In this document: positions 1 through 64,000 of the stretch, in pieces
Layout of the letters: every line of letters begins with the position of its first letter
Position numbering within the stretch: the stretch's first letter is position 1
From: an uncultured bacterium
GTDB taxonomy: Bacteria; Verrucomicrobiota; Kiritimatiellia; RFP12; UBA1067
DNA length: 64,000 nucleotides
Reading direction: 5' to 3'
Assembly (NCBI GenBank): GCA_942493055.1
Contig: OW818680.1
Location: 4,544,174-4,608,173 of the forward strand
Made by a program: the position numbers and the translations under genes
Notes under the pieces: generated by a model
Database searches by the model: none
What the model saw: only the letters and a program-made list of their open reading frames with translations
Told to the model about the DNA's origin: nothing

Positions 1-207
1 GTGAGCCCCAACCAGCACCTGCTTGTCGCAGCCAACGATGCAAAGGAGCCCGCAGATATCGCGCTGCCCTACACCCTCGGCACGTGGGGGCAGACCGCGC
101 CGGTGGAGGTGGCGCTGGTCAAGGGAAAGAATGTGCTGAAATTTACGCGAAATGAACCCGCGCGCGGTCTGACGATTAAGCAGTTCACACTGAAGCCGAC
201 GAAATAA
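1..207 (+). CDS. 3' end of a secreted protein (5' end outside window). Its C-terminal beta-rich domain is paralogous to the C-terminus of the 3244..5340 product.
   Basis: Open frame from window edge to stop at 207. Tail 'VALVKGKNVLKFTRNEPARGLTIKQFTLKPTK' aligns with 'VKLVQGKNTLSFSKPTRSIAIKEITLTPVK' at the end of ORF 3244..5340. Confidence 0.45.
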   Translation: MSPNQHLLVAANDAKEPADIALPYTLGTWGQTAPVEVALVKGKNVLKFTRNEPARGLTIKQFTLKPTK

Positions 208-230
208 CCGGAAATACAAGGAATACTGCA

Positions 231-3218
231 ATGATGGAATACTGGAATCATGGAAGGCTTGCTACAGCGGTCATCTCCGCGCTCTTGCTGGCGCCGTTGT
301 GCCTGAGGGCGCAGGATGAGAACGATGATCCGGCTGTTGACGAAAAGCCCGCTGCTGTTCAAGCCGCACTTTCTATCGAGTTAGGCGCGCCGTTTCGCGA
401 CCATGCGATCTTGCAGCGCGGGATGCCCGTCCCTGTCTGGGGCTGGAGCAAGCCCGGCACGAAGATCACGGTGGAGTTTGCTGGACAGCGTGAGACCGCC
501 GAGGCCGGCAAGGACGGCAAGTGGATGCTCGCGCTCAAGCCCCTTAAGGCCAGCGCCGAGCCGGCGGATATGCTGATCAGCGACAGCGAGGGCAAGAAGG
601 TCATCCTCAAGAACATACTTGTCGGCGAAGTCTGGATGGCCTCAGGTCAGTCCAACATGCAATGGATGGCCGGCAAGAGCGATGTCGCCAAAATCATTGC
701 CGGGCTCCCGACAAACGGCAAGCAGCCGCTCATCCGTGAGTTTCAGGTCACCAGCGTTTATTCGTCGCTGCATCCGATCGAGAAAGCGCTCGGTTCGTGG
801 AAGCAGGGCGAGTTTGCAACACATAGCGCTGTGGCCTTCGCCTTTGCCCACAAGCTCTACGAGGAGTTGCAGATCCCTATAGGCATCCTGAACTGCTCCT
901 TCAGCCAGACCAGCATTGAAGCGTGGACGCCGCGCTGCGGGTTCGCAGATGGCAAGGATGACTACACCAAGAGTGTCTATCAGAAGATTCTGGAGAGCGA
1001 CCCCACGACACCCGAGCACAAGACCGCGTGGAGCGCATACTATCAGGCACAGGAGGAGTCCCTAAAGGCCAATGCTGAACGGGTCAAGAAGGGGCAGGGG
1101 GCGCTGCCCGTCAAAATCGCGACGCCCGGCAATGTGAACGACAACCGCGACCCCTCCTGGATGTTCAACGGCCGCCTTAACCCGGTGATCCCGTACGCGC
1201 TCCGCGGCTGCATCTGGAATCAAGGCTATGCCAACATCAATGGCGGCCTCACCTACTACGACAATCTGCACAGCTTGATCCGCGGCTGGCGGGCCTGCTG
1301 GAACCGTCCGGACCTGCCTGTCTACTTCCATCAGTTCTACTGCCCGAATGGCGTTTCAGACGCGTTCAATATCGAGGCGATGTCCGAGATGCGTCTCGGC
1401 GCCTGGCTGGCCCGCGACATTCCAAACACAGGCATGGCCAGTCAGATCGATGTCACTGGCGCCATCCACTATTACAACAAAGCGGTCCCGGGTCAACGCC
1501 TCGCGCTGCATGCTTTGAAGAACCAGTACGGCAAAGCGGTTGTTGCCGATGGCCCGATGTTCAAGTCCTACACCGTGCAGGGCAATCAGGTGGTGGTGGA
1601 GTTTGACTTTGCCCAGGACGGACTGGTGGTCGCTGAAACGGGCGCCAACGCGCTGGGGAAGGACAAGGGCACGACAGGTTTCTCGAACCCGAAGATCATG
1701 GAGAACAGCGAGGAGAAGGTGACGCTCTTCTATCTTGCGGATGAAAACCGAGTCTGGTATCGGGCCTCCATGAAGATTGACAACGACAAGGTGATCGTCA
1801 CCTCGCCGAAGGTGAAGTCCCCACGCGGCGTTGCCTACGCCACCGGCGGTGTCGGGTTTGTGCCGAACCTCTACAATCGTGCCCTCTTGCCGATGACACC
1901 GTTCATTTACTATGAACACAAACTGGTGACGAGTAAAACGTGGCCGGATGCGCTTGTCAAGGTTGATGGTGTGACACCCGACCTCTCAAAGGCGGGGTTG
2001 CTCGAGGAATACCGTAAGATGCCGCTGCTCAGCTCTCAGTTTGTCCGAAATGCAGTTCTTCAAGCCGATATGCCTGTGACGATCTGGGGCTCCGCGCTGC
2101 ATGATTGGGGTTACGAAGCCAAGGGCACGGCCATGATCCAGTTCAGCTTCGCGGGGGTTGAAAAGACGATCCCTGTCACGCCGGGTATGCGCGAGTGGCA
2201 GGTCACGCTGCCGCCGATGAAGGCCAGCGCTGAACCCAAGACGCTGAAGGTCGCCTTTTCCATCAATGGCGAGCTGGCGCACGAACGCGTCTGCACGAAT
2301 GTCGTGATCGGCGATGTCTGGTATGTGGCGGCGCCGGCCATGGCGCCGCTGGCGGACGTACCGGCAACGGGCAGCGGCGTGGTGCGGGTGATGAAGCGGC
2401 AGTCCAAGCGCTCGACTCATCGCATGCCCTCCCGCTACAGTGTCTCGGTCTCCATGACGCCCGACAACAAGTTTGCCTCCCGCTGGGAGGATGCGCAGGG
2501 CGGCCTGGCAGCGATGCTGGGCAGACGCCTTGCGGAAAAGAGCGGCAGGCCCGTGGGGATCATCTTCATGCAGGGTGCCACGGGCAAGGATGACGTGGAT
2601 CAGGAGTTGAAGAGCTGGATCAGTGCAGATGCGCTCAACCAGGCCCCCGGCCTCCTGGAAGACTACAAGAGCGTCATCGCGATGTACCCGGGGAATCCCT
2701 ACTACGATGCCAATGTAAGGCGCTACGTGGCAGACTGGAAAAAATACTGGGGCGAGTATATCCCTGAGATGATTGCAACCAAGAAGGTTCCGGATGGAAA
2801 AGCCTGGGGGACCTATCCGAGCCTGGCCAACAACGCCACGCCTTCCGAGGCATCCCAGGGTTACAATGTCATGGTCTGTTCCTTTACGCCGGCGTGTTTA
2901 AAGGGTATACTTTTTATCAGCAGTCCGAAGATGATGGAAGCTGATCAGGGCGCGAACTACGGAAGCGAGTTGTCGGTACTGGCCAATGACTGGAAGAAAA
3001 AATTCGGCAGTCCGGAGGCGCACTTCTTCTACACGATCCCGAGCAAGGCGCTTGCGCCGAAGGTGACGAAGCCAGAGCAGATCACGGGCAAGAGCGCTGG
3101 ATATGAGATGGGTCACGCCTGGACGACGACCAAACGCGGCGACAAGGCGGGCGAGGCAGTTGTGAACAAGCAATGCCTGGAGCTGGTCGATTTCATCATC
3201 AATGAGGCGTATAAGTAA
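231..3218 (+). CDS. Large secreted SASA-family (sialate-O-acetylesterase-like, SGNH) carbohydrate esterase, multidomain
   Basis: 995-aa ORF. N-terminal signal peptide (RLATAVISALLLAPLCLRAQ). 'GEVWMASGQSNMQWMAG' matches the GQSNM motif of the SASA/DUF303 esterase family. Start codon lies inside a GGAAT-repeat arm (MMEYWN). Confidence 0.6.
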   Translation: MMEYWNHGRLATAVISALLLAPLCLRAQDENDDPAVDEKPAAVQAALSIELGAPFRDHAILQRGMPVPVWGWSKPGTKITVEFAGQRETAEAGKDGKWMLALKPLKASAEPADMLISDSEGKKVILKNILVGEVWMASGQSNMQWMAGKSDVAKIIAGLPTNGKQPLIREFQVTSVYSSLHPIEKALGSWKQGEFATHSAVAFAFAHKLYEELQIPIGILNCSFSQTSIEAWTPRCGFADGKDDYTKSVYQKILESDPTTPEHKTAWSAYYQAQEESLKANAERVKKGQGALPVKIATPGNVNDNRDPSWMFNGRLNPVIPYALRGCIWNQGYANINGGLTYYDNLHSLIRGWRACWNRPDLPVYFHQFYCPNGVSDAFNIEAMSEMRLGAWLARDIPNTGMASQIDVTGAIHYYNKAVPGQRLALHALKNQYGKAVVADGPMFKSYTVQGNQVVVEFDFAQDGLVVAETGANALGKDKGTTGFSNPKIMENSEEKVTLFYLADENRVWYRASMKIDNDKVIVTSPKVKSPRGVAYATGGVGFVPNLYNRALLPMTPFIYYEHKLVTSKTWPDALVKVDGVTPDLSKAGLLEEYRKMPLLSSQFVRNAVLQADMPVTIWGSALHDWGYEAKGTAMIQFSFAGVEKTIPVTPGMREWQVTLPPMKASAEPKTLKVAFSINGELAHERVCTNVVIGDVWYVAAPAMAPLADVPATGSGVVRVMKRQSKRSTHRMPSRYSVSVSMTPDNKFASRWEDAQGGLAAMLGRRLAEKSGRPVGIIFMQGATGKDDVDQELKSWISADALNQAPGLLEDYKSVIAMYPGNPYYDANVRRYVADWKKYWGEYIPEMIATKKVPDGKAWGTYPSLANNATPSEASQGYNVMVCSFTPACLKGILFISSPKMMEADQGANYGSELSVLANDWKKKFGSPEAHFFYTIPSKALAPKVTKPEQITGKSAGYEMGHAWTTTKRGDKAGEAVVNKQCLELVDFIINEAYK

Positions 3219-3243
3219 TTTAGACATGAAAGGATGAGTTAGA

Positions 3244-5340
3244 ATGACGAAAAGAACACAGCATCTGGCCTGCGGCATCTCGCTCGGGTTTTGTATCGCA
3301 CTGGGAGTCGGCAGCAGCATGGCCGCCTCGAAACCCGCGCCAGTGGAGACCCTGACACCGGAGGGTGAAAAACTCCTGGCCCGCTACACCGAACAGGTGA
3401 CGGCTTTAAAGGCGGAGATCACGAAAGCGGTGCCCGCCGTGGGAGAGCAAAAGAAGGCAGCTTTCCAAGCGGCCCGCGACGCAGTCGCAAAGGCGACCAA
3501 GGAGGCCGCGACAACGCAGGCGAACCTGAACAAGGTGAACAGCGGAAAAGGTCTTGTGGAGCACGCGAAGGGCAAGTGGATCGGCGGCGCTGAGAAGGGC
3601 ATCGCACAGGCTGAGGCGGCGTTGAAGAAGGCGACCACCGAAGCTGAACGCGAAGCTGCGAAGAAGGATCTGGCCAAGTGGCAGGCGAACAAGGAGGACG
3701 GGCTCAAGGCGCTCAAGGAGCGTCAGGCGGCCTGGGACAAGGCCAAGGAGGAGGAGCCGAAGCTGACCCAGCTGAACAAGACAGCCCAGGACGCGCTGAC
3801 GCAGGCGCGCAACGCCGAACTGGCTGCGGTGAAGGCGCTTCTCGCCGATGTGACGCCCTTCCTGTCGAGTGAGAAGCTCGATGCGAAGCTCCTCCCGTGC
3901 ATCGTGCTGACCGAAGCGACGCCCAACGGGCTCGCAGCCTTCGCCCAGAAGGGCAAGGAAGAGGAAACCTTGGTTGAGAAACTGCTGGCCGACACGGCGG
4001 TGATGAAGGCGATGCTCGAAGCCGGTGGCGCGAAGGCTGGCAAGTATGGTCAGGCGATGCAGATCTATGCCGACATCCAGAAGGCGAGTCCGCGCGCCAA
4101 GGCAGGCCATTTCCAACGGCTGGCGCTGGCCACGAGTCTGGAGCATGCTGTGCCGCTTGGACAGCGCAATGCCGCGGCCAAGACCCATGCACCGGCCTTC
4201 GTAGACCCTGTGAAGCGCCACCTGCATTATGAGAAGGCTTGCCTTGATGGCGAATTGGATCAGGCCTTCAGCAACCTGACGGTGTGGGAGTATCGGATGG
4301 TCGTCGATAGCGATGCGCCGGATCATGTCTTGACCTGGGGACGGGAGATGCTGCGGAATTATCGGCCGGACCATATTTTGAATCCTGACTATGGCTGGCG
4401 CTACTCGGGCTTGGTCCGGTCGGATGTCGCCTACAAGCACTCGCAGGACTACACGGACACCGATACGCTGGAGTTTTTCCAGAACGTGCTCAAGAATGGC
4501 GGCATCTGCGGACGGCGCGCCTTTATCGGCGGTTTCATCCTTCGCGCTTTCGGCATCCCGATCGTCCGCCGTCCGCAGCCCGCCCATGCCGCGCTGGCGC
4601 ACTGGTCGCCCTCGGGCTGGGTCGTCAACCTGGGAGGAGGCTGGGGGGTCGGCACCGTAGATGGACGCCCGGATATGGATTTCTTGCAGGAGACACAGGT
4701 GCGCAAGTTTGCCCAGGAGCAGCTCAAGGCCTTACGTGCGAAATGGCTTGGCACCGTGCTGGGCGAGCAGAAGTACAACAGCCAGAAGGCGGGTCAGGGC
4801 GGCACGTGGAACACCCTGGCGTATTTTCAGGAGAAGGTGATTATTGCCGAGTCGAAGCCTGTGGCCCTGGCCGCGCTGGGGACGGAGCTGGGCGAGGCCA
4901 ATGAATCCGCGGAGAGCCGGGCCAAGGCTGTTGCGCAGGCGATTGTCACGGACGCCGACAAAAAGATCGTCACGGGTCCGAATGGCGTGATGACGATCCC
5001 GGCTGCTGCCTGCACGGGCGCGCAACTCATGAAGAGCTTCCTGGGCGGACAGCAGATGATCTGCGCCGGCAACGCGACCTTTTCGTGCGCGGTTGATCTG
5101 CCGAAGGCGGGCACGTATGCGGTTGCAGTCCGCGTGGTGACTGTGCATGGCGAGGCGGAGCTGACGCTCACGCCCAATGCGCAGCAAGCCGTCACGCTGC
5201 CTGTCCCGTTCACGCTTGGCGCCTGGCAGGCAACTAAGCCGGTGGATGTCAAACTCGTGCAGGGCAAGAACACGCTGAGCTTCTCGAAGCCGACGCGGAG
5301 TATCGCCATCAAGGAGATCACCCTCACCCCGGTGAAATAA
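3244..5340 (+). CDS. Secreted coiled-coil protein with transglutaminase-like cysteine-protease core and C-terminal beta domain
   Basis: Signal peptide, then Ala/Lys/Glu-rich coiled coil. 'GGICGRRAFIGGFILRAFGIPIVRRPQPAH' matches the transglutaminase-like core motif G-x-C...A...LRA.GIP.R. C-terminus paralogous to the 1..207 fragment. Confidence 0.5.
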   Translation: MTKRTQHLACGISLGFCIALGVGSSMAASKPAPVETLTPEGEKLLARYTEQVTALKAEITKAVPAVGEQKKAAFQAARDAVAKATKEAATTQANLNKVNSGKGLVEHAKGKWIGGAEKGIAQAEAALKKATTEAEREAAKKDLAKWQANKEDGLKALKERQAAWDKAKEEEPKLTQLNKTAQDALTQARNAELAAVKALLADVTPFLSSEKLDAKLLPCIVLTEATPNGLAAFAQKGKEEETLVEKLLADTAVMKAMLEAGGAKAGKYGQAMQIYADIQKASPRAKAGHFQRLALATSLEHAVPLGQRNAAAKTHAPAFVDPVKRHLHYEKACLDGELDQAFSNLTVWEYRMVVDSDAPDHVLTWGREMLRNYRPDHILNPDYGWRYSGLVRSDVAYKHSQDYTDTDTLEFFQNVLKNGGICGRRAFIGGFILRAFGIPIVRRPQPAHAALAHWSPSGWVVNLGGGWGVGTVDGRPDMDFLQETQVRKFAQEQLKALRAKWLGTVLGEQKYNSQKAGQGGTWNTLAYFQEKVIIAESKPVALAALGTELGEANESAESRAKAVAQAIVTDADKKIVTGPNGVMTIPAAACTGAQLMKSFLGGQQMICAGNATFSCAVDLPKAGTYAVAVRVVTVHGEAELTLTPNAQQAVTLPVPFTLGAWQATKPVDVKLVQGKNTLSFSKPTRSIAIKEITLTPVK

Positions 5341-5390
5341 ACAAGTCCGCTGCCAGCCATGCGGGAACAAATGAGATAGTAACTGGAAAA

Positions 5391-5597
5391 GGAATAATGG
5401 AATGTTGGAATCTTGGAATACTGGAAGCAGACACCCCTCGGGAGAGACGGCGGATCGCCGTCCAGGCGGTCGATCCGACCGCCCTCCCCAAACGGGAGCG
5501 GCGCAGGCCTCTGCGCCAGTCGCACAGCGTGCGACCCTCCCAGAGCCGGTATCCCGTCTTCCCCCATCATTCCATCGTTCCACTATTCCAACATTCC
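5391..5597. repeat. GGAAT-armed inverted-repeat element (copy A). About 35-nt arms built from GGAAT/ATTCC pentamers flank a GC-rich core.
   Basis: Left arm ggaataatggaatgttggaatcttggaatactggaag; right arm cttcccccatcattccatcgttccactattccaacattcc. Core shares blocks with copies at 14076 and 18009. Partial single arm at 216-258. Confidence 0.6.
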
Positions 5598-5666
5598 AGT
5601 GAAGTTATAGACACGATGCCTGTTTGTGCAGCAAATGAATTAAAACCAAAAAGAAGGAGAGACAAC

Positions 5667-6734
5667 ATGAAGAACATCATCAGTAGTATCGCAGTGATCG
5701 GAATGGCGGCGCTCGTGAGCGCGGCGCCAGAGGAAAAGCAGCCCGCGTCTGCGGGCAAGGAAGCGGACATGACAAAGCCTGTCAAGGTCTTCGTCCTGAT
5801 GGGGCAGTCCAACATGGTCGGCATGGGAAATGTCACGGGCACCAAGGGCGAGACCCTGGAAACCGCCGTCAAGACCGAGAAGCTCTACCCGTATCTCGTC
5901 GATGCCGCCGGCAACTGGGCTGAACGGAGTGATGTCCGGAACGTCCAGGTCATGGTCGGCAAGGGCGGCGGCATGAACGTCCTGCACAATGAGCCGCTGA
6001 AGGTCGGCAAGGGAAAGATCGGCGTGGAGTACGGGTTCGGCCATTTGATTGGGGATTTCATCAACGAACCGGTCATGATTCTCAAGAGCTGCATCGGCAA
6101 CCGCGCCCTGGGCTGGGACCTCCTGCCTCCGGGAAGCAAGAGTTTCGAGTTCACGAGCAAAGACAAGACAGGCAAGGAGACCACACATGTTTATGCCGGC
6201 TACAAAGAGACGCCCGATCGCTGGGAAAAGGGCACAAAGGCAGAGCCGACAAAATACGGTTGGTACGCCGGCAAGCAGTATGACGACGACGTGGCCAATG
6301 CGAAGACGGTGCTCTCCGAACTTGACAAATATTATCCGGGCGCCAAGGGCTATGAAGTGGCCGGCTTCCTCTGGTGGCAGGGCGAGCGGGATTGCGGAAG
6401 CGAAGCGCTCTCCAAGCGGTACGAGGAGAATCTCGTCAATGTGATCAAGGCGCTGCGCAAGGATTTCAACGCTCCGAACGCGAAGTTCGTCATCGCCACG
6501 CTGGGAGAAGCCACGAAGGGCGGCGGCGGCAACACCGAGATCGTCATGGATGCCATGATGGCCGTGGACGGCAAGAGCGGCAAGTATCCCGAGTTCAAGG
6601 GCAACGTCGCCACCGTCTATACCCATGACATGGCTCGCGGCGGAAGCGGCAATGGCCACTACAACGGGAATGCCAAGGTCTACATGGACGTCGGCGAAGC
6701 CATGGGCAAGGCCATGATCGAGCTGATGAAGTAA
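5667..6734 (+). CDS. SASA-family (GQSNM) SGNH carbohydrate esterase, secreted
   Basis: Start chosen at ATG 5667 (MKNIISSIAVIGMAALVSA signal peptide, RBS aaggagag upstream) rather than the ORF-track start at 5397, which lies inside the repeat. 'KVFVLMGQSNMVGMG' and C-terminal 'GNGHYNGNAKVY' are typical of the SASA fold. Confidence 0.65.
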   Translation: MKNIISSIAVIGMAALVSAAPEEKQPASAGKEADMTKPVKVFVLMGQSNMVGMGNVTGTKGETLETAVKTEKLYPYLVDAAGNWAERSDVRNVQVMVGKGGGMNVLHNEPLKVGKGKIGVEYGFGHLIGDFINEPVMILKSCIGNRALGWDLLPPGSKSFEFTSKDKTGKETTHVYAGYKETPDRWEKGTKAEPTKYGWYAGKQYDDDVANAKTVLSELDKYYPGAKGYEVAGFLWWQGERDCGSEALSKRYEENLVNVIKALRKDFNAPNAKFVIATLGEATKGGGGNTEIVMDAMMAVDGKSGKYPEFKGNVATVYTHDMARGGSGNGHYNGNAKVYMDVGEAMGKAMIELMK

Positions 6735-6797
6735 GCCAGGAGAAGTTCTAAAGTTCGCGAGTTCTAAAGTTCGAAAATGAAACTTGAAACTCGAAAC

Positions 6798-6840
6798 GTT
6801 GAGCGTTGAGCGTTTTAACTTTTAACGCTGAACGCTCAAC
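6798..6840 (+). terminator. Long perfect hairpin after the esterase gene (terminator-like, no clear U-tract)
   Basis: gttgagcgttgagcgttttaac / ttttaacgctgaacgctcaac inverted repeat. Preceded by short repeats gttctaaagttc x2 and gaaacttgaaactcgaaac. Confidence 0.4.
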
Positions 6841-6870
6841 TCTTAACGCTCAAAGTTACAGGTAAACACC

Positions 6871-9285
6871 ATGAAGAGATTACTGATCCTCGCGCTGGGA
6901 CTGACGTGTTCAGGCGCAACCCTGCATGCGGCCACAATCCCGCTGAACCTGCCCAGGCCTGACGGCCAGCCGGGCAATCCGAAGAAGCCAGTCAAGGTCT
7001 ACATCCTGGCAGGGCAGTCCAACATGGTGGGCATGGGCGACATCAGCGGCGCGAAAGCCCGCTATCCGACCGTCTACCTCTCGGCTGATCCCGCGCTGAT
7101 CCCGGGCGTCATACCGGTCGGCACCATCGATAACGGGAAGGCCGTGGACTTTGTACCAGTGGCCCGCCATGGACTCTTCGAGGCCAAGGCCTCCCTCTAT
7201 GATGATCCGGCCAAGCCGCCGCTCAAGACGATCCCTGTGGCCTTGGGGACGGTCACGGAAAAGCTTCCTGCCACGGAGGGGACGCAGAGTGTCGGGGTCA
7301 CCGCGCTGCTGGAGGTGCCTGAAACAGGGCTCTATACCGTACACGCGGGCTTTGAGGCGAGCACCCATGCGGTTGTCACCTTGGACAACAAGGAGGTCTA
7401 CCGCAAGGAGCTCAACGGCCAGCCAGCCTTCACGAAGATCGCTCTCGAAACAGGCAAGCGCTACCCGCTGGCCATCCGCTACTTCAAGAGCGGCTCAGCG
7501 GCGTTCTGGCTTCAGCAGGTGGACATCGAGGGCCGCGGCGATCTTGAGCTGTTGACGAAGAAGGAGAAGAAGTTCCAGTACCTGCTGGACGACACGGGCA
7601 AATGGAGTGTACGCAATGACGTTTACTTCCAGGAGGCGCGCCTGACACCCGAGGGGAAGGGTGCGCCAATGAGCGCCGAGTCTAACAAGCGTTGCCTGCC
7701 GAAGTGCAACTCGATCGGCCCCGAGGTGGGCTTCGGGTATGTGATGGGCGATTTCCACGATGAACAGGTGCTGCTGATCAAGACAGCCCAGGGCAATCGC
7801 TCCTTGGGCTTCGACTTCCGTCCGCCCTTGAGCGGACGCACGGATGCGCCGGGCGCCGAAAAGTACGAGGGGTATGAATATCGCGCCATGGTCGAAGGCG
7901 TGCGCAAGACGCTCGCCACGATTGACAAGGTCGTGCCCGGCTACCAAGGCCAGGGTTACGAGATGGCCGGCTTCTGCTGGTTCCAGGGCCACAAGGACAG
8001 TGGCGCGGCGAAAGAGGAGTACGAGAAACATCTCGTAAACTTGATTAATGATTTACGCAAGGAATTCAAAGCGCCGAAGATGCCTGCAGTCGTGGCCACG
8101 GTCGGCTTCCATGGCTACAGGATCGTGGAAGGCCCATGGAAGGGCATCTGGGAGGCGCAGATGGCGGTCGGCGATCCCAAGCAGCATCCGGAGTTCGCCG
8201 GTACGGTGGCCTCTGTGGACACCCGCGACTTCTGGCGCGAGATCGAAGAGTCACCAAGAAACCAGGACTACCACTACAACCGCAATCCTGAGACCTACCT
8301 GCTGGTGGGCGAGGCGATGGGGCGCGCAATGGTGCGTCTGCTCGGCGGCGAAGCTGAGGCGATTCCGAAGACCGACCGCGAAGCCCGCACAGCCGTGCGC
8401 GCGGCTGCTGAGGCAGCAGAGGCTGCAAAGCCGGCACCCACAGCCGAGCAGAAGGCAGCTTCGCTGATCGCCCTTAAGCCGATCATTCTAGACGGTGCGC
8501 TGGTCACTTACGTGAGCAACCCTCGGAATCTGGAGTCGTTGCAACTGGCGCTCAAGGGGACAAAGCCCGCAAAGATGCCGACGCATCTGGAGGATACGCT
8601 CGACGAGGTGGCGGACTATTATCGCACGATCGGCGTTCAGGAGTACGATTGGAAGCCGTTTGGCGGAGCGATGAAAGAGGCCTCTTGGGAGTACTATGGC
8701 TTCGACCTGGCAGGAACGCAGGCCAAAACCAACGGGATCAAGGACCTGAAGCAGCTAGCCCCTGCCGGCATGGAGAACTGGTCCGCGCCGGACTTCGATT
8801 CAAAGAAGGCGGGCTGGAAGAGCGGCGTGGCGCCGTTCGGCGTTGAGAAAGACGCGAACGTCTATCCTGAGTGGTATGGCCCCAGCAAGCGCACGCCTCC
8901 GAAAACAGTGTGCGAGAATGACGTGCTGCTGCTGCGCCAGAGTTTCGAGCTGCCACCGCTTAAGGAGGGCTGCCGCTACCGCATCCGGGTCTACGGCAGT
9001 GTCCATTCCAATTCGGGAGAAGGGTACGCGATCTACGTCAACGGCGAGCTGCTGGCGGAGTCCAAAGCTGGCGTCACGGCCTGGCGAAGAGAGGGCGCTA
9101 AGCCCAGGGGCGGCCATGTCAGTCCTGAATTCAGAGGTGAATTCAAAGGTGGCAAGGTGACGATCGCCGTAGCCAACTTCCCGATGAACAACAGGCGGGA
9201 AGATGGTTTCATCCCTGCCCGTGCGCCGCTGAGCGTCTGGATGGAAGAGATGAAAGTCCCGCCGCTCGGGGACCGGAAGCAGTAG
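6871..9285 (+). CDS. SASA-family carbohydrate esterase with inserted PA14-like beta domain and extra C-terminal domain
   Basis: Signal peptide MKRLLILALGLTCSGATLHA. 'KVYILAGQSNMVGMGD'. Inserted region 'YTVHAGFEASTHAVVTLDNKEVYRKELNGQPAFTKIALETGKRYPLAIRYFKSG' is PA14-like. 804 aa. Confidence 0.55.
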   Translation: MKRLLILALGLTCSGATLHAATIPLNLPRPDGQPGNPKKPVKVYILAGQSNMVGMGDISGAKARYPTVYLSADPALIPGVIPVGTIDNGKAVDFVPVARHGLFEAKASLYDDPAKPPLKTIPVALGTVTEKLPATEGTQSVGVTALLEVPETGLYTVHAGFEASTHAVVTLDNKEVYRKELNGQPAFTKIALETGKRYPLAIRYFKSGSAAFWLQQVDIEGRGDLELLTKKEKKFQYLLDDTGKWSVRNDVYFQEARLTPEGKGAPMSAESNKRCLPKCNSIGPEVGFGYVMGDFHDEQVLLIKTAQGNRSLGFDFRPPLSGRTDAPGAEKYEGYEYRAMVEGVRKTLATIDKVVPGYQGQGYEMAGFCWFQGHKDSGAAKEEYEKHLVNLINDLRKEFKAPKMPAVVATVGFHGYRIVEGPWKGIWEAQMAVGDPKQHPEFAGTVASVDTRDFWREIEESPRNQDYHYNRNPETYLLVGEAMGRAMVRLLGGEAEAIPKTDREARTAVRAAAEAAEAAKPAPTAEQKAASLIALKPIILDGALVTYVSNPRNLESLQLALKGTKPAKMPTHLEDTLDEVADYYRTIGVQEYDWKPFGGAMKEASWEYYGFDLAGTQAKTNGIKDLKQLAPAGMENWSAPDFDSKKAGWKSGVAPFGVEKDANVYPEWYGPSKRTPPKTVCENDVLLLRQSFELPPLKEGCRYRIRVYGSVHSNSGEGYAIYVNGELLAESKAGVTAWRREGAKPRGGHVSPEFRGEFKGGKVTIAVANFPMNNRREDGFIPARAPLSVWMEEMKVPPLGDRKQ

Positions 9286-9396
9286 GCAGTTAACAGTAGC
9301 AGTAAGCAGTGGGCAGTGGTTCAGGCAGATCTGACAGATCCGTCCGATCAGTCTGATCTGTCCCGTTGCATCACTGCCAAGCAGGAGAGCACGACG

Positions 9397-10581
9397 ATGA
9401 AGAAGAGCACACACATCCTCACAGCGTTTAGCGTTCTTACTGCAGCGTTGGCTGTTCTGGCTGCAGAGGAGAAGCCCGCTGCAAAGCCGGCGTCAGCCAT
9501 TGAGCCTGGCGCACCCGTCTCCGCACCAGAGATCAAAGCCTACTGCCTTGATTTCAACTGGGCGGCGACAGGCCGTAAGCGCAAGCCCTTTGCAACGCCG
9601 GGGAATTGGGCCAGCGCTGATCCCGCCAAGCACGTGGCCTGGTACAAGGCGATGGGCGCGAATGTCATCCAGACCTTCTGCATCTCCTGCAACGGTTACG
9701 CCTGGTACAAGAACGGTTTCGTTCCAGAGCAGCCGAAACTCAAGTACGACTTTCTGCCCGAGGTGGTGAAGCTCGGCCACAAGGAGGGCATGCTGGTCTT
9801 CGGCTACTTCTGTATCGCCTCCAATCCAAAATGGGGAACCGACCATCCCGACCTCAGCTACGGCACGCCCACCACCTATCACATCCCGTACACGGACGAG
9901 TATCTGGCCTACCTCTCGTCCTCGATCAGTGATGCGGTCAAGAAGACCGGCATTGACGGCTTCATGATCGACTGGGTCTGGATGCCGAATCGCGCCTCCA
10001 CCACAAACCAATGGCTGGCGTGCGAGAAGAAGCTCTACACGCAGCTCATGAGCGAGCCATTCCCAGGCGAAGACAAATTGACAAAGGAGCAGGATCTCGC
10101 CTACAGCCGCAAGGCCATTGACCGCTGCTGGAAGGCCATCCGCAAAGCTGCCAAGGAGGCCAATCCCAACTGCATCATCTGGCTGACGAGCAACAACACA
10201 ACCCATCCGCATGTCGTGAATTCAGACATGTACAAGGAGTCTGACTGGCTGATGAACGAGTCCGGTGACAAGAAGCGCGTCGATGCTGTCAGGAGCATGG
10301 TGGGGCCGCACACGCGCCTCATCACCTGTCTGGCACGCTGGAATGGGCAGGACGCCACCCAGGTTGTGCCTGAGGCGCTCCAGGCGGGCATCGGGCTCTA
10401 CGGCTTCACCGTGCCGCGCACAGGCGATGGCCTTGTGCCGCTCGACCCAATCCTGTCGCGTCCGGTGAGCGAGTTAAAGGGCGACGACCGCAACATCGCC
10501 GTGCTGGCGCGCGCGTATCATGGCGCTTCGATTGAATCTGTCCGGAATGACAAGGGCGAGTATGTCGAGCCCGTGAAATAG
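9397..10581 (+). CDS. Secreted TIM-barrel glycoside-hydrolase-like protein (family not determined)
   Basis: Start at ATG 9397 (MKKSTHILTAFSVLTAALAVLA signal; RBS gcaggagag). 'GANVIQTFCISCNGYAWY', 'MLVFGYFCIASNP' and 'GIDGFMIDWVWMP' resemble beta/alpha-barrel hydrolase strands. Function is inference. Confidence 0.35.
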   Translation: MKKSTHILTAFSVLTAALAVLAAEEKPAAKPASAIEPGAPVSAPEIKAYCLDFNWAATGRKRKPFATPGNWASADPAKHVAWYKAMGANVIQTFCISCNGYAWYKNGFVPEQPKLKYDFLPEVVKLGHKEGMLVFGYFCIASNPKWGTDHPDLSYGTPTTYHIPYTDEYLAYLSSSISDAVKKTGIDGFMIDWVWMPNRASTTNQWLACEKKLYTQLMSEPFPGEDKLTKEQDLAYSRKAIDRCWKAIRKAAKEANPNCIIWLTSNNTTHPHVVNSDMYKESDWLMNESGDKKRVDAVRSMVGPHTRLITCLARWNGQDATQVVPEALQAGIGLYGFTVPRTGDGLVPLDPILSRPVSELKGDDRNIAVLARAYHGASIESVRNDKGEYVEPVK

Positions 10582-10603
10582 GGAGCGCGGGCAGGGAGGA
10601 TTC

Positions 10604-13600
10604 GTGAGCATGAATGAGGGGATAAATTTCAGAAATGTGCGGGGCCTTGCGCTGGCCCTCTGCATGCTCTGGAGTGGCTCGACCGTTCACGCCGCAACCA
10701 CACTGCCAGGCGGCATGCAAGCGCCCACCCTCTGGCTGGATGCGGCGCAACTCACAGGCCTGACCAACGGCGCCACAGTGACTGCGTGGACTGACCTGTC
10801 GGGCAACAACAACCACGCCACCCTGGATCAGGGAACACCCACGTACCAGGTACGCGTGATCAACGGCAAGCCCGTGGTGCGCTTCCCTGCTGCTCAAGCC
10901 TCCTTCAATTTTTCGCGCATCGAAAATATACGGACTGTCTTCTGGGTGGTCAAAGAGGGCGTGAGCCCATCAGATCTGTCCTTTCTTCTGGGGGACACCG
11001 ACTCGTACGATTTTCATCGAGGGGATAACGGCAACCTGTGGAGCGCACAGAACACACATGCGTCTGTCCTGAAGGGAACAACACGGCTGATGGGCGCGCA
11101 GGTGAATGGCACAGCAACCGCGCTGCCAGAGGGGGAGTTCCAGTTGATCACGCTGGTCACAGCCGACACGGTGCAGGCGAATACGATCTCCGCGGATCGC
11201 AGTCACGGGCGCACATGGGTAGGGGACATCGCCGAGGTCTTAATCTACTCGCATGCGTTGACAACGGAAGAGCAAAACAGCGTCGGACAATACCTCGCGA
11301 CCAAGTATGGCTTGGTGACACATTATACGCCGGCGACGATTCTTAGCTTCGGGACCAACGTGGTTGGTAGCCGTGCTGTCATCGGCTTGCCAGTGGGTGG
11401 CAAGGCCGCCATCGAATGGACCGTGCCCTTCGAGACAGTCCTGACGAGCCTCGCACCAGTCTTCTTGCTCTCTTCCGGGACGTGCACTCGAAAAAGCGGC
11501 TGTGTCCCCAGTCCGAACTTCACTGCCGGGCCAATGCCCTATACCGTCATGGCTGGCGGCATCACCAATGTCTATGTTGTGACAGTCACTAAAGCACCGC
11601 CGAGCACGGCCTGTGACGTGACGTCATTCAATGCTAACTTCGTAGGAAGCCGTTCCTCCATCTTCGCCATGAGCGACACTGCGGGCAAGGTGGTCGTGAA
11701 TGTTCCCGTGGGCACGACAGAGGGGCAATTGGCGGGCCTCACGCCCACACTCACGCTTTCTCGTTTGGCCACCTGCACGCTCCCCAGTCCAGCCTTAAAA
11801 TTCGACGCGCCGATGCATTACATCGCCAGGGCGCAGGATGGCAGGAGTGCCAAGGACTATGCAGTGACCGTGACGACCAACGGGTCAGCCTGCCGCCTGT
11901 TCGTCGTGAAAACAACGACCAATGGCTTGACGGCTGCCGACTACGACTACTTGAGTCTGATTCCCGTGTCAAAACACGTCAACAACGGGGTGCCCGCTCT
12001 CTTCACCGTCGCTTCTACGAATGACTTCGCCACCAATGTCTATCTGCAGGACTATCTGCGCCGATACCACCCGACGCTGATCAATACCATCAATTTCACT
12101 GCAACGATCCCGAATGTCGCGAGTAGCCCAATCACGTCGCGTGGAAGCGTTGAACTGTCTGTCTATATGGCCACAAACAACTGGGCGTCTTCTAAAGATG
12201 TGGTGCTCGTAAGCGACGCGATCAACAGCAAGAACTATCCGAATGTGCTGCAGGCCTCGGCCTTGGCCTCCGCCCTGGATGCGCCCCTGATCTATTATAA
12301 TTCCAATGCAACAAAGCAAGCGCTGATTCAAAAGGCCGTCGCCACACTGGGTGCAAGAGAGGTGATCTATGTCAATGCCGAAAGGACCAAGCCCGCCTTG
12401 ACCACGCTCGTGCTGTCGAACCCGGAGACGATTGTGAAGTATCTGGCCGGAAAAAATATCAAGGTGGATTATTTCGCCGCGACGAATCCGAAGGATCTGA
12501 AGCTGCTCTCTGGCTCCAAGCTCTCCCTGGTCGCTCCCTTTATTGCCGCGAGACGGAACGGGATCGTTGTTCCAATCACCTCCTATGCGCCCAACACAAA
12601 AGAGCTTTTCCACTACACAGGGTATGAGCCTATCAGCAACGAGCTTCGGCAGCTGTATCAAGCCCTTGGCAGATACCCTGATTATCTGGCGTTGGTGGGG
12701 AACACGGCCAGCATTCCTTTCAGTTACAGTGCACCCAATGAAGTAGCAGGCTCTCTCGAGAACGCACCGACTGATTTGGACTATGCGGAAGCTGATGAGG
12801 ACCGATTTCCTGACATCGCCATCGGACGGATCATGGCCTACAACATCTTTGACGCCACGTTGTATGCCTGCAGGATTTCAACCTACGAGGAGCTGTTTGA
12901 CGGAGTCTGGGAAAGGGACCTTTTAGGCAGGGGCAAGGACCCCATGTTCAGTAATTATGGTTTTGAGTTCAAGGAGTTTTTGTACAGGGACGTGACGCGG
13001 AACAAACCTTTCGACGCCGCCATTTATTTGCATGGTGAGCACTCGGCCCAGTCACTCCTTGGCGGGTCTTTTGATACGGGTTCGCGTCATGTGCTCGCTC
13101 CCATGGTCATCCACTCGACCGGCTGTGCCGCGGCCGCCATTGATTTTGAAACAGTCAATGATGGCGTCCAGCCTCCTGTGATGGGCGCCGGCGAGTTGAT
13201 TGTGGTCAACACCTTAGTCAGACTGGGTGCTGTGGCTTTTCTTGGAAGTCCCCGGCTCTGTTGCGGCAATGAGGCGGCTATGAGAGGGGAGTTCCAAGCT
13301 GCGATGCTCAAGGGGGAGCCTCTCGGACGTTGCTACTTGAAGGGCGTGACAGCGAACTCGTTGAATCCGGACGATGCCTGGCGTATGGACCTTCGACGGA
13401 ACTGGATCTTGCTGGGCGACCCCGCGTTCAAGCTCAATATTCCGGCGGCTCCAAGAGTCGCGCCCCCGAGCTGCGTGGTGACACATGAGACTCCCACCAC
13501 GGATATTCTGACCGTGAACGCCGCGGCTTTTTCAGACTTCTTCAAGTGGCAAATTCTCCCCGAGCATGTCCAGGAATGGGGCATCACCATCCCGCTTTAT

Positions 13601-13897
13601 ATGGTGAACATGCCAGGGCTCTATTTCTGGGATTGGGGCGGGCAGGAGGGGCCCAACAGGCTCGCGTATATGGTACGGCATACAACGACGCGGCGGGTCG
13701 CGCGTGTGGAGCAGATGGGTTCCTGTCCGGCCAATCTCGGCATGGACACCGAGTGGGGAAGCGGCTGGGCTGTGAATGCCCACCAAGATTCAACGACGGA
13801 TGTCTTGTGGCATCTTCGCTTGATTGACTTTGACTGGAAAGCCGGAGCCGTGGTCAATCAGGTCACCAACATCAGCTTCAGGATTACCTACTTCTAG
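10604..13897 (+). CDS. Giant secreted protein: N-terminal LamG/concanavalin-like lectin domain + peptidase C25 (gingipain-like) cysteine protease domain
   Basis: Signal peptide. LamG-like 'LWLDAAQLTGLTNGATVTAWTDLSGNNNHAT...VGDIAEVLIYSHALTTEEQNSVGQYLATKYGL'. C25 hallmarks 'YLALVGNTASIPF', 'FPDIAIGRI', catalytic-His context 'LHGEHS', catalytic-Cys context 'MVIHSTGCAAAAID', 'WILLGDPAFKL'. Confidence 0.6.
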   Translation: MSMNEGINFRNVRGLALALCMLWSGSTVHAATTLPGGMQAPTLWLDAAQLTGLTNGATVTAWTDLSGNNNHATLDQGTPTYQVRVINGKPVVRFPAAQASFNFSRIENIRTVFWVVKEGVSPSDLSFLLGDTDSYDFHRGDNGNLWSAQNTHASVLKGTTRLMGAQVNGTATALPEGEFQLITLVTADTVQANTISADRSHGRTWVGDIAEVLIYSHALTTEEQNSVGQYLATKYGLVTHYTPATILSFGTNVVGSRAVIGLPVGGKAAIEWTVPFETVLTSLAPVFLLSSGTCTRKSGCVPSPNFTAGPMPYTVMAGGITNVYVVTVTKAPPSTACDVTSFNANFVGSRSSIFAMSDTAGKVVVNVPVGTTEGQLAGLTPTLTLSRLATCTLPSPALKFDAPMHYIARAQDGRSAKDYAVTVTTNGSACRLFVVKTTTNGLTAADYDYLSLIPVSKHVNNGVPALFTVASTNDFATNVYLQDYLRRYHPTLINTINFTATIPNVASSPITSRGSVELSVYMATNNWASSKDVVLVSDAINSKNYPNVLQASALASALDAPLIYYNSNATKQALIQKAVATLGAREVIYVNAERTKPALTTLVLSNPETIVKYLAGKNIKVDYFAATNPKDLKLLSGSKLSLVAPFIAARRNGIVVPITSYAPNTKELFHYTGYEPISNELRQLYQALGRYPDYLALVGNTASIPFSYSAPNEVAGSLENAPTDLDYAEADEDRFPDIAIGRIMAYNIFDATLYACRISTYEELFDGVWERDLLGRGKDPMFSNYGFEFKEFLYRDVTRNKPFDAAIYLHGEHSAQSLLGGSFDTGSRHVLAPMVIHSTGCAAAAIDFETVNDGVQPPVMGAGELIVVNTLVRLGAVAFLGSPRLCCGNEAAMRGEFQAAMLKGEPLGRCYLKGVTANSLNPDDAWRMDLRRNWILLGDPAFKLNIPAAPRVAPPSCVVTHETPTTDILTVNAAAFSDFFKWQILPEHVQEWGITIPLYMVNMPGLYFWDWGGQEGPNRLAYMVRHTTTRRVARVEQMGSCPANLGMDTEWGSGWAVNAHQDSTTDVLWHLRLIDFDWKAGAVVNQVTNISFRITYF

Positions 13898-14075
13898 TTT
13901 TGTCCACGAAACACACTAAAATAGATTAGATGGCGAGAACTTTTTGGAGTGCGGTGACAAGCAGAGACGGAAGGCGAGCGCGGCACCGCTTTATTTTGCC
14001 TTCAACTTTTTTTTGACAGGATTAAAAGGATTTTGAGGATTTGAATGCAAAACAGCAGTCCTGTAAATTCAAAAG

Positions 14076-14269
14076 GGAATGCTGGAATAGTGGAAGGATG
14101 TTCCTGGAGGGACGTGCTCTGTCACGACCGCCGCTGGAATCGGCCACGACAGAGCGTGGCCCTCCATTGAGTTGGGAGGGGCACGCGCCTGCGTGCCTGT
14201 GGCGCAGAGGCCTGCGCCGCTCCCAAGAGAGGGCTTCTTCCAATATTCCACCAATCCATTATTCCTTCC
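14076..14269. repeat. GGAAT-armed inverted-repeat element (copy B)
   Basis: Arms gggaatgctggaatagtggaaggatg / cttcttccaatattccaccaatccattattccttcc. Core ggagggacgtgctctgtcacgacc...cacgacagagcgtggccctcc is shared with copy C. Confidence 0.55.
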
Positions 14270-14392
14270 CCCATTCTTTGTCACCTCTTTTGTCACCTAT
14301 CAGAAGTGTTGCTTTTTAAAACCACACCTGCGATACTACTACAGTCAATTAAAAAAATTCGATCACTGACCACCTGAGGGGGAAATAGCGCT

Positions 14393-15487
14393 ATGAAGAG
14401 CACGAAAACATTTGGGGCCATCTGCCTGTTAGCCGGATGGGTGATTGCTGCCTCCGGAGCAGGGGCTGCCGAACTCAAGAAGCCGCTCAAGGTCTATATC
14501 CTGGCCGGGCAGTCCAACATGGAGGGCCACGCCGCTGTCCGCACATTCGATCATATCGGCATGGACCCGGCGACGGCGCCCATGCTCAAGGAGATGCGCA
14601 ATGCAGACGGGACAACGCGCGTGTGCGACAAGGTATGGATCTCCTACTTGACCGGGGGCAAAGAGGGCAACATTGTGAGGCAGGGGCAGTTGACCGCTGA
14701 GTTCGGCTCTCAGGGGAAAGAGCCCAAGATCGGCCCTGAGTTCACCTTCGGCATCTATCTGCAGAAGCAGCTCAACGAACCGATCCTGTTGATCAAGACC
14801 GCCTGGGGCGGGAAGAGTTTGTACGGGGACTTCCTTCCGCCCAGCGGCGCAAAGAAGAGCGGCAAGGAGACAGGCGAATACTATCGATTGATGGTCGAGC
14901 ATGTAAAGAGCGTGCTCAAGGACATCAAGAAGGTTTATCCGGGCTATGATCCCGACCAGAAATACGAGCTCGCGGGCTTTGTCTGGTTCCAGGGCTGGAA
15001 TGACATGGTGAACGGGGGCGTCTACCCGAATCGCGAAAAGCCCGGCGGTTATGATCTCTACAGCGAGCTGCTCGCAGCGCTCATCCGCGATGTGCGCAAG
15101 GACCTTGATGCCCCGAAGATGCATGTCGTGATCGGCGTGATGGGCGTCGGAGGACCCACAGCTCTGTATAGCTCTCCACGATACAAAGGCGTGCATCAGC
15201 ATTTCCGTGACGCCATGGCCGCGCCTGCATCCCTGCCGGAGTTCAAGGGGAATGTCACGGCGGTCTTGACAGAGAAGTATTGGGACAGCGAATTGGCCGG
15301 CATTGACGAGCGGATGGGGAGCAAGGCCGATAAGGAGAAAGTCACCGAGCGCGAGCTCGAAATACTGAAGAAGGGCAAATCCAATCAGGGCTATCACTAC
15401 CTGGGATCCTCCAAGATCCTCGGACAGATCGGCAAGGCCTTTGCCGAAGCCATGGCTGAAGCAACACAAAAAGAGGATAAAAAATGA
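14393..15487 (+). CDS. SASA-family (GQSNM) SGNH carbohydrate esterase, secreted
   Basis: Signal peptide MKSTKTFGAICLLAGWVIAASGAGA. 'KVYILAGQSNMEGHA'. 'QGYHYLGSSK' near C-terminus. Stop overlaps next start (ATGA at 15484-15487), so translationally coupled. Confidence 0.65.
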   Translation: MKSTKTFGAICLLAGWVIAASGAGAAELKKPLKVYILAGQSNMEGHAAVRTFDHIGMDPATAPMLKEMRNADGTTRVCDKVWISYLTGGKEGNIVRQGQLTAEFGSQGKEPKIGPEFTFGIYLQKQLNEPILLIKTAWGGKSLYGDFLPPSGAKKSGKETGEYYRLMVEHVKSVLKDIKKVYPGYDPDQKYELAGFVWFQGWNDMVNGGVYPNREKPGGYDLYSELLAALIRDVRKDLDAPKMHVVIGVMGVGGPTALYSSPRYKGVHQHFRDAMAAPASLPEFKGNVTAVLTEKYWDSELAGIDERMGSKADKEKVTERELEILKKGKSNQGYHYLGSSKILGQIGKAFAEAMAEATQKEDKK

Positions 15488-17919
15488 AGCGCGTTAAATG
15501 GAATTCGAATTTGAGTGTCCTGTTCAGTGGCCTTATGCTCTGTGGCACGGTCCTGAGTGCGAGCGCCGCAGGCAAGGGCAAACAGGAGAAACAGCCGCCG
15601 CCAGATTTCACAAAGGGCGGACAGAAGGATGAGAGTCATGACTGGAACCTCGGGCCGACTGGCGCGCGCGGCTGGCTCTATGGCTGGGCTGGCAACACGG
15701 CAGAAGCGCGGCAGATCCTGGTGACCGCTGTTGACAATGGTTCGCCTGCCGACGGGATTTTAAAAAGCGGCGATGTCATTTTGGGCGTTGGAGAGAAGGG
15801 CTTCTCCGATGACGCCCGCATCCAGTTTGCCAATGCCATCACAGCTGCTGAGCAGGAAAAAAACAGTGGCAAGCTGCGGCTGATCCGTTGGCGTGATGGC
15901 AAGGCTGAGCAGGTCGAGCTGAAGCTGACGGTCATGGGCGCTTACAGCGATAGTGCTCCGTATGACTGTGCGAAATCGAAGAAGATTTTCGACCTCGGTT
16001 GCCAAGCCATCGCGAAAAAAGGGTTGGGCGCTGTCTCGATCCCGAACGACCTCAATGCACTCGCCCTTCTGGCCTCTGGCAAGCAGGAGTACAGGCCGAT
16101 GCTTGCTGAGTACGCCAAGAAGGCTGCGGTCTACGAGACCGACAGCATGGCCACGTGGTTCTACGGGTACGCCAATATTTTTCTGGCTGAGTATGTCATC
16201 GCCACGGGCGACACGTCTGTGCTCGAGGGCGTCAAGCGTCTGGCACTCGAGGCGGCCAAGGGCCAAGGGGCGATGGGACTCTGGGGACACAAGTTCGCCC
16301 GCCCGGACGGCAACCTCAACGGCTACGGCGCAATGAACCAGCCCGGGCTCAGCCTCTCCGTCTCCATGGCGCTGGCCCGTCAGGCTGGCGTGAAAGATCC
16401 TGAACTCAACCGCGCGATTGACAAGTCTGCAAACTTCCTGCGCTGGTTCGTCAACAAGGGCGCCATCCCTTACGGCGACCATCAGCCCTGGCCCGGCCAC
16501 GAGGACAACGGAAAGTGTTCCAGTGCAGCGGTCTTCTTTGATCTCGTGGGCGATGCCAAGGCAACGGCCTTCTACGCCAAGATGTCCACAGCCGCTTACG
16601 CTGAACGCGAGCGCGGACACACTGGCAACTTCTTCAACCTGTTATGGGCAATGCCCGGCGTCTCCCGCAGCGGTCCTCTGGGCACAGCCGCTTACATGAA
16701 AGAGCAATCCTGGTTCTATGACCTGGCCCGGAAGTGGGATGGAAGTTTTGGTTATCAGGGGTCGCCAGTCGGAGAGGAAGAGCATGGCAAGTATACGAGT
16801 TGGGACTCCACAGGCGCCTATCTGCTGGCCTATGCATTGCCGCTGAAGAGCCTCTATCTGACAGGCAAGCGTCTGTGTGTGGCACCTGCCTTGACCGCCA
16901 AAGAGACAGCCGAGGTCATTGCTGCGGGACGCGACTACAACCACGCCCTGGCCCGGGAGGGTTACGTCGGGCGCACGCCAGACCAGTTGCTGGCCGGCCT
17001 CTCGAACTGGTCGCCTGCGGTGCGCAAGCGTTCAGCCCAGGGCTTGACTCGGTGTGAGGGCGACTTTGTGCCCGCGCTGCTCAAACTGCTGGCCAGTGCA
17101 ACCCCGGAGGCCCGTTACGGGGCGTGTGAGGCGCTTGGCTTTCTCGGTCCGAAGGCCGATGCCGCTGCCCCCCAGTTACGCGCGCTGCTCAAGGACGCTG
17201 ATCCGTGGCTGCAGAGCCTGGCCTGCGTGGCACTGGCGGAGCTGGGCCCTGAAGCCCGCAAAGCCAGCGTAGATGATCTCTTGCGCATGACTGTGACGCC
17301 GAACCCGGCGGACCCGAGGCGCACGGCCCAGCGCGCGGCTTGCGTAGCGTTGTTCCAGCCCTTCCCTGGCAGTCGCATCCCGCGCACCAGCATCTTGGCC
17401 GACTCCCTGGTCGGTGTCGACACAGCGTTGCTCTATCCGGCCATGCTGTCGGTGTTGGAGAATGAGGACAGCGTTGCCCGCGGCTCCCTCAGCCGTATCT
17501 ACGGCAAGCTGCCGGAGCGCGACATCGCCATACTCCTGCCCTCCATCATCAAGGCGACGCAGAAGCTGGCGCCCAGCAACGAGATGTTCGCCGACGGCAT
17601 CCGCCTCGCAGGGCTCGACCTGCTCTCCAAGTACCACATCACCGAGGGCATGCAGTTGTGCTTGGAGGTCCTCGAGCCTGACCGTTGGGGCGCTGGACGC
17701 CGTTTTGAACCCTGCCTGAACAGCCTGAAGCGGTACGGCGGAAACGCGCGCCATCTGGTGCCTGCGCTTCAGAAGATGCGCGACGCCCTCGGCAAACCCA
17801 AGAAGAAGGGCGAAGAAGATCCCAACGCACTTGCACTCGACAAAGCCATCGCCGCCATCCAAGCCGACACCAATCCGCCGAAACTGCAAACCGCCGCCGA
17901 GTTCATGAAGAAAAAGTAA
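15484..17919 (+). CDS. Secreted protein with PDZ-like domain, alpha/alpha-toroid-like middle and C-terminal HEAT repeats
   Basis: Signal peptide. PDZ-like 'ILVTAVDNGSPADGILKSGDVILGVGEKGF'. HEAT-like 'ARYGACEALGFLGPKADAAAPQLRALLKDADPWLQSLACVALAELGPEA'. 4-nt overlap with upstream esterase suggests an operon. Confidence 0.4.
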   Translation: MKRVKWNSNLSVLFSGLMLCGTVLSASAAGKGKQEKQPPPDFTKGGQKDESHDWNLGPTGARGWLYGWAGNTAEARQILVTAVDNGSPADGILKSGDVILGVGEKGFSDDARIQFANAITAAEQEKNSGKLRLIRWRDGKAEQVELKLTVMGAYSDSAPYDCAKSKKIFDLGCQAIAKKGLGAVSIPNDLNALALLASGKQEYRPMLAEYAKKAAVYETDSMATWFYGYANIFLAEYVIATGDTSVLEGVKRLALEAAKGQGAMGLWGHKFARPDGNLNGYGAMNQPGLSLSVSMALARQAGVKDPELNRAIDKSANFLRWFVNKGAIPYGDHQPWPGHEDNGKCSSAAVFFDLVGDAKATAFYAKMSTAAYAERERGHTGNFFNLLWAMPGVSRSGPLGTAAYMKEQSWFYDLARKWDGSFGYQGSPVGEEEHGKYTSWDSTGAYLLAYALPLKSLYLTGKRLCVAPALTAKETAEVIAAGRDYNHALAREGYVGRTPDQLLAGLSNWSPAVRKRSAQGLTRCEGDFVPALLKLLASATPEARYGACEALGFLGPKADAAAPQLRALLKDADPWLQSLACVALAELGPEARKASVDDLLRMTVTPNPADPRRTAQRAACVALFQPFPGSRIPRTSILADSLVGVDTALLYPAMLSVLENEDSVARGSLSRIYGKLPERDIAILLPSIIKATQKLAPSNEMFADGIRLAGLDLLSKYHITEGMQLCLEVLEPDRWGAGRRFEPCLNSLKRYGGNARHLVPALQKMRDALGKPKKKGEEDPNALALDKAIAAIQADTNPPKLQTAAEFMKKK

Positions 17920-18008
17920 GCCCGCCGCTCGGGGCGGCGCAGTAGCAGTGGGCAGTAGCAGTAGGCAGTGAAGTGCCCCGGGAATAAACCAAGGGGTAAC
18001 TTTGAAGA

Positions 18009-18155
18009 GGAATAATGGAATGTCAGAATACTGAGCAGATACCCTTTGGAGGGACGCGCTCTGTCGCGTCCGGCCACGACAAAGCGTGGCCCTCCAGAGC
18101 CGATATTTCCCATCATTTCAACATTCCCATATTCCAACATTCCATTGAAGTTACA
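18009..18155. repeat. GGAAT-armed inverted-repeat element (copy C)
   Basis: Arms ggaataatggaatgtcagaatactgagcag / tttcccatcatttcaacattcccatattccaacattccattg. Core ggagggacgcgctctgtcgcgtccggccacgacaaagcgtggccctcc. Confidence 0.55.
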
Positions 18156-18169
18156 GGCAAGTTGGGAAT

Positions 18170-18375
18170 GAGAGGCAAGCATTCGAATGCCACGAACCCC
18201 ACTGCGCTCGGCGAGACGCCCACGCTCCTTTCTCACAGCCAGGCAAAGGAGAACGGACTTTCCTGTCCGTTGCTCCACGGGTTGGAAAACCCGTGCCCCT
18301 TTGACAAGGACGCGCGCGTCCGCCACTGGGAGCATAGGCATCTTGCCTGTGCACACAACGAAGACATCAAGAAAC
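18170..18375. repeat. Composite mosaic intergenic repeat (family D, copy 1)
   Basis: Blocks 'aaggagaacggactttcctgtccgttgctccacgggttggaaaacccgtgcccc' and 'gggagcataggcatcttgcctgtgcac' recur, partly reverse-complemented, at 54766-55140 and 59050-59400. Confidence 0.45.
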
Positions 18376-18378
18376 TGA

Positions 18379-19431
18379 TTAATCTTTTTTAAACTTGAGT
18401 GGCACGGACAGCACAGAATTGCTGGTGCCTGTTGGAACGTTTGCTGAAGAGACTCCTATTATCTTTGAGGCTTCAGATGGGGAATGCTGTAAGGCGGCGA
18501 CGGGTGTAGTCGCTCTATTGGCCATGCATGACTGACAGACAGGCGCGTCTTTGCCTCGAGACAAAATCACATGTCCAACCGATAAGCCTCCAGAGACGCA
18601 GGCTACAATGAAAAAGATAATCATGTACCAATAAGCGGTCTGTTTATCAGTGTCCGTGGTGGATTTATATTTTTTAGCCTCTAAAATTTTCCATTCAGCA
18701 TCAAATAGTTGGGCAGGCAAGTGTTTCTCAAGCGCCGCTACGACTTTCGATTTTGCTCGGCTTAATGTGCCATACGAAATGATCGTTCGTCGCCAGTTGA
18801 AGCTGAGCGCTAAGCCCAGCAGTGCCAGAAGCGTTGCTACGGCTGTCGCATTTACAATTCCCGTCTTGTCGATGGACGAGATAGCGACTCCGGTACCCGC
18901 CAATAAAGCAGCTATGGCTGTCACATAAAGGGTGTTGACCTGCTGCCGTCTTGAAATGAGCGATTCCCAGCTTTTGACCATAACGTCATATTGCTTCCAT
19001 ATCATGTCGAGATCCTGCGTCTGGTCTTTTGAAAACAGAGCGCGTTCCAAAAGCATTTCAGCAATTCGGCCGGCAAGCTCTGAAGATTCCCATCCGATGG
19101 GCGAGAGTTTTGCATCCAGACATGCCGGGGGTTCCTTATAATCACGAGCCATACGTGCAACGAGGATGGGTTTGCCCAATCTGCAAGACTCAAGGATCTC
19201 CCAGTTGACCGGTGCACTACAATGTGTTTCTGGACCCACAAGACAGACCACAGCATCACAGGTTGCCAAGACTTTTGTCGCCTCTTCCTTCCAGTTTTCA
19301 GATGACGGAACTTGCTTTGACCCATCTATGAAAGGCATATTCGGTAGAAGGTCTCGTAGTTCAGCCAGTAAAGCATTGACGCGCTTCTGATCAGCATTCC
19401 GATTACTAAAGAAAATATTAAACTCTTGCAT
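18379..19431 (-). CDS. TIR-like (DUF1863/MTH538-type) domain protein with two C-terminal transmembrane helices
   Basis: N-terminus 'FNIFFSNRNADQKRVNALLAELRDLL...ATCDAVVCLVGPETHCSAPVNWEILESCRLGKPILVARM' fits the TIR-like/nucleoside-2-deoxyribosyltransferase-like fold. C-terminal hydrophobic helices LYVTAIAALLAGTGVAISSI and YWYMIIFFIVACVSGGLSVGHVIL. Low-GC gene flanked by repeats. Confidence 0.4.
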   Translation of the reverse strand: MQEFNIFFSNRNADQKRVNALLAELRDLLPNMPFIDGSKQVPSSENWKEEATKVLATCDAVVCLVGPETHCSAPVNWEILESCRLGKPILVARMARDYKEPPACLDAKLSPIGWESSELAGRIAEMLLERALFSKDQTQDLDMIWKQYDVMVKSWESLISRRQQVNTLYVTAIAALLAGTGVAISSIDKTGIVNATAVATLLALLGLALSFNWRRTIISYGTLSRAKSKVVAALEKHLPAQLFDAEWKILEAKKYKSTTDTDKQTAYWYMIIFFIVACVSGGLSVGHVILSRGKDAPVCQSCMANRATTPVAALQHSPSEASKIIGVSSANVPTGTSNSVLSVPLKFKKD

Positions 19432-19773
19432 TTTCCCCTTTAAGTACGCAGTACATCAATTGCAAAACTAAGCTTTGATTTAATTGCTTAACCACCTGAT
19501 TGGAGAATATTACAAAGTCTTAGATAAAAAGGCAATGCGGAAAAAATGATAAAACAATCCGAAGACGACGCCCAGAGATAATTGGGAAGGTGTCGGAATA
19601 AACTAACTAAGTTCACTGTAAAACTTAATTAGGGGGGCTATACCTTAAAATACTTTACTTTCAGCTTGATTTCTGGCTCTAAAAGCGCAAGAATTCATCT
19701 AATTCGTTTAGTGGCTGTCAGTAAACGCCAACTGATCTATAGTAGACGTTCGGGAAAAAGGAGAGGATATATA

Positions 19774-21288
19774 ATGAGTGACTTGAAGTTTTCCTGCCCA
19801 CACTGCAATCAACATCTGGAGTTGCCGGAGGACATGTGCGGCACCGTCGTTGACTGTCCGTCATGCGGAAATCGAATCCAGACGCCTACGTTCGCTCAGT
19901 TACGGGAAGGAGGGCCGGCTTCAACCTACACGATCATCGGAGTCGATGGCAGCCGATACGGTCCCGTCACAGCAGACCAGTTGCGACAGTGGATCAGAGA
20001 AGGGCGTGTTAACGCGGCGACACGTGTTCAAGTCGAAGGTAATTCCGACTGGAAAGCACTGGGGGAAATTGCCGAGTTCGCTGCTCTGTCATCCGTCAAG
20101 GCTCCGCCTCCGTATATTGGCAGCGTGACCGCTGGAACGGGAGCTGATGTGGCGAGTGATCAGCGGCCTCTGCCCAAGCCCATGCGCTATTCCCCACCAG
20201 AAAGCTCTGCGCTTCAGGGAAATCTTAATGGAGCCGAAACTGGGCTATCAGCCCACGGGATCTCACGCACCCCCATGTTTCTATTCACCTACATGGCACT
20301 GACGAAGAGCAAGGAGAAAAAAACAGGTTCAGTGACGGCCCCCAACCGCGTTGAAGCCATTCGAGCGCTCGAAAAGCACGGTTTGTTGCCCATTAGAATA
20401 TCGGAGCCAGAGGCCGTGCCCATTCCGGTCGTAGCACCGGCGGCCACCCCAAATATGGGCGCATCCCCTGCTGGCGGGCATTCGGGGTCAGTAGAGACGG
20501 GCGAACGGTTTTGCCCAGTTGCCGTGGTGCCTCCATTGCGTGAGCCGCTTATGATTACGCTCGCTGAGAGCGTCCCCGCAGATGCACCCGGCGAACGATT
20601 CGAAGTGGTGCGCCAGAACGGGGAAACCGTGACGATCGCATCGGCGGAGCGCCTGCGCGAATACATTCTGAAGAGCTATTTCGCAAGAAATACGCAAGTG
20701 CGCAAAGTTCTGGTGGACGAGGCCGGCACGCGTACAGAATCCGCCTGGACAGCCCTGGAGCAGCTCGGCGACTGCAGACCATCCATTGATGTTTTGTATC
20801 GTCCAATTTGGCATCGAACAATGAAGTGGCTCTGGTATGGCGTGATCGGCGGCGTCATCCTGAAGGCGTTGGATACGGCGGTTTTCATGTTTGAGGCTAA
20901 TGAGTCTGTAGGCGTTCTCTGGGTTGCCATGATCCTTGGGCTCGGCTTGTCGGTCAAATGGCATTGGGTCAAGTGGGTAGCCTTTATTATAATCGGAGGA
21001 GTCCTCAAGGAAGGGAAGCTCAATGTGGGGGTCCTGCTCCCTATGTTTGGAGGCGCCTTATTCACGACCGTACTGATTGGCGCGCTCTTCGGGGCGCTTG
21101 TGGGCATGATCATCGGAACGATTATAGGCTATTGCAGGGCATCCTCGGGACCGAGGGCCCCAGACGCTCTCCCAGAGGGGAACAAGCCCCTGACTCTAGG
21201 CTTGTATGCGCCCATTGGCGGACTTGTTGTCCTCATTCCGATCTATATCTGGCTGATCAATAAAATTGCTAACGCTTATGGGAATTAA
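19774..21288 (+). CDS. Membrane protein: N-terminal zinc ribbon + DUF4339 (GYF-like) domain + GspF-N-terminal-like segment + C-terminal TM helices
   Basis: Start ATG 19774 (RBS aaaaaggagagg). 'CPHCNQHLELPEDMCGTVVDCPSCGNRIQTP' zinc ribbon. 'YTIIGVDGSRYGPVTADQLRQWIREGRVNAATRVQVEGNSDWKALGEIAEF' matches DUF4339/GYF_2. 'FTYMALTKSKEKKTGSVTAPNRVEAIRALEKHGLLPIRI' resembles the T2SS-F N-terminal motif. Hydrophobic C-terminus. Confidence 0.5.
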   Translation: MSDLKFSCPHCNQHLELPEDMCGTVVDCPSCGNRIQTPTFAQLREGGPASTYTIIGVDGSRYGPVTADQLRQWIREGRVNAATRVQVEGNSDWKALGEIAEFAALSSVKAPPPYIGSVTAGTGADVASDQRPLPKPMRYSPPESSALQGNLNGAETGLSAHGISRTPMFLFTYMALTKSKEKKTGSVTAPNRVEAIRALEKHGLLPIRISEPEAVPIPVVAPAATPNMGASPAGGHSGSVETGERFCPVAVVPPLREPLMITLAESVPADAPGERFEVVRQNGETVTIASAERLREYILKSYFARNTQVRKVLVDEAGTRTESAWTALEQLGDCRPSIDVLYRPIWHRTMKWLWYGVIGGVILKALDTAVFMFEANESVGVLWVAMILGLGLSVKWHWVKWVAFIIIGGVLKEGKLNVGVLLPMFGGALFTTVLIGALFGALVGMIIGTIIGYCRASSGPRAPDALPEGNKPLTLGLYAPIGGLVVLIPIYIWLINKIANAYGN

Positions 21289-21314
21289 TGAGCACACATT
21301 AAAGTTCCGTTGAG

Positions 21315-22535
21315 ATGATAAACATGAATGACTTGATTTTTGACTGCCCTCACTGCACCAAACATTTTGAGTTGCCGGAAGACCTGCGCAGGACTGCTGT
21401 TTACTGCCCATCATGCGGCAGGCAGATGCAGATGCCTCAGCTCTTGCCGATACGGGAAGGAGAACCGGGCACAAGCTACACGCTGATCTGCAATGATGGG
21501 AAGCGATACAGTCCTCTCACGGCAGACCAATTGTTGCAGTTGATTAAAGATGGGCGCGCTGACAAGACGACAGACGTTCAAATCATAGGACATGGCGACT
21601 GGAAGAGACTTGGGGAACTTCCCGAGTTCGCTGTCCCGTTATCCAACAGTGTGCCGATTCCGCCGCCGCCCCCCCTCCCCAGTCTGGCACGGGCACAGCC
21701 ATCCTTCGCAAGTCGGCCAAAAACGCCATCTTCATCTCCTCATCACCTGACGACATTCCCAGTTGCGGTTATCATCTTGTTGCACTTCGTGACCTTTGGC
21801 TTATTCACGTTCATCTGGTTGAACGTGATGCACGGGAAGATGTGCCGCGTCAGAGCCGATGATCCGTCTGCAGGCAGGGCCGTGGGCTTCTGCTTCATCC
21901 CGTTCTTCAACTTCTACTGGATATTTTTTACTTTCCGGAGGCTGTGTTTGCGCATCGACGAGCAGCGAGGAGTGTATGGCTTGCAGCCCAGCAATCTCAG
22001 AGGTTTAGCGACCACGGCTTGCATCTTCCAGGTCATCCCGTACCTCAATATCCTGATCGGCTATACGATCATCACTCCGATCTTCGCAGGGATGATGCAA
22101 TCAAGTGTTAATCAACTGGTCCGCACAAGCGTCAAAACTTTTCCGCGCACTATACTTCAGTCCTTCGCTGGCCCGGAGCGTGGAATCTCCGGAGTGGTGA
22201 TTGCCGCAATCATCTGCGCCTGTCTCATCCCTGTCACAGGTCTGTTGTCTGCCATAGCGTTTCCCTCTTTTATGAAGGCCCAAGAGGTCAGTCAGCGCCG
22301 GGCCTGCATCTACAATATGCGGCAATTAGAAGGGTGCAAGGAGCAAGCAGCATTGGTGGGCAGCATCGGCGGAAACGGCAAAAACATCACGGAGCAAGAT
22401 GTGTCGCCGTATCTGAAGAACGGTTTTTCGGGTCTGATCTGCCCCAAAGGCGGCTTCTACACAATCAACCCACTCGAAAAAGAACCTATGTGTTCAGAGC
22501 ATGGGTCGCTCTCCGAGGCGATGGAGAGAAGATAA
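21315..22535 (+). CDS. Paralog: zinc ribbon + DUF4339 + Pro-rich linker + TM + pseudopilin-like (T2SS GspG-like) C-terminal domain
   Basis: Alternative start ATG 21324 (MNDLIFDCPHC...). 'YTLICNDGKRYSPLTADQLLQLIKDGRADKTTDVQIIGHGDWKRLGELPEF'. After the TM helix, 'AIAFPSFMKAQEVSQRRACIYNMRQLEGCKEQAAL' and 'CPKGGFYTINPLEKEPMCSEHG' resemble verrucomicrobial pseudopilin bodies. Confidence 0.5.
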   Translation: MINMNDLIFDCPHCTKHFELPEDLRRTAVYCPSCGRQMQMPQLLPIREGEPGTSYTLICNDGKRYSPLTADQLLQLIKDGRADKTTDVQIIGHGDWKRLGELPEFAVPLSNSVPIPPPPPLPSLARAQPSFASRPKTPSSSPHHLTTFPVAVIILLHFVTFGLFTFIWLNVMHGKMCRVRADDPSAGRAVGFCFIPFFNFYWIFFTFRRLCLRIDEQRGVYGLQPSNLRGLATTACIFQVIPYLNILIGYTIITPIFAGMMQSSVNQLVRTSVKTFPRTILQSFAGPERGISGVVIAAIICACLIPVTGLLSAIAFPSFMKAQEVSQRRACIYNMRQLEGCKEQAALVGSIGGNGKNITEQDVSPYLKNGFSGLICPKGGFYTINPLEKEPMCSEHGSLSEAMERR

Positions 22536-22603
22536 ACTGGCCAACACAGATTACGTAACTGCGTTTAGACGCAACAACTGTCCAGCAAAGTAAGGGAGTC
22601 AAA

Positions 22604-23170
22604 ATGTCAGTATTTTTATACAAGGCGCGTGATCAAGCAGGGTCTCTCGTAACAGACATGATCGAAGCAGGTGATCGGGTGCAGGCAATACGGAAACTTG
22701 AAAGCATGAAGTTGCTGCCTATCAAGCTGACGGAAAGCCAGCCTCAACGTGCTAGACGTATGCCAGTTCGCGGCATAGCCATTGCGTCTATATCAGTGAT
22801 TGTGCTGGTGGCTGCGGTGTTTGGCACCTGGTACTTTGTGCCTTGGGGTACGCTCTTGCCTCAGCGCGTGTGGGTTGAAGCCAAGGATCAGGCTATCTGG
22901 ATTGGAAACGGGGAACTCTCGGCCAAGTACAAATGGGATGGCGATCAGGGCTTATGTGGACCAGCGGGTACTGGAATGCAATACTTGGCAAATAAAAAGG
23001 TGTTGATCACCGGAAATCCTTGGTTTGGTTATGGTAATCTCAAGATTGAAGGTTCAGCAGTAGCCAGTGAAGAGGGTATTACATTACAGCCCGGCAGCAA
23101 GCTGATGCCGCAACAGAGGACGCGTCAAGAGAAGCCCGCGCCGCGTAAAAAAGAGAAGCGAAAGACTTGA
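22604..23170 (+). CDS. Small bitopic membrane protein with GspF-N-terminal-like cytoplasmic motif
   Basis: 'MSVFLYKARDQAGSLVTDMIEAGDRVQAIRKLESMKLLPIKL' fits the F-x-Y-x-A-x-D-x-x-G...A...L...GL.P motif. TM helix GIAIASISVIVLVAAVFGTWYFVPW. C-terminal region ends Lys/Arg-rich. Confidence 0.4.
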   Translation: MSVFLYKARDQAGSLVTDMIEAGDRVQAIRKLESMKLLPIKLTESQPQRARRMPVRGIAIASISVIVLVAAVFGTWYFVPWGTLLPQRVWVEAKDQAIWIGNGELSAKYKWDGDQGLCGPAGTGMQYLANKKVLITGNPWFGYGNLKIEGSAVASEEGITLQPGSKLMPQQRTRQEKPAPRKKEKRKT

Positions 23171-23255
23171 TTCTCGCAAGCCAAATATGCCACAATGACC
23201 ACGACATTTGTAATGTAGCCCCCGAATAGTGGGGCATGCCTATTATAGGAGTGGA

Positions 23256-26200
23256 ATGGAAAATCTATCGTGGAATAAGACTGCAGATCATCCCAAGGAG
23301 GGTGGACGTGTGGAACTTGAGCCTGGTACGCGGTTGGGACGTTATGAGATTTTGCGACTGCTCGGACGCGGTGGCATGGGCCAGGTTTACCTGGCTCGGC
23401 ATGAGTTGCAAAAGACGCTGCACGCATTAAAGATCCTGCCGTCGGAGTTCTCGGGCCGCGCGGGCTTCGTGGAGCGCTTCCGTACGGAACTGCAGACCAT
23501 GGCGAGGTTGCAGCATTCAAACATCGTCCATGTCCAGTACTCAGACGTCGAGGCCGGGCTCTACTATCTGGTGATGGACTTCATCGCGGCCGACGGCACG
23601 GAGGAGCCGTACGACCTGGAGGAGGCGCTGGCAGTCGAGAAGCGGCTGGAGCCTGAGACGGTGAGGCGGCTGATGCTCCGGCTCTGCGATGGGCTCTCCT
23701 TCGCCCACGGCCAGGGCGTGGTCCACCGCGACCTGAAGCCCGCGAACGTCCTGCTGACCTCCAAAGACCTTTCTGCTGCTGACGTGAAGATCTGCGACTT
23801 CGGCCTGGCGCGGGTGGTCGGCGAGGAGCAGGTGCGCACGATGGTGGCGCAGAGCATGCAGCGTTCGATGTCCATGGGCGACCAGGACACCTTCACCGAG
23901 AAGAAGCGCTCCGAGCGCAGCAGCACCGGCTCCGTGATGGGCACCTACGGCTACATGAGCCCCGAGCAGGAGGAGGGCAAGCCCGCGGACGAACGCAGCG
24001 ACCTCTACTCGCTGGGCGTGATGATGTACCGCATGATCACCGGCCAGCGGCTGCGGGGCCGCGCCAAGGCGCCGTCGGCAGTCGTGCAAGGGCTGGACAA
24101 GGCATGGGACGCGATCATCGACAAGTGCCTGGAGAACGACCCTGCGGCACGCTGGCAGACTGCGGTTGCTCTGAAGGCGGCATTGGACGCTGGCGGGAGG
24201 GTCACGCAGGGCAGTTCTAAAGTTCTAAAGTTCGGGAGTTCTAAAGTTAAGGGGAACAAGGCGTGGCTTTGGCTGGCTGGCGCTGCGGTCATCGCCGTTG
24301 TCTCAATTTTGTCCGTCAGGGCAATTCATTCCAGCAACGCGAAACGCGCCGAGGCGGCCCGTGCGGCTGCGGCATCCGCCGCGCTCGACGCGGCGCAGCG
24401 CGAGAAGGTTGCCGGGCTCGAGGCTGCGGTGGAAGCGGCGCTGGCGGCGGGCGATTTAAAGACGGCCGATTCCAAGATCGCGGAGCTGGGGCAGGCCGGG
24501 GGCGCAACCGCGCTGCGCAAGCGTTACGAGTCCAAGGCCGGCGAGAGCGATACGAACAAGCGGAGCGCGGTGGCTTCAATGGCGCGCGAGGAGGCGATGA
24601 AACTGGACGCGGGACAGGGCTTCGGGGAGAAGCTCAAGGCGCTGGAGACGGCCTGGCGCGAAGCCGAGGCGGCGCGGCAGAGCCAGGGCTGGACTCAGGC
24701 AGTGACCGGCTATGACGCGGTCATTGCGTCGTCCAAGACGCTGAAAGATGCGGAGGTCTCACGCGAAGGCGCGAAGACGCGAAGAGGTGAAGCTGAGAAG
24801 GCCAAGTCTGACGCTGAGCAGTCCCAGTCCGCGACCGACGCAGCGGATCTTTATGCGGCTGGAGGGCGAGGCTGTGTCCGAGCCGCAGGAGCCTTTGAGA
24901 AAGGCGACTTCGATGTGGCATCGAAGGACTGGCAGGAAGCGGCGCAATCTTATGCCTCGGCGCAGAAGCGGGCACTGGCGGCCCAGGATTGCCGCAAGGT
25001 GAAAGAGTCGTTCGAAGAGGCGCTGGCGCGTGACCGCGCGCTGCTGGAGAAGTACGGAGGGTCAAAATGGGCCGAGGTGAAGCTTCAGCAGAAGGCCGGC
25101 GAAGCGTCTTCGTCTGACCCTGCGGAGGGTAGTCGCGCCTACGGATTGGCGTTGGCGGCACTGCCGGGGGCGGTGGCCGAGGCCGGGAAGGCTCAGCAGG
25201 CGGATGCCGAGTATGTGGCTGCGCAGAAAAAAGCGGCGGACGATAAAAAGGCGAAAGAGCAGGCCGAAGCCGAGCGTCTAGCGGAGGAGCAAAAAGCGAT
25301 TGCCGCGAAGGCGCAACGACAAAAAGACTTTGATGGAGAGATGGTTTCCGGCAAGTCGGCGTGGGATAAGGCTGACTACTCAACCGCCTACAAAGCCTAT
25401 AAGAAGGCATTAGTATTGTGCCCGGGTGATTCAGCCGCGCAAACGAATTATTGCCAGGTGGATGCGATGCTGTCGCGCCTGAACCCTTATCGTACCGCAA
25501 AGAAAGGATGCTGGGTCAAGCGGGCCTATACTACAAAAATGAAAATGTCTTTTCCTCTTGGATCAAATTCAACGACAACACAGGAGGAAATACAATTCTT
25601 GGATGTCGGGGAAGATGTAGTTGTGACGCGCAACACCCTTAAGTCCTCATCGTCAATGACGATTGCTGGAGGATATGCCAGCGAGACTGTTACGGAACAT
25701 ACTCAGAATATCAACGAAGCATTCGGTGAAGCGAAAAGTACTCCGATCAGACAAATCACAAATGGCAAAGATAGCACCGCATCAATTAAATCGACGATGG
25801 AAAAGCTTAAGACATTTGATGAAAAGAGGGAGTTTTTGGGTTGCGAGACGATCAGGATTGGAGCACAAGAATATACAACGAAGTGCCTTCTTAAATCGGA
25901 AAAGAGAGACTTTGGATCAGGGATGCAGACGGCTATGGAGACAAAATATTGGATTTCCGAGGATACAATAGCCCCAACATTAAAACATACGATCCGCGTT
26001 AAAGTATATAACAATTCTAACACATCTTTATTGTCTGAGTCGTTTTCAACGGTATCCCTTGTTTCATTATCGCAGGAAGATGTGACAGTCAATGGGCGGG
26101 TTTTGAAGTGCAGAAAAGAGGTTAGGGTGACAGAAAACCAGAAAGATGGAACAACGGGGACATTTACTTCCTGGGAGTGTTTAGACTACCCCTGGATCGG

Positions 26201-26288
26201 CATGGTCAAAAAGGAGTCTGTGATTAAAGGGAAGAACTTTACCTCAACTGCATCGGATATTTTAGAGTCGTTTGGGCTTGGGTCGTGA
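23256..26288 (+). CDS. Hanks-type Ser/Thr protein kinase - TM - long Ala/Glu coiled coil - unknown ~270-aa C-terminal domain
   Basis: ORF-track start GTG 23229; ATG 23256 preferred (RBS aggagtgg). Kinase motifs 'LGRGGMGQVYLARH', 'ALKIL', 'HRDLKPANVLL', 'DFGLAR', 'GTYGYMSPEQ'. TM 'AWLWLAGAAVIAVVSILSV'. N-terminal ~650 aa nearly identical to the next gene. Confidence 0.8.
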   Translation: MENLSWNKTADHPKEGGRVELEPGTRLGRYEILRLLGRGGMGQVYLARHELQKTLHALKILPSEFSGRAGFVERFRTELQTMARLQHSNIVHVQYSDVEAGLYYLVMDFIAADGTEEPYDLEEALAVEKRLEPETVRRLMLRLCDGLSFAHGQGVVHRDLKPANVLLTSKDLSAADVKICDFGLARVVGEEQVRTMVAQSMQRSMSMGDQDTFTEKKRSERSSTGSVMGTYGYMSPEQEEGKPADERSDLYSLGVMMYRMITGQRLRGRAKAPSAVVQGLDKAWDAIIDKCLENDPAARWQTAVALKAALDAGGRVTQGSSKVLKFGSSKVKGNKAWLWLAGAAVIAVVSILSVRAIHSSNAKRAEAARAAAASAALDAAQREKVAGLEAAVEAALAAGDLKTADSKIAELGQAGGATALRKRYESKAGESDTNKRSAVASMAREEAMKLDAGQGFGEKLKALETAWREAEAARQSQGWTQAVTGYDAVIASSKTLKDAEVSREGAKTRRGEAEKAKSDAEQSQSATDAADLYAAGGRGCVRAAGAFEKGDFDVASKDWQEAAQSYASAQKRALAAQDCRKVKESFEEALARDRALLEKYGGSKWAEVKLQQKAGEASSSDPAEGSRAYGLALAALPGAVAEAGKAQQADAEYVAAQKKAADDKKAKEQAEAERLAEEQKAIAAKAQRQKDFDGEMVSGKSAWDKADYSTAYKAYKKALVLCPGDSAAQTNYCQVDAMLSRLNPYRTAKKGCWVKRAYTTKMKMSFPLGSNSTTTQEEIQFLDVGEDVVVTRNTLKSSSSMTIAGGYASETVTEHTQNINEAFGEAKSTPIRQITNGKDSTASIKSTMEKLKTFDEKREFLGCETIRIGAQEYTTKCLLKSEKRDFGSGMQTAMETKYWISEDTIAPTLKHTIRVKVYNNSNTSLLSESFSTVSLVSLSQEDVTVNGRVLKCRKEVRVTENQKDGTTGTFTSWECLDYPWIGMVKKESVIKGKNFTSTASDILESFGLGS

Positions 26289-26346
26289 TGTTCCTGACTG
26301 GCCAAACGCAAGCAGATGTCAAAATAGCGAGAGGATCGAGTAATCG

Positions 26347-29300
26347 ATGAGTGACGGGCAACAGACGATGAATAATGATGTGACGCGGGCCGTGCCGGGC
26401 GGCGCGGGCCGGGCGGAGCTTGAGCCTGGCACACGGCTGGGACGTTATGAGGTTCTGCGCCTCTTAGGTCGCGGGGGCATGGGCCAGGTCTATCTGGCGC
26501 GACATGAGCTGCAGAAGACGCTGCATGCGCTGAAGATCCTGCCGTCCGAGTTCTCGGGCCGCGCCGGCTTCGTGGAACGCTTCCGCACGGAGCTGCAGAC
26601 AATGGCCCGCTTGCAGCATCCGAACATCGTCCATGTCCAGTACTCCGACGTCGAGGCCGGGCTCTATTACCTCGTGATGGATTTCGTGGCGGCGGACGGC
26701 ACCGAGGAGCCATACGACCTGGAGGAGGCACTGGCAATCGAGAAGCGGCTGGAGCCGGAGATCGTGAGGCGGCTGATGCTCCGGCTCTGCGACGGACTCT
26801 CCTTCGCCCACGGCAAGGGCGTGGTCCACCGCGACCTCAAGCCCGCGAATATCCTGCTGACGTCAAAGGATCTGTCGGCTGCGGACGTGAAGATCTGCGA
26901 CTTCGGGCTGGCGCGGGTGGTCGGCGAGGAGCAGGTGCGCACGATGGTGGCGCAGAGCATGCAGCGGTCCATGTCCATAGGCGACCAGGACACCTTCACC
27001 GAGAAGAAGCGTTCCGAACGTAGCAGCACGGGCTCTGTGATGGGCACGTACGGCTACATGAGCCCCGAGCAGGAGGAGGGCAAACCCGCGGACGAACGCA
27101 GCGACCTCTACGCGCTGGGCGTGATGATGTACCGGATGATCACAGGACAGCGGCTGCGGGGGATGGCCAAACCCGCCTCGCAGGTGGTGCCCGGGCTTGA
27201 TCCGGCATGGGACGCGATCATCGGCAAGTGCCTGGAGAACGACCCTGCGGCACGCTGGCAGACAGCGGCGGAGTTGAAAGCCTCCCTAGCGGGAGGGAGA
27301 GTGGCAGTCGGTAGTAGCAGTCGGCAGTGGAACCAGGCCGCGCTGTGGCTGGTGGGTGCGGCGGTTGCGGTCGCGTTGGGGTATGGGGCGTACAGGATGT
27401 ATGCGACCTATAGGGTAGAGATGGAGAGGGATAGGGCCGCCAGTGAGCAGACTGCGAAACTCGATGCGGCGCAGCGGGAGAAGGTTGCCGGGCTTGAAGC
27501 GGCGGCAGAAGCAGCGCTGGCCGCAGGGGATCTGGAGAAAGCGGGCACCAAGATCACGGAGCTGGGGCAACTCGGAGGGACACGCGTCGGCGTGTCCGAG
27601 CTGCGCAAGCGGTACGAGGCCAAGGCCGGCGAGCGCGAAGTGAACAAGCGGTACGCGGCTGCGTCGCTGGCACGGGAAGAGGCGCAGAAGCTGAACCCAG
27701 GCCAGGGCTTCGGGGAGAAGATCAAGGCTTTGGAGACCACGTGGTGCGAAGCTGAGGCTGCGCGTCAGAGCCAGGGCTGGGGCCAGGCGCAGACCGGCTA
27801 CGACGCGGTGCTTGCATCGTGCAAGGCGCTGGGTGAGTTGGATGTCTCGCGCAGAGGCGCAGAGGCGCGGAGGGGTGAAGCGGATAAGGCCAAGTCTGAC
27901 GCTGAGCAGGCCCAGTCCGCGACCGACGCAGCAGATCTTTATGCGGCTGGAGGGCGAGGCTGTGCGCGAGCCGCCGAAACCTTTGAGAAAGGTGAGTTCG
28001 ACGCGGCAGGCAAGGACTGGCAGGAGGCCGTTTCCGCATACACCTCTGCGCGGAAAAATGCAGTAGCAGCGCAGGATTGCCGCAAGGTGAAAGCCTCGTT
28101 CGAATCGGCGCTGGCGCGTGACCGCGCGCTGCTGGAGAAGCACGGCGGGGCAAAATGGGCTGAGGTTCAGAAACAGCAGAAGGCTGCCGAGGTATCGTCG
28201 GCTGACCCTGCCGAGGCTAGCCGAGCCTACGGATTAGCATTGGCAGCCTTGCCGGGAGCAGTGACCGAGGCGAAGGCCGCTGAGCAGGATCGGCTGGCGA
28301 AGGAGAAGGGTGATGCCGAGGCGAAGGCTGCGGAGCAGGATCGGCTGGCGAAGGAGAAGGGTGAAGCCGAGGCGGAGCAGCGGCGGCAGGCCTCAGAGCG
28401 TAAGACACGTGAAGAGAAAGAATCCCGTGATCTGGCCGAGGCGGCCTATACAGCGTGGGCAGCGAAGGCGCAACCGCTGGCAGAGCGTCTCGGGCGAGAC
28501 ATAACTTCGGTTAAAGGGGCTGCCGCGAAGGCGCTGCTAGCCGAGACGGATGCTATACTCATAGGGACGGACAAGCTGGATATTACTTACCTAACGTCCG
28601 CTAGCGTGTCTGGGTTGAAGGCACTCCAGACCAAGTTGCAAAGTCTGAAGGTCGGGATCAAGATCGGGTTCGAACCTGGAGACACGGAAACGGTTGATTT
28701 AGGTTCCGGCGTAAAAATCGAGCTGGCCTGGTGCCCAGCAGGTAGCTTTATGATGGGGAGCCCCTCCACTGAAGCGAACAGGGAGAGCGATGAGTCCCAG
28801 CACCGCGTGACGCTGACGAAAAGCTTCTGGCTTGGGCGCACGGAGGTAACGCAGGCGCAGTGGGAGGCGATCATGGGGAGCAACCCGAGCAAGTTTAAAG
28901 GATCAGATTTACCCGTTGAGACAGTGAGCTGGGACGACTGTCTGGCGTTTATCAGAAAGTTGAATGGAAAACTTGAAACTGGAAATTTGAATTTCCGCCT
29001 GCCCACAGAGGCGGAGTGGGAGTACGCTTGCCGGGCTGGGAGCACGGGTCCATATGCGGGAACGCTGGAGGAGATGGGCTGGTATTTTTCCAACAGCGGA
29101 AACACGATCCACGCAGTCGGACGCAAGTGCGCGAACGCCTGGGGACTGTACGATATGCACGGAAACGTCTGGGAGTGGTGCCAAGACTGGTATGCTGAGT
29201 ATCCTGCGGGTTCCGTGACAGATCCTGAGGGGCCTGCTTCAGGTGCTGGCCGTGTCCGCCGCAGCGGCGGGTGGAACATGAGCAAGGGGAACTGTCGATC

Positions 29301-30369
29301 CGCGGATCGGAACAGGCCTGGCCCGGGCATCCAAATCATCTACGTCGGCTTCCGCCTTGCGAGGAACGCATCGATAGACGAGCCTTCTACTGCTGATGCC
29401 AAGACCGAACAGCAGATGCAACACGAAAACCGGGAAGATGGCAAGGAACCTGTTGATGGGCAAGCATGGGTCTCGCCCTCTTCGGGCATGGAATTCGTCT
29501 GGATACCTGCCCTGAAGATCTGGGTGGGCAAGTACGAGGTGACAAACGGCGAGTATCGGAAGAAGGAGGCTGCGCACGACAGCAAGGATTACAAGGGGAA
29601 CAGCTTGAACGGCGACCGCCAGCCGGTGGTGCAGGTGAATTTCGACGATGCGAAGGCGTATGCCGCGTGGCTTACGGAAAAAGACAGAGAAAAGCTAGGA
29701 GGAAAGCGTTATCGGGTGATCTCGGAGATGGAGTGGCAGACTGTGGCGCAGTGCGGTGACAACAGGGAGTACCCATGGGGAAACGCGCTGCAGCCGAAGT
29801 ACGGAAACTATTATAAAACAGACGCTTATGATGACGGGTTTGTGGTTACGTGTCCCGTGGAACAGAGCGGCAAGAACGACTGGGGCCTTTACGGGATCGG
29901 AGGCAACGTGTGGGAGAGCTGCGCGATGGACGTCTCCGGCTCGTCGTTCGGGGCTTGGCGCGGCGCGTCGTGGGGCTACGACTATCCCGACGTTTTGCGG
30001 TGCGCGGCTCGCGACGGCGGCGGCGGATCGGGCCGCAGCTACTTCTACGGCTTCCGCCTTGTCTTGTCAGGTAACCAGCGAAGTGATGTTGATGAAATAT
30101 CCTCATGTGTTAGCCTGATCAGGAATGCACTCTACAAAGCTTGGAAGCAACCGAAACAAAGTGAAGCGGGTTCACGTCCGGCCAAACTTTATATTCGCCT
30201 TGATGCTTCAGGCAGATTCGTCAATTATCGTATTACTCAATCGTCAGGCAGCACTATCTTTGACACGAGCGTACTGAAGGCCGCAGCCAATTGCCCGCCA
30301 GTTCGTGATGTAACAGCAGGTTTTCTTAAAAAGCATGACGAACTTACAATCGAGTTCAGACTCGAATAG
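26347..30369 (+). CDS. Hanks-type Ser/Thr kinase - TM - coiled coil - two FGE-sulfatase (SUMF1/DUF323-like) domains - TonB_C-like C-terminal domain
   Basis: Same kinase motifs as the previous gene. FGE-like blocks 'VSWDDCLAFIRKLN', 'RLPTEAEWEYACRAGSTGPY', 'GLYDMHGNVWEWCQDWY', then a second copy 'GLYGIGGNVWESC'. C-terminus 'LYIRLDASGRFVNYRITQSSGSTIFDTSVLKAAANCPP' is TonB C-terminal-like. Internal 36-bp tandem repeat at about 28270-28370. Confidence 0.8.
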   Translation: MSDGQQTMNNDVTRAVPGGAGRAELEPGTRLGRYEVLRLLGRGGMGQVYLARHELQKTLHALKILPSEFSGRAGFVERFRTELQTMARLQHPNIVHVQYSDVEAGLYYLVMDFVAADGTEEPYDLEEALAIEKRLEPEIVRRLMLRLCDGLSFAHGKGVVHRDLKPANILLTSKDLSAADVKICDFGLARVVGEEQVRTMVAQSMQRSMSIGDQDTFTEKKRSERSSTGSVMGTYGYMSPEQEEGKPADERSDLYALGVMMYRMITGQRLRGMAKPASQVVPGLDPAWDAIIGKCLENDPAARWQTAAELKASLAGGRVAVGSSSRQWNQAALWLVGAAVAVALGYGAYRMYATYRVEMERDRAASEQTAKLDAAQREKVAGLEAAAEAALAAGDLEKAGTKITELGQLGGTRVGVSELRKRYEAKAGEREVNKRYAAASLAREEAQKLNPGQGFGEKIKALETTWCEAEAARQSQGWGQAQTGYDAVLASCKALGELDVSRRGAEARRGEADKAKSDAEQAQSATDAADLYAAGGRGCARAAETFEKGEFDAAGKDWQEAVSAYTSARKNAVAAQDCRKVKASFESALARDRALLEKHGGAKWAEVQKQQKAAEVSSADPAEASRAYGLALAALPGAVTEAKAAEQDRLAKEKGDAEAKAAEQDRLAKEKGEAEAEQRRQASERKTREEKESRDLAEAAYTAWAAKAQPLAERLGRDITSVKGAAAKALLAETDAILIGTDKLDITYLTSASVSGLKALQTKLQSLKVGIKIGFEPGDTETVDLGSGVKIELAWCPAGSFMMGSPSTEANRESDESQHRVTLTKSFWLGRTEVTQAQWEAIMGSNPSKFKGSDLPVETVSWDDCLAFIRKLNGKLETGNLNFRLPTEAEWEYACRAGSTGPYAGTLEEMGWYFSNSGNTIHAVGRKCANAWGLYDMHGNVWEWCQDWYAEYPAGSVTDPEGPASGAGRVRRSGGWNMSKGNCRSADRNRPGPGIQIIYVGFRLARNASIDEPSTADAKTEQQMQHENREDGKEPVDGQAWVSPSSGMEFVWIPALKIWVGKYEVTNGEYRKKEAAHDSKDYKGNSLNGDRQPVVQVNFDDAKAYAAWLTEKDREKLGGKRYRVISEMEWQTVAQCGDNREYPWGNALQPKYGNYYKTDAYDDGFVVTCPVEQSGKNDWGLYGIGGNVWESCAMDVSGSSFGAWRGASWGYDYPDVLRCAARDGGGGSGRSYFYGFRLVLSGNQRSDVDEISSCVSLIRNALYKAWKQPKQSEAGSRPAKLYIRLDASGRFVNYRITQSSGSTIFDTSVLKAAANCPPVRDVTAGFLKKHDELTIEFRLE

Positions 30370-30586
30370 GTAGAGCGCGTCCCTCCCTTGAGCGCGGTAA
30401 ATCCATCTTCCAGCGTGATTGCTGGGATACGCAGTTGCGGGTGGCGAGAGTTGCCATGAAAAACGGGAATATGTTCGCAACAATCCCGTGCGACGGGGGT
30501 TGGTTGCGTGACCGGACGCGCAACCCTCCTATGCTTTGCTCCGGAGGCCAAGCGCGCATCCTTCCGAATCAGTGCCGGAAAATGCG

Positions 30587-30602
30587 CAGACAGGAATGTC
30601 TG
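30587..30602. promoter_or_regulatory. Perfect-arm palindrome CAGACAggaaTGTCTG (putative operator) about 90 bp upstream of the promoter
   Basis: Arms CAGACA/TGTCTG are exact reverse complements. Same 26-nt block 'cagacaggaatgtctg[c/t]gccaccttg' at about 46453 and about 55029. Confidence 0.4.
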
Positions 30603-30669
30603 CGCCACCTTGCGCGTCCATCCGAAATATCGAATAATGAATGATAAAATAAAATATTTAAAAATAGCA

Positions 30670-30700
30670 GTTGACAACAAACATAAACAAACGTTAAGAT
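30670..30700 (+). promoter_or_regulatory. Sigma70-like promoter: TTGACA - 17 bp - TTAAGA(T), AT-rich UP region
   Basis: ttgacaacaaacataaacaaacgttaagat, then ggcgtttta. RBS agaggag before ATG 30731. Near-identical module at about 46526. Confidence 0.5.
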
Positions 30701-30730
30701 GGTGGCGTTTTAAAGAAGAGGAGTATACTT

Positions 30731-31072
30731 ATGGCAACTGATAAAGAGTTTTTGAGTTTGGAGGAGGTCGCAGATGAGATGGGGGTGACTTATCAGCTCA
30801 TTTATCGTCTCGTGCGCTCGGGTGAGTTGCCCGCCGCTCGGATCGGCAAGCTCTATCGCGTGTCGCGCTCGGATCTGGGTGAGTATCTGCAGCAGAGTAA
30901 AAAGGGTTCGTTCGAGGGCGGAACGTGCATGGCCTGCGGGACCTTCTATCGGAGTAAGGGGACGCTTCAACAGGCGTGCACGGTCTGCGGCGCTCCGGTC
31001 TGTTTTGATTGCTGGGTGCGTCAAGGTGTGCGGGAGTGCGCAGCGCACAAGAACGAAGCTGAAAAGAAATAA
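30731..31072 (+). CDS. Excisionase/MerR-family HTH DNA-binding protein with C-terminal Cys4 zinc ribbon
   Basis: 'LSLEEVADEMGVTYQLIYRLVRSGELPAARIGKLYRVSRSDLGEYL' is an Xis-type HTH. 'CMACGTFYRS...CTVCGAPVCFDCW...CAAH' is a zinc ribbon. Confidence 0.6.
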   Translation: MATDKEFLSLEEVADEMGVTYQLIYRLVRSGELPAARIGKLYRVSRSDLGEYLQQSKKGSFEGGTCMACGTFYRSKGTLQQACTVCGAPVCFDCWVRQGVRECAAHKNEAEKK

Positions 31073-31165
31073 TTCACCCCTTTTTTCATGAATTAACGTT
31101 GACTCTGTTGGTGGCAATTCGTAAACTCTCAACAAAGATGGGTTTTAAAGAAAGCGAGGAACAAG

Positions 31166-32836
31166 ATGGGCATATTCAGTGATACGTGTGACGCATTGAT
31201 TGATCCGAATACAGGCAAGGCTTTAACAGCCGCTGCACTGGAACAGGGAAAGCTGGATCCCAAGTGGCCCAGATGCAATAACTCGGTACGCAAGGGTGCC
31301 CGCTTCTGCAACAAGTGCGGCTCTCCCGCGCCGGGCGGCTGGTGGAAGTGCCCCTCGTGTAATAAATGGATTGGCAATGACGCGCAGTTCTGCTCGCATT
31401 GCAATACGCCCTTGTATCCTGAAGACCGCAGTGCCATCGCGGGCGGGGTGTGGCGCAAGGATCCCGGACTGCTGGCCCAGCGCTTTGAAATCGGGGACAT
31501 CAAACGTCTGCTCAAAGATGATTTGCAGATTCAAGAGGGGACCGTCGCAGTCGTGATCGACGGCGGACATCTCCACGGGATACTCGAGAGCGGCCGTCAC
31601 AACCCTGATAGCCTGATGCGCCGGATCAACTGGTTCGGCAATCCGCCGCCGCGCTCGACCGTGCTCATGGACGCGGGCGATGTCGCGCTTCCGCTGAAGG
31701 TCGAGGGACTTCGCACGGCAGAGCATCATCCCATTGAATTCTACGGTGAGGTCATCCTGCGCTTTGTCAATGACAAGGCCTCCGCGCTCGCCTTTCTTGA
31801 AAACGCCCTCAAGGATCGCCGCCAATTGACCTATCAGGATATTTCAGCCTCGTTGCAAGGGGTCGTCCGGACGGCGGTGGATGCGCTCTGCGTGACCTCG
31901 AAGCTGGACGACCTGGTGCGTGATCCTGAACGGCGCATGCGTCTACAGGAGACCATGGTCCGGGTGATCGGCGAAGATGTGGGACGCTATGGACTCCAGG
32001 TGGTGCGCGTCTCCTCTGCGGAGTTCACGGGCGAAGCCTACGAGGAGTATGCCGAGCAGCTCGGCGACGTGGATATCAAGCGCCGCCAGCTGGAATATGC
32101 GGCCACGATGCGCGCCATGCTGAACAAAGAGACGATGTCCCAGATCAAGGACCAGAACGAGCTGTTGGAGTATGAAGCGCAGGCAGCCCAGGAGTTTGGC
32201 ATTTCGCAGGCGCATCGCGAGCAGGAACGCACCGTATTACTCCGTGGCTTTAATCACCAGAATGAACTGGACGAACTGCGCCATCAGCATGATGTTGAAA
32301 ACCAGGAGGTGGAGCAGTCCATTGGCGTCAAGGTCAAATGGGATGACTATAATCTTGAGCTTCAGATCAGGAAGGCCAACACGGATGCCGATGTACGGCG
32401 CATTGCTGTTACGCAGGAGATGGAGGAGGCCAGAGATGCCTTGAAGCTGCGGCAGGAGAAGGACCGCGTTGACCAGGAGCGCAAAGCCGCGGATGCCAAG
32501 CGCCGTGCGAACATGTCGTTGCAGGAACGGCTGATGGATGTGGATGATCCGGCGGTGCGGGCTCAGCTCCTGGAACTCATGATCACCGAGCGCAATCAGA
32601 ACATGACGCCCGAGCAGATTCTGGCCGAAGCGGCCCGGCACAGCCCTGCGGCTGCCGCGGCGCTCGCCAGCATGAGCGACAAGAGCAAGGAAAATGCCGA
32701 ACGTGTCTTATCGGAGATGAAGAAACTTTATGCCGATGCGAATGATCGGCAGGACAAGAATCTTAAAACCATGCTTGAACCAGCGGTCGAGGCGGCAAAA
32801 CGGCCCGGAGGGCCTCCGCAGACGATCATACGTTAA
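31166..32836 (+). CDS. Double zinc-ribbon + SPFH/Band-7 (flotillin-like) domain + long coiled coil
   Basis: 'RCNNSVRKGARFCNKCGSP...WKCPSCNKWIGNDAQFCSHCNTP'. SPFH-like 'VLMDAGDVALPLKVEGLRTAEHHPIEFYGEVILRFVNDKASALAFLEN...VVRTAVDALCVTSKLDDLVRDPERRMRLQETMVRVIGEDVGRYGLQVVRVSSAEF'. Glu/Arg/Gln-rich coiled coil follows. Confidence 0.55.
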   Translation: MGIFSDTCDALIDPNTGKALTAAALEQGKLDPKWPRCNNSVRKGARFCNKCGSPAPGGWWKCPSCNKWIGNDAQFCSHCNTPLYPEDRSAIAGGVWRKDPGLLAQRFEIGDIKRLLKDDLQIQEGTVAVVIDGGHLHGILESGRHNPDSLMRRINWFGNPPPRSTVLMDAGDVALPLKVEGLRTAEHHPIEFYGEVILRFVNDKASALAFLENALKDRRQLTYQDISASLQGVVRTAVDALCVTSKLDDLVRDPERRMRLQETMVRVIGEDVGRYGLQVVRVSSAEFTGEAYEEYAEQLGDVDIKRRQLEYAATMRAMLNKETMSQIKDQNELLEYEAQAAQEFGISQAHREQERTVLLRGFNHQNELDELRHQHDVENQEVEQSIGVKVKWDDYNLELQIRKANTDADVRRIAVTQEMEEARDALKLRQEKDRVDQERKAADAKRRANMSLQERLMDVDDPAVRAQLLELMITERNQNMTPEQILAEAARHSPAAAAALASMSDKSKENAERVLSEMKKLYADANDRQDKNLKTMLEPAVEAAKRPGGPPQTIIR

Positions 32837-32854
32837 AACAGAGGACTAAAAATA

Positions 32855-34348
32855 ATGGCGCGTATCACGTGCAAGGAGTGTGGCAAACGGACTGCTGAGG
32901 GGCCGTTCTGCGATGAGTGCGGCGCTGCGCAGGACGGCTCCGTCAACCCATTAGCCCAGAAGCCGGAACCGGCTCCCTTCCGGGACGACTTGCCGACTCA
33001 AGATAAAAAAATTGTGATTGAGCTGCCCAGCCAGGAGAGGCCGCAGCCGGCGACGCAGGCTGCGACTTCTTCGCAGAGTGAACCCTTCTCCTCTACCTTT
33101 GACGACTGTCCCTGGTTGTGGGTGGAGCGCGACCGGATGATCTCCTGTCTGGAGAATGCGAATGGCGTTTTGCGGTTCAAGCTCTCCGCCCATGCGGAGG
33201 GCATGGAGGATGTGCGTGTGAACCTGCGCTTCCAGAGGGGAAGCGCTGCGGCGATCCCCTGGATGAAGCCAAAATTCGGCCAAACCAAAGAGCTGAAGCT
33301 GAATATTCCTCCGATGCCGCCAGGGGCGCATCCAGTGGAACTGCATCTTCAGCTTCGCAAAGATCACCAGAATCTGAAATTCGAGACCACGATCGAACTC
33401 TACGTCTATCCCACGGACAGTTCGGCCGGAAAAATCGCTGAGAGTATTGTCTTTAACATCACGAACGACATCAAGACAGGGCATGCCTCGGATGTGCATC
33501 TGTCACAGGATGCGGCGAGTGCGTTTAAGCAGTTCACGAAAAATGGACATCCGCACGCCTTGACAGATCTCTTGAATCTGATGAACACGGAACTGCGCGC
33601 CTATCGCCGAGAGGAACTCTATGAGGCTGGTTGCGAAAGTGCACCCGCGTCTCCGACGCCCCCTCCGCAGGAGGCGCTCTGCAAACGCCTCTCCCTTTCT
33701 GTGGGAGGACAGATGCTGCATCTGATTGCTGAGCGCCGGGCGACGCTGGGCAAGAACCGGGACAATCACGTGGTGACGCGCCGCTTCAATCCGCAAGGTG
33801 TTGCGGATGTGCAACTCTGCGAACGGATCAGCAAGTTTCACTGCACTGTGGAGCTGGAGGGTATGGCGTGTGTGCTTCAAGATGGCGTACGGGATGAGTA
33901 CGGCCGTCCCAAGCCTTCGACCTGGGGCATCTCCTGGCAGGGAAAAGCGATACAGGGGTCCCTGCGGCTTCCCCTGGAGACCCTGCCAGCGCGCGGGCAA
34001 CTGGGTTTGGTCAACAACGTAGGCCACTCGGATTTCGAGTTGACCGTCTGTCCACATCCCTTTGATTTTACCCAGTGTTCCACCTGCAGCCAGCAAGCCC
34101 GTCAAGCCTGCTCGAATGGACGCATCCCGGCGCTGCTGCTGCGCAGGACCGATCAGGTGCAGGAGCACTATCTGCTGGCGTGGTCCTGCTTTGATTTAGG
34201 GTGCGTGTTTCCTGAGTGCGCGGGCATGGTGGTCTGCTATGAACAGGGCGCCTTTTCCATCCGCTCCTCAGGCACGTTCGGCTGGCTTGTGCCAGGACGG
34301 CACGTCGGCATGATCGAAGTCCGGTCATTTGCTCAGTATGGATTGTAA
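32855..34348 (+). CDS. N-terminal zinc ribbon + FHA (phosphothreonine-binding) domain protein
   Basis: 'CKECGKRTAEGPFCDECGA'. FHA block 'ATLGKNRDNHVVTRRFNPQGVADVQLCERISKFHCTVELEGMACVLQDG...STWGISWQGKAIQG' (G-R...S..H......L.D..S.NG pattern). Confidence 0.6.
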   Translation: MARITCKECGKRTAEGPFCDECGAAQDGSVNPLAQKPEPAPFRDDLPTQDKKIVIELPSQERPQPATQAATSSQSEPFSSTFDDCPWLWVERDRMISCLENANGVLRFKLSAHAEGMEDVRVNLRFQRGSAAAIPWMKPKFGQTKELKLNIPPMPPGAHPVELHLQLRKDHQNLKFETTIELYVYPTDSSAGKIAESIVFNITNDIKTGHASDVHLSQDAASAFKQFTKNGHPHALTDLLNLMNTELRAYRREELYEAGCESAPASPTPPPQEALCKRLSLSVGGQMLHLIAERRATLGKNRDNHVVTRRFNPQGVADVQLCERISKFHCTVELEGMACVLQDGVRDEYGRPKPSTWGISWQGKAIQGSLRLPLETLPARGQLGLVNNVGHSDFELTVCPHPFDFTQCSTCSQQARQACSNGRIPALLLRRTDQVQEHYLLAWSCFDLGCVFPECAGMVVCYEQGAFSIRSSGTFGWLVPGRHVGMIEVRSFAQYGL

Positions 34349-34374
34349 GATGTTCAACAAAGGAGGGGTGTATC

Positions 34375-35004
34375 ATGGCTTTTTTATTTATTAAGACGAA
34401 GAAGGAGAAGGCACGCGAGGTGCGTAAGGATCGCCGCCGCGCGTTCCGTCAGGCTGAGAATTCGATTCAGGATGTGAAGGACCGTGCCAAGCGCATGGAC
34501 AAGGATGCCGATGCCGACTGGCAGAAGGCGCGCGATGCGCTGAAGGAAGGCAAGAAGGCCGCGGCCCAGCGTGCGCTGACGAGCTATCGGGCTGCTCAGG
34601 TGCTGATGACCAAGCTGGAACAGAAACGGTGGGTCTTCGAGCAGTACCTGATGAAGATGGAGGCCGCAGGAACCGATGCCGAATTTGCGAATGCCCTTGC
34701 CTCGGTCAACAAGGTGACCGACATCAATCCTGAGATGGTCGAGGATGTCTTCGACACCGCCGGCGAACTGCTCGGCGAACAGCAGGACGCGGACCGTTTC
34801 TGGTCCTCCCTGTACGACAAGGAGATGGAAGGGGCGACCGGTTCATTGCAGGATCACATCCCCTCCATGGAAGAACTCAGCCAGGCGCTGGAACAGGAAG
34901 TCGCCGCTGAAATTTCAGGGAGCGGTGCCAAGACCGCCTCCGAGATGGAACGCCGCATCGGCTCAGGACAGGACAAGGTGCGCGAGATGCTCGGCGGGAA
35001 GTAA
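34375..35004 (+). CDS. ESCRT-III/Snf7/PspA-superfamily-like coiled-coil protein
   Basis: 209 aa. Basic N-terminus (KTKKEKAREVRKDRRR). 'KKAAAQRALTSYRAAQVLMTKLEQKRWVFEQYLMKMEAAGTDAEFANALASVNKVTDINPEMVEDVFDTAGELLGEQQD' parallels Snf7 'KKRYEKQL...EALENANTNTEVLKNM..AAKAMK...MDIDKVDELMQDIADQQELAEEIS'. Acidic C-terminus. Assignment by motif only. Confidence 0.45.
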   Translation: MAFLFIKTKKEKAREVRKDRRRAFRQAENSIQDVKDRAKRMDKDADADWQKARDALKEGKKAAAQRALTSYRAAQVLMTKLEQKRWVFEQYLMKMEAAGTDAEFANALASVNKVTDINPEMVEDVFDTAGELLGEQQDADRFWSSLYDKEMEGATGSLQDHIPSMEELSQALEQEVAAEISGSGAKTASEMERRIGSGQDKVREMLGGK

Positions 35005-35189
35005 GCGATGTAAGAGCCCATGCGGGAACAAACTGACTTGTGATTTTTTTCTCACAGAGGCACAGAGCTCACAGAGAAATGCTTTTGTCGCGTTTTTAGG
35101 GTGTTGCGTGGAAACCCCAATAGAAATTACACGCGCTCGTCCTTCCCATAACGCGTGCCTCTTTTTTTGTTTTTTGTAAAGGTTCAGTT

Positions 35190-36329
35190 ATGAAGACATT
35201 AGCAGAGATGAAGGCTGAGCATGAACAAGCGTGTGCCGAATTCGTGAAGGTGCATGACTATGCCCGCGCAGCAGTGGAGGCCGCGCGTGCGGCTGAATAC
35301 GGTTATGCGCTTGCCGGGCGTACCTCCGGTTCTGTCGCAGAGGCGCATACGCAAGACGCGGATGGGTGGGTGGCGTTGTCAGGAGAGCTGAAGAAGAGAA
35401 AGTCGGCAGTGGGCAGTGGGCAGTCGGCAGTTGATGGGAGGAGATCTGACGGTGGAGAACAGAAGGCCGATGCAGAAGCGACGGGCGGCGATGAGTGGCT
35501 GGTGGCGGAGAAGCCGGATGTGACCTTTGAGGATATTTGCGGGATGGCGGAGGCCAAGCGCGTGATTCATGAAATGGTGGTCTATCCCATGAGCAGTCCT
35601 GAAAAAGCCCGGGCGTTGGGACTGAATGCCGGTGGCGGCGTCCTTGTCTATGGCCCTCCCGGGACTGGAAAGACCATGCTGGGCAAGGCTGTCGCGGGTG
35701 TGTTGCAGTGTCCCTTCTATTATGCCTCGGGTGCTCAAGTGCGCTCGAAGTGGTACGGAGAGTCTGAGCAGCGGTTGAGCCGCTTGATTAAGACGGCCCA
35801 GGAGCAGCCCATGGCGGTTCTCTTTCTCGATGAGGTCGAAGCGCTCCTGCCCAAGCGGGAGGATGGCACGTCTGGAGCGGATCATCGCCTGGTGACGCAG
35901 TTTCTGGCGGATGTCGGCGGCTTCAGGGAGACTAAAAATATTCTCTTGATCCTCGGTGCGACGAACAAGCCCTGGGAGATCGACGAGGCGGTCTTCCGCT
36001 CAGGCCGCTTCGATGAAAAGATCTATATCGGATCCCCGGACTATGAAGCCCGCTTAGGCATCCTCAAAAAACATATTGGCATTGCCGCATGCGACGAAGC
36101 CGTGAACATGGAGTCCCTTGCTGAATCGTTGGAAGGATTTTCAGGAAGTGATGTGGCCGGAATTGTTCATGCCGCTAAACGGTTGGCTCTGGGGCGCGCC
36201 GTCCTCACGGAGCGCGAGCCTGTGATCATTGCCGATGATTTTGAAAACGCCCGGCAACGGATACCGAGTTCGATCACGTCTGAGATGCTGTCCGAGTTCG
36301 AGGCCTTTAAGAAAAAAAGATTCGGATAA
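35190..36329 (+). CDS. AAA+ ATPase, Vps4/CDC48-like clade, with about 110-aa helical N-domain (possible MIT-like)
   Basis: 'PDVTFEDICGMAEAKRVIHEMVVYP', Walker A 'GVLVYGPPGTGKTMLGKAVAG', 'SKWYGESEQRLSRLIKTAQEQPMAVLFLDEVEALL' (Walker B/DEVE), SRH 'LILGATNKPWEIDEAVFRSGRFDEKIYIGSPD'. GCAGTNG microsatellite encodes the 'SAVGSGQSAVDG' linker. Confidence 0.75.
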   Translation: MKTLAEMKAEHEQACAEFVKVHDYARAAVEAARAAEYGYALAGRTSGSVAEAHTQDADGWVALSGELKKRKSAVGSGQSAVDGRRSDGGEQKADAEATGGDEWLVAEKPDVTFEDICGMAEAKRVIHEMVVYPMSSPEKARALGLNAGGGVLVYGPPGTGKTMLGKAVAGVLQCPFYYASGAQVRSKWYGESEQRLSRLIKTAQEQPMAVLFLDEVEALLPKREDGTSGADHRLVTQFLADVGGFRETKNILLILGATNKPWEIDEAVFRSGRFDEKIYIGSPDYEARLGILKKHIGIAACDEAVNMESLAESLEGFSGSDVAGIVHAAKRLALGRAVLTEREPVIIADDFENARQRIPSSITSEMLSEFEAFKKKRFG

Positions 36330-36335
36330 CACAAC

Positions 36336-38996
36336 ATGGATAAATCAATCGGCAATCAAAAGACGATGAAACCTGCTGGATCAGACGACCGCAGCCTGGG
36401 CAGTGTTCAGACGATGCCATCCGGAGGGGCAAGGTCGAACAACGACAAGAGCCTGGGCAGCGTCAAGACGATGCACCCGGGCAGCCTGCGTCCTGTGGGT
36501 CGGCGCTTTTGTGCCGGGGATGTGATCCTCGGGCGTTACCGCGTGACGGAAGAGCTCGGCCAGGGCGGCATGGGCGTGGTATATCGATGCTTCGATGCGG
36601 TGGCTGGGATCGACGTGGCGCTTAAGGCGTTGCCGCCCGAGGTGGCGCACAACAGCGGTGAGATGGAGGAGGTGCGCGCGAACTTCCGGCTGGTCTCGAA
36701 GCTGCATCATCCGAACATCGCCAATGTCAACACACTTGAACGCGATGTTGTGACAGGCGACTATTACCTGATCATGGAATGCGTAGACGGTTACGATGTG
36801 CGGCAGTGGGTGCGGCGTCGGCGCGAGGATGGACGGCCGCTGACGCTTGATGAGGTGACGATCATCGCATACCGCATCGCTGAGGCGTTGGACTACGCGC
36901 ATGAGCAGGGCGTGATCCACCGGGATATAAAGCCGAGTAATGTGCGCGTCAACTTTGAGGGCGAAGTGAAGGTACTGGACTTCGGCTTGGCGGCGCAGCT
37001 CCACATGAGCCTGAGCCGCGTGAGCCAGGCAACCCATGGCACCAGCGGTACGGGGCCCTACATGGCGCCCGAACAGTGGCGGGGCCAGCGGCAGGGAACA
37101 ACCGCGGACCAATACGCGTTGGCCGCAACGGTCTACGAGTTGCTGGGCGGGACGCCGCCGTTCGAGAACCACGATACGGCGGTGCTGCGCGAAGCGGTGT
37201 TGAAGGATGCTCCCCTGCCATTAAAGGGTGTTCCGTCGCACGTCAACGCGGCGTTATTGAGGGGGTTGGACAAGGTTCCGGAACAACGGTTTGAAAGTTG
37301 CGCCGAGTTTGTAAAGGCGCTCGCGGGCAGCAGGAGGCAGGAGACGGTAGACGGTAGTCAGAAGTCAGAGGTCAGAAGCCGGAAGTGGCCCTGGCTGGTC
37401 GGGCTTGCGTCGTTCGTCACAGTGGCGACAGTGGCATGGATGCAACATTACGGAAGACAGAAGGCAGGTGACGGGAGTCAGACTGGGGAGGCAGGTAACG
37501 TGCCCTCAGCGCGAGTTCCAAGGGGGCAAGCCGGTGCGGCTGCGGCCTCGCCGGAAGCGCCGGTACGCGCCTTCTCTAGCTCATCAACCCCTGCATCGCC
37601 CGCAGCCGATATTGCCACGCCGGTCTCGCCAACGCCATCTGGTCAGCCGTGGACCAACAGCCTCGGCATGGTCTTCGTGCCGGTGCCTGGCACGGCGGTG
37701 AGGTTTTCGATCTGGGATACGCGCGTGCAGGATTTTTCGGTGTTTGTCAATGATCGCGCGAACAATGCTGGCTACGATTACCGGAAAGGGAGTGTGCCAA
37801 ACACATGGATACAGGGAGAGGGGTGGGGGGAGCGCGGATGGGAATACGACTGGAGCAATCCAGGATTTGCGCAGACACCTCTACATCCGGTCGTTTGTAT
37901 GAATTGGGATGACGCCCAGGCCTTCTGCGCATGGCTGACGGCGAAGGAACGGAAGGAGGGAAAACTTTCTAGCCAGCAAAGCTATCGCTTGCCAACGGAT
38001 GCGGAATGGAGTTTTGCGCTGGGTATAGGGGAGTTGGAAAGCAATGGCGCGCCCAAGGATAAGAACAGGAAAGTCAAGGATGTGTATCCATGGGGGACGC
38101 AGTGGCCGCCGCCGCAAGGGGCTGGAAATTATGCTACTGTACTACATGTGGACGACTATGATTATTGTACAGCGCCTGTAGGTAGTTTTGCGGCCAACCG
38201 GTATGGGCTTTACGACATGGGCGGGAACGCCTGGAAATGGTGTGAGGATTTGTACGATCCCGGCCAGACGAAACGCGTGCAACGGGGCGTGGGCTGGGGA
38301 GGGGCGTTTGACGACAATCCTTCCCCTCATCTGCTTTCCTCGGTGCGCTGTGCCTTTGCACCTGATTATCGCAACAATTTTCAGGGCTTTCGTGTGGTGT
38401 TGTCCAATGGTGACGTGTCGGTGCCGCCGGCTTCCTCCCTCCAGTCCAGCACAGGTGTCGGCTTGAATAACGCAGTGTCGTGGGTCATCCCGACGCTTCC
38501 TAAGGCGGATCGTGATGGCTGGGTCACGCTGTTTGACGGCAAGCATTTGTATGGCTGCAACCCGGCCGACCCAAAATTCACCTCGGGTCAGGTCTATTTC
38601 AAAGATGGATATTTATGCGTAAATGACACCGGGTTCAGCTTCGATTGGAAAGGGGAGAATGCCACCATCCGTGCGCGAGTAAAAAAGATAAACGGCATGC
38701 ATGTAGCTTTGCATATTGGGCCGTGTTTCGCTTGGTATGGGAATGGTTTTGGGATCAGCCAGAAAGTGTCCGGCCGCGATCGGGCTCCCATATTGATCTC
38801 TCGCAAGTTGATGTCTAAGACTAAAGGATTTGTTGACCTTGAACTTTCCATGACTGGAAGCCAGCTTGAATTCAGATTCAACGGTACCGTGGTGCTAACA
38901 AAGCAGGCTCTTCCTTTTGAGTACAATGAAAAGTCTGTTCAAGTTTCGACATGGAAAGGCCTAAGCCAATTCGAAAGAATCGAAGTGAAACAGTGA
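36336..38996 (+). CDS. Hanks-type Ser/Thr kinase - TM - FGE-sulfatase-like domain - DUF1080 (concanavalin-like) C-terminal domain
   Basis: N-terminal 'SIGNQKTM' motif (plus SLGSVQTM, SLGSVKTM). 'LGQGGMGVVYRC', 'HRDIKPSNVRV', 'DFGLAA', 'GPYMAPEQ'. TM 'WPWLVGLASFVTVATVAW'. FGE-like 'VCMNWDDAQAFCAWL', 'RLPTDAEWSFA', 'GLYDMGGNAWKWCED'. 'DGWVTLFDGKHLYGC' is DUF1080-like. Confidence 0.8.
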   Translation: MDKSIGNQKTMKPAGSDDRSLGSVQTMPSGGARSNNDKSLGSVKTMHPGSLRPVGRRFCAGDVILGRYRVTEELGQGGMGVVYRCFDAVAGIDVALKALPPEVAHNSGEMEEVRANFRLVSKLHHPNIANVNTLERDVVTGDYYLIMECVDGYDVRQWVRRRREDGRPLTLDEVTIIAYRIAEALDYAHEQGVIHRDIKPSNVRVNFEGEVKVLDFGLAAQLHMSLSRVSQATHGTSGTGPYMAPEQWRGQRQGTTADQYALAATVYELLGGTPPFENHDTAVLREAVLKDAPLPLKGVPSHVNAALLRGLDKVPEQRFESCAEFVKALAGSRRQETVDGSQKSEVRSRKWPWLVGLASFVTVATVAWMQHYGRQKAGDGSQTGEAGNVPSARVPRGQAGAAAASPEAPVRAFSSSSTPASPAADIATPVSPTPSGQPWTNSLGMVFVPVPGTAVRFSIWDTRVQDFSVFVNDRANNAGYDYRKGSVPNTWIQGEGWGERGWEYDWSNPGFAQTPLHPVVCMNWDDAQAFCAWLTAKERKEGKLSSQQSYRLPTDAEWSFALGIGELESNGAPKDKNRKVKDVYPWGTQWPPPQGAGNYATVLHVDDYDYCTAPVGSFAANRYGLYDMGGNAWKWCEDLYDPGQTKRVQRGVGWGGAFDDNPSPHLLSSVRCAFAPDYRNNFQGFRVVLSNGDVSVPPASSLQSSTGVGLNNAVSWVIPTLPKADRDGWVTLFDGKHLYGCNPADPKFTSGQVYFKDGYLCVNDTGFSFDWKGENATIRARVKKINGMHVALHIGPCFAWYGNGFGISQKVSGRDRAPILISRKLMSKTKGFVDLELSMTGSQLEFRFNGTVVLTKQALPFEYNEKSVQVSTWKGLSQFERIEVKQ

Positions 38997-39257
38997 TTGG
39001 GCACAACGCCGTGAAGCGTATCGCTGAAGTGACGAAAGAGGAGTCTGAAGATTTTTATTATGTGTGAGTTACCTTGGACTGTTAGGCAGTTGCTATGAAT
39101 ACTGACATGGAGAGGTGTTTTCGTGTAATTTGCTCGCCCGGAATGCGCAGAATGTGTTGGACAAGCGGGGCAAAAAGGGGTACGATTTTCCACGTTGCTT
39201 TGTTGCTTTTCTTAGTATCCTGTAAGTTTATCAGGTTCCCCATAAATAATATCTACT

Positions 39258-42200
39258 ATGAATACTGACATTGATGAATCGATCGGCAATCAGAAAACCA
39301 TGGGCGGTGTGATTGAGACGGACGAAAGCAGCATAGGGGACAACGCCACCATCGGACGGCAAGGGATCACGCTGGGACATGTTGACCAGTATGAACTCGT
39401 CCGTGAACTCGGTGGTGGCGGCTTCGGTGTGGTCTTCCTCGCACGGGATACGGTCTCAGGGATCGAAGTCGCTGTCAAGGGGTTGCCGCCCATTGTGAAG
39501 AACAATGAGGAGGAACTTGAGCAAATCCGTCGTAATTTCGCCTTGGTCTCAAAGCTGCACCATCCGAATATCGCGGCTGCGTTGGTGCTTCATCGTGCAC
39601 GGGATGTTCATTACGAGCTTGAGCAGGTACGGCAGTCCCTGCGCGTGGTTTCCGGTGATACGCTGATGGTCATGACGTATGCCCCAGGGGTGACGCTCTC
39701 AAAGTGGCGCAAACAGTTTCCTGAAGGTCGTGTGCCTGTAAAGCAGGCTATTGATGTCTGCCAGCAAATTGCGTCAGCCATGGATTATGCCCATGGCGAG
39801 AAGGTCGTGCACCGGGATATTAAGCCGGCAAATGTCATGATTGAAACGCGCCGGAGGATGTCAGAGGCCGGGAAGGTGTCCTATGAAGAACTTCAGATGC
39901 GGCTTGCCGTGAAAGTGCTGGATTTCGGTTTGGCTGCCGAGATTCGTAGCAGCATGAATCGTGTGAGCCAGGCGACTGGCGATACGAGCGGAACGCGGCC
40001 TTACATGGCGCCGGAACAGTGGGCAGGAAAGAAGCAGGATGGGAGAACAGACCAGTATGCACTGGCAGTCCTTTTTTATGAATTGGTGAGCGGCGAGGTT
40101 CCCTTTGCAGGGGCGTTTGAGACGGGTGATCCGGTTGTAATGATGGCGGCTGTCGAACGAAACACTCCCGAGACGTTGCCCATGTTGTCGGCTGCGCAAA
40201 ATGCAGCTCTGGCGCGCGCCTTGTCAAAGAATCCTGCCCAGCGCTATGAGTGCTGTTCCGCCTTCGCGGAGGCGTTGTCAGGGATGCAAGTGAGTGTGGA
40301 GCACTCTGTCAATGCGCTGGGAAAAAATGGAGCGGAAATTATCAAGGCGGTGCAGACGTATAACAAGACGGTTTCCTGGGTGAGTCGTTTGCCGCTGCTA
40401 AGGTATCTCCAGATTGGACGAGAGTTGCTGGTGGACCTGCTTGCGGTCATCCCCCCTGTTTCACGTTTTGCTGATCGGGTTTTGGGAATGCTGGTAGCTC
40501 CGCGAGACACATGGAACTGGATTCGTTCAGAAAAAAAGAGTGCTTGGGAAATCTATCGAGGATACGCGTTGGCGCTTGTCGCGATCTCATTTCTGCCCTC
40601 CGTCTTCAATGCGATCCACTTGAGCAGATATACTTCGGGGTATTGGACGTTGGGGAGCAGATTGTCTTGTGTCCTTTTGAGGTATGTGTTGACGCTGGTC
40701 GGTCTTTTTGTTGTGGCAAAGATAATCGATGGACTGGCAGCAAAATTAGATGCCCAAAAAAAGTGCGCTTTCAAGCTGGTTTTCTTCTCCTTGGTCCCCG
40801 TATTTCTTGCAATGTCGATTGTTGGCTTTGGAGGCTTTGCTTGGTTGTATTGGCTGGCCTGGGTAGATGCGCTTGTTCTGCTCTATTTTGGAATACGCGT
40901 GCTGATGGAATGCCCAAAAGGGAAAGCGTATGCCTATACAGCTGTAACCGTGGCGCTCTTGGTGGGGTTAAATAGTAGTGTGAGCCATATTGTCATGCGC
41001 TCTGAACAGGGACTTCTGAGAGGGGGCTTCTCTTCAATCTGGAATACAACGAAAGTTCGTCCAACGGGCGGTGGCGAGTTTACATCAACCACCCCGCCCT
41101 CGACTCCGCGTGACCCAGATGCCCCACGTACACCCCAAAACCCTCAGTGGATGTTTATGCCAAGCAGGATCTATCCAGGAAGTGCTTTTCCGCCCATGAA
41201 CCTCCCAAAGGATGTTTGGTTGCCTCCTACTGCCCAGTGCATATTCATCCAGCGTGAATTCCCTTCAAATAGCCCGACCAATACGCATGCTATCTTCGGA
41301 TTGAGTTCGCAGTCGGAATTGAGTTCGTTTTGTGAGATGATGAAGACAAATGGCTGGAGAATCATCAGAATGGGAAGCCCAAACGGCCAGCAGTATGGCA
41401 GGATGGGGCCTCCTCACTTCTCCGCGTCATTTGCGAAGCCAAAGCGAATCACGACGCTTATGCAAAAGATGGATTTCAGTTTCGAATTGTTGGTTTACGG
41501 TCCTGAAGACGACGCCGGGGGTCTGGTTAAACCAGCGGACATTGCACTTGCGACCGTCAACGGCGAGCCGACTAAGCCATTCGATCCCGCTGCGGACAGG
41601 ATTGAAAAGATGGATCCGGAAAGGGCGGAAGCCATTCGTCTCATGAAGAAAAAGATAAAGCAGCAGGCCGATGAGGCCGATCAACAACTCGCGGCGGAGG
41701 CCTTAAACAAAAGTAAACTTGAAAAAGAGAAGGAGCTGGAGGCAGAGCGGTTGAAGACTGAAGAAGAGGCTCGGAAAATGGCGGCTGCGGCTGCGGAGGC
41801 GGAGGATCTTCGCCTTGCAGAGGAAGAGCGTCAGAAGGCTGAGGCCCGGCGTCAAGCGGAAGCCGCACGTGCAACTCAGCTCACGAATGGACTGCTTCTG
41901 GCCAAGCAGATGGTCGATCAAGAGGAGTGGGCTGATCTTCTTGTCCAGGCAAATGCACTCCTGGAACTGGATCCTCAAAACGCAACCGCTAAGAAATATA
42001 AAGGGTGGGCGGAGGACTATCTAAATATGCCGATCTTAAAATTGATTGCAATGGTGAACGGTAAAGAGGTCAATGCTCAAGTGAAGATTGATAATGAGGT
42101 AAGGCCTTCGCCTGTAAAGCTAATTATGGAAAGAACACAATACAGTGTTGAATTGTCTTATGAAGAAGGTGATAAAAAATATGAAGCGAAAGAGTTCCTT

Positions 42201-43055
42201 GTCATGAGCCCTGATTGGAAAGGGGTTCGGCCCAAGACAATCACGTTAAGAGAGGTGAAGCCAGTGATTGCTGCCATTCCGGAGACTGTCAGTACCCCTC
42301 AGACGCCAGAGCGCCCTGCTTATCTAGCAGAAGATAAACAAGGGGCGCCTCCTTCGAAATCTGAGCTCCCTGCTCAGCCTGTAGAAGGACAAGAGTGGGT
42401 GTCTCCTTCAACCGGAATGGTTTTTGTATGGGTAAAGGCGCTCAAGATATGGGTTGGCAAATATGAGGTGACGAACGCGGAATATCGGCGTAAAGTGCCG
42501 ACGCATAGCAGTAAAAATAAAACAGGGTCTGATAATCGAGAGTATACCCTGAATGGTGATCGGCAGCCCGTCGTGTTTATACATTTCGGCGAAGCAGTGG
42601 CTTATGCAGAGTGGCTCTCTCAGGCGGATGCGGGTAAACTTCAGCAGTTTCGGTATCGTCTGCCGACGATGACAGAATTCACAGACTGCATGCGATGCGG
42701 TGTTTTTTTAAGCACCTACCCGTGGGGTGAAACTTGGCCGCCTCCTGTTGGGCAGGCTGGCAATTATGATGACGAGAAAGTGATCGACTCCATTTTCATC
42801 GAAAACTATCGTGATGGCAAAGTTGTCACCTGTGGGGTTGAGCAGAGCGGAAAAAATGCTTGGGGTTTGTTTGGCGTAGGAGGAAATGTTTGGGAATGCT
42901 GCAGCACGGATTCATCGCGTTCGGAGTTTGGTGGCTGGCGAGGGGGATCCTGGGCTGATGCCTCCGCTGGGTATATGAAGTGCGACTTCAAAAGCGGTGC
43001 CGCTTCCATGGTGCGTAATGAGGAAAGCGGCTTCCGCCTTGTATTGTCGCGTTAA
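39258..43055 (+). CDS. Hanks-type Ser/Thr kinase - polytopic membrane region - coiled coil - C-terminal FGE-sulfatase-like domain
   Basis: Starts 'MNTDIDESIGNQKTM'. 'LGGGGFGVVFLARD', 'HRDIKPANVMI', 'DFGLAA', 'RPYMAPEQ'. Several hydrophobic helices at about aa 420-560. Glu/Lys/Ala coiled coil. FGE-like 'VFIHFGEAVAYAEWL', 'RLPTMTEF', 'GLFGVGGNVWECC'. Confidence 0.75.
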   Translation: MNTDIDESIGNQKTMGGVIETDESSIGDNATIGRQGITLGHVDQYELVRELGGGGFGVVFLARDTVSGIEVAVKGLPPIVKNNEEELEQIRRNFALVSKLHHPNIAAALVLHRARDVHYELEQVRQSLRVVSGDTLMVMTYAPGVTLSKWRKQFPEGRVPVKQAIDVCQQIASAMDYAHGEKVVHRDIKPANVMIETRRRMSEAGKVSYEELQMRLAVKVLDFGLAAEIRSSMNRVSQATGDTSGTRPYMAPEQWAGKKQDGRTDQYALAVLFYELVSGEVPFAGAFETGDPVVMMAAVERNTPETLPMLSAAQNAALARALSKNPAQRYECCSAFAEALSGMQVSVEHSVNALGKNGAEIIKAVQTYNKTVSWVSRLPLLRYLQIGRELLVDLLAVIPPVSRFADRVLGMLVAPRDTWNWIRSEKKSAWEIYRGYALALVAISFLPSVFNAIHLSRYTSGYWTLGSRLSCVLLRYVLTLVGLFVVAKIIDGLAAKLDAQKKCAFKLVFFSLVPVFLAMSIVGFGGFAWLYWLAWVDALVLLYFGIRVLMECPKGKAYAYTAVTVALLVGLNSSVSHIVMRSEQGLLRGGFSSIWNTTKVRPTGGGEFTSTTPPSTPRDPDAPRTPQNPQWMFMPSRIYPGSAFPPMNLPKDVWLPPTAQCIFIQREFPSNSPTNTHAIFGLSSQSELSSFCEMMKTNGWRIIRMGSPNGQQYGRMGPPHFSASFAKPKRITTLMQKMDFSFELLVYGPEDDAGGLVKPADIALATVNGEPTKPFDPAADRIEKMDPERAEAIRLMKKKIKQQADEADQQLAAEALNKSKLEKEKELEAERLKTEEEARKMAAAAAEAEDLRLAEEERQKAEARRQAEAARATQLTNGLLLAKQMVDQEEWADLLVQANALLELDPQNATAKKYKGWAEDYLNMPILKLIAMVNGKEVNAQVKIDNEVRPSPVKLIMERTQYSVELSYEEGDKKYEAKEFLVMSPDWKGVRPKTITLREVKPVIAAIPETVSTPQTPERPAYLAEDKQGAPPSKSELPAQPVEGQEWVSPSTGMVFVWVKALKIWVGKYEVTNAEYRRKVPTHSSKNKTGSDNREYTLNGDRQPVVFIHFGEAVAYAEWLSQADAGKLQQFRYRLPTMTEFTDCMRCGVFLSTYPWGETWPPPVGQAGNYDDEKVIDSIFIENYRDGKVVTCGVEQSGKNAWGLFGVGGNVWECCSTDSSRSEFGGWRGGSWADASAGYMKCDFKSGAASMVRNEESGFRLVLSR

Positions 43056-43079
43056 GGGTGACCGTGGTAGGTAACGACT

Positions 43080-46000
43080 ATGAATACTGACATTGATGAT
43101 TCAATCGGCAATCAGAAAACCATGAGGCGTGTTTCTCCGACTGAGGAACCCAGCATGGGGGAGAGCGACACAACAGGCGGACAGGGGATCACGCTGGGCC
43201 ATGTGGACCAGTATCAACTCGTCCGTGAATTGGGCGGCGGCGGCTTCGGCGTGGTCTATCTTGCGCGCGATACTGTTTCTGGCATCGATGTCGCTGTCAA
43301 GGGCTTGCCGCCGGTTGTGAAGAACAACGCGGAGGAACTGGATCAAATCCGCCGGAATTTTGCCTTGGTCTCCAAGTTGCACCATCCGAACATCGCGGCC
43401 GCGCTGGTGCTCCATCCTGCACGGGATGTCCATTATGAGCATGAGCAGGTGCGCCAGTCCCTGCGTGTGCTTCCCGATGATACGCTGATGGTCATGACGT
43501 ATGCTCCGGGGGTGACGCTCTCAAAATGGCGCAAGCAGTTTACCGAGGGTCGTGTGCCTGTCAATCTGGCCCTTGATATCTGCCGGCAGATCGCCTCGGC
43601 CTTGGATTATGCGCATGCTGAGAAGGTGGTGCACCGCGATATTAAGCCTGCCAATATTATGGTGGAGACGCGGGAGAAGGGGGCAGGGTTCGGGGTTCAG
43701 GGCTCAGGGGGCGGTGAACTGAGCTTGAAGGTGCTGGACTTTGGGCTGGCGGCGGAGATCCGCTCCAGCATGAACCGGGTCTCGCAGGAGAAGGGCGATA
43801 CGTCAGGCACACGTCCCTATATGGCACCCGAGCAATGGGCGGGCAAGAAGCAGGATGGCAAAACAGACCAGTATGCGCTGGCGGTGCTCTTCTACGAATT
43901 GGTGAGCGGGGAGGTCCCCTTCCTGGGTGCGTTTGAGACGGGGGACCCGATCATCATGATGACCGCAGTGGGACAGCGGGACCCGGATCCGCTCCCCATG
44001 TTGTCAGCGTTGCAAAATATGGCATTGATGCGCGCCCTCTCCAAGAACCCGGCCCAGCGGTATGACTCCTGTCTGGATTTCTGGGAGGCGTTGTCAGGGA
44101 TTCAGTTGAGTGTTGAGCACTCTGTGAAAGCGCTGGGAGAAAACGGGGAGAATATCGTCAAGGCGGTGCAGACGTTTAATAAGGCCGTCTCCTGGGTAGA
44201 ACGCTTGCGCATTCCTCACTATCTGCAGGTCGGAAGGGAGTTCCTGGTGGATCTGCTGAGAGTCGTCCCACCGGTATCACGTTTTGTTGATCGCATCCTG
44301 GGCACTATTATTGAGCCGAAACAGTCATGGATATCTGTGAAGGCGGAGCCGGGCACGATTTGGCAACTCTGCAAGCAATATGTTTTTGTGCTTGTGGCCG
44401 CCTCCTTGATCCCAGCCGTCGTCGATGCGTTTCATTCAAGCCGATATTCCTCTGGCTATTGGACGCTCAGTTCGATGCTGCTGCTCGTCCTAGGGCGGTA
44501 TCTATTGACCCTTGGAGGACTCTATCTCGGCGCACGACTCATCAGTGAACTGGCTCCGAAATTCGGGGCGCCAAAGGTCAGGGAGAACGCCTTTAAACTG
44601 GTTGTTTTCGCGCTCACGCCTGTTTTTTTGAGTTCTATTATTGGTTCCATGATTTATTTTCATCTACCCTATTGGCTGGGCTGGGGCTATGCAGCGTTCC
44701 TGCTCTATTGGGGTGTCAAGGTGTTGATGGACGCTGAGCAAAAAAAGGTATTCGCTTACGCCGCAGTTTCCTTTGCCCTCCTGGTCGCGCTTTACGGGAG
44801 TTTGGGCTATTTCTCCAGGCAGTCTGAACGAAAACTTTCAGTTTGGACATACCAAGCCAGAAGAGCTTGGGATAATAAATCGATTGCCAGTAAAATTCCT
44901 CAAAGACAGCAGGTTGCTCAACGGACCACGCCTCAACACCAGATGACTCAACGGACTCCACCGGTTCCACCAACACCTCTCCCCCCTGTTATTGATGATA
45001 ATCAAGCGGATACCTATTTCGAGTCGAGCGATATCGATCCTGACTCTGCCATTCCGCCCATGAACCTGCCGAGTGATATTTGGCTTCATCCCAAGACGCT
45101 GTGTATGCTTATCCAGCGTGAATTCCCGTCAGGCAGTCCGACCAATACGCTTGTCGTCTTTGGATTGGACTCACAGGCCGAGTTGAATATGTTCTGCGAA
45201 AAGATGAAGGAGAATGGCTGGCGTATCACCAAGATCGGCTATGCGAGCAAGCAGAACCGTGACTTGATCGCGAGTCAGGGAATATCGGCTTCATTTGCCA
45301 AAGCACGTAAGACGGCGACGCTTATACAAAGAAGAGATTATAGTTTTGAACTGGTGGTCTGCGGACCTGAGGACGAGTCCGTCTCTCTTGATAAGCCGCT
45401 TGACCCTGTCCCTAAACCTGTCATGATCGAGCCACCACAGAAGGTTTCGGAGCAGCCTATATCCAACGCGGTCAGTGATGAAGAGCGTCAGCAGAAGGTT
45501 GCAGAAGCCGCGCGCATCCTCATGATGCAACAACAGCAACAGGCGGCAGAGAAGGCCGCCAGCGAGAAGTTGGAAGCGCGACAGCAACAGGAGAATGCCC
45601 TGCGTCTTGCGGAGGAGAAAAGAAAGCAGGAGGCGTTGGACGCTGAAAAGAAACGAATCGAAGATGAGGCAAAAAAGGTAGCGGAAGAGCAGAAGCGCCT
45701 GGATGAAGAAAAGGCGAAGCTGGAAGAGGCCAAGCGCCTCGTTCAGGAGCAGAAGGAGAAGGAGGAACAGGCTGCCCTCGCAAAACAGGAGGAAGCGCTC
45801 CGAATAAAAAACAAACCAATGAACGACCTGAAAAAAAATCCCATGGACAGGACGGAACTCGCAAAATTGAAGCCCTTGATTCAGGCCAGCAATGACCCTG
45901 ATGAGAAATGCAGATGGAGTGTCATTTATTGCCTCGGGATGTTGGCGATGGGGAATACGAAAGAGGGTTATGATTTGCGAATAGGAATCAACCGTGTTTA

Positions 46001-46322
46001 TCCGCGCCAGACCCTTGCCGATTTGTCAGACAGGAGCCTCTCTGACGAATGCAACAAATGTGAGGGCGGACGCTGCAAGCAGGTTTGCTTGAAATGTAAA
46101 GGTGCGGGAAGATGCTCTGCTTGTGAAGGGGCTGGAAGAGGTGCAAAAGTAGGCCTTGACGGACAGCAGCTTCGTTGTCTCATCTGTACGGGCAACGGAA
46201 CCTGCAGAGAGTGCAGCGGGACAGGGTCTCGCTCCGAAGTCTGCAAGGCGTGTGCCGGGAGAGGCTATTCATTTTCCATGACCAAATGTAAAAGTCTCTA
46301 CATGGGGTTATTGGGAGAGTAA
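43080..46322 (+). CDS. Hanks-type Ser/Thr kinase - polytopic membrane region - coiled coil - HEAT-like segment - DnaJ-type CxxCxGxG cysteine-rich zinc finger
   Basis: Starts 'MNTDIDDSIGNQKTM'. Paralog of 39258..43055 over the first ~600 aa. C-terminus 'CNKCEGGRCKQVCLKCKGAGRCSACEGAGRG...CLICTGNGTCRECSGTGSRSEVCKACAGRGY' has four CxxCxGxG repeats. Confidence 0.75.
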   Translation: MNTDIDDSIGNQKTMRRVSPTEEPSMGESDTTGGQGITLGHVDQYQLVRELGGGGFGVVYLARDTVSGIDVAVKGLPPVVKNNAEELDQIRRNFALVSKLHHPNIAAALVLHPARDVHYEHEQVRQSLRVLPDDTLMVMTYAPGVTLSKWRKQFTEGRVPVNLALDICRQIASALDYAHAEKVVHRDIKPANIMVETREKGAGFGVQGSGGGELSLKVLDFGLAAEIRSSMNRVSQEKGDTSGTRPYMAPEQWAGKKQDGKTDQYALAVLFYELVSGEVPFLGAFETGDPIIMMTAVGQRDPDPLPMLSALQNMALMRALSKNPAQRYDSCLDFWEALSGIQLSVEHSVKALGENGENIVKAVQTFNKAVSWVERLRIPHYLQVGREFLVDLLRVVPPVSRFVDRILGTIIEPKQSWISVKAEPGTIWQLCKQYVFVLVAASLIPAVVDAFHSSRYSSGYWTLSSMLLLVLGRYLLTLGGLYLGARLISELAPKFGAPKVRENAFKLVVFALTPVFLSSIIGSMIYFHLPYWLGWGYAAFLLYWGVKVLMDAEQKKVFAYAAVSFALLVALYGSLGYFSRQSERKLSVWTYQARRAWDNKSIASKIPQRQQVAQRTTPQHQMTQRTPPVPPTPLPPVIDDNQADTYFESSDIDPDSAIPPMNLPSDIWLHPKTLCMLIQREFPSGSPTNTLVVFGLDSQAELNMFCEKMKENGWRITKIGYASKQNRDLIASQGISASFAKARKTATLIQRRDYSFELVVCGPEDESVSLDKPLDPVPKPVMIEPPQKVSEQPISNAVSDEERQQKVAEAARILMMQQQQQAAEKAASEKLEARQQQENALRLAEEKRKQEALDAEKKRIEDEAKKVAEEQKRLDEEKAKLEEAKRLVQEQKEKEEQAALAKQEEALRIKNKPMNDLKKNPMDRTELAKLKPLIQASNDPDEKCRWSVIYCLGMLAMGNTKEGYDLRIGINRVYPRQTLADLSDRSLSDECNKCEGGRCKQVCLKCKGAGRCSACEGAGRGAKVGLDGQQLRCLICTGNGTCRECSGTGSRSEVCKACAGRGYSFSMTKCKSLYMGLLGE

Positions 46323-46337
46323 AACATTGGTATGACC

Positions 46338-46356
46338 GGACGCGCAACGCGCGTCC
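46338..46356 (+). terminator. GC-rich perfect hairpin immediately after kinase gene (terminator-like)
   Basis: ggacgcgc-aac-gcgcgtcc, 8-bp perfect stem. No strong U-tract. Confidence 0.35.
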
Positions 46357-46371
46357 CTCCGAGGAGAGGCA

Positions 46372-46440
46372 GGGAGTCGATGGGAGTCGAGGAAATCGAT
46401 AGAGTCGACAGAATCGAATCAGTCGATTCCATCGATTCGG
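46372..46440. promoter_or_regulatory. Iteron-like array: about 7 (A/G)(G)TCGA(T) cores at about 9-10 bp periodicity upstream of the duplicated operator/promoter
   Basis: gagtcgatgggagtcgaggaaatcgatagagtcgacagaatcgaatcagtcgattccatcgattcggg. Many cores are the palindrome ATCGAT/GTCGAC. Confidence 0.35.
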
Positions 46441-46452
46441 GCGAATTGATCG

Positions 46453-46468
46453 CAGACAGGAATGTCTG
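46453..46468. promoter_or_regulatory. Second copy of CAGACAggaaTGTCTG palindrome (putative operator)
   Basis: Identical to about 30587. Followed by gtgccaccttg. Confidence 0.4.
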
Positions 46469-46525
46469 TGCCACCTTGAATAACAAACAATAAATAAAAT
46501 AAAATAGAAATAAGTAAAAATACTA

Positions 46526-46554
46526 GTTGACAACAAACATAAACAAATAGTAAT
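46526..46554 (+). promoter_or_regulatory. Sigma70-like promoter TTGACA - 17 bp - TAATAT, duplicate of the promoter at about 30670
   Basis: ttgacaacaaacataaacaaatagtaatat, then ggcgtttta. Upstream AT-rich aataaaataaaata is shared with the first copy. Confidence 0.5.
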
Positions 46555-46641
46555 ATAGCGGCGTTTTAGGAGATTGTGAATTTGATGGAAGAGGAAAGAG
46601 GATTGAGTTATCATGATGCACATTAAAGTGAGTACTGCTTC

Positions 46642-47562
46642 ATGAATGAGTCAGAAAAAAAATGTTGCGTGTGCGGGCAGGCGTTGCCGAATCGCTGGGC
46701 GATCGGCGGGCGCTGTACGGAGAAGGGATGCGAGGCTCTGTTTTGCAGACTTCATGCGAGCCAGGGCAATGGACAGTGTCGGGCGCATGGCTGGAAGGAG
46801 AAAGCGATGAATACAATTATGGGAAGCCGGAAGTCGGAAATGAAAAGCCAGGATCGTGCGGCGGAGCGCGCGGAGGAACTGAGGCTCGTCCGGCAGGCTA
46901 CGGCTGACCTGGCCAAGAAGGCCATGGCAGGAACCCTCTTCCTGGCACAAAAGATTGGCGCGGGCGCAAAGACGATCTGGGCGAAGCTGCATGTGGACCG
47001 CTCCCCGGAGGCGATGCTGAGTTCCCTGCATGGCAGCCTGGATGAGAATACAGTGCGCCGTGAGAAGGCGGCAACAGAGATGGAAGCCCTTCATATCCAA
47101 ATCGCAGCCAAGAAGAAGCTCTATCAAGCCGCTGCGCCTGTGCGTCAACGGATGCTGAAGACGGAGCTGCAGACCCTGATGACGCATTACAAGAGTCTTG
47201 AGCGCGAGTTCATGCTGCTGTCGGAGAACGAGAAGACGATTCTGACCATCAAGGGGCGGTTTATGGAGTTGATTGCGCATGGTCTGCGCGGCAAGGTGGA
47301 TGAAGATCTGATTGACCGGCTGGCCAGCGATGTCGAGGACAAGACCGATGACGCGGAATCCATCCAGGATGCCATGGGCGACCTTGAAAAGGCGGGACGT
47401 CGGAAGGATCGCGAAGGGGGCGATTTCGACTCCGAGCTGGCGGGCTTTGGCGATATCGAATTGCCCGCCTCCGCAGAGGAGACAAAAGAGGGCACAGCAA
47501 GCGAGCCGCCCCTTTCAAGCACACCCCGTATTACGGGCAAGGAAGAGCCGCTGGCGGAGTAA
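46642..47562 (+). CDS. N-terminal zinc ribbon + long coiled coil protein (weak ESCRT-III/PspA-like resemblance), acidic C-terminus
   Basis: 'CCVCGQALPNRWAIGGRCTEKGCEALFCRLHASQGNGQCRAHGW'. Helical heptad-rich body. 'ILTIKGRFMELIAHGLRGKVDEDLIDRLASDVEDKTDDAESIQDAMGDL' loosely parallels the Snf7 C-terminal helices. Driven by a copy of the 30670 promoter. Confidence 0.45.
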   Translation: MNESEKKCCVCGQALPNRWAIGGRCTEKGCEALFCRLHASQGNGQCRAHGWKEKAMNTIMGSRKSEMKSQDRAAERAEELRLVRQATADLAKKAMAGTLFLAQKIGAGAKTIWAKLHVDRSPEAMLSSLHGSLDENTVRREKAATEMEALHIQIAAKKKLYQAAAPVRQRMLKTELQTLMTHYKSLEREFMLLSENEKTILTIKGRFMELIAHGLRGKVDEDLIDRLASDVEDKTDDAESIQDAMGDLEKAGRRKDREGGDFDSELAGFGDIELPASAEETKEGTASEPPLSSTPRITGKEEPLAE

Positions 47563-47616
47563 TGAAGATAAATTTCCACTGCACAAATGCGGTGGCACAA
47601 ACAAAGGAGCAACAAC

Positions 47617-48780
47617 ATGAAGAGATTCACACAGTACACAGCGGCGCTGATGGTGGCGATCGGCGTGGTGCGTTCCGTTGGCGCAGGCGAGCGCGAACTG
47701 TCCTACGCGATTGAAGACACCTCCTTCCAGTCGGTCATGCAACTGACCTCGGATGTGCAGGGCAAGGCTAAAAATATCGCCTTTGTCAAGCTGACCTACC
47801 CCAACAGCCCGGCGCCAGTGCCGAACTGGCGCAATTTGGTCTCTGTGTTTGAGACCAGCCTGATCAAGGACAAGCCCCAGGGGCTCTCCTTTGTGACGCA
47901 TGCGGACAAGACAGAGGACTGGACCGAGATTGACAAGGTCTTTGATGCGGTCACCGATTTCGGCGACTATGATCCGAAGACACTGCCGAAGACCGGCATC
48001 TTCAAAGTGTGCGACGCCTTCCTGGTCGGACAGCTTATCGATGCCCGCGAGAAGGATGGAGAAAGCTCTGTGCGCGTGGCCTTGAGACTCATCAAGGTGG
48101 AAACCTCTGAAGTCCTGTGGGCTGCGACGGTCGAAGGTGTGTATGAAGCACCGCTCGCAGAGCCCGAGGTGACGATGGATATGCGCAAGGCCTTGGTGCT
48201 CGCGGCGGAAGATGCCGTTAAAGCATTAGATGCAAAAGCCGCTGGTTATCAGGCGCTGCTGATGCCCTTCAAAGGCGAGTTTGGCAAGACCACGCGGGAT
48301 GTTTTTCTTAGTGCCCTCAGCAAAGCGGACAAGAAGGTGACCGTCCTGGCGTTGCCGGAAGAGGGCGATGACCGCCGCATGGCCCGCTTCCTGCGTAACC
48401 GGGTCGAGAACGGCAAGGGGATCAACAGCTCCGTGCTCCAATGGATCGTCAAGAAGTCGAACAGCGGGAGCGAAGCGGGCAAATGGGCGATCCTGGACGG
48501 CAAGGTCGCGACGCAGGTGGATGCCTATAAAGGGAAGCCAGTCCGCTGGGAGGCTGTCCTGGATGCGCAACTCAAGGACATCAACAACAATTTCGCTGTG
48601 GTTTCCTCTGTCAGCGGCACAGGTGTGCGCAAGTCGACCGTGGACGGGGAGAATCTCACCTGGTGGGATAAGGTTGTCCTAGAGTTGCAGGGAGGCATGA
48701 ATCTGTCCCGTGTCGCACTCCTCGTGGGAATTCTCATCTTGTGCGTGTTTGTCTATAAATTTATGATCCGTGTTCGTTAA
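47617..48780 (+). CDS. Secreted protein with C-terminal membrane anchor; two LpoB/CsgG-like alpha/beta modules
   Basis: Start ATG 47617 (RBS aaaggagc). Signal peptide MKRFTQYTAALMVAIGVVRSVGA. C-terminal helix 'VALLVGILILCVFVYKFMI'. 'GIFKVCDAFLVGQLIDAREKDGESSVRVALRLIKVETSEVLWAATVEGVY' is a motif-level match. Confidence 0.4.
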   Translation: MKRFTQYTAALMVAIGVVRSVGAGERELSYAIEDTSFQSVMQLTSDVQGKAKNIAFVKLTYPNSPAPVPNWRNLVSVFETSLIKDKPQGLSFVTHADKTEDWTEIDKVFDAVTDFGDYDPKTLPKTGIFKVCDAFLVGQLIDAREKDGESSVRVALRLIKVETSEVLWAATVEGVYEAPLAEPEVTMDMRKALVLAAEDAVKALDAKAAGYQALLMPFKGEFGKTTRDVFLSALSKADKKVTVLALPEEGDDRRMARFLRNRVENGKGINSSVLQWIVKKSNSGSEAGKWAILDGKVATQVDAYKGKPVRWEAVLDAQLKDINNNFAVVSSVSGTGVRKSTVDGENLTWWDKVVLELQGGMNLSRVALLVGILILCVFVYKFMIRVR

Positions 48781-48793
48781 CAGGAGATTATCT

Positions 48794-49681
48794 ATGAAAA
48801 AAAATATCACCTTCCTTTCAATCACAGCCGGGCTTTTGGTGTTGACAGCGTGCAGAACCGTTGACACGAAAGCCTCGGGTTATCAGACCGTCACAGCCCA
48901 GGGTCAGCCCGTCGTGACCAGCCCCGGCACGATTCAGACGCAGCAGCCAGGGCTTGTGAAAGCTGTTGGAGCACGTCCGGACGCCGTGAATCTGCGTCCC
49001 CAGGAGACGCAGATGGCCACGGCCTCCTCCGTGCTTGAGCAGATACGCGTGCTGGTACGTCCAAGCGCCTCTGGCGAGTCGGCCGCGCAGACCGCCACCT
49101 ACCTGCGCAACGGCGTGCAGGGTGCCCTCGCAAAGGCCGGCTACAGGGTGGTTTATGCAGGCCCAGCTGAAATCATCGCCGACCTGACGGTGAACAGCGC
49201 GCCGCTGAATGCCCGCGGGACACGGGTGGTCTACAAGGGCGATGTGGATGTGGCGGTCACGCGTACGCCGGAGTATAATGCCATTGTAGGGCAGCACGTG
49301 AAGGATGTCATCGCGCGAAACCGTTTTGATGTGACAGGCGCGCCAGGGCGAGGGGAGGGCGATGCGCTCAAGAGTGTTGCGGACAAGATGAGCGCCGAGG
49401 TCTCGCCTTGGCTGGCGGATGCCTGCATCAAGGTTGGCGGCAAGATGGAGATTTGCATCGTGACGATCGCCAATGCCTGGTTCCTTTCGCCGCACTCCGA
49501 ATACCCGACACAGTTTGTCCGGCGTGTCCGTGAGCTGGGCGGCGTGTATGACTGCACGATTTTGGCGACAGACAACGTCAACAAGACCATACAAGCGCGC
49601 ATTGTTTACGACAAGGATCGCTTCCCGGACGGGTTGATCAACCGACTCTACACGATTAAAGAGCTGAACATTCACAGGTAA
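48794..49681 (+). CDS. Lipoprotein (lipobox LTAC), LpoB-like module
   Basis: MKKNITFLSITAGLLVLTAC. 'YLRNGVQGALAKAGYRVVYAGPAEIIADLTVNSAPLNARGTRVVYKGDVDVAVT'. Confidence 0.4.
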   Translation: MKKNITFLSITAGLLVLTACRTVDTKASGYQTVTAQGQPVVTSPGTIQTQQPGLVKAVGARPDAVNLRPQETQMATASSVLEQIRVLVRPSASGESAAQTATYLRNGVQGALAKAGYRVVYAGPAEIIADLTVNSAPLNARGTRVVYKGDVDVAVTRTPEYNAIVGQHVKDVIARNRFDVTGAPGRGEGDALKSVADKMSAEVSPWLADACIKVGGKMEICIVTIANAWFLSPHSEYPTQFVRRVRELGGVYDCTILATDNVNKTIQARIVYDKDRFPDGLINRLYTIKELNIHR

Positions 49682-49686
49682 CAAAC

Positions 49687-50328
49687 ATGAAACAGATCTT
49701 TAGTCTTGGATTGTCAATGGGTCTTGCGTGTGCGGCCTTCGCCGGCACGGACATGCGCTCCGGGCACCCTGCTGGGCTCCCGCCGCCCTTGCCGCCGGAC
49801 GTGGTGCCTGTTGAGACCTCCGGCTCCTCCTCTGCCCTCACGCCAAAGCCTGATGACGAGCCCGTGACGCCCCTGGCAATCACCCTTCTCGGCTTCAGCG
49901 TTCCCTATACAACGGGCTGGGACATCTATGGGCTACGTCTCAACACGTGCATTCCAGGATGGAGTGTCGGACATGACGATATCTTCGGCCTCGATGTCGG
50001 GTTGAGCGGAGAGTTGTCAGGCGATGCTGCGGGAATCAGCTGCAACGTATTTGACAACATCTGTGATGATTTTGGAGGCATACAGATCGGGGGGCTTTAC
50101 AATCGGATTCGTGGCGATACACCTGCGGCGATTCAGCTTACATTTATCCACAACCGGGTGAACGCGATGAATGGCATACAGCTTGGTGGCCTTTGGAATG
50201 TGGCCACCCGTTTGTATGGGTTGCAAATTGGACTTGTCAATTATGCGGAAAGCGGCGCAGGGCTCCAGATCGGAATATGGAACCAATGCGGCACGATTGC
50301 TTCACCCATTCTGGGCGTGGTCTTTTAA
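49687..50328 (+). CDS. Secreted Gly-rich repeat protein (GLQIG/GIQLGG repeats), beta-rich outer-membrane-like
   Basis: Signal peptide. Repeats 'GIQIGGLYN', 'GIQLGGLWN', 'GLQIGLVNY', 'GLQIGIWNQ'. Confidence 0.35.
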   Translation: MKQIFSLGLSMGLACAAFAGTDMRSGHPAGLPPPLPPDVVPVETSGSSSALTPKPDDEPVTPLAITLLGFSVPYTTGWDIYGLRLNTCIPGWSVGHDDIFGLDVGLSGELSGDAAGISCNVFDNICDDFGGIQIGGLYNRIRGDTPAAIQLTFIHNRVNAMNGIQLGGLWNVATRLYGLQIGLVNYAESGAGLQIGIWNQCGTIASPILGVVF

Positions 50329-50374
50329 TAGCAAGCCCGTCATTTCAATGAAATTATCGAAAGGGATGTTTTAA

Positions 50375-50560
50375 ATGAACCGCAAAGAGCAATTACAAAA
50401 CGAACATCAGGGACGTGTGGATCGGATGCGCATCGATTCTCCGCTGCCCAGACGCGTCATGCCGCAGCAGCGGTGGAGTATGCGAGGGATGATATTGATT
50501 CTTCTTGGCGCACTCGTACTGACAGGCGTAGCTGTGTGGGCTTTATTTGGAGGAATTTAA
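50375..50560 (+). CDS. Small (61-aa) protein with C-terminal TM helix; stop immediately precedes the lipoprotein ATG
   Basis: 'MRGMILILLGALVLTGVAVWALFGGI'. taa-gc-ATG junction with 50563. Its 3' part is inside the 537-bp direct repeat. Confidence 0.3.
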   Translation: MNRKEQLQNEHQGRVDRMRIDSPLPRRVMPQQRWSMRGMILILLGALVLTGVAVWALFGGI

Positions 50561-50984
50561 GCATGAGAATCAATTTTACCTCACTTATTCAACGGCGCTC
50601 GGCTCGGAGATGCCTCTGGTTTTGGGGACTCCTATCGCTTGCACTGATTCTTTCACTGGGTTCGTGCGCGTCACACCATTTCGTGCGAACAGATAAGGGG
50701 TGGGTGGTCGTCAACAAACGCTTTGTCGGCATTTTGGGAACGTGCGCGGATGTCAGGGGCTGGAAATGGGCGGATGTTGTGGCTCACCCCGATCTTTCAC
50801 AGGCCTTGATCCAGGCCGGGTATAGCGACGTATTGCCCAAAGAGCCTACGCTGCTGGATAAGACGATTGAGAAAACAAAACAGGTGGCCGAGGAGGTGAT
50901 TTCCAAAGGCACCAATGCGTGGCAATCGCTTAAGACGAAAATGTCAAAGACAAATAGTGTACAGACGGCTACCACGCCTTAGCT
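50448..50984. repeat. Direct repeat copy 1 (about 537 bp, more than 99% identical to 55343..55879)
   Basis: Identity begins at gacgcgtcatgccgcagcagcggtgg and ends at ggctaccacgccttagc. One visible mismatch (agtgtacag vs agtatacag). Confidence 0.7.
50563..50982 (+). CDS. Small lipoprotein (lipobox LGSC)
   Basis: MRINFTSLIQRRSARRCLWFWGLLSLALILSLGSCAS. 139 aa. Duplicated at about 55451..55870. Confidence 0.45.
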   Translation: MRINFTSLIQRRSARRCLWFWGLLSLALILSLGSCASHHFVRTDKGWVVVNKRFVGILGTCADVRGWKWADVVAHPDLSQALIQAGYSDVLPKEPTLLDKTIEKTKQVAEEVISKGTNAWQSLKTKMSKTNSVQTATTP

Positions 50985-51046
50985 CTTAACATGATGCTAG
51001 TTTTTTGATTAGGCTGAAAAACAGACTGTCGCTAAAGGAAAAGAAA

Positions 51047-52522
51047 ATGAAAAAAACTGTGCCTGCTGGAAAAACAGTGATTTTGTCCAAACGGGAACAA
51101 GTTTACAGATGGATTCCATTATGCATATGCAGATTTCTGCTTAGTTTTGGTTTCATCGTCATTCTCGCACCTCAAGCACAAGCACAGTCTGCGAGTATTG
51201 GAGGGGATTTACGGAACACAACGGTGGAAATCGGAGACAGCATGAAGGAGGGCGACGTTGTACTAAATCTGATGAAGGATCAAGAAAAGACGAAAGCCAG
51301 TGGAGGAGTGACTGTTAAAAGAAAAGAGCAGGTTTCATTTGACGAAACAGGCTCCCTGATTACAAAAACAGCTGGCTTCTGGAAAGGACTGGAGGCGCAG
51401 ACGTATACTGTAACCTGTTACAACAATGAAGGTGCAGGAATTGCCAAATTGGAACTCCAAGGCGAAGTGAGATGGGATAGCGAACGTAATGTGATCAAAG
51501 GGAAAGAGAATTTTCTGCGAATTAATACCCGTAGTGCGCCCAACAAGTGGATTAAAATTGAAGTGACAGATCTCGTGGACGGCAGGTTGATAATTGTTAC
51601 CGAAAAAGGGAAGTCGTACATTGTCGACATGTTATCCAACTCGTTTATGGCAAGGATAGAGGAGAAAGAGACAACCGTTCAGGCCACATCTTTATCTTTA
51701 ACAATGAGCATACTTATCGTGTTCGCAGTACTTGTAGTGCTATGTATTGCCTTTGTCGTCTATCGCAGGCAACGGCTGCGTGTTCCAGCAACCTTGCAGG
51801 ACAACAAGGAGAAAACAGCGTGCTTTAGCTACACTGCCTTGACAAAAACTGGAGAACGGGTCTCAAGCAAAATTGAGGCTATCGATACGATGAGTGCTAT
51901 GAGTGCGCTCAAATTGCTGGGGTTGACACCAACATCAATTACAACTTCGGGCTGGAGTACGGGACGCGCTCCCATCAATGTGGAATCACCAGAGTTGCTT
52001 TGTCCGAAATGCAATAAGGTGGTAAAAGTTGATGCAAGAGAGCAGGGGAAGGACATAGCATGTCCTTCATGTAATGAAAATGTTCAAGTATCTCTGGAGA
52101 TCTGTAGTTTTGGGGGTAAGCCAGAGATTATATCATTTCTAGTTATAGGGATTCTATCACTCGCGACGTTCGTTGTATCTCTTACTGAATCGTCGCCAAC
52201 TATACTCGCATTTGTAACGGGTGCGATCTCATGTATATTTGCTCTTCCCTTCGGCCTTATAGTTATAGCAGGAATACTGTCCGAGGTGTTGCAGGTCTTT
52301 ACGCCAGGTGGAGGGAGAGCCATACCGCTTTTCGTGTGGAATGGTGGTATTGATGGCCTGTCACCTGCAGAGTTTCGTGAGTTTAGGTCAAGCCCCACCG
52401 TGTATCGTTTTGCAAAGGTCTACTTATGGCTGGTGGTCAACTCACTTATTGGAGTAGTCGTAACGCTGGTTGCCTTCGCCTGCCTCTATGCGTTTATGGA
52501 ATTTATTCGGCAATCACGCTGA
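51047..52522 (+). CDS. Membrane protein: signal/TM - beta domain - TM - GspF-N-terminal-like motif - zinc ribbon - polytopic C-terminus
   Basis: Start ATG 51047. 'CFSYTALTKTGERVSSKIEAIDTMSAMSALKLLGLTPTSI'. 'CPKCNKVVKVDAREQGKDIACPSCNENVQV'. Multiple hydrophobic helices after aa 380. Low-GC gene. Confidence 0.4.
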   Translation: MKKTVPAGKTVILSKREQVYRWIPLCICRFLLSFGFIVILAPQAQAQSASIGGDLRNTTVEIGDSMKEGDVVLNLMKDQEKTKASGGVTVKRKEQVSFDETGSLITKTAGFWKGLEAQTYTVTCYNNEGAGIAKLELQGEVRWDSERNVIKGKENFLRINTRSAPNKWIKIEVTDLVDGRLIIVTEKGKSYIVDMLSNSFMARIEEKETTVQATSLSLTMSILIVFAVLVVLCIAFVVYRRQRLRVPATLQDNKEKTACFSYTALTKTGERVSSKIEAIDTMSAMSALKLLGLTPTSITTSGWSTGRAPINVESPELLCPKCNKVVKVDAREQGKDIACPSCNENVQVSLEICSFGGKPEIISFLVIGILSLATFVVSLTESSPTILAFVTGAISCIFALPFGLIVIAGILSEVLQVFTPGGGRAIPLFVWNGGIDGLSPAEFREFRSSPTVYRFAKVYLWLVVNSLIGVVVTLVAFACLYAFMEFIRQSR

Positions 52523-52764
52523 TAATTATGGCTTGGAAATGAGGTGTAAAACAATGCGTTTTAATTATTAAGCCAAATCAGAATCGGGTGTACCTGAATC
52601 TGGTGTAATGATATTAAAAGCATCATTCGAAGAACATGTCACATTTCCTCTTGCTTCTGAAATGCCAAACAGCAATAATAGTTGCAACTTGTTTCAATTG
52701 CTATCAAAAGAAAACGAATTTTCACTAGACGTTGGCTACGAAAAAAAACACCAGAATAGGAGAT

Positions 52765-53841
52765 ATGGCCATGCAGAAGAGATATTCCATGATCAGGACG
52801 AGTGGCGGCAATTTAAGCGTAGCCGCCATTATTACCTTTGTGCTTATGCTAATGCAAGGTTGCACCACGGTGAAGGATCATAAGTTCATCTATGTGGGCA
52901 TGAACACGGAGAACCTGACTCAGGAGGTCACAGTTGAAAGCAATCCAAAGGCAAAGCTCTATTTAGGGGGTAAGTACCTCGGCGAAACGCCGATGATCGT
53001 ACCGTTGTCTTATGAACAGACGAAGATAAACCTTGAGCACCGCGAGAGACAGATAGGGTTCGGTTCGGAAAAAATACTCTCTTGTGATCGTCACACGGAG
53101 ACGTTTCTCACTCCGAAAACATATGTTCTGGATCTTAGGGCCAAGGGCTATTCTGAAAGACAGTTCACAGTTGAAGTGCCAAGCGAAACAAAACAAGTCA
53201 CTGTATCACTCGACTCTGAAAAAGCAGTCATATCACCCATAGAGTGTTCGATTTTAATTGAAGCGCGCCAAGAACATTTCAAGGCCATAGAAGCTGTTTT
53301 AGTTCAGTATGTTGTTCCGGATACCAAGGTTCTGACGGATGGTGAGCGCCGGACAGTGGCGAATACTACGCTACATTCTCAACTCTACACGCTGACGCTC
53401 CATAGCCCGTTTGCGTTTGTGAATCTAACACAGGAACTGCAATCTCTGGCAGATACACGAGACTTCACTTTTATGACAAGCGGAGCAAAAGTACAAGCGA
53501 TCTACAAGGCCAATGAACTCAGGACGGGTATTGAGATGGTCGTCCATGGGAAAGGACGTCCAGGAGCCCAGCAATACCTGATTCGCAACGGAAAAGTAAT
53601 GCAGCTAAGTCCTGACGGTTATGGTAACTGGCAGCAGAAATTCTTCCTAACGGAAGGGGAGAAAGTTGTTCAGCATCTATCACTATTCAAGAGCGATGCA
53701 GCAGTTTTTTCAGTATTTAACGAAATAAATATATATAAACCATCAGCACCCGTTGTATTGACGCGAGCGGAGTTTCTAATGAAGGCCGGCCTAACGGAGC
53801 AAGAACTTGACAGCCTGATTGAGATGGCGAAGGGCAACTAG
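52765..53841 (+). CDS. Lipoprotein with PEGA-like beta domain
   Basis: Start ATG 52765 (RBS ataggagat). 'ITFVLMLMQGCTT' lipobox. 'VTVESNPKAKLYLGGKYLGETPMIVPL' is PEGA-like. Confidence 0.35.
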   Translation: MAMQKRYSMIRTSGGNLSVAAIITFVLMLMQGCTTVKDHKFIYVGMNTENLTQEVTVESNPKAKLYLGGKYLGETPMIVPLSYEQTKINLEHRERQIGFGSEKILSCDRHTETFLTPKTYVLDLRAKGYSERQFTVEVPSETKQVTVSLDSEKAVISPIECSILIEARQEHFKAIEAVLVQYVVPDTKVLTDGERRTVANTTLHSQLYTLTLHSPFAFVNLTQELQSLADTRDFTFMTSGAKVQAIYKANELRTGIEMVVHGKGRPGAQQYLIRNGKVMQLSPDGYGNWQQKFFLTEGEKVVQHLSLFKSDAAVFSVFNEINIYKPSAPVVLTRAEFLMKAGLTEQELDSLIEMAKGN

Positions 53842-53870
53842 TCAGCGAGAGGACGACAGTCGGCAAGAAA

Positions 53871-54656
53871 ATGAACTTTACATATACGGCCAGAGATAAG
53901 ACAGGAACCATTGTGTCAGGAGTTGTTCAGGCTATTGACAGGGTGGGGGCTCTACGTGAAATCAATAGTTTGGGGCATATTCCATTATCGCTCACGCAGC
54001 CCCATGAACGTCAAATTTCAACACGTATATTGAATGGCTATACGAGCGGAAGCCTGCTTAGTCGGCGGTGTTTAATTGGGCTGATCATGGTGGCTATCAC
54101 GCTAACCGTTGTAGCCCTTGTATTTCTTGTTTCCACCTTTTTTTGCGCGAATACAAAAGGGACTTATACAGGAACCATAAGAGGGCGTCTCTGGGTGAAT
54201 GTCATAGACGGCAATCAGAGAGGTGTTCTCGTCACTGTCAAAGGGACAAGCTGCTTTTTGAATGTGCCCCTTGTTGATGCGATAAGGCAAAATGTCATTA
54301 CTGTAACTCCTGTCCGTACAAAAGAGAAATGGGAATCCCACGGTAGCACTTTTAATTACGAATATCTTGAAATTTCCAGCGGTGGCTACACGGTTGAAGA
54401 AACCATTAATGGCAAGCTTCTAAAGTTGTTAGCTGAACCCAAGGATATCGAAAACGCAACCCTTGTGTTGAGCGCCGACCGGACCGCTATACAAGAAATA
54501 GTGCTAAGCAATAAGTCCATACAACGAGCACCGACAAGTGCAGAACCTACATTCCCTAAGAAAATGGCCAGTGAGCCCCCTTTTAATAAAGTCTCGAATA
54601 ATTTAAGCAAAGATCATACACCCGAATCTCAAAAAATTCGGACCGAGTCGTGGTAG
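53871..54656 (+). CDS. Bitopic membrane protein with N-terminal GspF-N-terminal-like motif
   Basis: 'MNFTYTARDKTGTIVSGVVQAIDRVGALREINSLGHIPLSL'. TM 'LIGLIMVAITLTVVALVFLVSTFF'. Extracellular beta-rich domain follows. Confidence 0.4.
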   Translation: MNFTYTARDKTGTIVSGVVQAIDRVGALREINSLGHIPLSLTQPHERQISTRILNGYTSGSLLSRRCLIGLIMVAITLTVVALVFLVSTFFCANTKGTYTGTIRGRLWVNVIDGNQRGVLVTVKGTSCFLNVPLVDAIRQNVITVTPVRTKEKWESHGSTFNYEYLEISSGGYTVEETINGKLLKLLAEPKDIENATLVLSADRTAIQEIVLSNKSIQRAPTSAEPTFPKKMASEPPFNKVSNNLSKDHTPESQKIRTESW

Positions 54657-54765
54657 TGTGGTGTTATTCAAGACAATGAATAAGATACGATGCCACTCGT
54701 TTAGTAAAGGGCGACAAAGGGACAGACAAGGCTTACGGAGAGAAGTTCGTTAGTGCATGAGTGTG

Positions 54766-55140
54766 TTAGTGTATTAGTGATACTTGAAACTGGGCTTGCA
54801 AGGAACTGGGGGAACAGGCATCCTGCCTGTTGGGTGAGTGCACAGGCAGGATGCCTATGCTCCCAGTGACGTTCACCTTCTTGTCGCTCCCGAATACGCT
54901 TATCTTAGCGCCATTCTTGTCTATCCCCTTATCACCGTTCTCCTTTGCTTTGCCTTCAGAAAAGGAGCGTGGGCGTCCCGCCCGCACGGAGCCGGGACGG
55001 CTCCGCCACCTTGGCCCGCAATCAGCCGCAGACAGGAATGTCTGCGCCACCTTGGGGAGACAGGGGGACAGACAAGAATGGCTTTCGCGGAACATCCACC
55101 TTCGCGATGCCTACGGCGGACAGGTCGAACGCACTGAGTG
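54766..55140. repeat. Composite mosaic repeat (family D, copy 2) including a third copy of the CAGACAggaaTGTCTG palindrome
   Basis: gaaacttgaaactgg...cctgcctgttgggtg, gtgcacaggcaggatgcctatgctccc (reverse complement of the 18170-18375 block), ttctcctttgc...gcgtgggcgtcccgcc, cagacaggaatgtctgcgccaccttggggagacaggggg. Confidence 0.45.
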
Positions 55141-55142
55141 CG

Positions 55143-55345
55143 AGATGGTTATTTTTGAGCGTCGTTACTCTGCGGGGCGGTGTCTGCCTTAGGGATGATA
55201 TGGTTTGGATTGGCTTTGACCGTTGCGATCTCGCGGTTGACTTTCAAAGCATCGTCAATTTTTCCGCTTTTCGTATATTCGTCCTGAAGGGCTTTCAATC
55301 CGCTCAAATAAGACTGGGCGAGCTTTGACAGTTGCTCGGACGCGT
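55143..55345 (-). pseudogene. Truncated duplicate (about 200 bp, about 97% identity) of the 3' end of gene 57648..58883
   Basis: Matches 57640-57845 including 8 bp past that gene's stop. Fused directly to direct-repeat copy 2. Confidence 0.6.
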
Positions 55346-55879
55346 CATGCCGCAGCAGCGGTGGAGTATGCGAGGGATGATATTGATTCTTCTTGGCGCA
55401 CTCGTACTGACAGGCGTAGCTGTGTGGGCTTTATTTGGAGGAATTTAAGCATGAGAATCAATTTTACCTCACTTATTCAACGGCGCTCGGCTCGGAGATG
55501 CCTCTGGTTTTGGGGACTCCTATCGCTTGCACTGATTCTTTCACTGGGTTCGTGCGCGTCACACCATTTCGTGCGAACAGATAAGGGGTGGGTGGTCGTC
55601 AACAAACGCTTTGTCGGCATTTTGGGAACGTGCGCGGATGTCAGGGGCTGGAAATGGGCGGATGTTGTGGCTCACCCCGATCTTTCACAGGCCTTGATCC
55701 AGGCCGGGTATAGCGACGTATTGCCCAAAGAGCCTACGCTGCTGGATAAGACGATTGAGAAAACAAAACAGGTGGCCGAGGAGGTGATTTCCAAAGGCAC
55801 CAATGCGTGGCAATCGCTTAAGACGAAAATGTCAAAGACAAATAGTATACAGACGGCTACCACGCCTTAGCCCGCATAG
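55343..55879. repeat. Direct repeat copy 2 (537 bp). Carries duplicate lipoprotein CDS about 55451..55870 (+) and a 5'-truncated copy of the small TM ORF.
   Basis: See copy 1. The lipoprotein copy differs by one codon position (V to I near the C-terminus). Confidence 0.7.
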
Positions 55880-55921
55880 AGGATCGTGTGAAATTTAGCT
55901 GCGTAAGCTTTTTCGCCGTTG

Positions 55922-57403
55922 TCACGGTTGGCCGTGCATGAATGCCTTTAGTTCGCGACGGGCCCAGAGTCGTTCCCTTTGAGATACCCAGAAGAGCGCA
56001 AGGGATATGGCAAGAACACCTGTAGCCACAAGAAAAACGGTTCCATTGTCACGATGTTCATGCCATTTATTCACCAAAAGAATGAATAACATAACGCCCA
56101 TACCGCAAAAGACGGCTGAAAAAAGATAAAAGAACCACATGCCTGGTCGCTGGAGATCATAGCTGAAAGAACCTCGCCTTTTCAAGAAAGCTATGAATGA
56201 AGCGCGAACGTTTCCATTGACCTTTCGACAGGCTTTGAAAAACATTTTGTAATTCGGTTTTTCCATGATCTTGACCAATACGTAATCTGCAAACTCTTTC
56301 GACATCATGGCCTTTTCAACAAATCGCCGCAGTCCTAAATTAGACATAGTAACAGGGTAACTAAGAACTTCAAAGACTTCGTCTGCTGTTGGAAAACTAA
56401 TAATTCCGCGGATCGCCTCGGCTAGCTGGTGAATGTCAGGTAGGTCGCACCTTGAAACGATATGCATTCCTGCAAGTGCAGGGTGAACATTTTGCTCCCC
56501 TGCTAGCATGGTGATTGCAAGCGTATTTCCCTCATCAATTGCAATCGGTGTGATTCCAATGTCGCTCATATTGGGCATCAGATGATTATTGGACTGTTTT
56601 GTTTCGCTTGCCGTGTAAAGCGCTTCTACGACCGCGTCGGGAAGAGACAAACCACCACCGGTACATTCAGCCAAAGGTGTTGGGCCTAATCCCATGATGA
56701 AAACACTTCGCTCTCCAACAGCAATGATTCCTGCTTCTGCCTTATATCTGGCATTGAGCGCGACAACTGCCTGCGTTATTGCGCCAACAATAAGGCCTCC
56801 AATAAGTCCACCGTGAAGCCCTCCAATGCCAGCAGCCCTGCTGCTGGTGTCCTGCCTATCCACCACAGCCCAGAAACAAAGACCAGCAACCGTTAATTGC
56901 TCGTTCGGAATGTACATTTGTGCGATTCGCAGGAGCCTGTTCTGCTTCCCATCGGCAATAACGTGCGCAGAAGGGGCTCGTCCAAGTCCCGCGCGCATGG
57001 TTCGTAGCTCTTCTGAGAGAAGAGACACAAATTGTTTTCTTGAAGTCTGTCGCCTCAGCTTTTTCTGGATCATTGCATTTATGCCATACACAATTGCAAG
57101 AGCTGGGCCTGGGAGGATGTAGAAAAGGATAAGCCCAAGAACGATACCTATCTGCACGAGGCCTGAGCTTCCAAAAATCGACTTAGTGAGTGTGGTAAGG
57201 TAGTACGCAATTGCAACTAAAAGGCAAAATGCAATACCTCCCGAAATAAACATGATCACTGGAGGATTGTCATTTCCAATTTTTAAAAAAGTTGATAGCA
57301 ATGCGACACCTTGAAGGATCGTTGCTATTATTACAAGGCGTTTGCAAAGCCGACACTTCCGATTAATATCATCTGCTTCATGGATAATTGCAGGGGTAGC
57401 CAT
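55922..57403 (-). CDS. Polytopic membrane protein of unknown function (low-GC)
   Basis: 493-aa ORF. N-terminal and C-terminal hydrophobic helices. Central Gly-rich 'AAGIGGLHGGLIGGLIVGAITQAVVAL'. Confidence 0.35.
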   Translation of the reverse strand: MATPAIIHEADDINRKCRLCKRLVIIATILQGVALLSTFLKIGNDNPPVIMFISGGIAFCLLVAIAYYLTTLTKSIFGSSGLVQIGIVLGLILFYILPGPALAIVYGINAMIQKKLRRQTSRKQFVSLLSEELRTMRAGLGRAPSAHVIADGKQNRLLRIAQMYIPNEQLTVAGLCFWAVVDRQDTSSRAAGIGGLHGGLIGGLIVGAITQAVVALNARYKAEAGIIAVGERSVFIMGLGPTPLAECTGGGLSLPDAVVEALYTASETKQSNNHLMPNMSDIGITPIAIDEGNTLAITMLAGEQNVHPALAGMHIVSRCDLPDIHQLAEAIRGIISFPTADEVFEVLSYPVTMSNLGLRRFVEKAMMSKEFADYVLVKIMEKPNYKMFFKACRKVNGNVRASFIAFLKRRGSFSYDLQRPGMWFFYLFSAVFCGMGVMLFILLVNKWHEHRDNGTVFLVATGVLAISLALFWVSQRERLWARRELKAFMHGQP

Positions 57404-57647
57404 TCGAATGTCCTCCTTATTATGAGCATTTTACCTATGCTTATGACTAAGAACGCTATCTCATGTTTGCATAATCAAATATAACCTTGAGAATATTTAT
57501 AAATTATGAGCGTTATTATTATAGAAAGCAAGAAGAATGTTATTTGCATTATTGCGGCGACGGCGCTCCGTTATTAGTCACCCAAAGGAAATACCATGGA
57601 ATAGTTCCACAATTATGTTGAAAGGATATTAGCGTATTGCGAGATGG

Positions 57648-58883
57648 TTATTTTTGAGCGTCGTTACTCTGCGGGGCGGTGTCAGTCTTAGGGATGATAT
57701 GGTTTGGATTGGCTTTGACCGTTGTGATTTCGCGGTTGACTTTCAAAGCATCGTCAATTTTTCCGCTTTTCGTATATTCGTCCTGAAGGGCTTTCAATCC
57801 GCTCACATAAGACTGGGCGAGCTTTGACAGTTGATCGGAGAGTTGTTTCTGCATGGCCTGTTTTTTTGTCTGGAACAGGGTTTGCATTTTTTTGACTTCA
57901 GCATTGCTGGCTAAGGCCGTATCAGGGATGGACTTGCTCTCCGCAAAACGATCTTTCTCGGTCTTCACGTCAACAACCAACTTCAGATCGGCAGCTTGTT
58001 TGGCGCGCTCTTCAATGGCTGATAGGGCTGAAATATAGCTGATGCAGAGCTGGTTGACCTCTTTACGGTATTGCTCAATCATCTTCGTTGTGTGCTGTTC
58101 AAGTTCTTTTCGGATCGGATGATCAAGCGGCGGCGCGTTGTCCAGGGGGGTGTCAGCAGCAGGTGCAACAGCAGCAGGAGCAGGAGCAGTAGCAGCCGTA
58201 GCAGGGGCTACCGGCTCTGGTTTCGTTTCACTGCCTGGGACATCAATCAAATTGAGCGAGAACTGGGCCTCATGCAGTGTAGCCTTCTGGGCAAGCGGGA
58301 TTTTCATTGGGCTCCGCACCAGGTCAGGGCTGATGTTAAAGCTTGTAAAATAGGTGACGGATTCACCCGCAGTCGTGGAAAGCGAACTTCCCGAACACCG
58401 CACATCGACAAGTCGGAACTTCCCCATGGCGGTGTCACGCGGAAAGTCGAACTCGAAAAAGCATCCTCCGCTGGCAAGTGCGCCTGTCGCATTGCTGGCA
58501 CCGGAATATGCGCTGTTTCGTCCCTTATAGCAGATCGTACAATACGGAGCCCGATAATCGGGACTCTTATAGGCATGGACACGCGTGCTGATGATCATCT
58601 GGTACTTCTTGTTGTTGATCGGATTGGTTTCAAATATTAATGTGGCCTGCTGGTGCTTGGCTGACGCAATCTGGCCGACGATCCGGTCTCGCTTGTTGCC
58701 GGTCAGCCCAACGTCTTGATCAGGGGTGCCCCAGCGCATAATGGTGATGTTAATGTCCGCATCTCTGTCTTTAACGAGTTTATTCTGGTAATAGGCCGAT
58801 GCTGCGGCACTGTGCGAAACAAATAGGCACAGGAGCAGTGCGGCGGGTTTATTCAAACGTGAATTGATCAAGCTCATGGTCAC
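57648..58883 (-). CDS. Secreted protein with C-terminal coiled coil, unknown function
   Basis: Signal peptide MTMSLINSRLNKPAALLLCLFVSHSAAASA. Pro/Ala linker. Coiled-coil C-terminus. Its 3' end is duplicated at 55143-55345. Confidence 0.4.
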   Translation of the reverse strand: MTMSLINSRLNKPAALLLCLFVSHSAAASAYYQNKLVKDRDADINITIMRWGTPDQDVGLTGNKRDRIVGQIASAKHQQATLIFETNPINNKKYQMIISTRVHAYKSPDYRAPYCTICYKGRNSAYSGASNATGALASGGCFFEFDFPRDTAMGKFRLVDVRCSGSSLSTTAGESVTYFTSFNISPDLVRSPMKIPLAQKATLHEAQFSLNLIDVPGSETKPEPVAPATAATAPAPAAVAPAADTPLDNAPPLDHPIRKELEQHTTKMIEQYRKEVNQLCISYISALSAIEERAKQAADLKLVVDVKTEKDRFAESKSIPDTALASNAEVKKMQTLFQTKKQAMQKQLSDQLSKLAQSYVSGLKALQDEYTKSGKIDDALKVNREITTVKANPNHIIPKTDTAPQSNDAQK

Positions 58884-59049
58884 CTCTCGTTGCCCTGTAC
58901 TCTTTCAGGAGAGACGCCTCAGCAGGGCTAAAGAGACGTCAGTTCCAAATGCTTTAAAAACAGGTGCTGTGAAGCACCCCATGAAGCATCAGCCTCACGT
59001 GGTTTGGCCGTATTTTACGCCTTCCACTTTGGGATTAAAAGAATAAACG

Positions 59050-59400
59050 GGTTGAGAGGAGATTTTTTTCAAGTTCTGCGTTAGTGAAACTTGAAACTGG
59101 AGGAACACGCTTCCTGCCTGTTGGGTGCAGAACATCGAACATCCAACATTGAACATCCAACATTGAACGTCCAACATCCAACATAAAGGGGCACGGGTTT
59201 TCCAACCCGTGGTTCAACGGACAGGAAAGTCCGTTCTCCTTTGCTGTGCCATCAGAAAGGGGCGTGGGCGTGGGCGGCGGGCAAGCGGCTGCGCCACCTT
59301 GGGGAGACGGGGGGGGGGGGGGGATTTCGGGGAACATCCAACATCCAACATTGAACAATGAACATCGAACGCAGAAAACAAAAACCCCTTGCAGGACAAG
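59050..59400. repeat. Composite mosaic repeat (family D, copy 3) with internal tandem 'gaacatccaacatt'-type repeats and a G13 homopolymer
   Basis: gaaacttgaaactgg...cctgcctgttgggtg. (gaacatcgaacatccaacattgaacatccaacattgaacgtccaacatccaaca). ggggcacgggttttccaacccgtgg...caggaaagtccgttctcctttgc...gccaccttggggagacgg + G13, then another aacatccaacattgaacaatgaacatcgaac block. Confidence 0.45.
59383..59400 (-). terminator. Rho-independent terminator hairpin downstream (minus strand) of the tRNA 3' end
   Basis: Minus-strand reading: aaccccttgtcctgcaaggggtt followed by tttgtttt. Confidence 0.45.
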
Positions 59401-59401
59401 G

Positions 59402-59455
59402 GGTTGAAAATATGGAGCGGGCGATGGGAATCGAACCCACGGAGGAAAAAGCCTG
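59402..59455 (-). other. tRNA 3'-half fragment (T-arm + acceptor 3' strand + CCA) = putative att site of an integrated element
   Basis: Reverse complement reads ...ggagacaggctttttcctcc GTGGG TTCGATT CCCAT CGCCCGC T CCA. No matching 5' acceptor strand or D-arm upstream, so it is not an intact tRNA. Confidence 0.5.
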
Positions 59456-59575
59456 TCTCCGATTGTATTACATAGTGTTTTTGCTAATGATTATTTAATA
59501 TAGTACTTTACAAACCAAGGTAAGTTGTTGTAACTTTTGTTGTAACTCAACGACGCAAAAGAAAGTAGGTTTACA

Positions 59576-60706
59576 ATGGCATCTCTTCGTAAAATGGCTA
59601 GGTCTCCTTATTGGATCGCTTGTTATCGAGACAGGGAGGGGAAGCAAAAAAACAAATCCACAGAACTACTTTGTACACAGGCCAACAGGCAGAAAGCTCA
59701 AAAGATAGCCGATGCTTTCGAAGGCGCTTATAAAACGAATAACTGCAAGGATAACCTGCGGGAGAAGTTTAATTCGATTGCGCGAGAAATTGACCCTGAT
59801 TCACGTATTTACACTGTTGGGGAATACTTTAAGAACTGGACCGTCGTTTACGGCGGGGAATTGTCTCCTCGTACATTGGTTAGTTATATTCACCAGATGA
59901 AACAGTTTGAGCAGTACTATGGTGCTGACAAAACCATGTTCAGTGTAAAGCAAGTGCACGCGCTTGGCTTTCGCTGTACGATTGCCGAGAAAGCCAGCAA
60001 TGTAACGGCCAACCATGCCGTAAAAATTATGCGCGCAATTTTCGGACGTGCCATGAATGAGGGCGTTATCGTCGGAAATCCCTTCGTAGTGAAAGAGCTA
60101 CAAGATGACAGTGTATCGAAACAGGCATTCACGAGGGAACAGTATAAGCGGCTGATGGAAGTTGCAGACCCCGAATGGCAGTCATTAATGAGGTTTGCCA
60201 TATTCACAGGCCAGCGTCTGGGCGACCTTGTAGACCTCACGTGGGCAAATATTGATTTTACAAATAAAGAGGTTCTGTTCACGACTCAAAAAACGGGCCG
60301 CTTGATGGCACTCCCAGCGAGTGATGAGCTATGGGCACACATTGAAACCTTGCCACGGGGGTTGCCTATAACTCCTCTACACCCTAGGGCGTACGAGTTA
60401 AAGCGTCGCGCGAATGTCGGTTCAGTCTCAAAGGACTTCACGCGCCTGATGGTCAAAGCAGGCATTTGCAAAGAAAAGCCAAACAACAAGAAGCGCGAAA
60501 CCGTTGGGGACGTATCGCGTGAGGTGAACCCGTTGACTTTTCACTCGTGGCGTCATGCGCTAGCTTCATGGTTGCGTAATGCAGGAGTCAGTGAGTCGCT
60601 AGCAATGGAAATCATCGGGCATGATTCGGTCTCTGTGGATCGTGCTTATGTCCACACAGAACCTGATAGAATACGGCAGGCCTTGAACAAAATCAAGCTG
60701 TCCTGA
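59576..60706 (+). CDS. int: Tyrosine recombinase / phage-type integrase
   Basis: 'FTGQRLGDLVDLTWANID' (Arg I), 'HSWRHALASWL' (H-x-x-R), 'VDRAYVHTE' (catalytic Tyr). N-terminal SAM-like DNA-binding region. Confidence 0.8.
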   Translation: MASLRKMARSPYWIACYRDREGKQKNKSTELLCTQANRQKAQKIADAFEGAYKTNNCKDNLREKFNSIAREIDPDSRIYTVGEYFKNWTVVYGGELSPRTLVSYIHQMKQFEQYYGADKTMFSVKQVHALGFRCTIAEKASNVTANHAVKIMRAIFGRAMNEGVIVGNPFVVKELQDDSVSKQAFTREQYKRLMEVADPEWQSLMRFAIFTGQRLGDLVDLTWANIDFTNKEVLFTTQKTGRLMALPASDELWAHIETLPRGLPITPLHPRAYELKRRANVGSVSKDFTRLMVKAGICKEKPNNKKRETVGDVSREVNPLTFHSWRHALASWLRNAGVSESLAMEIIGHDSVSVDRAYVHTEPDRIRQALNKIKLS

Positions 60707-60763
60707 AATTAACTATATATAGTTAATCAGATCGCTTGGATCAGAAAAGGGGGGGGAGGCAGA

Positions 60764-61030
60764 TTAAACTGCCTCCTCCTTTACTTCTACGTGAGAAGCT
60801 ATGTACTTCCGCAGGCTGGGGATATAAATCAGCCGCTTCCCCGTTTTGAGTGATCCAGGTTCTTTGATTGCCGCCGACTTAACAAGCCCCTTTCTGATCA
60901 ACCCATATAATTCACTTCTGAAAAACCCTTCCAGAGTTTTCCCCGTAGGTGGAATCCTGCTCCACTCCGCAGAACTCAAACACTCCTTACTCGCTCCTTC
61001 TTCATTTAATGCTCTCATACTCGCCATCAC
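60764..61030 (-). CDS. AlpA/excisionase-like small HTH regulator
   Basis: 'IPPTGKTLEGFFRSELYGLIRKGLVKSAAIKEPGSLKTGKRLIYIPSLRKYI' resembles the AlpA/Xis HTH (..S.lY.li..G.fP......g.....W). Adjacent to and divergent from the integrase. Confidence 0.4.
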   Translation of the reverse strand: MMASMRALNEEGASKECLSSAEWSRIPPTGKTLEGFFRSELYGLIRKGLVKSAAIKEPGSLKTGKRLIYIPSLRKYIASHVEVKEEAV

Positions 61031-62141
61031 TTCACCCTCCCTTTCTGTTGTTTTATGTTTTCCTGTTGTGCCAGTGATATTTAAAGATCATTGGCTTTTT
61101 CAATTTCAGATACTAACAGATAAATTTTTGAAAGTCCAGCTTTTACAAACAAAACAAAAATTCCTGTCAAGTTCAATCTTTGAAATCGAATTTATATTTA
61201 TGTAGCGGCCCAAGAGAACCTATTCGAGAGTTGTTCTGGCTGAGTTGCAAGAAGGAACAGAGGAGGATTTGGAAAGTGGTGTCCGAAGGGCTTAGATGGT
61301 GAAATGTCGAAAAACATTAGCGTTTTTAGAAAATATTTCAGTGTATCGATATGTATTCTCTTGACAAAAAAAATATTATCCCATACAATACGTCACATGA
61401 AAGCAAAACAAGGTATTTTAGTAGTTTACTAAATAAAATGGTGTTAGTCAAGGGGCAAGAGCCTGCTTTTTAACATTTTTCATTCTATATTTAGTATAAC
61501 TGCCGCCAATTTCGCTTCCTGCAGTCATATAGAACTGTTTTATATGGTTGACAGGAAAAAGGAAAAACAAGAGCAAAGAAAGGCAGAGAAGAATGAAAGA
61601 TACAATAAAGATGATCCGTGAGCAGGTTCAAGGTCAAGAGATAAAGGTGCGCGGGATAACGGTGAGCAAAATTCGCCGCAAGCAGAAGAACAAAAATTTT
61701 GCTCCGTTTCTATGTAAGCGGGTCATGGGAACTTCAACCACATGGTTCCTCTGTTATAATGTAGGCTTAAAAAATTCTCATGTAATGGTCACGTTGATCA
61801 CGGACACTGAGATAGCCTCCTAGGTTCAGCAAGTACCCGAGACCGTTTTTACGGCAGCAGGGAAGGGTGTTTTTTTAGAACACCTGAATTCAAAAGATGA
61901 AAACTCTTGACAAAGAGAAAAAATGTGATACCATGTGTGCCGTGAATGAAAAAAAGAAACAAGTTTATAACAATTAGTTTACTACAAGTTTGAGTATGAT
62001 GCAAGGTTCAATTTCTGGAATCAGCATTTTCTTAATAGTAGTAACCGAAAGACAATTTGCCCACCGCTCTTATACGGAACTGTTTTTCGTAGGGGTGGGG
62101 GTGAAAAACAAGGTGGAAACACCAGAAAGTAGGAAAACAAG

Positions 62142-62399
62142 ATGAATAATAATCAGGACACAAGCAAAGAAACCGTCGAAGTTAAAGCTAATTGCTTAGA
62201 TCACGGTAAAAATGGCAGTTCATGCGGTTGTGGCTCCCCGATTGAGAGCACTATACGGAAAAGTACGACGTGGTGGGAGATGGATTTAGATAGCCCCGTA
62301 ATGGAATCAGGCGTTAACTCTCCATCGACTTGTCTTATCGAAGAAGAGGTAATAGAGCATTCCGATGGGGGTAAGATGACTGTGTATCGAGTTCTATAA
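62142..62399 (+). CDS. Small Cys-containing protein (85 aa), paralog of the next ORF
   Basis: 'VKANCLDHGKNGSSCGCGSPIESTIRKSTTWWEMDLDSP' shares C.DH..N...CGCG.PI....W..D with 62539..62934. Confidence 0.3.
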   Translation: MNNNQDTSKETVEVKANCLDHGKNGSSCGCGSPIESTIRKSTTWWEMDLDSPVMESGVNSPSTCLIEEEVIEHSDGGKMTVYRVL

Positions 62400-62538
62400 A
62401 AGCCTTTCTCAAAAGGTCATTAGAAAGAAACTCAACAGATGAATTCGGTTACTTCATGAAGACGTCCATGAGGTGTTCGGATCATATAAAGGTTTATGTG
62501 AAACTGGAGGAACAAAACACAAAAAAGAGGTACAAAAA

Positions 62539-62934
62539 ATGAATGATGATAAGCAGGGAACAAAACAAGAGACAATCAAGGTTAAAGCGGTATCCGAGTT
62601 TCACAAGGGACTATCGGTCTGCTTTCAATTACACGAAGGGGTAAATATCGTAAAACTGCCTGATGATCGGGAGGATTACTGCCTGGATCACGATATCAAT
62701 AGTGATACATGCGGGTGTGGCTATCCGATTTCGCGCACTAAATGGGTATGTCCGACTGGCTGGGAGGTGGACGAGTCTTGCCTCGAAATTATCCCCGACG
62801 AAACAGATCCTTGTGATTTGTTTGGTTGTGAACTGGACGATCTGGATGAGTACGACGACGAGTATAAGCGGCATTATGAAGGTTACTCGACAGGGATGCT
62901 GCAGATCGTCCTAACCCGTACAGACGATGAATGA
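62539..62934 (+). CDS. Small Cys-containing acidic protein (about 131 aa), paralog of the previous ORF
   Basis: Start ATG 62539 (RBS aaaagaggt) within ORF-track 62473..62934. 'YCLDHDINSDTCGCGYPISRTKWVCPTGWEVDESC'. Acidic tail. Confidence 0.3.
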   Translation: MNDDKQGTKQETIKVKAVSEFHKGLSVCFQLHEGVNIVKLPDDREDYCLDHDINSDTCGCGYPISRTKWVCPTGWEVDESCLEIIPDETDPCDLFGCELDDLDEYDDEYKRHYEGYSTGMLQIVLTRTDDE

Positions 62935-63622
62935 TGGTCACAGGAAAAGACTGGATTAGAGATGATAGCTGATCGGTAAAGTTAAGGGTCGTGCCCCTCA
63001 AGATAAAGTACGCCCCTGACTTCGATCCATAAATTTCGGATACTTCATGAGAAGTCCGTGAACTGTTCGTGTATCCCACAGGAAGATAGCCTGAGGGATA
63101 AGAGCAGATACACATTGGGGCAATTTATATAACTTGTTCGTTGTGGCGATACTTACTCGCCAAACATTTTTCGATAAATGCCCTTACGTTTGGATTTAAG
63201 AATTTCTCAGAATGAGATGCCTTGTGCATCTATTTTGATGAAGAAACAACAAAACAAAGAAAAGGGGAAAAGCACTATGCATATAGCGCATTCACACAGT
63301 GACCACACGTCACTGATCAATAACAATGAGGGATCGACACTTGTCGCCATCCCGTCCACAGGAAGGCCTTCCAGGAGCCGCCAGTTGGATATGTTTGTAT
63401 TCAACACAGAAACCCACACCTACGGGGGCCATCCCGCCAGCGAGCGTCCAGACGCTGCCAGAGTTAATAATGTCAGCATCATGTCTACTCACTCAAAGGA
63501 TGAGAATACCGCTATCTCATTGGGTACGGGAAAATCGGAGAGCGCTTCTTTATCTATACATAGGTCATCTCCATTGAAAAACCCCTATCAGATAAATTTA
63601 ACAATAAAGGAGGTACTGTAAA

Positions 63623-64000
63623 ATGAATAACAATAAGAGGATATACATTAAAGGGTCAGATAACTATGAGGCCATATTTGAAAGTAAACAGGTACAATCA
63701 TATCTTACATCTCCAGATATCCCAAAGGTCAAATATGAGTCAGGTATAAAGATCCATTCCAAGAGGAGTGCGCAAGCACTATATCTCAATGCTATTAACC
63801 TTATGGGAGATCACTTTGAGACCTGTGTATTCATGACCATAACCTTACCTTCCCCTATATCAGTTCATAATGAGGATGGGTATAAGGAGGCATCTAAGAT
63901 GTTAAGCTCATGGGTAGGCAACAAGAGAGGCCTTGCATATGTCTTTGGGGAAAACAGGAAATGGTGTAGGGTTGTTAGTATTAACTCTAAGAATGTTATC
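63623..64000 (+). CDS. 5' part of an ORF running off the window (no stop in 126 codons); unknown, possibly island cargo
   Basis: RBS aaaggaggt 8 nt before ATG. 'MNNNKRIYIKGSDNYEAIFESKQVQSYL...'. AT-rich. Confidence 0.25.
   Translation, partial: MNNNKRIYIKGSDNYEAIFESKQVQSYLTSPDIPKVKYESGIKIHSKRSAQALYLNAINLMGDHFETCVFMTITLPSPISVHNEDGYKEASKMLSSWVGNKRGLAYVFGENRKWCRVVSINSKNVI

What the first reader, a model, noticed from the sequence alone, without database searches (positions are those of the whole stretch)
18379..19431. Orphan TIR-like (DUF1863-type) domain fused to a 2-TM C-terminus in a low-GC, repeat-flanked patch
TIR-like or SLOG-like domains fused to membrane-spanning effectors are a recurrent theme in abortive-infection and anti-phage systems (NADase or nucleotide-signal-triggered membrane disruption). 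The gene sits alone on the minus strand between mosaic repeats and an AT-rich 330-bp spacer.
Basis: partly seen in the sequence, partly recalled or inferred. Interest (0 to 1): 0.55.

Follow-up and report, generated by a model that had tools for sequence, protein, structure and literature searches.

The report
Single-gene TIR–membrane (RipA-family) defence candidate
This lone, horizontally acquired gene fuses an immune-type TIR enzyme domain to a three-helix membrane domain that in other microbes is a separate gene always sitting next to a TIR gene, so it is most likely a one-protein version of a Thoeris-like anti-phage suicide switch, though this has not been tested experimentally.

Summary
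The ORF at 18379-19431 (-) is real (350 aa). Residues 1-132 are a ThsB/DUF1863-type TIR domain: Pfam PF08937 scores above its cut-off, the best solved-structure match is a bacterial TIR, and the catalytic-type Glu (E78) is conserved. Residues 146-294 match Pfam PF24838 '8xMP' (85.6 bits), which NCBI names 'RipA family octameric membrane protein'. This domain has three hydrophobic helices, not two. The gene is compositionally foreign (GC3 47% against about 74% in neighbours) and is the only non-overlapped minus-strand ORF of at least 200 aa in the first 55 kb. No partner gene is conserved across seven loci.

The 8xMP family is large (2247 representatives). Of the top 147, 86 are TIR fusions and 48 are 8xMP alone. 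All 10 stand-alone 8xMP genes I inspected, from bacteria, archaea and plasmids, lie beside or overlap a ThsB-TIR gene. That is a Thoeris-like operon, probably the untested '3TM' class of Yirmiya et al. 2025.

Best reading: a fused, single-chain Thoeris-like abortive-infection system. The TIR makes an NAD-derived signal, which activates an oligomeric membrane effector.

It is a new variant of a known kind. The function is inferred, not shown.

The parts
18379..19431 (-). Complete gene for the 350-aa TIR-8xMP fusion protein (stop codon at 18379-18381).
   Evidence: ORF listing. There are 33 homologues, 43-95% identical, almost all with the same two-domain architecture. The exact protein is on record on a 6.1-Mb NCBI contig.
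19036..19431 (-). ThsB/DUF1863-type TIR domain (aa 1-132).
   Evidence: Pfam PF08937 scores 33.2 bits against a cut-off of 21.2, and TIR_2 gives E 1.8e-4. The AF2 model has pLDDT of about 90 here. The best Foldseek hit in the PDB is the Bacillus cereus TIR 8fz9. A family profile matches 8fz9 by sequence at E 2.5e-5.
19198..19200 (-). Codon for Glu78, the predicted catalytic glutamate (W77-E78-I79 motif).
   Evidence: Invariant in all 34 close homologues. It is Glu in 86 of 88 fused TIRs and aligns with the Glu of the B. cereus ThsB 'RWVRYEI' motif and of type IV and VII Thoeris TIRs. The sequence was read directly.
18997..19035 (-). Flexible linker between the TIR and the membrane domain (aa 133-145).
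   Evidence: pLDDT dips to about 60 in this stretch. Length and sequence vary across the alignment.
18550..18996 (-). 8xMP / RipA-family membrane domain (aa 146-294).
   Evidence: Pfam PF24838 scores 85.6 bits against a cut-off of 30. The model of the domain alone has pLDDT 91.5 and is all long helices. A homologue is named 'RipA family octameric membrane protein' by NCBI.
18871..18936 (-). Predicted TM helix 1 (aa ~166-187).
   Evidence: Kyte-Doolittle 19-residue mean of 1.5 or more. It continues the long helix 138-185 in the model.
18796..18864 (-). Predicted TM helix 2 (aa ~190-212). A loop of only about 5-7 residues joins it to TM1.
   Evidence: Hydropathy peak of 2.05. G206 is invariant.
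18637..18795 (-). Conserved cytoplasmic segment between TM2 and TM3 (aa 213-265). Together with aa 146-165 it is the candidate ligand- or partner-binding region.
   Evidence: It holds 11 Lys/Arg residues, which fits the positive-inside rule. It carries most of the family-wide invariant or near-invariant residues: W213, K227, E235, L238, E246, W247, Y255 and T259. The pre-TM1 helix carries Y148, E156, R161 and R162.
18562..18633 (-). Predicted TM helix 3 (aa ~267-290).
   Evidence: Strongest hydropathy peak, 2.24. A C-terminal hydrophobic segment recurs at the same relative position in all ten fused and stand-alone relatives profiled.
18382..18549 (-). Lineage-specific, predicted disordered C-terminal tail (aa 295-350). 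It is predicted to be periplasmic.
   Evidence: pLDDT is below 50. It is present only here and in the 95%-identical P0001. Most homologues end at about residue 293.
19432..19773 (.). AT-rich spacer (GC 36.5%) between the TIR-8xMP gene and the divergently oriented GYF-domain gene. It presumably holds the promoter.
   Evidence: Composition. The sequence is unique within the window. No sigma-70 consensus was found on the minus strand, which is not informative for this phylum.
17920..18378 (.). 3' flank made of a mosaic of dispersed intergenic repeats. A GC-rich hairpin lies at 17922-17939, next to the stop codon of the upstream DUF6288 gene.
   Evidence: Repeat finder and blastn. Hairpin from the terminator scan.

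Best explanation
The gene encodes a self-contained, single-polypeptide relative of Thoeris anti-phage systems.

Proposed mechanism:
1. The cytoplasmic N-terminal ThsB-type TIR domain, with catalytic Glu78, is the infection-responsive enzyme.
2. On infection it converts NAD+ into an ADP-ribose-derived signal, possibly a cADPR isomer.
3. The C-terminal 8xMP/RipA-family domain is the effector. It has three TM helices and a conserved cytoplasmic helical head, and is probably a homo-oligomeric (nominally octameric) ring.
4. When the signal binds, or when the tethered TIRs rearrange, the ring compromises the inner membrane and aborts the infection.

What is shown:
- The domain identities.
- The conserved Glu.
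- The predicted 3-TM, N-in topology.
- The foreign base composition of the gene.
- The lack of a partner gene.
- The recurrent linkage of TIR and 8xMP, both as gene fusions and as neighbouring genes.

What is inferred:
- NADase or cyclase activity.
- The nature of the signal.
- The oligomeric state.
- Membrane disruption.
- Anti-phage function.
For: (1) Domain calls: PF08937 and PF24838 both score above their curated cut-offs. PADLOC ThsB also matches. The TIR fold is supported by Foldseek.

(2) E78 is invariant among the 34 close homologues. It is Glu in 86 of 88 fused TIRs and aligns with the ThsB Glu.

(3) The fusion is the dominant architecture. Of 147 top representatives, 86 are TIR-8xMP and 48 are 8xMP alone. 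The family has 2247 representatives at E<=1e-3.

(4) Every stand-alone 8xMP gene examined (10 of 10) has an adjacent ThsB_TIR gene, often overlapping it. The hosts are Actinomycetota, Thaumarchaeota, Deltaproteobacteria, Gammaproteobacteria, Cyanobacteria, Alphaproteobacteria and Haloarchaea. Two loci carry two TIR genes around one 8xMP gene, as in multi-ThsB Thoeris operons.

(5) Fused and split forms interleave on a rough tree of the 8xMP domain, with about 26 state changes. This suggests repeated fusion and fission.

(6) The second TIR clade found next to 8xMP is 62-66% identical to TIRs listed with a predicted '3TM' effector. It is also 62% identical to a validated type VII ThsB in Yirmiya et al. 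2025, bioRxiv 10.64898/2025.12.03.692087.

(7) The same preprint shows that 3-TM ring-forming (ThsF/DUF2270) and SLATT (ThsH) membrane proteins are signal-gated Thoeris effectors.

(8) Family-wide conservation sits in the cytoplasmic helices rather than the TM helices.

(9) The gene looks horizontally acquired. Relatives sit near transposases, toxin-antitoxin modules, GmrSD, prophage genes, or on plasmids.
Against: - There is no experimental evidence for any TIR-8xMP protein.
- The window gene is not in a recognisable defence island. One homologue simply follows proS.
- The fused protein has no obvious separate sensor.
- Tethering eight TIRs on a ring could favour a direct NADase role instead of signalling.
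- The only studied protein said to belong to the family is Francisella RipA. It is a housekeeping or virulence-linked inner-membrane protein with a genetic tie to LpxA, and it is transcribed independently of its neighbours.
- The oligomeric state could not be modelled here.
- 8xMP shows no HMMER-level relation to SLATT or DUF2270.
- That the '3TM' class equals 8xMP is inferred only from the similarity of the partner TIRs.
Confidence: 0.5

Rival explanations
1. Membrane-scaffolded NADase. The 8xMP ring is only an oligomerisation scaffold or membrane-proximal sensor, for example of phage-induced membrane or envelope perturbation. The TIR domains are the effector and kill by depleting NAD+ once they are brought into an active arrangement. 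This would resemble SARM1's octameric ring, TIR-STING or TIR-SAVED.
For: The family name implies an octamer. The catalytic Glu is conserved. Many bacterial TIRs fused to other domains are NAD+-depleting effectors, and Yirmiya et al. set standalone TIR proteins aside for that reason. The fused gene has no partner.
Against: Stand-alone 8xMP genes pair with small ThsB-type TIRs. These include a clade shared with signalling ThsBs of types IV, VII and VIII, sometimes with two TIRs per 8xMP. That is the sensor-effector layout of Thoeris. The periplasmic loop is only about 5-7 residues long. The strongest conservation lies in the cytoplasmic helices of 8xMP, which is more than a passive scaffold would need.
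Confidence: 0.25
2. Not immunity. It is a RipA-like envelope-homeostasis membrane protein whose TIR-like domain binds or processes a nucleotide metabolite for regulation.
For: NCBI names the family after RipA. RipA is a homo-oligomeric inner-membrane protein with two essential cytoplasmic domains. It is genetically linked to LpxA and GlmU and transcribed on its own. The window neighbourhood and one homologue's neighbourhood are housekeeping-like.
Against: The gene is compositionally foreign and patchily distributed. Only 3 of 185,579 species genomes carry this subfamily. Its context differs in every locus. Relatives occur on plasmids among toxin-antitoxin genes and next to transposases. The TIR is of the ThsB immune type. 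I could not verify by sequence that Francisella RipA belongs to PF24838.
Confidence: 0.1
3. A membrane-anchored nucleoside 2-deoxyribosyltransferase or DNPH1-like nucleotide N-glycosidase, rather than a TIR.
For: DNPH1 and NDT structures appear among the Foldseek hits at E 4e-4 to 8e-3. One or two of 148 family members weakly match the NDT Pfam models.
Against: A TIR structure ranks first. The sequence profile matches TIR (8fz9 and MyD88) and not NDT. The Pfam TIR models match the window protein and the NDT models do not. The two folds are known to be related, so such cross-hits are expected.
Confidence: 0.05

Closest known systems
Predicted '3TM' Thoeris configuration (ThsB + 3-TM effector) in Table S1 of Yirmiya et al. 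2025, bioRxiv 10.64898/2025.12.03.692087
   Same: A TIR is paired with a three-TM membrane protein. The TIRs next to stand-alone 8xMP genes are 62-66% identical to TIRs carrying this label.
   Different: That class is a two-gene operon and has not been tested. The study deliberately excluded standalone TIR proteins such as this fusion. The window TIR belongs to a different TIR clade ('TIRa').
Type V Thoeris (ThsB + ThsF/DUF2270, PF10028)
   Same: A TIR signal (3'cADPR) acts on an effector with three TM helices. That effector is modelled as a circular homo-oligomer with positively charged cytoplasmic pockets.
   Different: The genes are separate. The Pfam family is different, with no PF10028 match at E<=0.01 among 148 8xMP proteins. 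That system is experimentally validated and this one is not.
Type VII Thoeris (ThsB + ThsH/SLATT; canonical cADPR) and type II Thoeris (ThsB + Macro-TM; His-ADPR)
   Same: A TIR-made nucleotide activates a membrane-spanning, oligomerising killer. A validated type VII ThsB is 62% identical to a TIR that sits next to an 8xMP gene.
   Different: No SLATT or Macro domain is detectable here. Here the TIR and the membrane domain form one chain.
Francisella tularensis RipA (FTT_0181c / FTL_1914)
   Same: A small (178 aa) homo-oligomeric inner-membrane protein with two essential cytoplasmic domains. NCBI names the 8xMP family after it.
   Different: RipA has no TIR. [quoted passage not shown] I did not verify its membership of PF24838 by sequence.
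SARM1, TIR-STING and TIR-SAVED (oligomer-activated TIR NADases)
   Same: TIR domains are held on an oligomerising module. SARM1 is an octameric ring (my own knowledge). SARM1 TIR is among the structural hits.
   Different: The scaffolds are soluble and unrelated (SAM, STING, SAVED). This is an analogy only.

Membership tests
ThsB-type TIR domain (Pfam PF08937, formerly DUF1863) | Matches the family HMM above the curated gathering score. | tested here: met
   33.2 bits against a cut-off of 21.2, aa 11-95. PADLOC ThsB scores 2.8e-7.
ThsB-type TIR domain (Pfam PF08937, formerly DUF1863) | Flavodoxin-like TIR fold. | tested here: met
   The AF2 model has pLDDT of about 90 over aa 1-130. The top Foldseek PDB hits are TIRs (8fz9, SARM1, MyD88, ThsB, SPARTA) at probability 1.0.
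ThsB-type TIR domain (Pfam PF08937, formerly DUF1863) | Catalytic glutamate after the central strand (the 'W..EI' motif; E85 in B. cereus ThsB). | tested here: met
   E78 is invariant in 34 homologues. It is Glu in 86 of 88 fused TIRs and aligns with the ThsB Glu.
ThsB-type TIR domain (Pfam PF08937, formerly DUF1863) | NAD+ cleavage or cyclisation activity. | not testable with these tools
   This needs an enzyme assay or LC-MS.
8xMP / RipA-family octameric membrane protein (Pfam PF24838) | Matches the family HMM above the gathering score. | tested here: met
   85.6 bits against a cut-off of 30, aa 146-279, covering 132 of 136 profile positions.
8xMP / RipA-family octameric membrane protein (Pfam PF24838) | Three TM helices with an N-in topology and two cytoplasmic segments. 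| tested here: met
   Hydropathy and Lys/Arg distribution. The helical model agrees. This is a prediction only.
8xMP / RipA-family octameric membrane protein (Pfam PF24838) | Homo-octameric assembly. | not testable with these tools
   Only monomer prediction was available. No solved homologue was found by sequence or by fold.
Thoeris defence system | A ThsB TIR protein that senses infection and makes a signal. | tested here: inconclusive
   A ThsB-type TIR with the catalytic Glu is present. Signal production was not tested.
Thoeris defence system | A separate effector gene in the same operon as thsB. | tested here: not met
   There is no second gene. No neighbour is conserved across seven loci and no other TIR or 8xMP lies in the 64-kb window. 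The effector-like domain is fused to the TIR instead. Relatives do have the split two- or three-gene form.
Thoeris defence system | Protection against phage, and enrichment in defence islands. | not testable with these tools
The window neighbourhood shows no defence genes apart from generic kinase-domain hits. Relatives are often near mobile or defence genes, but this is anecdotal.
SLATT membrane effectors | Match to a SLATT Pfam model. | tested here: not met
   No SLATT hit at E<=10 for the window protein. None at E<=0.01 in 148 family members. A remote profile-profile relation was not tested.
Nucleoside 2-deoxyribosyltransferase / DNPH1 | Match to the NDT Pfam models and a best structural match to NDT or DNPH1. 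| tested here: not met
   There is no Pfam NDT hit. DNPH1 ranks below the TIR.

The most novel reading that the evidence does not exclude
TIR-8xMP is a complete 'Thoeris in one chain'. An octameric inner-membrane ring carries eight TIR domains. It senses infection, makes a cADPR-type signal and gates its own pore in cis. If so, the 8xMP/RipA fold is a previously unrecognised nucleotide-gated membrane effector. Francisella RipA, whose function has been unclear since 2008, would then be a domesticated relative that responds to a nucleotide ligand.
Probability: 0.3. Interest if true: 0.65.

Novelty: new variant of a known kind. Interest (0 to 1): 0.5.

Why it matters
Thoeris-type immunity is defined by a TIR sensor gene and a separate effector gene. 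Systematic screens have explicitly discarded standalone TIR proteins. If the fused form works as proposed, three things follow.

- It adds a membrane effector family (8xMP/RipA) to TIR signalling.
- It shows that the sensor and the effector can be collapsed into one polypeptide. That gives a minimal system for studying how a TIR signal gates a membrane assembly.
- It offers a testable hypothesis for RipA, an unexplained Francisella virulence determinant: that RipA is a ligand-gated oligomeric membrane protein.

The architecture is abundant in metagenomes. It makes up 86 of the top 147 cluster representatives of a family with more than 2000 representatives. I found no publication on it in the searchable library.

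Tried and rejected
- **Literature.** Searches for '8xMP', 'PF24838', 'octameric membrane protein', 'RipA family' and 'DUF7701' found nothing relevant. Searches for a RipA octamer structure also found nothing. The RipA topology paper PMC3294868 is not held.
- **Conserved partner gene.** An all-against-all blastp of ORFs from seven loci found no shared neighbour. Own HMM scans found no second TIR or 8xMP in the window.
- **Phage carriage.** No relatives were found on IMG/VR contigs. The phage collection gave only weak TIR-only hits, plus one 33-kb Haematospirillum plasmid that is also filed there.
- **Bracketing repeats or a mobile-element signature.** The flanking repeats are dispersed intergenic repeats on one side only. 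There are no tRNA genes and no Rfam hits in the window. The promoter and terminator scan was at background level.
- **NCBIfam.** No model matched the window protein or stand-alone 8xMP proteins.
- **The claim that BcTir's catalytic residue is K37** (bioRxiv 10.1101/2023.05.26.542521). I did not use it. My alignment places E78 opposite BcTir's 'PHEV' Glu and ThsB's Glu.
Full report
**1. The observation**

A 350-codon ORF lies exactly at 18379-19431 on the minus strand. It starts at an ATG preceded by AAGGGG. It is a real gene. The identical protein is on record from a 6.1-Mb NCBI contig. A database search returned 33 homologues at 43-95% identity, nearly all about 293 aa long with the same two-domain layout.

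The gene has GC 47.7% and GC3 47.3%. The two genes upstream have GC3 of 74%, and three of the four genes downstream have 61-68%. The 342-bp spacer up to the next gene has GC 36.5%. It is the only non-overlapped minus-strand ORF of at least 200 aa in the first 55 kb of the window.

The 459 bp on its 3' side are a patchwork of short repeats. These recur in other intergenic regions of the window, at about 5.4-5.6, 9.26, 14.1, 54.8-55.0 and 59.2 kb. They lie on one side only, so they are genome-wide intergenic repeats and not the ends of an element. The window has no tRNA genes and no Rfam matches.

**2. The TIR half**

Pfam places residues 11-95 in PF08937 (ThsB_TIR, the former DUF1863) at 33.2 bits against a cut-off of 21.2. 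TIR_2 falls just below its own cut-off. PADLOC's ThsB model also matches.

An AlphaFold2 model built on the family alignment has pLDDT of about 90 across residues 1-130. Its best match among solved structures is the Bacillus cereus TIR protein 8fz9. DNPH1, SARM1-TIR, MyD88-TIR, ThsB and SPARTA TIRs follow. A family profile also finds 8fz9 by sequence at E 2.5e-5.

The DNPH1 and deoxyribosyltransferase hits reflect the known kinship of the two folds. Their Pfam models do not match this protein.

Glu78 sits in the motif V-N-W-E-I.
- It is invariant in all 34 close homologues.
- It is Glu in 86 of 88 TIRs fused to this membrane domain.
- It aligns with the Glu of 'RWVRYEI' in B. cereus ThsB and with the equivalent Glu of type IV and type VII Thoeris TIRs.

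That this ThsB Glu is catalytic is established knowledge, not something I tested.

**3. The membrane half**

Residues 146-279 match Pfam PF24838, '8xMP, octameric membrane protein family', at 85.6 bits against a cut-off of 30. Hydropathy shows three hydrophobic helices at about 166-187, 190-212 and 267-290.

A loop of only about 5-7 residues joins the first two helices. The 53-residue stretch between the second and third holds 11 Lys/Arg residues. This implies that the N-terminus and that stretch are cytoplasmic, and that the C-terminus is outside.

The model shows long continuous helices running from the cytoplasm into the membrane. The last 56 residues are predicted to be disordered. They occur only here and in a 95%-identical relative.

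Across 148 diverse family members, nearly all of the most conserved positions lie in the cytoplasmic helices. These are Y148, E156, R161, R162, W213, K227, E235, L238, E246, W247, Y255 and T259. Only G206 lies in a TM helix.

No solved structure resembles this domain:
- Sequence searches found nothing.
- Viral models gave nothing.

NCBI names one stand-alone homologue 'RipA family octameric membrane protein'. Francisella RipA is described as a 178-aa homo-oligomeric inner-membrane protein with two essential cytoplasmic domains. It is transcribed on its own and is genetically linked to LpxA. I could not obtain the RipA sequence to verify that it belongs to the family.

**4. Context and relatives**

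The window neighbours are:
- a sialate O-acetylesterase-like protein;
- a DUF6288/HEAT protein;
- two GYF-domain membrane proteins;
- two tandem Ser/Thr kinases.

None is a defence gene by PADLOC apart from generic kinase-domain hits. No second TIR or 8xMP is present in the 64 kb.

Among 185,579 species genomes, only three carry this subfamily. All are Verrucomicrobiota MAGs. An all-against-all comparison of ORFs from seven loci found no shared neighbour. The contexts vary:
- downstream of proS;
- a prophage, methylase and NB-ARC region;
- next to an IS3 transposase.

The fused gene therefore stands alone.

**5. The key comparative result**

A profile of the membrane domain finds 2247 cluster representatives at E<=1e-3. 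I classified the best 147 with my own HMMs:

| Architecture | Count |
|---|---|
| TIR-8xMP fusion | 86 |
| 8xMP alone | 48 |
| Other N-terminal domain (8 of 148 family members scanned against Pfam have DUF7701) | 13 |

I then examined ten stand-alone 8xMP genes from unrelated hosts. Every one has a ThsB_TIR gene immediately beside it, usually overlapping its start.

| Host or source | Locus |
|---|---|
| Metagenome fragment | L009 |
| Tessaracoccus caeni | L010 |
| 6.4-Mb genome, TIR-8xMP-TIR | L011 |
| Nitrosotenuis archaeon | L014 |
| Deltaproteobacterium | L015 |
| 1.9-Mb genome | L016 |
| Gammaproteobacterial contig, with an uncalled upstream TIR and a downstream TIR | L017 |
| Synechococcus plasmid | L018 |
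| Haematospirillum plasmid, among toxin-antitoxin modules | L019 |
| Haladaptatus plasmid | L020 |

On a rough neighbour-joining tree of the membrane domain, fused and split forms interleave with about 26 state changes. That count is an upper bound, because some 'split' calls may be truncated genes. Even so, repeated fusion and fission plus strict adjacency is classical evidence that the two modules work together.

**6. Link to known systems**

Two TIR clades accompany 8xMP.
- 'TIRa' is the clade of the window protein. It sits directly upstream of 8xMP and overlaps it.
- 'TIRb' has the signature YNLFISHSW...NYSVPKDDPIH...YSKWI.KEI.

TIRb proteins next to 8xMP are 62-66% identical to TIRs listed with a predicted, untested '3TM' effector in Table S1 of Yirmiya et al. 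2025. They are also 62% identical to the ThsB of a validated type VII (SLATT) system.

That preprint makes three relevant points:
- A 3-TM protein (ThsF/DUF2270) is modelled as a ring with basic pockets and is triggered by 3'cADPR.
- SLATT proteins (ThsH) are the effectors of systems whose TIRs make canonical cADPR.
- Standalone TIR proteins were removed from the screen.

The fused architecture therefore falls outside what that study examined. 8xMP itself shows no HMMER-level similarity to SLATT or DUF2270.

**7. Mechanism**

The best-supported model is a Thoeris-like system collapsed into one chain.
1. The cytoplasmic TIR, through E78, turns NAD+ into an ADPR-derived signal on infection.
2. 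The oligomeric 8xMP module responds through its conserved cytoplasmic head.
3. That response damages the membrane and aborts the infection.

I give this 0.5, and about 0.7-0.75 for a defence role of any kind.

The main rival, at 0.25, reverses the roles. The ring would merely assemble the TIRs into an NAD+-depleting effector. The split operons argue against this, because they use small ThsB-type TIRs, sometimes two per 8xMP.

A housekeeping RipA-like role gets 0.1. It fits the unremarkable neighbourhood. It does not fit the foreign composition, the patchy distribution, the variable context or the plasmid and toxin-antitoxin settings.

A deoxyribosyltransferase-like enzyme gets 0.05. The sequence models do not support it.

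**8. Verdict**

The one real correction is three TM helices instead of two.

The protein is a member of two existing Pfam families, and NCBI annotates relatives only as 'TIR domain-containing protein'. Its function has not been characterised in any source I could search. I class it as a new variant of a known kind: a fused, single-gene Thoeris-like TIR-membrane effector. Interest is moderate at 0.5. It would rise if the 8xMP/RipA fold proves to be a nucleotide-gated membrane effector.

Noticed in passing
window 23229-26288 and 26347-30369 (+): Two tandem paralogous Hanks-type Ser/Thr kinase genes (1019 and 1340 aa; DNA repeats D2, D4 and D11 at 78-85% identity). Both score strongly against PADLOC PD-T4-6 kinase models (E about 1e-64), but only through the generic kinase domain.
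   Followed up: partly
window 19666-21288 and 21315-22535 (+): Two adjacent paralogous membrane proteins with an N-terminal zinc ribbon (DUF7560) and a GYF_2 domain. The second also has DUF4234 and a C-terminal segment that looks like a prepilin-type N-terminal sequence on visual inspection (not tested). A 188-aa ORF with no Pfam match follows.
   Followed up: partly
window 5379-5618, 9258-9311, 14105-14166, 17920-18378, 54835-54982, 59185-59271: A family of short dispersed intergenic repeats, 75-92% identical and in both orientations. They are assembled as a mosaic in the 3' flank of the TIR gene and may be REP- or MITE-like elements of this genome.
   Followed up: partly
window 50445-50744 / 55333-55632 and 55139-55340 / 57638-57839; region 50-64 kb: Near-identical direct repeats (99% and 97%) lie inside a lower-GC block (GC 37-53%, against about 57% upstream). 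Gene orientation switches there as well. This may be an insertion-sequence or island region.
   Followed up: no
window 39258-43055 and 43080-46322 (+): Two large tandem paralogous genes (1265 and 1080 aa) that share several 71-82% identical DNA segments (repeats D3, D5, D7 and D8).
   Followed up: no
window 59116-59371: A short 14-nt-period repeat array (GAACATCCAACATT-like units) beside one copy of the dispersed repeat.
   Followed up: no
proteins P0071, P0101, P0112, P0116, P0158, P0171, P0180 (8xMP family): About 5% of top 8xMP representatives carry a ~110-aa DUF7701 domain (PF24792) in place of the TIR (8 of 148 members by Pfam; seven identified by eye are listed). The function is unknown. 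It may be an alternative sensor or signal module for the same membrane effector.
   Followed up: partly
L010 4540-5541; L014 1094-3452 and L016 1096-3475: In Tessaracoccus, a 333-aa gene with no Pfam domain overlaps the start of the TIR gene, so the operon may have three genes. In two further loci (one from a Nitrosotenuis MAG), the TIR+8xMP pair directly follows TGT, Ogg-HhH and QueC genes in the same orientation.
   Followed up: no
PDB 8fz9 / bioRxiv 10.1101/2023.05.26.542521: The closest solved TIR, BcTir, closely resembles by eye the ThsB of a validated type VII (SLATT, cADPR) Thoeris system in Table S1 of Yirmiya et al.; the identity was not computed. The BcTir preprint calls it catalytically inactive with K37 at the catalytic position. 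My alignments place a Glu ('PHEV') at the ThsB catalytic position instead.
   Followed up: partly

Follow-up and report, generated by a model that had tools for sequence, protein, structure and literature searches.

Hanks kinases that accompany a bacterial Snf7/AAA module carry a short tag, S-Φ-G-x-x-x-T (Φ, hydrophobic residue), which, judged on sequence, is real and selected. The tag motif and its link to the module appear to be undescribed. The tags may be kinase autophosphorylation sites, possibly docking sites for an FHA adaptor that would couple envelope sensing to ESCRT-III assembly; the chance of this is put slightly below even. The window analysed is a 64-kb stretch of contig OW818680.1 (GCA_942493055.1; 4,544,174-4,608,173, forward strand) from an uncultured member of the Kiritimatiellia (RFP12, UBA1067). 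Its copy of the module spans bases 23.2-51 kb.

Kinases of the module

Five Hanks kinases run in the same direction around the module, as the initial annotation held; all five + strand reading frames match Pfam Pkinase above cut-off (E 1e-39 to 1e-43).

23229..26288, + strand: K1. Hanks kinase, one TM segment (residues 336-354), Ala/Glu/Lys-rich coiled region with weak TPR, unassigned C-terminal domain (Pkinase E 1.4e-42). Start codon uncertain, GTG 23229 or ATG 23256.
26347..30369, + strand: K2. Hanks kinase, one TM segment (residues 331-349), coiled region, two FGE-sulfatase-like domains (Pfam, E 4e-63), C-terminal TonB_2 (E 2e-9).
36336..38996, + strand: K3. Three N-terminal tags, Hanks kinase, one TM segment, low-complexity linker, FGE-sulfatase-like domain (E 3e-31), DUF1080-like domain (3keto-disac_hyd/DUF1080, weak but full-length, E 0.016).
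39258..43055, + strand: K4. Two tags, Hanks kinase, 5-TM Yip1, coiled coil, FGE-sulfatase-like domain (Pfam and TM prediction).
43080..46322, + strand: K5. Two tags, Hanks kinase, 5-TM Yip1, coiled coil, five C-terminal CxxCxGxG repeats.

A coiled coil and a sensor domain in every kinase, as first proposed, hold in part. K1 is without a recognisable C-terminal sensor: a domain search of its C-terminal 310 aa found no domain, and the weak TPR matches go with the coiled region. The supposed K3 coiled coil is a Pro/Ala/Ser-rich linker. The single TM segment ascribed to each kinase is wrong for K4 and K5, which cross the membrane five times via the Yip1 domain. The K5 repeats are seen by eye in the sequence, with no Pfam match to them; a K5-type kinase with matching Cys repeats is also present at the distant locus L008. 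The architecture itself is ordinary among PVC bacteria.

Core and second block

30731..31072, + strand: HTH_17 excisionase-type DNA-binding protein, Cys-rich C-terminus (Pfam HTH_17 E 5e-14).
31166..32836, + strand: double zinc ribbon, SPFH/Band_7 and coiled coil (Band_7 36.9 bits, cut-off 23.6; DZR).
32855..34348, + strand: adaptor with N-terminal zinc ribbon, Ig-like beta-sandwich (~88-185), helical segment, FHA domain and Cys-rich C-terminal beta domain.
34375..35004, + strand: Snf7-family ESCRT-III protein, 209 aa (Pfam Snf7 E 1e-3).
35190..36329, + strand: classical single-domain AAA ATPase, Cdc48/Vps4 class, ~100-residue helical N-terminal region (Pfam AAA E 8e-36).
46642..50982, + strand: second conserved block of five genes, orthologues of which adjoin the core in L001, L004, L008, L011 and L012.
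46642-47562, + strand: Zn-ribbon and helical protein (p46642).
47587-48780, + strand: secreted protein with C-terminal TM segment (TM/signal segments).
48770-49681, + strand: lipoprotein (TM/signal segments).
49687-50328, + strand: LA_2272-repeat protein (NCBIfam).
50473-50982, + strand: 169-aa protein.

The HTH gene is the first of the core block and occurs in the window and at L001, L002, L004, L006, L007, L010-L012 and L020; the Zn-ribbon-SPFH gene, whose product has no TM segment by TM prediction, is kept in all loci. Among relatives of the 34375 protein, 62 of 66 match Pfam Snf7 (best E 5.6e-8). Its best PDB sequence match is yeast Snf7; high-probability Foldseek matches are CdvB, CdvB2, Snf7, Asgard ESCRT-IIIB and PspA, all at E > 0.1. 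The AAA ATPase matches the NCBIfam models CDC48 (2.4e-61) and CdvC (9.5e-58; residues 81-367 of 370), both under cut-off, and p97/VAT D2 in the PDB; in these profile and PDB comparisons it is not separable from Cdc48 D2-type domains. Its helical N-terminal region is not assigned as an MIT domain.

The module is distributed over Lentisphaerota, Kiritimatiellota and Verrucomicrobiota in the loci compared, with 25-53% adaptor identity to the window copy and one to five kinases per copy. Every FHA-bearing locus with downstream sequence has at least one kinase (window, L001, L002, L004, L006, L008, L010, L012, L013, L020 and the P0007 contig). Where enough sequence is available, kinase and FHA genes of FHA-bearing loci accompany HTH, Zn-ribbon-SPFH, Snf7 and AAA genes. 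In L007, a Verrucomicrobia variant, SPFH, Snf7 and AAA are present; the FHA gene and the kinase are both absent. A PP2C phosphatase gene is found in none of the loci examined.

Tag motif

The pattern S[ILM]GxxxT has 10 six-frame matches in 64 kb, 9 of them in frame within K1-K5. Over all residues of these kinases, 9 matches compare with 0.23 expected by shuffling; the N-terminal tails (252 residues) hold 7 against 0.03 expected, with a maximum of 2 in 20,000 shuffles.

23871..23894, + strand: K1 tag SMGDQDTF in the activation-segment insert, between DFG and SPE.
26974..26997, + strand: K2 tag SIGDQDTF in the activation-segment insert (motif search).
36345..36473, + strand: K3 tag array, SIGNQKTM (36345-36368), SLGSVQTM (36393-36416) and SLGSVKTM (36450-36473).
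39279..39353, + strand: K4 tags, SIGNQKTM (39279-39302) and SIGDNATI (39330-39353).
43101..43175, + strand: K5 tags, SIGNQKTM (43101-43124) and SMGESDTT (43152-43175).

In each of K3, K4 and K5 the first tag is SIGNQKTM, as had been read from the window; a clear N-terminal tag is absent from K1 and K2. The two activation-segment copies had been overlooked.

Elsewhere, 23 module-linked kinases were surveyed in ten other loci, covering at least three kinase subfamilies: 16 carry the strict tag and 21 the relaxed form. Absence of the motif from orthologues, which would have spoken against the initial reading, is not observed; kinases of L001, L002, L004, L006, L010, L012 and L013 have one to three S-Φ-G-x-x-x-T copies, and those of the distant L008 and L020 have the form [ST]-Φ-[GDSN]-x-x-x-T-Φ. 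K3-type tag arrays are orthologous in L006, L009 and L012, and the exact SIGNQKT[MV] is common to K3-type and K4/5-type kinases. The activation-segment insert motif of K1/K2-type kinases is found in two loci; K1/K2-subfamily kinases of L002 have the equivalent inserts SLGDHATV and SIGLSLTR.

Of 71 instances of S-Φ-G-x-x-x, 67 are followed by Thr and one by Ser. Acidic residues lie upstream and Met, Leu, Ile or Val at +1; position +3 is inconsistent (Pro, Gly, Ser or Arg). PknB is reported to prefer acidic residues N-terminal to the acceptor; at +1 the wild type favours Gln and the R87A mutant Met (bioRxiv 10.1101/2025.01.12.632604). The resemblance of the tag flanks to this preference is counted as a sign of a phospho-acceptor, a reading also supported by the activation-segment position and the near-invariant Thr. 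Within the module, 39 matches fall in 21 kinases and none in the Snf7, SPFH, AAA, HTH or p46642 families. Outside the kinases the motif occurs only in the FHA adaptor, where four divergent orthologues carry it in their disordered linker.

FHA adaptor

33677..34054, + strand: adaptor FHA domain, residues ~275-400 (G299-K300, S326-K-F-H329, S355-T356-W357-G358).

The disordered linker comprises residues 31-82. Pfam FHA matches weakly in 13 of 16 adaptor family members and not in the window adaptor itself. The FHA fold is counted as confirmed, with Gly-[Lys/Arg], Ser and His conserved. Of the pThr-binding residues, whose loss would count against docking, the family retains Gly-[Lys/Arg], Ser326-x-x-His329 (invariant) and Ser/Thr356. 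The canonical Asn is lost: the window has W357 at this position, L008 has F, L020 has Y, and other members have G, C or H. Docking is weakened by this replacement of the peptide-contacting residue and the missing Pfam match of the window protein, and also because the tags offer no consistent pT+3 residue, which most FHA domains select. The main reading is further weakened by the lack of PP2C genes, by an AAA ATPase not separable from the Cdc48 D2 type and by the untagged N-termini of K1 and K2.

Alternative explanations

The tags could instead be autophosphorylation or regulatory sites (e.g. pseudosubstrate, activation control) of a large PVC kinase family, not specifically tied to the 32855 FHA adaptor, with the kinases acting on other residues or on the HTH regulator. 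This is rather unlikely. The motif is indeed family-wide: T-Φ occurs at least once in 103 of 113 related kinase tails, many tagged kinases of Lentisphaeria and Kiritimatiellae are located far from any such module, and tagged family kinases adjoin a PBP gene or dnaA in surroundings that contain neither FHA nor Snf7, so that a dedicated reader in the module is not required. An identical motif in the activation segment and an FHA domain without its canonical Asn are in keeping with such family sites. They account less well for the joint gain and loss of FHA and kinase genes with the module and for the motif in the adaptor's own linker; near-exclusive Thr also fits a pThr-specific reader, though many Hanks kinases prefer Thr anyway. 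The initial annotation's overall reading is partly supported: tag conservation and the near-invariant Thr speak for it, the family-wide spread and the missing FHA Asn against it.

An anti-phage or abortive-infection role for the entire module with its kinases, which would damage or seal the membrane upon infection instead of serving envelope repair or vesicles as a housekeeping system, is improbable. The module is directly preceded by a TIR-8xMP (ThsB-like) gene, the chromosomal site of the module varies between MAGs, and L008 and L020 have a Peptidase_U49 gene. Kinase and AAA genes match the defence models PD-T4-6, mad6 and IetA generically, but the PADLOC matches reflect generic kinase, AAA and HTH similarity, with none for SPFH, FHA, Snf7 or p46642. 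No relatives were found in viral contigs, and Snf7 is 82-98% conserved in loci where the adaptor is 40-53% identical, an unusually strong conservation for a defence gene.

That the paralogous kinases share a functionless peptide only through recent duplication or gene conversion is disfavoured and very improbable. As had been claimed, the tag peptide is conserved in DNA too: K4 and K5 have the same 21-mer, from which K3 departs by three synonymous mismatches. The K4/K5 identity is largely due to paralogy (54% over 960 aa); K1 and K2 are 75% identical across 690 aa, and the K4/K5 5' ends share 13 of 14 codons. However, the two or three copies per tail differ in codons and x-position residues, enrichment over shuffles is ~200-fold, and orthologue tails show no neutral divergence at motif positions. 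The motif survives between K3-type and K4/5-type kinase domains, only ~40% identical, and in loci with 25-50% adaptor identity, amid divergence elsewhere in the tail.

That the first 21-45 nt of K3, K4 and K5 are a nucleic-acid element (translation initiation or regulatory RNA) and not a peptide motif is scarcely credible. It is favoured by a K4/K5 codon identity of 0.93 over codons 1-15, against 0.54 gene-wide. Against it, similarity begins at the ATG with unrelated upstream regions, K3 has its synonymous changes, the second and third tags preserve the peptide pattern although their codons are unrelated, and four exact degenerate-pattern matches in metagenome contigs are chance matches outside kinases.

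Comparison with known systems

The module is similar to archaeal systems in which an ESCRT-III gene and a single-domain AAA ATPase adjoin membrane-associated kinases, an FHA protein and a Zn-ribbon SPFH coiled-coil protein. The archaeal ESCRT clades 'Main' and 'Halo_FHA' are linked to Ser/Thr kinases and FHA proteins, and 'Meth_adaptin' systems have a Zn-ribbon-SPFH-coiled-coil partner (Makarova et al. 2024, PMC10936438). The same authors propose phosphorylated proteins as the recognised target of archaeal ESCRT systems and state that ESCRT components are not identifiable in bacteria (PMC10936438). The present module differs in its bacterial (PVC) host, the lack of a phosphatase gene and kinases with C-terminal periplasmic FGE, DUF1080 or TonB_C domains. 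Its adaptor joins Zn-ribbon, Ig, FHA and Cys-rich domains, unlike the archaeal FHA plus CdvA-like architecture; the comparison is by gene content, and orthology is not claimed.

In contrast to mycobacterial PknB with FhaA, GarA, Rv1747 and EmbR, there is no PASTA sensor, the FHA domain is without the canonical Asn, and, in place of cell-wall or TCA-cycle enzymes, an ESCRT-III/AAA module would form the output. Sulfolobus ArnA (zinc ribbon and FHA; kinases ArnC/ArnD) is a small regulator of genes for the archaellum and DNA damage; the 32855 protein, associated with Snf7 and AAA genes, has Ig-like, helical and C-terminal domains in addition. In the T6SS threonine phosphorylation pathway of Pseudomonas aeruginosa (PpkA, Fha1, PppA, ClpV), an FHA scaffold relays the action of a TM Hanks kinase, which has a periplasmic domain, to a membrane-associated machine that uses an AAA+ ATPase. 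The likeness in TM kinase, FHA scaffold and AAA+-using membrane-associated machine is an analogy only: T6SS and PP2C genes are absent here, ClpV belongs to another AAA+ clade, and the polymer is Snf7-like, not a TssBC sheath.

In Planctomycetota, kinases that cross the membrane once and have periplasmic FGE-like and DUF1080 domains are reported to be common (PMC11032199), and a bacterial kinase atlas lists FGE-sulfatase as a kinase partner domain (bioRxiv 10.1101/2025.01.12.632604). The searched passages of both report neither N-terminal S-Φ-G-x-x-x-T tags nor linkage to Snf7, AAA, SPFH or FHA genes. PspA/Vipp1 and PspA-SPFH (YdjI) pairs likewise combine an ESCRT-III-superfamily protein with Band_7/SPFH, sometimes with an AAA+ ATPase, in bacteria; in Pfam the 34375 protein falls to Snf7 and not to PspA_IM30. 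Bacterial Snf7/AAA+ associations have been noted, and Vps4-like transfers, e.g. in Opitutus, have lost snf7 (PMC11237479); FHA adaptor, Hanks kinases and envelope lipoprotein block are not among the contexts given there.

Proposed mechanism

The cytoplasmic core would consist of the HTH protein, Zn-ribbon-SPFH scaffold, Zn-ribbon-Ig-FHA adaptor, Snf7 ESCRT-III protein and Cdc48/Vps4-class AAA ATPase. Input would come from the membrane-spanning Hanks kinases, whose periplasmic ends are probably shuffled sensor-type domains: FGE-like (non-catalytic-looking), DUF1080-like, TonB_C, Sel1 and Cys-rich repeats. The tag is predicted to lie in the cytoplasmic N-terminal tail as one to three copies of [S/T]-Φ-[G]-x-x-x-T-Φ-[G/R/P], or, in K1/K2-type kinases, in the activation-segment insert instead. 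An envelope signal would activate the kinase. As motif position and make-up suggest, the kinase would then phosphorylate the Thr of its own tags and, in some lineages, the matching motif in the adaptor linker. Binding of the pThr tags by the 32855 FHA domain is the most tentative step; it could recruit the adaptor, together with the scaffold (SPFH) and the polymer (Snf7), to the place at the membrane where the kinase was activated. By analogy with Vps4/CdvC, the AAA ATPase may remodel or recycle the polymer. The whole suggests pThr signalling that steers a membrane-remodelling machine of a kind so far described only in archaea and eukaryotes.

Module and related loci

Every long ORF between 23.2 and 46.3 kb lies on the + strand. 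Core genes and kinases of the window (K1–K5, numbered 5′ to 3′) are as follows.

23229/23256–26288, + strand: K1, kinase with one TM segment, a long Ala/Glu/Lys-rich region and a C-terminal part without recognisable domain.
26347–30369, + strand: K2, kinase with one TM segment, two FGE-sulfatase domains and TonB_2.
32855–34348, + strand: FHA-domain protein (adaptor).
34375–35004, + strand: Snf7-like protein.
35190–36329, + strand: AAA ATPase.
36336–38996, + strand: K3, kinase with one TM-like segment, FGE-sulfatase and a weak but full-length DUF1080/3-keto-disaccharide-hydrolase match (E 0.016).
39258–43055, + strand: K4, kinase with five-TM Yip1 domain, coiled coil and FGE-sulfatase.
43080–46322, + strand: K5, kinase with five-TM Yip1 domain, coiled coil and five CxxCxGxG repeats.

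Related loci were obtained by reading the genes around adaptor relatives in several contigs and by a scan of one genome per species, which added loci in 'Lentisphaeraceae' and Lentisphaerae MAGs. In BLAST of locus ORFs against the window, a core block is conserved, consisting of HTH_17, Zn-ribbon-SPFH, adaptor-like, Snf7-like (207–209 aa) and AAA ATPase genes with one to five kinases. The neighbourhood of AAA, Snf7, FHA and membrane kinase genes occurs in the window and at least nine other loci. A second conserved block, consisting of orthologues of genes 46642, 47587, 48770, 49687 and 50473 (start coordinates in the window), travels with the core, upstream or downstream of it.

Positions of the second block:
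Window, 46642–50982.
L001, 907–5332.
L004, 18598–21233.
L008, 15818–19324.
L011, 336–5055.
L012, 12514–16377.

It encodes a Zn-ribbon protein with helical part, a secreted protein with C-terminal TM segment, a lipoprotein, an LA_2272-repeat protein and a small protein. This composition, together with the co-travel, suggests that the module spans the envelope.

Distant versions of the module were found via the Snf7-like protein. In locus L008 this protein is 64% and the adaptor 25% identical to those of the window; L020 (GCA_024712465.1, 1–20603) was reached via homologue P0222, whose Snf7-like protein is also 64% identical. Both loci retain SPFH, FHA, Snf7, kinase and AAA genes and both hold a Peptidase_U49 gene. 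Five kinases of a different subfamily surround the core in L020. Locus L007, from a Verrucomicrobia MAG, has HTH, SPFH, Snf7 and AAA genes and other small genes, without FHA protein and without kinase. Because both are missing there, the single clear case of this kind, kinase and FHA genes appear to come and go together. An AAA_14/DUF4143 ATPase gene is inserted in the module in L001 (6342–7553) and L004 (15924–17222). The L001 insertion adjoins a truncated K1-like kinase fragment, 94% identical to K1, a sign that the set of kinases has recently been rearranged between near-identical strains.

Flanking genes

A gene of defence-related appearance lies immediately upstream of the module on the other strand (18379–19431). 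Its product joins a ThsB-like TIR domain (Pfam ThsB_TIR, E 7e-8) in one fusion with the octameric membrane-protein domain 8xMP (E 3.5e-24). Two paralogues with zinc ribbon, GYF_2 and multiple TM segments follow (19666–21288 and 21315–22535, one also with DUF4234), and a 188-aa single-TM protein (22604–23170) lies between them and K1. No counterparts of these three proteins are present in the related loci. The region 231–17919 encodes five SASA-type carbohydrate esterases, a GHL6 hydrolase, a Peptidase_C25/Laminin_G protein and a DUF6288-HEAT protein, a cluster typical of glycan-degrading PVC bacteria. From 50000 to 64000 the GC content drops from about 0.58 to 0.43–0.50, most ORFs are without Pfam match, and a tyrosine-recombinase (phage integrase family) gene is located at 59576–60706; on these features the region may be a separate mobile island.

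Snf7-like protein, AAA ATPase and SPFH protein

The family of the Snf7-like protein comprises about 700 clusters, and the protein is 82–98% identical in loci where the adaptor is only 40–53% identical. The window protein matches Pfam Snf7 (PF03357) below the cut-off (E 1e-3; 19.2 bits, cut-off 27.3). Of 66 relatives, 62 match Pfam Snf7 (best E 5.6e-8) and none has PspA_IM30 among its top families. The top PDB sequence match is yeast Snf7 (E 0.075). The AF2 model, with helices 9–57, 61–97, 101–115, 125–150 and 165–207, has the long helical hairpin of ESCRT-III followed by shorter helices. Foldseek matches are CdvB2, CdvB, Snf7, Asgard ESCRT-IIIB and PspA, with probability 0.93–0.99 and all with E > 0.1.

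The AAA ATPase has a single classical AAA domain with lid (Pfam AAA E 7.7e-36; AAA_lid_3), preceded by a helical region of about 100 residues. Residues 1–100, where Vps4/CdvC ATPases carry an MIT domain for binding ESCRT-III tails, are without Pfam match. The ATPase matches NCBIfam CdvC with E 9.5e-58 over 81–367 of 370 (196 bits, cut-off 650) and CDC48 about equally (2.4e-61), both below cut-off. The nearest solved relatives are the p97/VAT D2 domains. The list from an exhaustive HMMER search is dominated by multi-domain Cdc48-like proteins and shows no nearest outgroup.

The SPFH protein matches Band_7 (PF01145; 36.9 bits, cut-off 23.6, E 5e-9) and carries a double zinc ribbon. Zinc ribbons recur in the HTH protein, the adaptor, the 46642 protein and some kinases. 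The 46642 protein, ESCRT-III-like by eye, is not supported as a second ESCRT-III paralogue (hhalign probability 0.5% against the Snf7-like family; no PDB sequence match).

Kinases K1–K5

K1–K5 are Hanks-type Ser/Thr protein kinases. Pfam Pkinase (PF00069) is matched with 134–148 bits (cut-off 31.7; E 1e-39 to 1e-43), and the catalytic motifs GxGGxGxV, A(L/V)K, HRD(L/I)KP(A/S)N, DFG and (S/A)PE, read in the translations, are intact. Two groups are distinguished: K1 and K2 share 75% identity over 690 aa and K4 and K5 54% over 960 aa; K3 shares about 40% identity with K4/K5 within the kinase domain.

One or five membrane passes place the C-terminal domains on the opposite side of the membrane from the kinase. 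The architecture of the initial annotation, cytoplasmic kinase and extracytoplasmic sensor, therefore holds in outline. It requires correction for K1, to which no sensor domain is assignable; for K3, the linker of which is low-complexity and not coiled coil; and for K4 and K5, which are polytopic, not single-pass. The FGE domain profile is matched in K2, K3 and K4. By eye, the C-terminal part of each FGE domain holds a single Cys, without a CxxxxC pair; catalytic FGE has a pair of catalytic cysteines near the domain C-terminus. In Planctomycetota, such periplasmic domains (FGE-like and DUF1080) are reported to be frequent on kinases (PMC11032199), and FGE-sulfatase is a listed partner domain of bacterial kinase families (bioRxiv 10.1101/2025.01.12.632604). 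The architecture of K1–K5 is ordinary and the kinases alone are unremarkable.

Tag motif in the window

The tag is the peptide S-Φ-G-x-x-x-T, where Φ is hydrophobic. In the six-frame translation of the window S-[ILM]-G-x-x-x-T has ten matches, nine of them in frame in kinases: three in the N-terminal tail of K3, two in that of K4, two in that of K5, and one each in activation-segment inserts of K1 and K2 (SMSMGDQDTF, SMSIGDQDTF). The activation-segment copies had been overlooked earlier. By shuffling, 0.23 matches are expected in the five kinases (9 observed) and 0.03 in the five tails (7 observed).

At the DNA level, a 21-nt string is exactly identical in K4 and K5, with the K3 copy three synonymous changes off. 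The similarity of the three genes begins at the ATG, and the DNA upstream is unrelated. In the first 15 codons (K4 39258–39302, K5 43080–43124) 13/14 codons are identical, vs 0.54 gene-wide; this is the highest value along the genes, tied with one other codon stretch. The second and third tags keep the same peptide pattern with unrelated codons, which disfavours a separate DNA element at the 5′ ends of K4 and K5. The codon identity is instead put down to paralogy of recent date or to gene conversion, with ordinary 5′-end constraint in addition. A degenerate DNA pattern for SIGNQKTM gave four matches in metagenome contigs, all by chance and outside kinases; the scan is uninformative on tag specificity.

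Tags in orthologous and wider kinases

The initial annotation had staked its motif on conservation in orthologues, and the motif is conserved. Among 23 module-linked kinases with complete N-terminus, 16 have strict S-[ILMV]-G-x-x-x-T in one to three tail copies (e.g. SLGDRATM/SMGGVPTM, SIGDERTF, SIGLERTV, SVGNMRTM/SMGDMRTI, SVGTDKTI, SIGDMRTM/SLGEVRTM). Relaxed [ST]-Φ-[GDSN]-x-x-x-T-Φ in five more (TINDAATM in L008; TMGNWKTM, TISGRRTL, TMDGMRTV and TMSGRMTM in L020) brings the number to 21/23. The only exceptions are K1 and K2 of the window, with the motif in the activation segment instead of the tail; K1/K2-type kinases of L002 have it in both places. Exact SIGNQKT[MV] is the N-terminal opening of K3-type and K4/5-type kinases in the window, L001, L006/L009 and L012.

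With K3 residues 1–345 as query, 5446 kinases were returned. The best 120, whose C-terminal domains are of many kinds, come from MAGs of Lentisphaeria, Victivallales, Kiritimatiellae and Verrucomicrobiota. The strict tag is present upstream of the Gly-rich loop in 28 of these 120, and a related form in most of the remaining ones, e.g. D-[IL]-D-K-T-[IM]-P-P ... D-D-V-T-M-P-G-K-R. In their 113 usable tails T-Φ is observed 194 times (62 expected), at least once in 103 tails and twice or more in 66. Enriched residues around the Thr are Ser at −6, Asp/Gly at −4, Asp at −2, Lys/Pro at −1, Met/Leu/Ile/Val at +1, Pro/Arg at +2 and Gly/Pro at +3.

Two strongly tagged kinases stand in unrelated contexts, one adjoining a transpeptidase gene, the other dnaA and dnaN, and no FHA or Snf7 gene is found near either. 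Because tagged kinases occur in such places, the tag is, as judged from these neighbourhoods, a trait of the kinase family and no private signal of the module. The main rival to adaptor docking takes the same line: the tags would be sites of general autoregulation throughout a large PVC kinase family, not specially tied to the adaptor. No description of the motif was found in a literature search of limited reach; it is apparently new, which in this respect is absence of evidence.

Tag as putative phospho-acceptor

The residue that follows S-Φ-G-x-x-x is Thr in 67/71 cases and Ser once; in the tails as such Ser is as common as Thr. The activation segment, where K1 and K2 carry the motif, is the classical place of autophosphorylation. 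Residues upstream of the Thr are acidic and Met is found at +1; PknB is reported to prefer acidic residues N-terminal to the acceptor and, at +1, Gln (wild type) or Met (R87A mutant) (bioRxiv 10.1101/2025.01.12.632604). Given the activation-segment copies, the near-exclusive Thr and the PknB-like flanks, the tag is probably a phospho-acceptor.

Within the module 39 tag matches are distributed over 21 kinases. None is present in the Snf7, SPFH, AAA, HTH and 46642 families. The only non-kinase carrier in the module is the adaptor, with SIGEAPTS, TLGETPTL, TVDETPTS and SLGDIPTR in the disordered linker of four divergent orthologues (P0007 residue 49; P0009 and P0010 residue 55; L004 9623–11230 residue 60). 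At the same linker site (residues ~42–50), [DE]-L-P-T-[QE] is conserved in the window adaptor (32855–34348) and close relatives. The adaptor may itself be a substrate.

FHA adaptor

The adaptor family comprises 15 clusters. Exact database look-up of the window protein gave no record, and homologues were used. Pfam FHA (PF00498) is not matched by the window protein at E ≤ 1. It is matched weakly by 13 of 16 relatives (best E 1.3e-4), and the L008 and L020 orthologues have weak precomputed FHA matches. The family profile gave only a marginal, mostly zinc-ribbon-driven match to ArnA among PDB sequences; the domain was settled by fold search. The AlphaFold model (16-sequence alignment, pLDDT 76) consists, in order, of zinc ribbon, disordered linker, beta-sandwich, helical segment, second beta-sandwich and Cys-rich C-terminal domain. 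The FHA domain is an 11-stranded beta-sandwich of FHA fold.

In the alignment G299, S326 and H329 are invariant; the residue after G299 is Lys or Arg, and Ser or Thr usually occupies position 356. G299-K/R and S326-x-x-H329 presumably correspond to G69-R70 and S85-x-x-H88 of Rad53 FHA1, mapped by eye onto the known FHA1 sequence. Rad53 N107 is the conserved Asn of the beta6–beta7 loop, which contacts the peptide backbone. The canonical Asn position is occupied by W357 in the window (33923–33925), F in L008 (8453–9988), Y in L020 (8400–9944) and G, C or H in other relatives. Of the phosphothreonine-binding residues on which docking was said to depend, Gly-[K/R] and Ser-x-x-His are thus kept and the Asn is replaced. 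On alignment and model, the domain has the true FHA fold, keeps most of the residues that bind phosphate and has an atypical peptide-contact loop. With such a loop, canonical rules cannot predict its binding specificity; the residue at +3 of the tags shows no consistency. The aromatic-for-Asn swap in three divergent lineages (W, F and Y, with G/C/H elsewhere) may be the mark of a separate FHA subfamily whose peptide recognition has changed.

Comparison with known systems

The nearest precedent at the level of whole systems is archaeal. The gene kinds of the archaeal STK/FHA-linked ESCRT (Makarova et al. 2024, PMC10936438; arCOG13166, 09748 and 08177), compared by kind, are adjacent in the window module. 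Archaeal ESCRT neighbourhoods there include membrane kinases and phosphatases, an FHA protein in a haloarchaeal clade and a Zn-ribbon-SPFH-coiled-coil protein in a methanogen clade; phosphorylated proteins were suggested as cargo (PMC10936438). The archaeal system has a paired Ser/Thr phosphatase, whereas no phosphatase domain or gene occurs in the gene lists of the window module or any related locus. In bacteria, ESCRT components beyond PspA were described as not identifiable (PMC10936438), and according to a 2025 review the Vps4-type partner of ESCRT-III 'appears absent in bacteria' (PMC7619361). Sporadic bacterial Snf7/AAA+ pairs, and Vps4-like transfers to bacteria with snf7 lost, were recorded in a PSP survey (PMC11237479); the contexts it lists are without the combination of FHA, kinase and SPFH, all three of which the window module has. 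Cavalier-Smith 2020 (PMC7203096) mentions Snf7 and Vps4 together with Lentisphaerae.

Interpretation

The initial annotation is confirmed in its observation and extended. Apparently new here are the tag motif and, above all, the way in which tagged kinases and an FHA adaptor are repeatedly coupled to a Snf7/AAA/SPFH module in bacteria. Analogous in function are the mycobacterial PknB–FHA network, PpkA–Fha1–ClpV of type VI secretion and Sulfolobus ArnA. In the docking interpretation, taken as the likeliest mechanism, the tags would be autophosphorylated threonines of the kinases, the atypical FHA adaptor of this module might read them, and the reading would couple envelope sensing to assembly of the Snf7-type polymer. 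Docking is plausible from sequence comparison: it survives the motif-conservation test cleanly and the FHA-residue test partly. The full model, from envelope-sensing kinases through tag docking to polymer, is held tentatively, at slightly under an even chance.

A further-reaching reading, considered unlikely, is a genuine ESCRT-type machine of PVC bacteria with phosphothreonine, not ubiquitin, as targeting signal. Its parts would be the Snf7-family polymer, a Vps4/Cdc48-class AAA ATPase, the SPFH scaffold and an Ig-FHA adaptor. The envelope-sensing kinases would write repeated S-Φ-G-x-x-x-pT-Φ on their own N-termini and on the adaptor linker, and the aromatic-for-Asn FHA domain would read it and nucleate the polymer at the signal site. 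Neither an origin in phage nor a known defence system finds support, since PADLOC-DB matches are generic only (kinase, AAA, HTH; none for the SPFH, FHA, Snf7, 46642, 47587 and 48770 proteins) and no Snf7-like relative was found in viral contigs.

Should the tags be autoregulatory only, they add one new short linear motif to an expanded PVC kinase family, a result of annotation value and unsurprising. The locus brings together a Snf7-family protein and a classical AAA ATPase, and one widespread variant adds the FHA adaptor and tagged sensor kinases. If the phosphothreonine-targeted machine were real, the kinases would be the functional equivalent of ESCRT-0/I, and the kinase/FHA-linked ESCRT logic proposed for archaea would extend to bacteria. 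The tag is a simple, mutable peptide. If it is a recruitment signal, the module would be a bacterial counterpart of the kinase/FHA-linked archaeal systems, themselves inferred only from genomes, and the long-standing question of how prokaryotic ESCRT-III polymers know their assembly site would become testable.

Follow-up and report, generated by a model that had tools for sequence, protein, structure and literature searches.

ESCRT loci of non-Asgard archaea have been sorted into variants named 'Main', 'Halo_FHA' and 'Meth_adaptin' (Makarova et al. 2024, PMC10936438), and the partners reported at archaeal ESCRT loci include FHA proteins, Ser/Thr kinases or phosphatases and SPFH proteins with coiled-coil and Zn-ribbon partners (PMC10936438). 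In bacteria, the SPFH protein YdjI of B. subtilis localises PspA, according to work cited in PMC10936438. ATPases carrying a MIT domain and resembling Vps4 were described together with a TPR-6TM partner in PVC and other bacteria, for instance Oter_1429 of Opitutus terrae (Ravi et al. 2024, PMC11237479), and were read as a transfer from archaea (PMC11237479). The pairing of an ESCRT-III protein with its ATPase is confined in recent reviews to archaea and eukaryotes.

In the 64,000-nucleotide stretch of DNA analysed here (the window), we have identified an operon of a PVC-lineage bacterium that is predicted to encode an ESCRT-III protein, a Vps4/CDC48-like ATPase, a flotillin-type scaffold and a phospho-threonine reader together with membrane kinases. 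An earlier sequence-only reading had described five co-directional genes with gaps of 20–190 bp; five ORFs, g1 to g5, were found on the + strand, separated by 93, 18, 26 and 185 bp, and the five domains assigned to them all hold, the FHA of g3 and the Snf7 of g4 at family level. The module was also said to be uncharacterised in bacteria, in agreement with our literature check, which returned no published description of it.

The fourth gene (34375..35004, + strand, 209 aa) had been read as ESCRT-III-like. By itself, g4 matches Pfam Snf7 with E=1e-3 and 19.2 bits, under the 27.3-bit gathering score. Its family is closed and comprises about 200 clusters at 50% identity; Snf7 is matched by 21 of 22 close members and by 33 of 58 diverse ones (best 5e-11), PspA_IM30 by none in either set. 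Searched against the PDB, the family profile retrieves ESCRT-III proper only: yeast Snf7 (1.3e-10), Heimdall ESCRT-IIIB (2.9e-8, aligned near full length, profile 17–213 against 10–216 of 218), Loki CHMP4-7, CHMP1B, CHMP3 and CHMP2A; PspA/Vipp1 is absent from these matches. The top natural matches of the g4 model in Foldseek are CdvB2, CdvB, Snf7 and IST1. The structure prediction that had been proposed as a check gave AF2 helices at residues 9–57, 61–97, 101–115, 122–134, 139–148, 165–181 and 184–207, a modelled pattern that matches ESCRT-III alpha1–alpha5 plus tail, with an alpha1–alpha2 hairpin, alpha3–5 and a C-terminal tail that is acidic then basic. The N-terminus is hydrophobic/basic (MAFLF..KKEK..RKDRRR). 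These comparisons identify g4 as a predicted Snf7-clade ESCRT-III subunit, and of the Snf7 rather than the PspA clade because neither PspA_IM30 nor any PspA/Vipp1 structure is matched. A generic coiled coil was ruled out as well, since the family profile matches ESCRT-III proteins specifically.

With eukaryotic ESCRT-III (Snf7/CHMP4) and Vps4 the locus shares its best profile matches (yeast Snf7 and B-type ESCRT-III), the helix plan, the N-terminal membrane motif and, putatively, the logic of a polymer with an AAA recycler. It differs in lacking a MIT/Vps4_C Pfam signal, the beta-domain, Vta1, ESCRT-0/I/II and a ubiquitin link, and its regulation appears to go through Hanks kinases and FHA. 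Known ESCRT-III systems usually employ two or more paralogues; this operon holds one clear paralogue, and no MIM motif clear enough to assign was seen.

The theme of SPFH, Zn-ribbon and ESCRT-III-superfamily proteins is known from B. subtilis pspA-ydjGHI, or samGHI (PMC11237479; PMC10936438), with which our locus shares an ESCRT-III-superfamily protein encoded beside SPFH and Zn-ribbon proteins and presumed to act on the cytoplasmic membrane. Perhaps, then, the module is strictly a PspA-like envelope-stress effector, equivalent to PspA/YdjGHI, in which g4 forms a passive protective carpet and the ATPase is only regulatory, like PspF; hydropathy, by which all g1–g5 proteins are cytoplasmic or peripheral, would suit this. 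Yet the clade of g4, with its lack of PspA_IM30 and PspA/Vipp1 profile matches, speaks against it, as does g5, a classical-clade AAA protein with a substrate-threading pore loop and not a bEBP of the NtrC/PspF type. The locus further differs from PspA/Vipp1 systems in having this ATPase, an FHA protein and Hanks kinases, and in the absence of PspB/C, PspF, LiaIH and Toastrack partners. We regard this reading as quite improbable.

The ATPase gene g5 (35190..36329, + strand) encodes 379 aa with a single classical AAA cassette (Pfam AAA 7.7e-36). Among NCBIfam models it matches CDC48 (2.4e-61) and CdvC (9.5e-58 over model positions 81–367 of 370), the latter with 196 bits, far below the cut-off of 650. 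Its AF2 model has a predicted three-helix domain at the N-terminus, then a disordered linker, the AAA cassette and finally a C-terminal helix, a plan conserved in the g5 family, where the linker varies, and this domain order is the Vps4 layout. The helical N-domain suspected earlier is therefore borne out by prediction, whereas its possible MIT-like character is not, as MIT was undetected by Pfam or profile-vs-PDB searches in any family member. The motif 'SKWYGESE', pointed out earlier, is not Vps4-specific: VAT, the CDC48 homologue of Thermoplasma, has SKWVGESE in its second AAA domain, D2. In blastp, g5 is about equidistant from CDC48-D2/VAT D2 and from crenarchaeal Vps4. The second region of homology (SRH) of g5 reads RxGRFD, as in CDC48, while that of the divergent AAA partners is Vps4-type and shorter by 2 residues. 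The ATPase shares an NKPW motif with Sso Vps4, its C-terminus aligns end to end with archaeal Vps4, and small NJ trees group it with Sso Vps4 with 100% support, or 55–81% once divergent members are added. Vps4 orthology of g5 is only moderately supported.

The gene arrangement recurs in 39 species-level genomes, far above chance level. The neighbourhood check suggested earlier showed a conserved order, with the Snf7-like/AAA pair syntenic (same strand, ≤5.5 kb) in 30/34 eligible species-level PVC loci from Kiritimatiellia, Lentisphaerae and Verrucomicrobiota. The proposed ESCRT-III/Vps4-like pairing persists even in members only about 24% identical, where the AAA gene lies 22–25 bp downstream of the Snf7-like gene and SPFH and FHA are absent. 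SPFH, ZnR-FHA, HTH and Hanks kinase genes accompany the pair in most loci: SPFH in 27/32 eligible loci, the HTH gene upstream in 19/32 and kinases in 30/39. In many loci a kinase gene follows the AAA gene or separates it from the Snf7-like gene. The identity of g4 is 55–97% in 38 of the 39 loci and 43% in one, with a stable gene order. By sequence, the ATPase is a Vps4/CDC48-like AAA+ protein genetically locked to g4. Two outcomes had been named in advance as speaking against the module: a generic coiled coil lacking any ESCRT-III/PspA HMM match for g4, and, for g5, an FtsH/Rpt-type grouping or a non-MIT N-domain combined with an unconserved gene order. Neither was observed.

Could g5 instead be a general CDC48-like unfoldase with substrates such as the kinases or the SPFH assembly, for example to extract membrane-associated complexes or control their quality? 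Its top scores are with CDC48, VAT and p97 D2, its SRH is of the CDC48 type and a MIT signal is absent; moreover, SPFH proteins classically pair with AAA proteases (HflK/C-FtsH). Under such a role g4 would serve as a coiled-coil adaptor instead of remodelling membranes as a polymer, and its ESCRT resemblance would therefore be evolutionary only. However, the partner that stays invariant across the family is the Snf7-like gene and neither SPFH nor the kinases, the ESCRT-III helix plan of g4 is complete and its N-terminus keeps the membrane-type motif, and g5 has no fused or universally linked protease domain, so that we consider this role unlikely.

Archaeal CdvB/CdvC likewise have an ESCRT-III gene directly upstream of a single-cassette AAA gene with a small helical N-domain and a linker, and by its ESCRT-gene neighbourhood g5 would satisfy the second Vps4 criterion of PMC10936438. 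FHA, membrane Ser/Thr kinases and an SPFH protein bearing a coiled coil and a Zn ribbon are found there too, spread over different archaeal variants, while here the host is bacterial (PVC) and FHA, SPFH and kinases are combined in a single operon. In addition, MIT is undetected here, genes resembling ESCRT-I/II or CdvA are absent, the window has a single ESCRT-III paralogue and the SRH is CDC48-like in the g5 subgroup of the window. The Oter_1429 type is similar as a Vps4-like ATPase of PVC and other bacteria, but it has TPR-6TM in place of snf7 and a recognisable MIT, in contrast to the Snf7-clade gene and the unrecognisable MIT described here.

The SPFH and FHA proteins were each claimed to carry an N-terminal zinc ribbon, and both do. 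In g2 (31166..32836, + strand, 556 aa), an N-terminal double zinc ribbon (Zn_Ribbon_1 8e-9, DZR 1.8e-7) precedes an SPFH/Band-7 domain (Band_7 5.1e-9; 36.9 bits against a gathering score of 23.6), and the C-terminal half is long, charged and helical; hydropathy finds no hydrophobic/TM segment. Protein g3 (32855..34348, + strand, 497 aa) consists of a zinc ribbon (N-terminal CxxC...CxxC), a variable linker, a middle domain, a divergent FHA and a C-terminal domain with Cys residues. Pfam matches nothing in the window protein, whose FHA falls under detection; FHA is matched in 20/24 family members (best 1e-10). In this region (about residues 285–370) G299, S326, H329, D343, S355 and G358 are invariant, and the loop reads GK in the window protein versus the canonical GR in most relatives. 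The g3 family finds its best PDB match in ArnA (5a8i, 2.2e-6), likewise a ZnR-FHA protein, with most of the signal coming from the Zn-ribbon/linker region. Sulfolobus ArnA has the same order of Zn-ribbon, linker and FHA; it works with Hanks kinases (ArnC/D), and ArnB is its partner. Compared with ArnA, g3 is twice as long, with the middle domain and a Cys-rich C-terminal domain as extras, has no vWA partner and lies in an ESCRT-III context instead of motility regulation.

The five flanking Hanks kinases noted before were recovered as Pkinase genes starting at 23229, 26347, 36336, 39258 and 43080, all on the + strand. Domain search and hydropathy place two of them upstream (23229..26288 and 26347..30369), the second with one TM, two FGE-sulfatase domains and a TonB_C-like end. 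The sixth gene, a Hanks Ser/Thr kinase with a C-terminal FGE-sulfatase-like domain (36336..38996; Pfam Pkinase 3.1e-43, FGE-sulfatase 2.9e-31), starts 6 bp past the g5 stop codon and is probably co-transcribed with g5; its one putative TM segment is weakly hydrophobic, under the 1.6 cut-off. The two further downstream kinases (39258..43055 and 43080..46322) each have a Yip1-type multi-TM domain, hydropathy having been run on the first. No phosphatase was found within the window. A TIR-8xMP gene lies 11 kb upstream.

Upstream of g1, an operator and a sigma70 promoter had been proposed, of which the promoter-like site is conserved. The sigma70-like site (30671..30700, + strand; TTGACA, 18 nt spacer, TAAGAT) matches at 10/12 positions, follows an AT-rich block and lies 30 bp ahead of the g1 ATG; overall, the scan gave 2 sites versus 2.2 expected from shuffles, i.e. 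no excess. The promoter-like block is shared by five diverged loci whose remaining upstream DNA differs, TTTAAAAATAGCAGTTGACAAC..AAATAAACAAA..TAAGAT being kept in L007, L008, L009 and L005 with DNA further upstream unalignable. The 'operator' palindrome (30584..30605), a perfect 9+9 repeat, showed no conservation in the compared diverged loci. Gene g1 (30731..31072, + strand, 113 aa) encodes an HTH_17/excisionase-type DNA-binding domain (Pfam HTH_17 5.1e-14, TIGR01764 1.4e-14) and a C-terminal Cys cluster of three CxxC pairs (residues 66, 83 and 91), and is likely the regulator. Within the 185-bp g4–g5 spacer, a hairpin CACGCG...CGCGTG followed by a T7-G-T6 run (35130..35175, + strand) is possibly a leaky terminator setting the g4:g5 ratio, which is speculative: its folding z-score is not significant, and the spacer, 3–240 bp and more among relatives, is not conserved in length.

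The genes around the core also invite comparison with anti-phage or conflict systems of the abortive-infection type, in which kinases and FHA would sense infection, the Snf7-like polymer, SPFH or associated peptidases would be effectors on membrane or proteome, and the AAA protein would be the activator. Accessory genes do vary by locus, with in-operon Lit-like Peptidase_U49/M48, thermolysin-like M4 and papain-like C1 genes; AbiEi/AbiEii and ParE genes adjoin some loci, the module occurs patchily and within a single superphylum only, and the TIR-8xMP gene would fit. Although the g1 HTH resembles PADLOC mad1 (7.5e-10) and g5 matches IetA models (1.4e-29), these are generic HTH_17 and AAA similarities, much weaker than the excisionase and CDC48 matches, and the SPFH, FHA and Snf7-like proteins fit none of the PADLOC models. 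Nor were relatives found among 2.9 M viral contigs; the core proteins are well conserved across species in stable order, unlike typical fast-shuffling defence islands, and a peptidase is absent from the window copy. A defence function is, in our view, doubtful.

We therefore favour, with a probability of about 0.6, the reading that the module is a kinase/FHA-regulated bacterial (PVC) ESCRT-III polymer with an ATPase recycler on the inner membrane. Transmembrane kinases would detect an envelope signal via their extracytoplasmic FGE-sulfatase-like domains and then phosphorylate Thr, on themselves or on module proteins. The FHA protein g3 would recognise phospho-Thr and, with the SPFH scaffold g2, tag an inner-membrane patch, the zinc ribbons common to both possibly being common docking modules. 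The Snf7-like g4 would attach to the tagged patch by its hydrophobic/basic N-terminus, open and polymerise, its filaments then stabilising, bending or cutting the membrane. The g5 AAA hexamer, docked on the g4 C-terminal tail by its three-helix domain, would thread g4 subunits through the KW(Y)G pore loop for ATP-driven turnover or disassembly, like Vps4/CdvC, and g1 would govern the conserved promoter. In type VI secretion, the membrane Hanks kinase PpkA and the FHA adaptor Fha1 gate the assembly of a polymer that the AAA+ ClpV recycles; this is an analogy of logic only, with no homology, the polymer and ATPase families being unrelated to g4 and g5. In the cell, the module might serve to repair the membrane under envelope stress, to form vesicles or to make a division-related cut, and a bacterial pair of a Snf7-type ESCRT-III protein and its ATPase would run counter to the reviews limiting this pair to archaea and eukaryotes.

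The five genes of the module lie co-directionally on the + strand, exactly where the sequence-only reading had placed them: g1, an HTH_17 regulator (30731..31072); g2, a zinc-ribbon SPFH protein (31166..32836); g3, a zinc-ribbon FHA protein (32855..34348); g4, a Snf7-like protein (34375..35004); and g5, an AAA ATPase (35190..36329). The gaps between them are, in order, 93, 18, 26 and 185 bp, and a sixth gene, encoding a Hanks kinase (36336..38996), starts 6 bp past the g5 stop codon. No hydrophobic segment was found by hydropathy in any of the g1-g5 proteins. Around the module there are five Pkinase genes, at 23229, 26347, 36336, 39258 and 43080. The product of 26347..30369 is 1340 aa long; it has one TM segment and a pair of FGE-sulfatase-like domains, and its C-terminal domain is TonB_C-like. 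In both tandem Hanks kinases, at 39258..43055 and 43080..46322, the kinase is followed by a multi-TM domain of the Yip1 family and then by the C-terminal region; the first of the two has an FGE-sulfatase domain as well. Such a union of a Hanks kinase with a Yip1-type multi-TM domain is an unusual architecture. Just upstream of the kinase array lie two neighbouring genes for GYF_2-domain proteins (19666..21288 and 21315..22535), one of them with DUF4234.

Across the whole window (1..64000), the + strand carries almost all of the long ORFs and the cumulative GC skew climbs almost monotonically, which is consistent with one leading-strand segment of a replichore. The run of + strand genes at 231..17919 holds SASA-type carbohydrate esterases at 231, 5397, 6871 and 14393, together with a GHL6 hydrolase (9316), a Peptidase_C25-like protein (10604) and a DUF6288 and HEAT protein (15484), and is probably a cluster for glycan degradation, of the kind typical of Kiritimatiellota-like bacteria. 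On the - strand, 18379..19431 encodes a fusion protein that joins a ThsB-like TIR domain to an 8xMP octameric membrane-protein domain (Pfam 6.9e-8 and 3.5e-24); this gene falls where GC is lowest in the first half of the window (GC 0.479 at 18-20 kb) and has the look of a small insertion of the defence type.

The identity of g4 becomes apparent at the level of its family. Taken alone, g4 matches Pfam Snf7 (PF03357) with E=1e-3 and 19.2 bits against a gathering score of 27.3, and its Snf7 matches in the PDB are weak (0.075). The family comprises more than 700 sequences at 90% clustering and 197 clusters at 50% identity (E<=1e-3), all of about 200-230 aa. Pfam Snf7 was matched by 21 of 22 close and 33 of 58 diverse members, the best at 5e-11, and PspA_IM30 (PF04012) by none of the same 58. 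When a profile of the 58 diverse members was run against 177,635 PDB sequences, the significant matches were ESCRT-III proteins only: yeast Snf7 (1.3e-10), Heimdallarchaeal ESCRT-IIIB (2.9e-8, essentially full length), Loki CHMP4-7 (2e-4) and CHMP1B, CHMP3 and CHMP2A (1e-3 to 3e-2), with no PspA/Vipp1 chain among them. The protein also fits the ESCRT-III plan: a length of about 200-240 aa, alpha1 and alpha2 in a long hairpin, short alpha3-5 and a C-terminal tail. These family-level Pfam and PDB matches bear out the Snf7-like call made earlier from the sequence, and the comparisons argue for placing the family on the Snf7 side and not in the PspA/Vipp1 clade. A generic coiled coil is ruled out, the family profile being specific for ESCRT-III despite the weak single-sequence scores. 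A passive carpet of the PspA kind nonetheless keeps appreciable weight as an account of what the polymer does; the pspA-ydjGHI operon of B. subtilis resembles the present module in its theme of SPFH, zinc ribbon and ESCRT-III superfamily, on the PspA side, and the module itself holds no protein with the PspA_IM30 domain that is the hallmark of PspA/Vipp1.

Returning to g4 as a Snf7-like subunit, its N-terminus has a conserved M-x-F-L-F followed by a K/R-rich stretch, with M1 and F6 near-invariant, and is a candidate membrane-binding element. Its tail has an acidic helix that is conserved (P163..EVAAE) and, at the end, a GQ[ED][RK]V+xLLxGK helix, and is shortened in a 193-aa subgroup of the family; by sequence, no assertable match to the MIM1 or MIM2 consensus was present in the g4 tail. 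The ORFs of about 210 aa upstream of divergent members yielded no second ESCRT-III paralogue. In 16 related loci of other genomes (L021:8612-9583, L029:8900-9868 and 14 others, in coordinates of each locus), an accessory gene that we call cluster 1 lies between the FHA and Snf7-like genes; it is absent from the window. Its product has an N-terminal Cys/His zinc finger and a helical region of roughly 200 aa, its sole PDB profile matches are Snf7 and CHMP4B, both weak (E 0.012-1.3), and hhalign gave no significant match to the g4 family; there is a hint of a divergent second ESCRT-III paralogue in this protein.

The partner ATPase g5 has one classical-clade AAA cassette (Pfam AAA 7.7e-36, with AAA_lid_3), with the Walker A motif GPPGTGKT, the pore loop SKWYGESE and RSGRFD in the second region of homology (SRH). 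In an alignment of 24 relatives, some 70 N-terminal residues form a conserved domain, which is followed by a low-complexity linker that varies and by the cassette, and for g5 AlphaFold predicts helices at 4-20, 24-43 and 48-75 (pLDDT 75-89), a disordered linker at 74-103 and a C-terminal helix at 364-378. The predicted architecture is thus the Vps4 layout, and the predicted three-helix unit is retained in partner ATPases of 33% identity. The N-domain had been described from the sequence as helical and possibly MIT-like; three helices are indeed predicted, but similarity to MIT was detected neither by Pfam (12 N-domains, at E<=10 or E<=1) nor among PDB chains, with a single sequence or a profile. 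Pfam Vps4_C has no match in g5 either, and the final 99 residues can be aligned over their whole length with the Vps4 proteins of S. solfataricus (Sso), M. sedula and A. hospitalis, and equally well with p97 D2.

Whether g5 is closer to Vps4 or to CDC48 is answered differently by different evidence. NCBIfam scores were 208 bits for CDC48, 195.9 for CdvC (model positions 81-367 of 370), 190 for PAN and 180 for FtsH, below all four cut-offs, that of the CdvC equivalog NF041006 being 650 bits. With reference sequences taken from PDB alignments, blastp made g5 near-equidistant from p97 D2 (37%, 185 bits), D2 of VAT, the Thermoplasma CDC48 homologue (40%, 172 bits), and S. solfataricus Vps4 (35%, 168 bits). 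Foldseek with the g5 model did not discriminate between the two by structure (p97 D2 9e-20, M. sedula Vps4 4.6e-18, both about 34% identical). The SKWYGESE motif, offered earlier as a Vps4 cue, is ruled out as a diagnostic, since VAT D2 carries the near-identical SKWVGESE. Appreciable weight goes to the alternative that g5 is a CDC48-like unfoldase acting on other substrates, and R.GRFD in g5 is of the CDC48 type; on the Vps4 side, GATNKPW.(I/L)DEA is common to g5 and Sso Vps4, and g5 adjoins ESCRT-III gene(s), which is criterion ii for Vps4 of Makarova et al. 2024. With FtsH as the root, a small NJ tree united the g5 family with Sso Vps4 at 100% bootstrap, and at 62, 81 and 55% with divergent members added, in trees of six references without katanin, spastin or PAN in which long-branch attraction is possible. 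The divergent partner ATPases L045:5726-6871 and L046:6711-7790 have an SRH two residues shorter, as in Sso Vps4, and the subgroup of the window has the CDC48-type RxGRFD, so that the family includes both SRH forms. An affinity of g5 with Vps4 is plausible but not established, and, the blastp, motif and NJ results being mixed, Vps4/CDC48-like is the accurate label.

The coupling of the two genes is visible in a conservation scan of one genome per GTDB species, in which 39 loci were found, from MAGs labelled Kiritimatiellia/Kiritimatiellae, Lentisphaerae/Victivallales or Verrucomicrobia/Verrucomicrobiota, or carrying no taxon. In 30 of 34 eligible loci, the Snf7-like gene has an AAA gene on its own strand no more than 5.5 kb away; SPFH is found upstream in 27, a g3-type FHA gene in 24 and the HTH gene in 19 of 32 eligible loci, and at least one Hanks kinase in 30 of all 39. 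A different zinc-ribbon FHA gene occurs in 4 further loci, and in several a kinase gene lies between the Snf7-like and AAA genes. The most divergent members that could be placed (about 24% identity; L046 and L047) have the AAA gene 22-25 bp downstream and lack SPFH and FHA, and their AAA proteins retain the g5-type N-terminal helical domain. As the AAA linkage is kept where SPFH and FHA are absent, the Snf7-like and AAA pair is the invariant core, and the shell of SPFH, FHA, HTH and kinase around it is specific to clades.

Variant loci contain extra genes for envelope proteins with signal peptides or lipoprotein features, for C1, M4 and U49/M48-like peptidases and for a zinc-finger helical protein. 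One accessory group, cluster 0, is present as 1-3 paralogous genes per locus between the FHA and Snf7-like genes (L021, L027, L034, L036, L037, L040, L041, L043 and L044); its proteins have signal peptides or lipoprotein boxes and, in some, a C-terminal TM anchor, and their presence suggests that in some species the module extends across the envelope. Peptidase genes of the U49 (Lit-like)/M48-like, thermolysin M4-like and papain C1-like types lie inside or at the edge of related operons (L040:10570-11700, L041:6610-8487, L002:3653-4864, L046:578-1588 and L047:1570-4644), and the C1 peptidase ORF of L002 is also similar to the g1 HTH protein.

Accessory peptidases and neighbouring Abi or toxin genes suggest a defence or conflict system, a reading to which we give appreciable weight. 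PADLOC 2.0, however, has no system-specific model matching g2, g3 or g4, its similarities being generic ones for HTH (mad1) and AAA (IetA, TRIP13); no relatives were found in viral contigs, and the core genes are stably conserved.

Among the shell proteins, g1 is a DNA-binding protein of the HTH_17/excisionase type (5e-14) and has three CxxC pairs towards its C-terminus. The g2 protein is ordered as a double zinc ribbon, a Band_7/SPFH domain (residues 121-313; 36.9 bits against a Pfam gathering score of 23.6) and a long charged C-terminal half. Stomatin, HflK/C and flotillin typically have an N-terminal TM or hairpin anchor; g2 has no such hydrophobic segment (maximum KD19 1.15), its N-terminal double zinc ribbon recalling cytosolic YdjI-type and archaeal ESCRT-linked SPFH proteins. 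For g3, which begins with a zinc ribbon, the window protein alone has no Pfam match, FHA included, and PF00498 (FHA) is matched by 20 of 24 family members, that is, the window protein and 23 relatives (best 1e-10). The FHA signature is invariant in the family at G299, S326, H329, D343, S355 and G358, with GK in the window protein and its five closest relatives and the canonical GR in most others, and the closest solved relative is the Sulfolobus zinc-ribbon FHA protein ArnA. Judged by this family signature, g3 is an FHA-domain protein.

Upstream of g1, TTGACA-18-TAAGAT (30671..30700, 30 bp 5' of the gene) is kept as a block in five loci; the rest of their upstream DNA cannot be aligned, and this conservation of the block supports a real promoter and possibly a regulator site. 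A perfect 9-bp inverted repeat (GCGCAGACA ggaa TGTCTGCGC) at 30584..30605, 65 bp upstream of the -35 box, has no T-run after it. Other palindromes occupy a roughly matching place in L008 and L009, so a hairpin seems to be kept there and its sequence not; the proposal that the repeat is an operator is unsupported, its sequence not being conserved in relatives. The unsupported operator, the unproven MIT assignment and the non-diagnostic SKWYGESE are the three corrections to the sequence-only reading, the main claims of which are supported. The g4-g5 spacer ends in a hairpin with a T-run (35130..35175); the spacer folds no better than shuffles and varies in length among relatives, and Rfam gave no matches at 26-44 kb of the window.

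Building on the domain identities and the genetic linkage, we infer a mechanism in which an envelope cue would be sensed by the membrane kinases through their extracytoplasmic FGE-sulfatase-like domains and the resulting phospho-Thr marks read by the zinc-ribbon FHA protein. The latter, with the soluble SPFH scaffold, would nucleate the Snf7-like polymer on the inner membrane by way of the g4 N-terminal motif, and the AAA hexamer would grip the C-terminal tail of the polymer by its three-helix domain and recycle subunits, the promoter being controlled by the HTH protein. We put at slightly below even odds, roughly 45%, that PVC bacteria (Kiritimatiellia, Lentisphaeria and allied Verrucomicrobiota) possess in this operon a genuine ESCRT machine, with a Snf7-clade polymer and a Vps4-related ATPase, homologous to archaeal ESCRT by ancient inheritance or inter-domain transfer and performing ATP-dependent scission, vesiculation or repair under phospho-threonine control.

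ESCRT-III with the Vps4 ATPase is among the signature membrane-remodelling machines of eukaryotes and has been traced to archaea, and the PVC superphylum has already been debated for its eukaryote-like membrane biology. Bacteria have been reported with the distant PspA/Vipp1 branch only, without a Vps4-type partner (PMC10936438, PMC7619361), and a 2025 review states that a Vps4-like ATPase 'appears absent in bacteria'. Ravi et al. 2024 described MIT and Vps4-like ATPases transferred to bacteria, including Opitutus, in operons with a TPR-6TM gene in place of snf7, as well as sporadic bacterial Snf7 homologues in other contexts (PMC11237479). Among archaeal ESCRT variants, Makarova et al. reported FHA proteins, membrane Ser/Thr kinases and phosphatases, and an SPFH protein carrying a coiled coil and a zinc ribbon (PMC10936438); in archaea the FHA, kinase and SPFH partners are distributed among separate variants, and the present module brings them together in one operon. 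We found no published description of the g1-g5 module in the literature, and it is best classed among the ESCRT-III/AAA systems, as a new form that occurs in bacteria.

The firm linkage, in a conserved bacterial operon, of a Snf7-clade subunit with a Vps4/CDC48-like ATPase changes the phyletic picture, and the interest of the module is high because it contradicts the phyletic generalisation now in use and offers a model of ESCRT in bacteria that is tractable. Its SPFH, FHA and sensor kinase partners make the targeting and switching of prokaryotic ESCRT-III testable with few soluble proteins, and its sequences are new material to root the Vps4 and ESCRT-III trees. If this is indeed a genuine ESCRT machine of PVC bacteria, it would provide a bacterial model for both the mechanism and the evolution of ESCRT.
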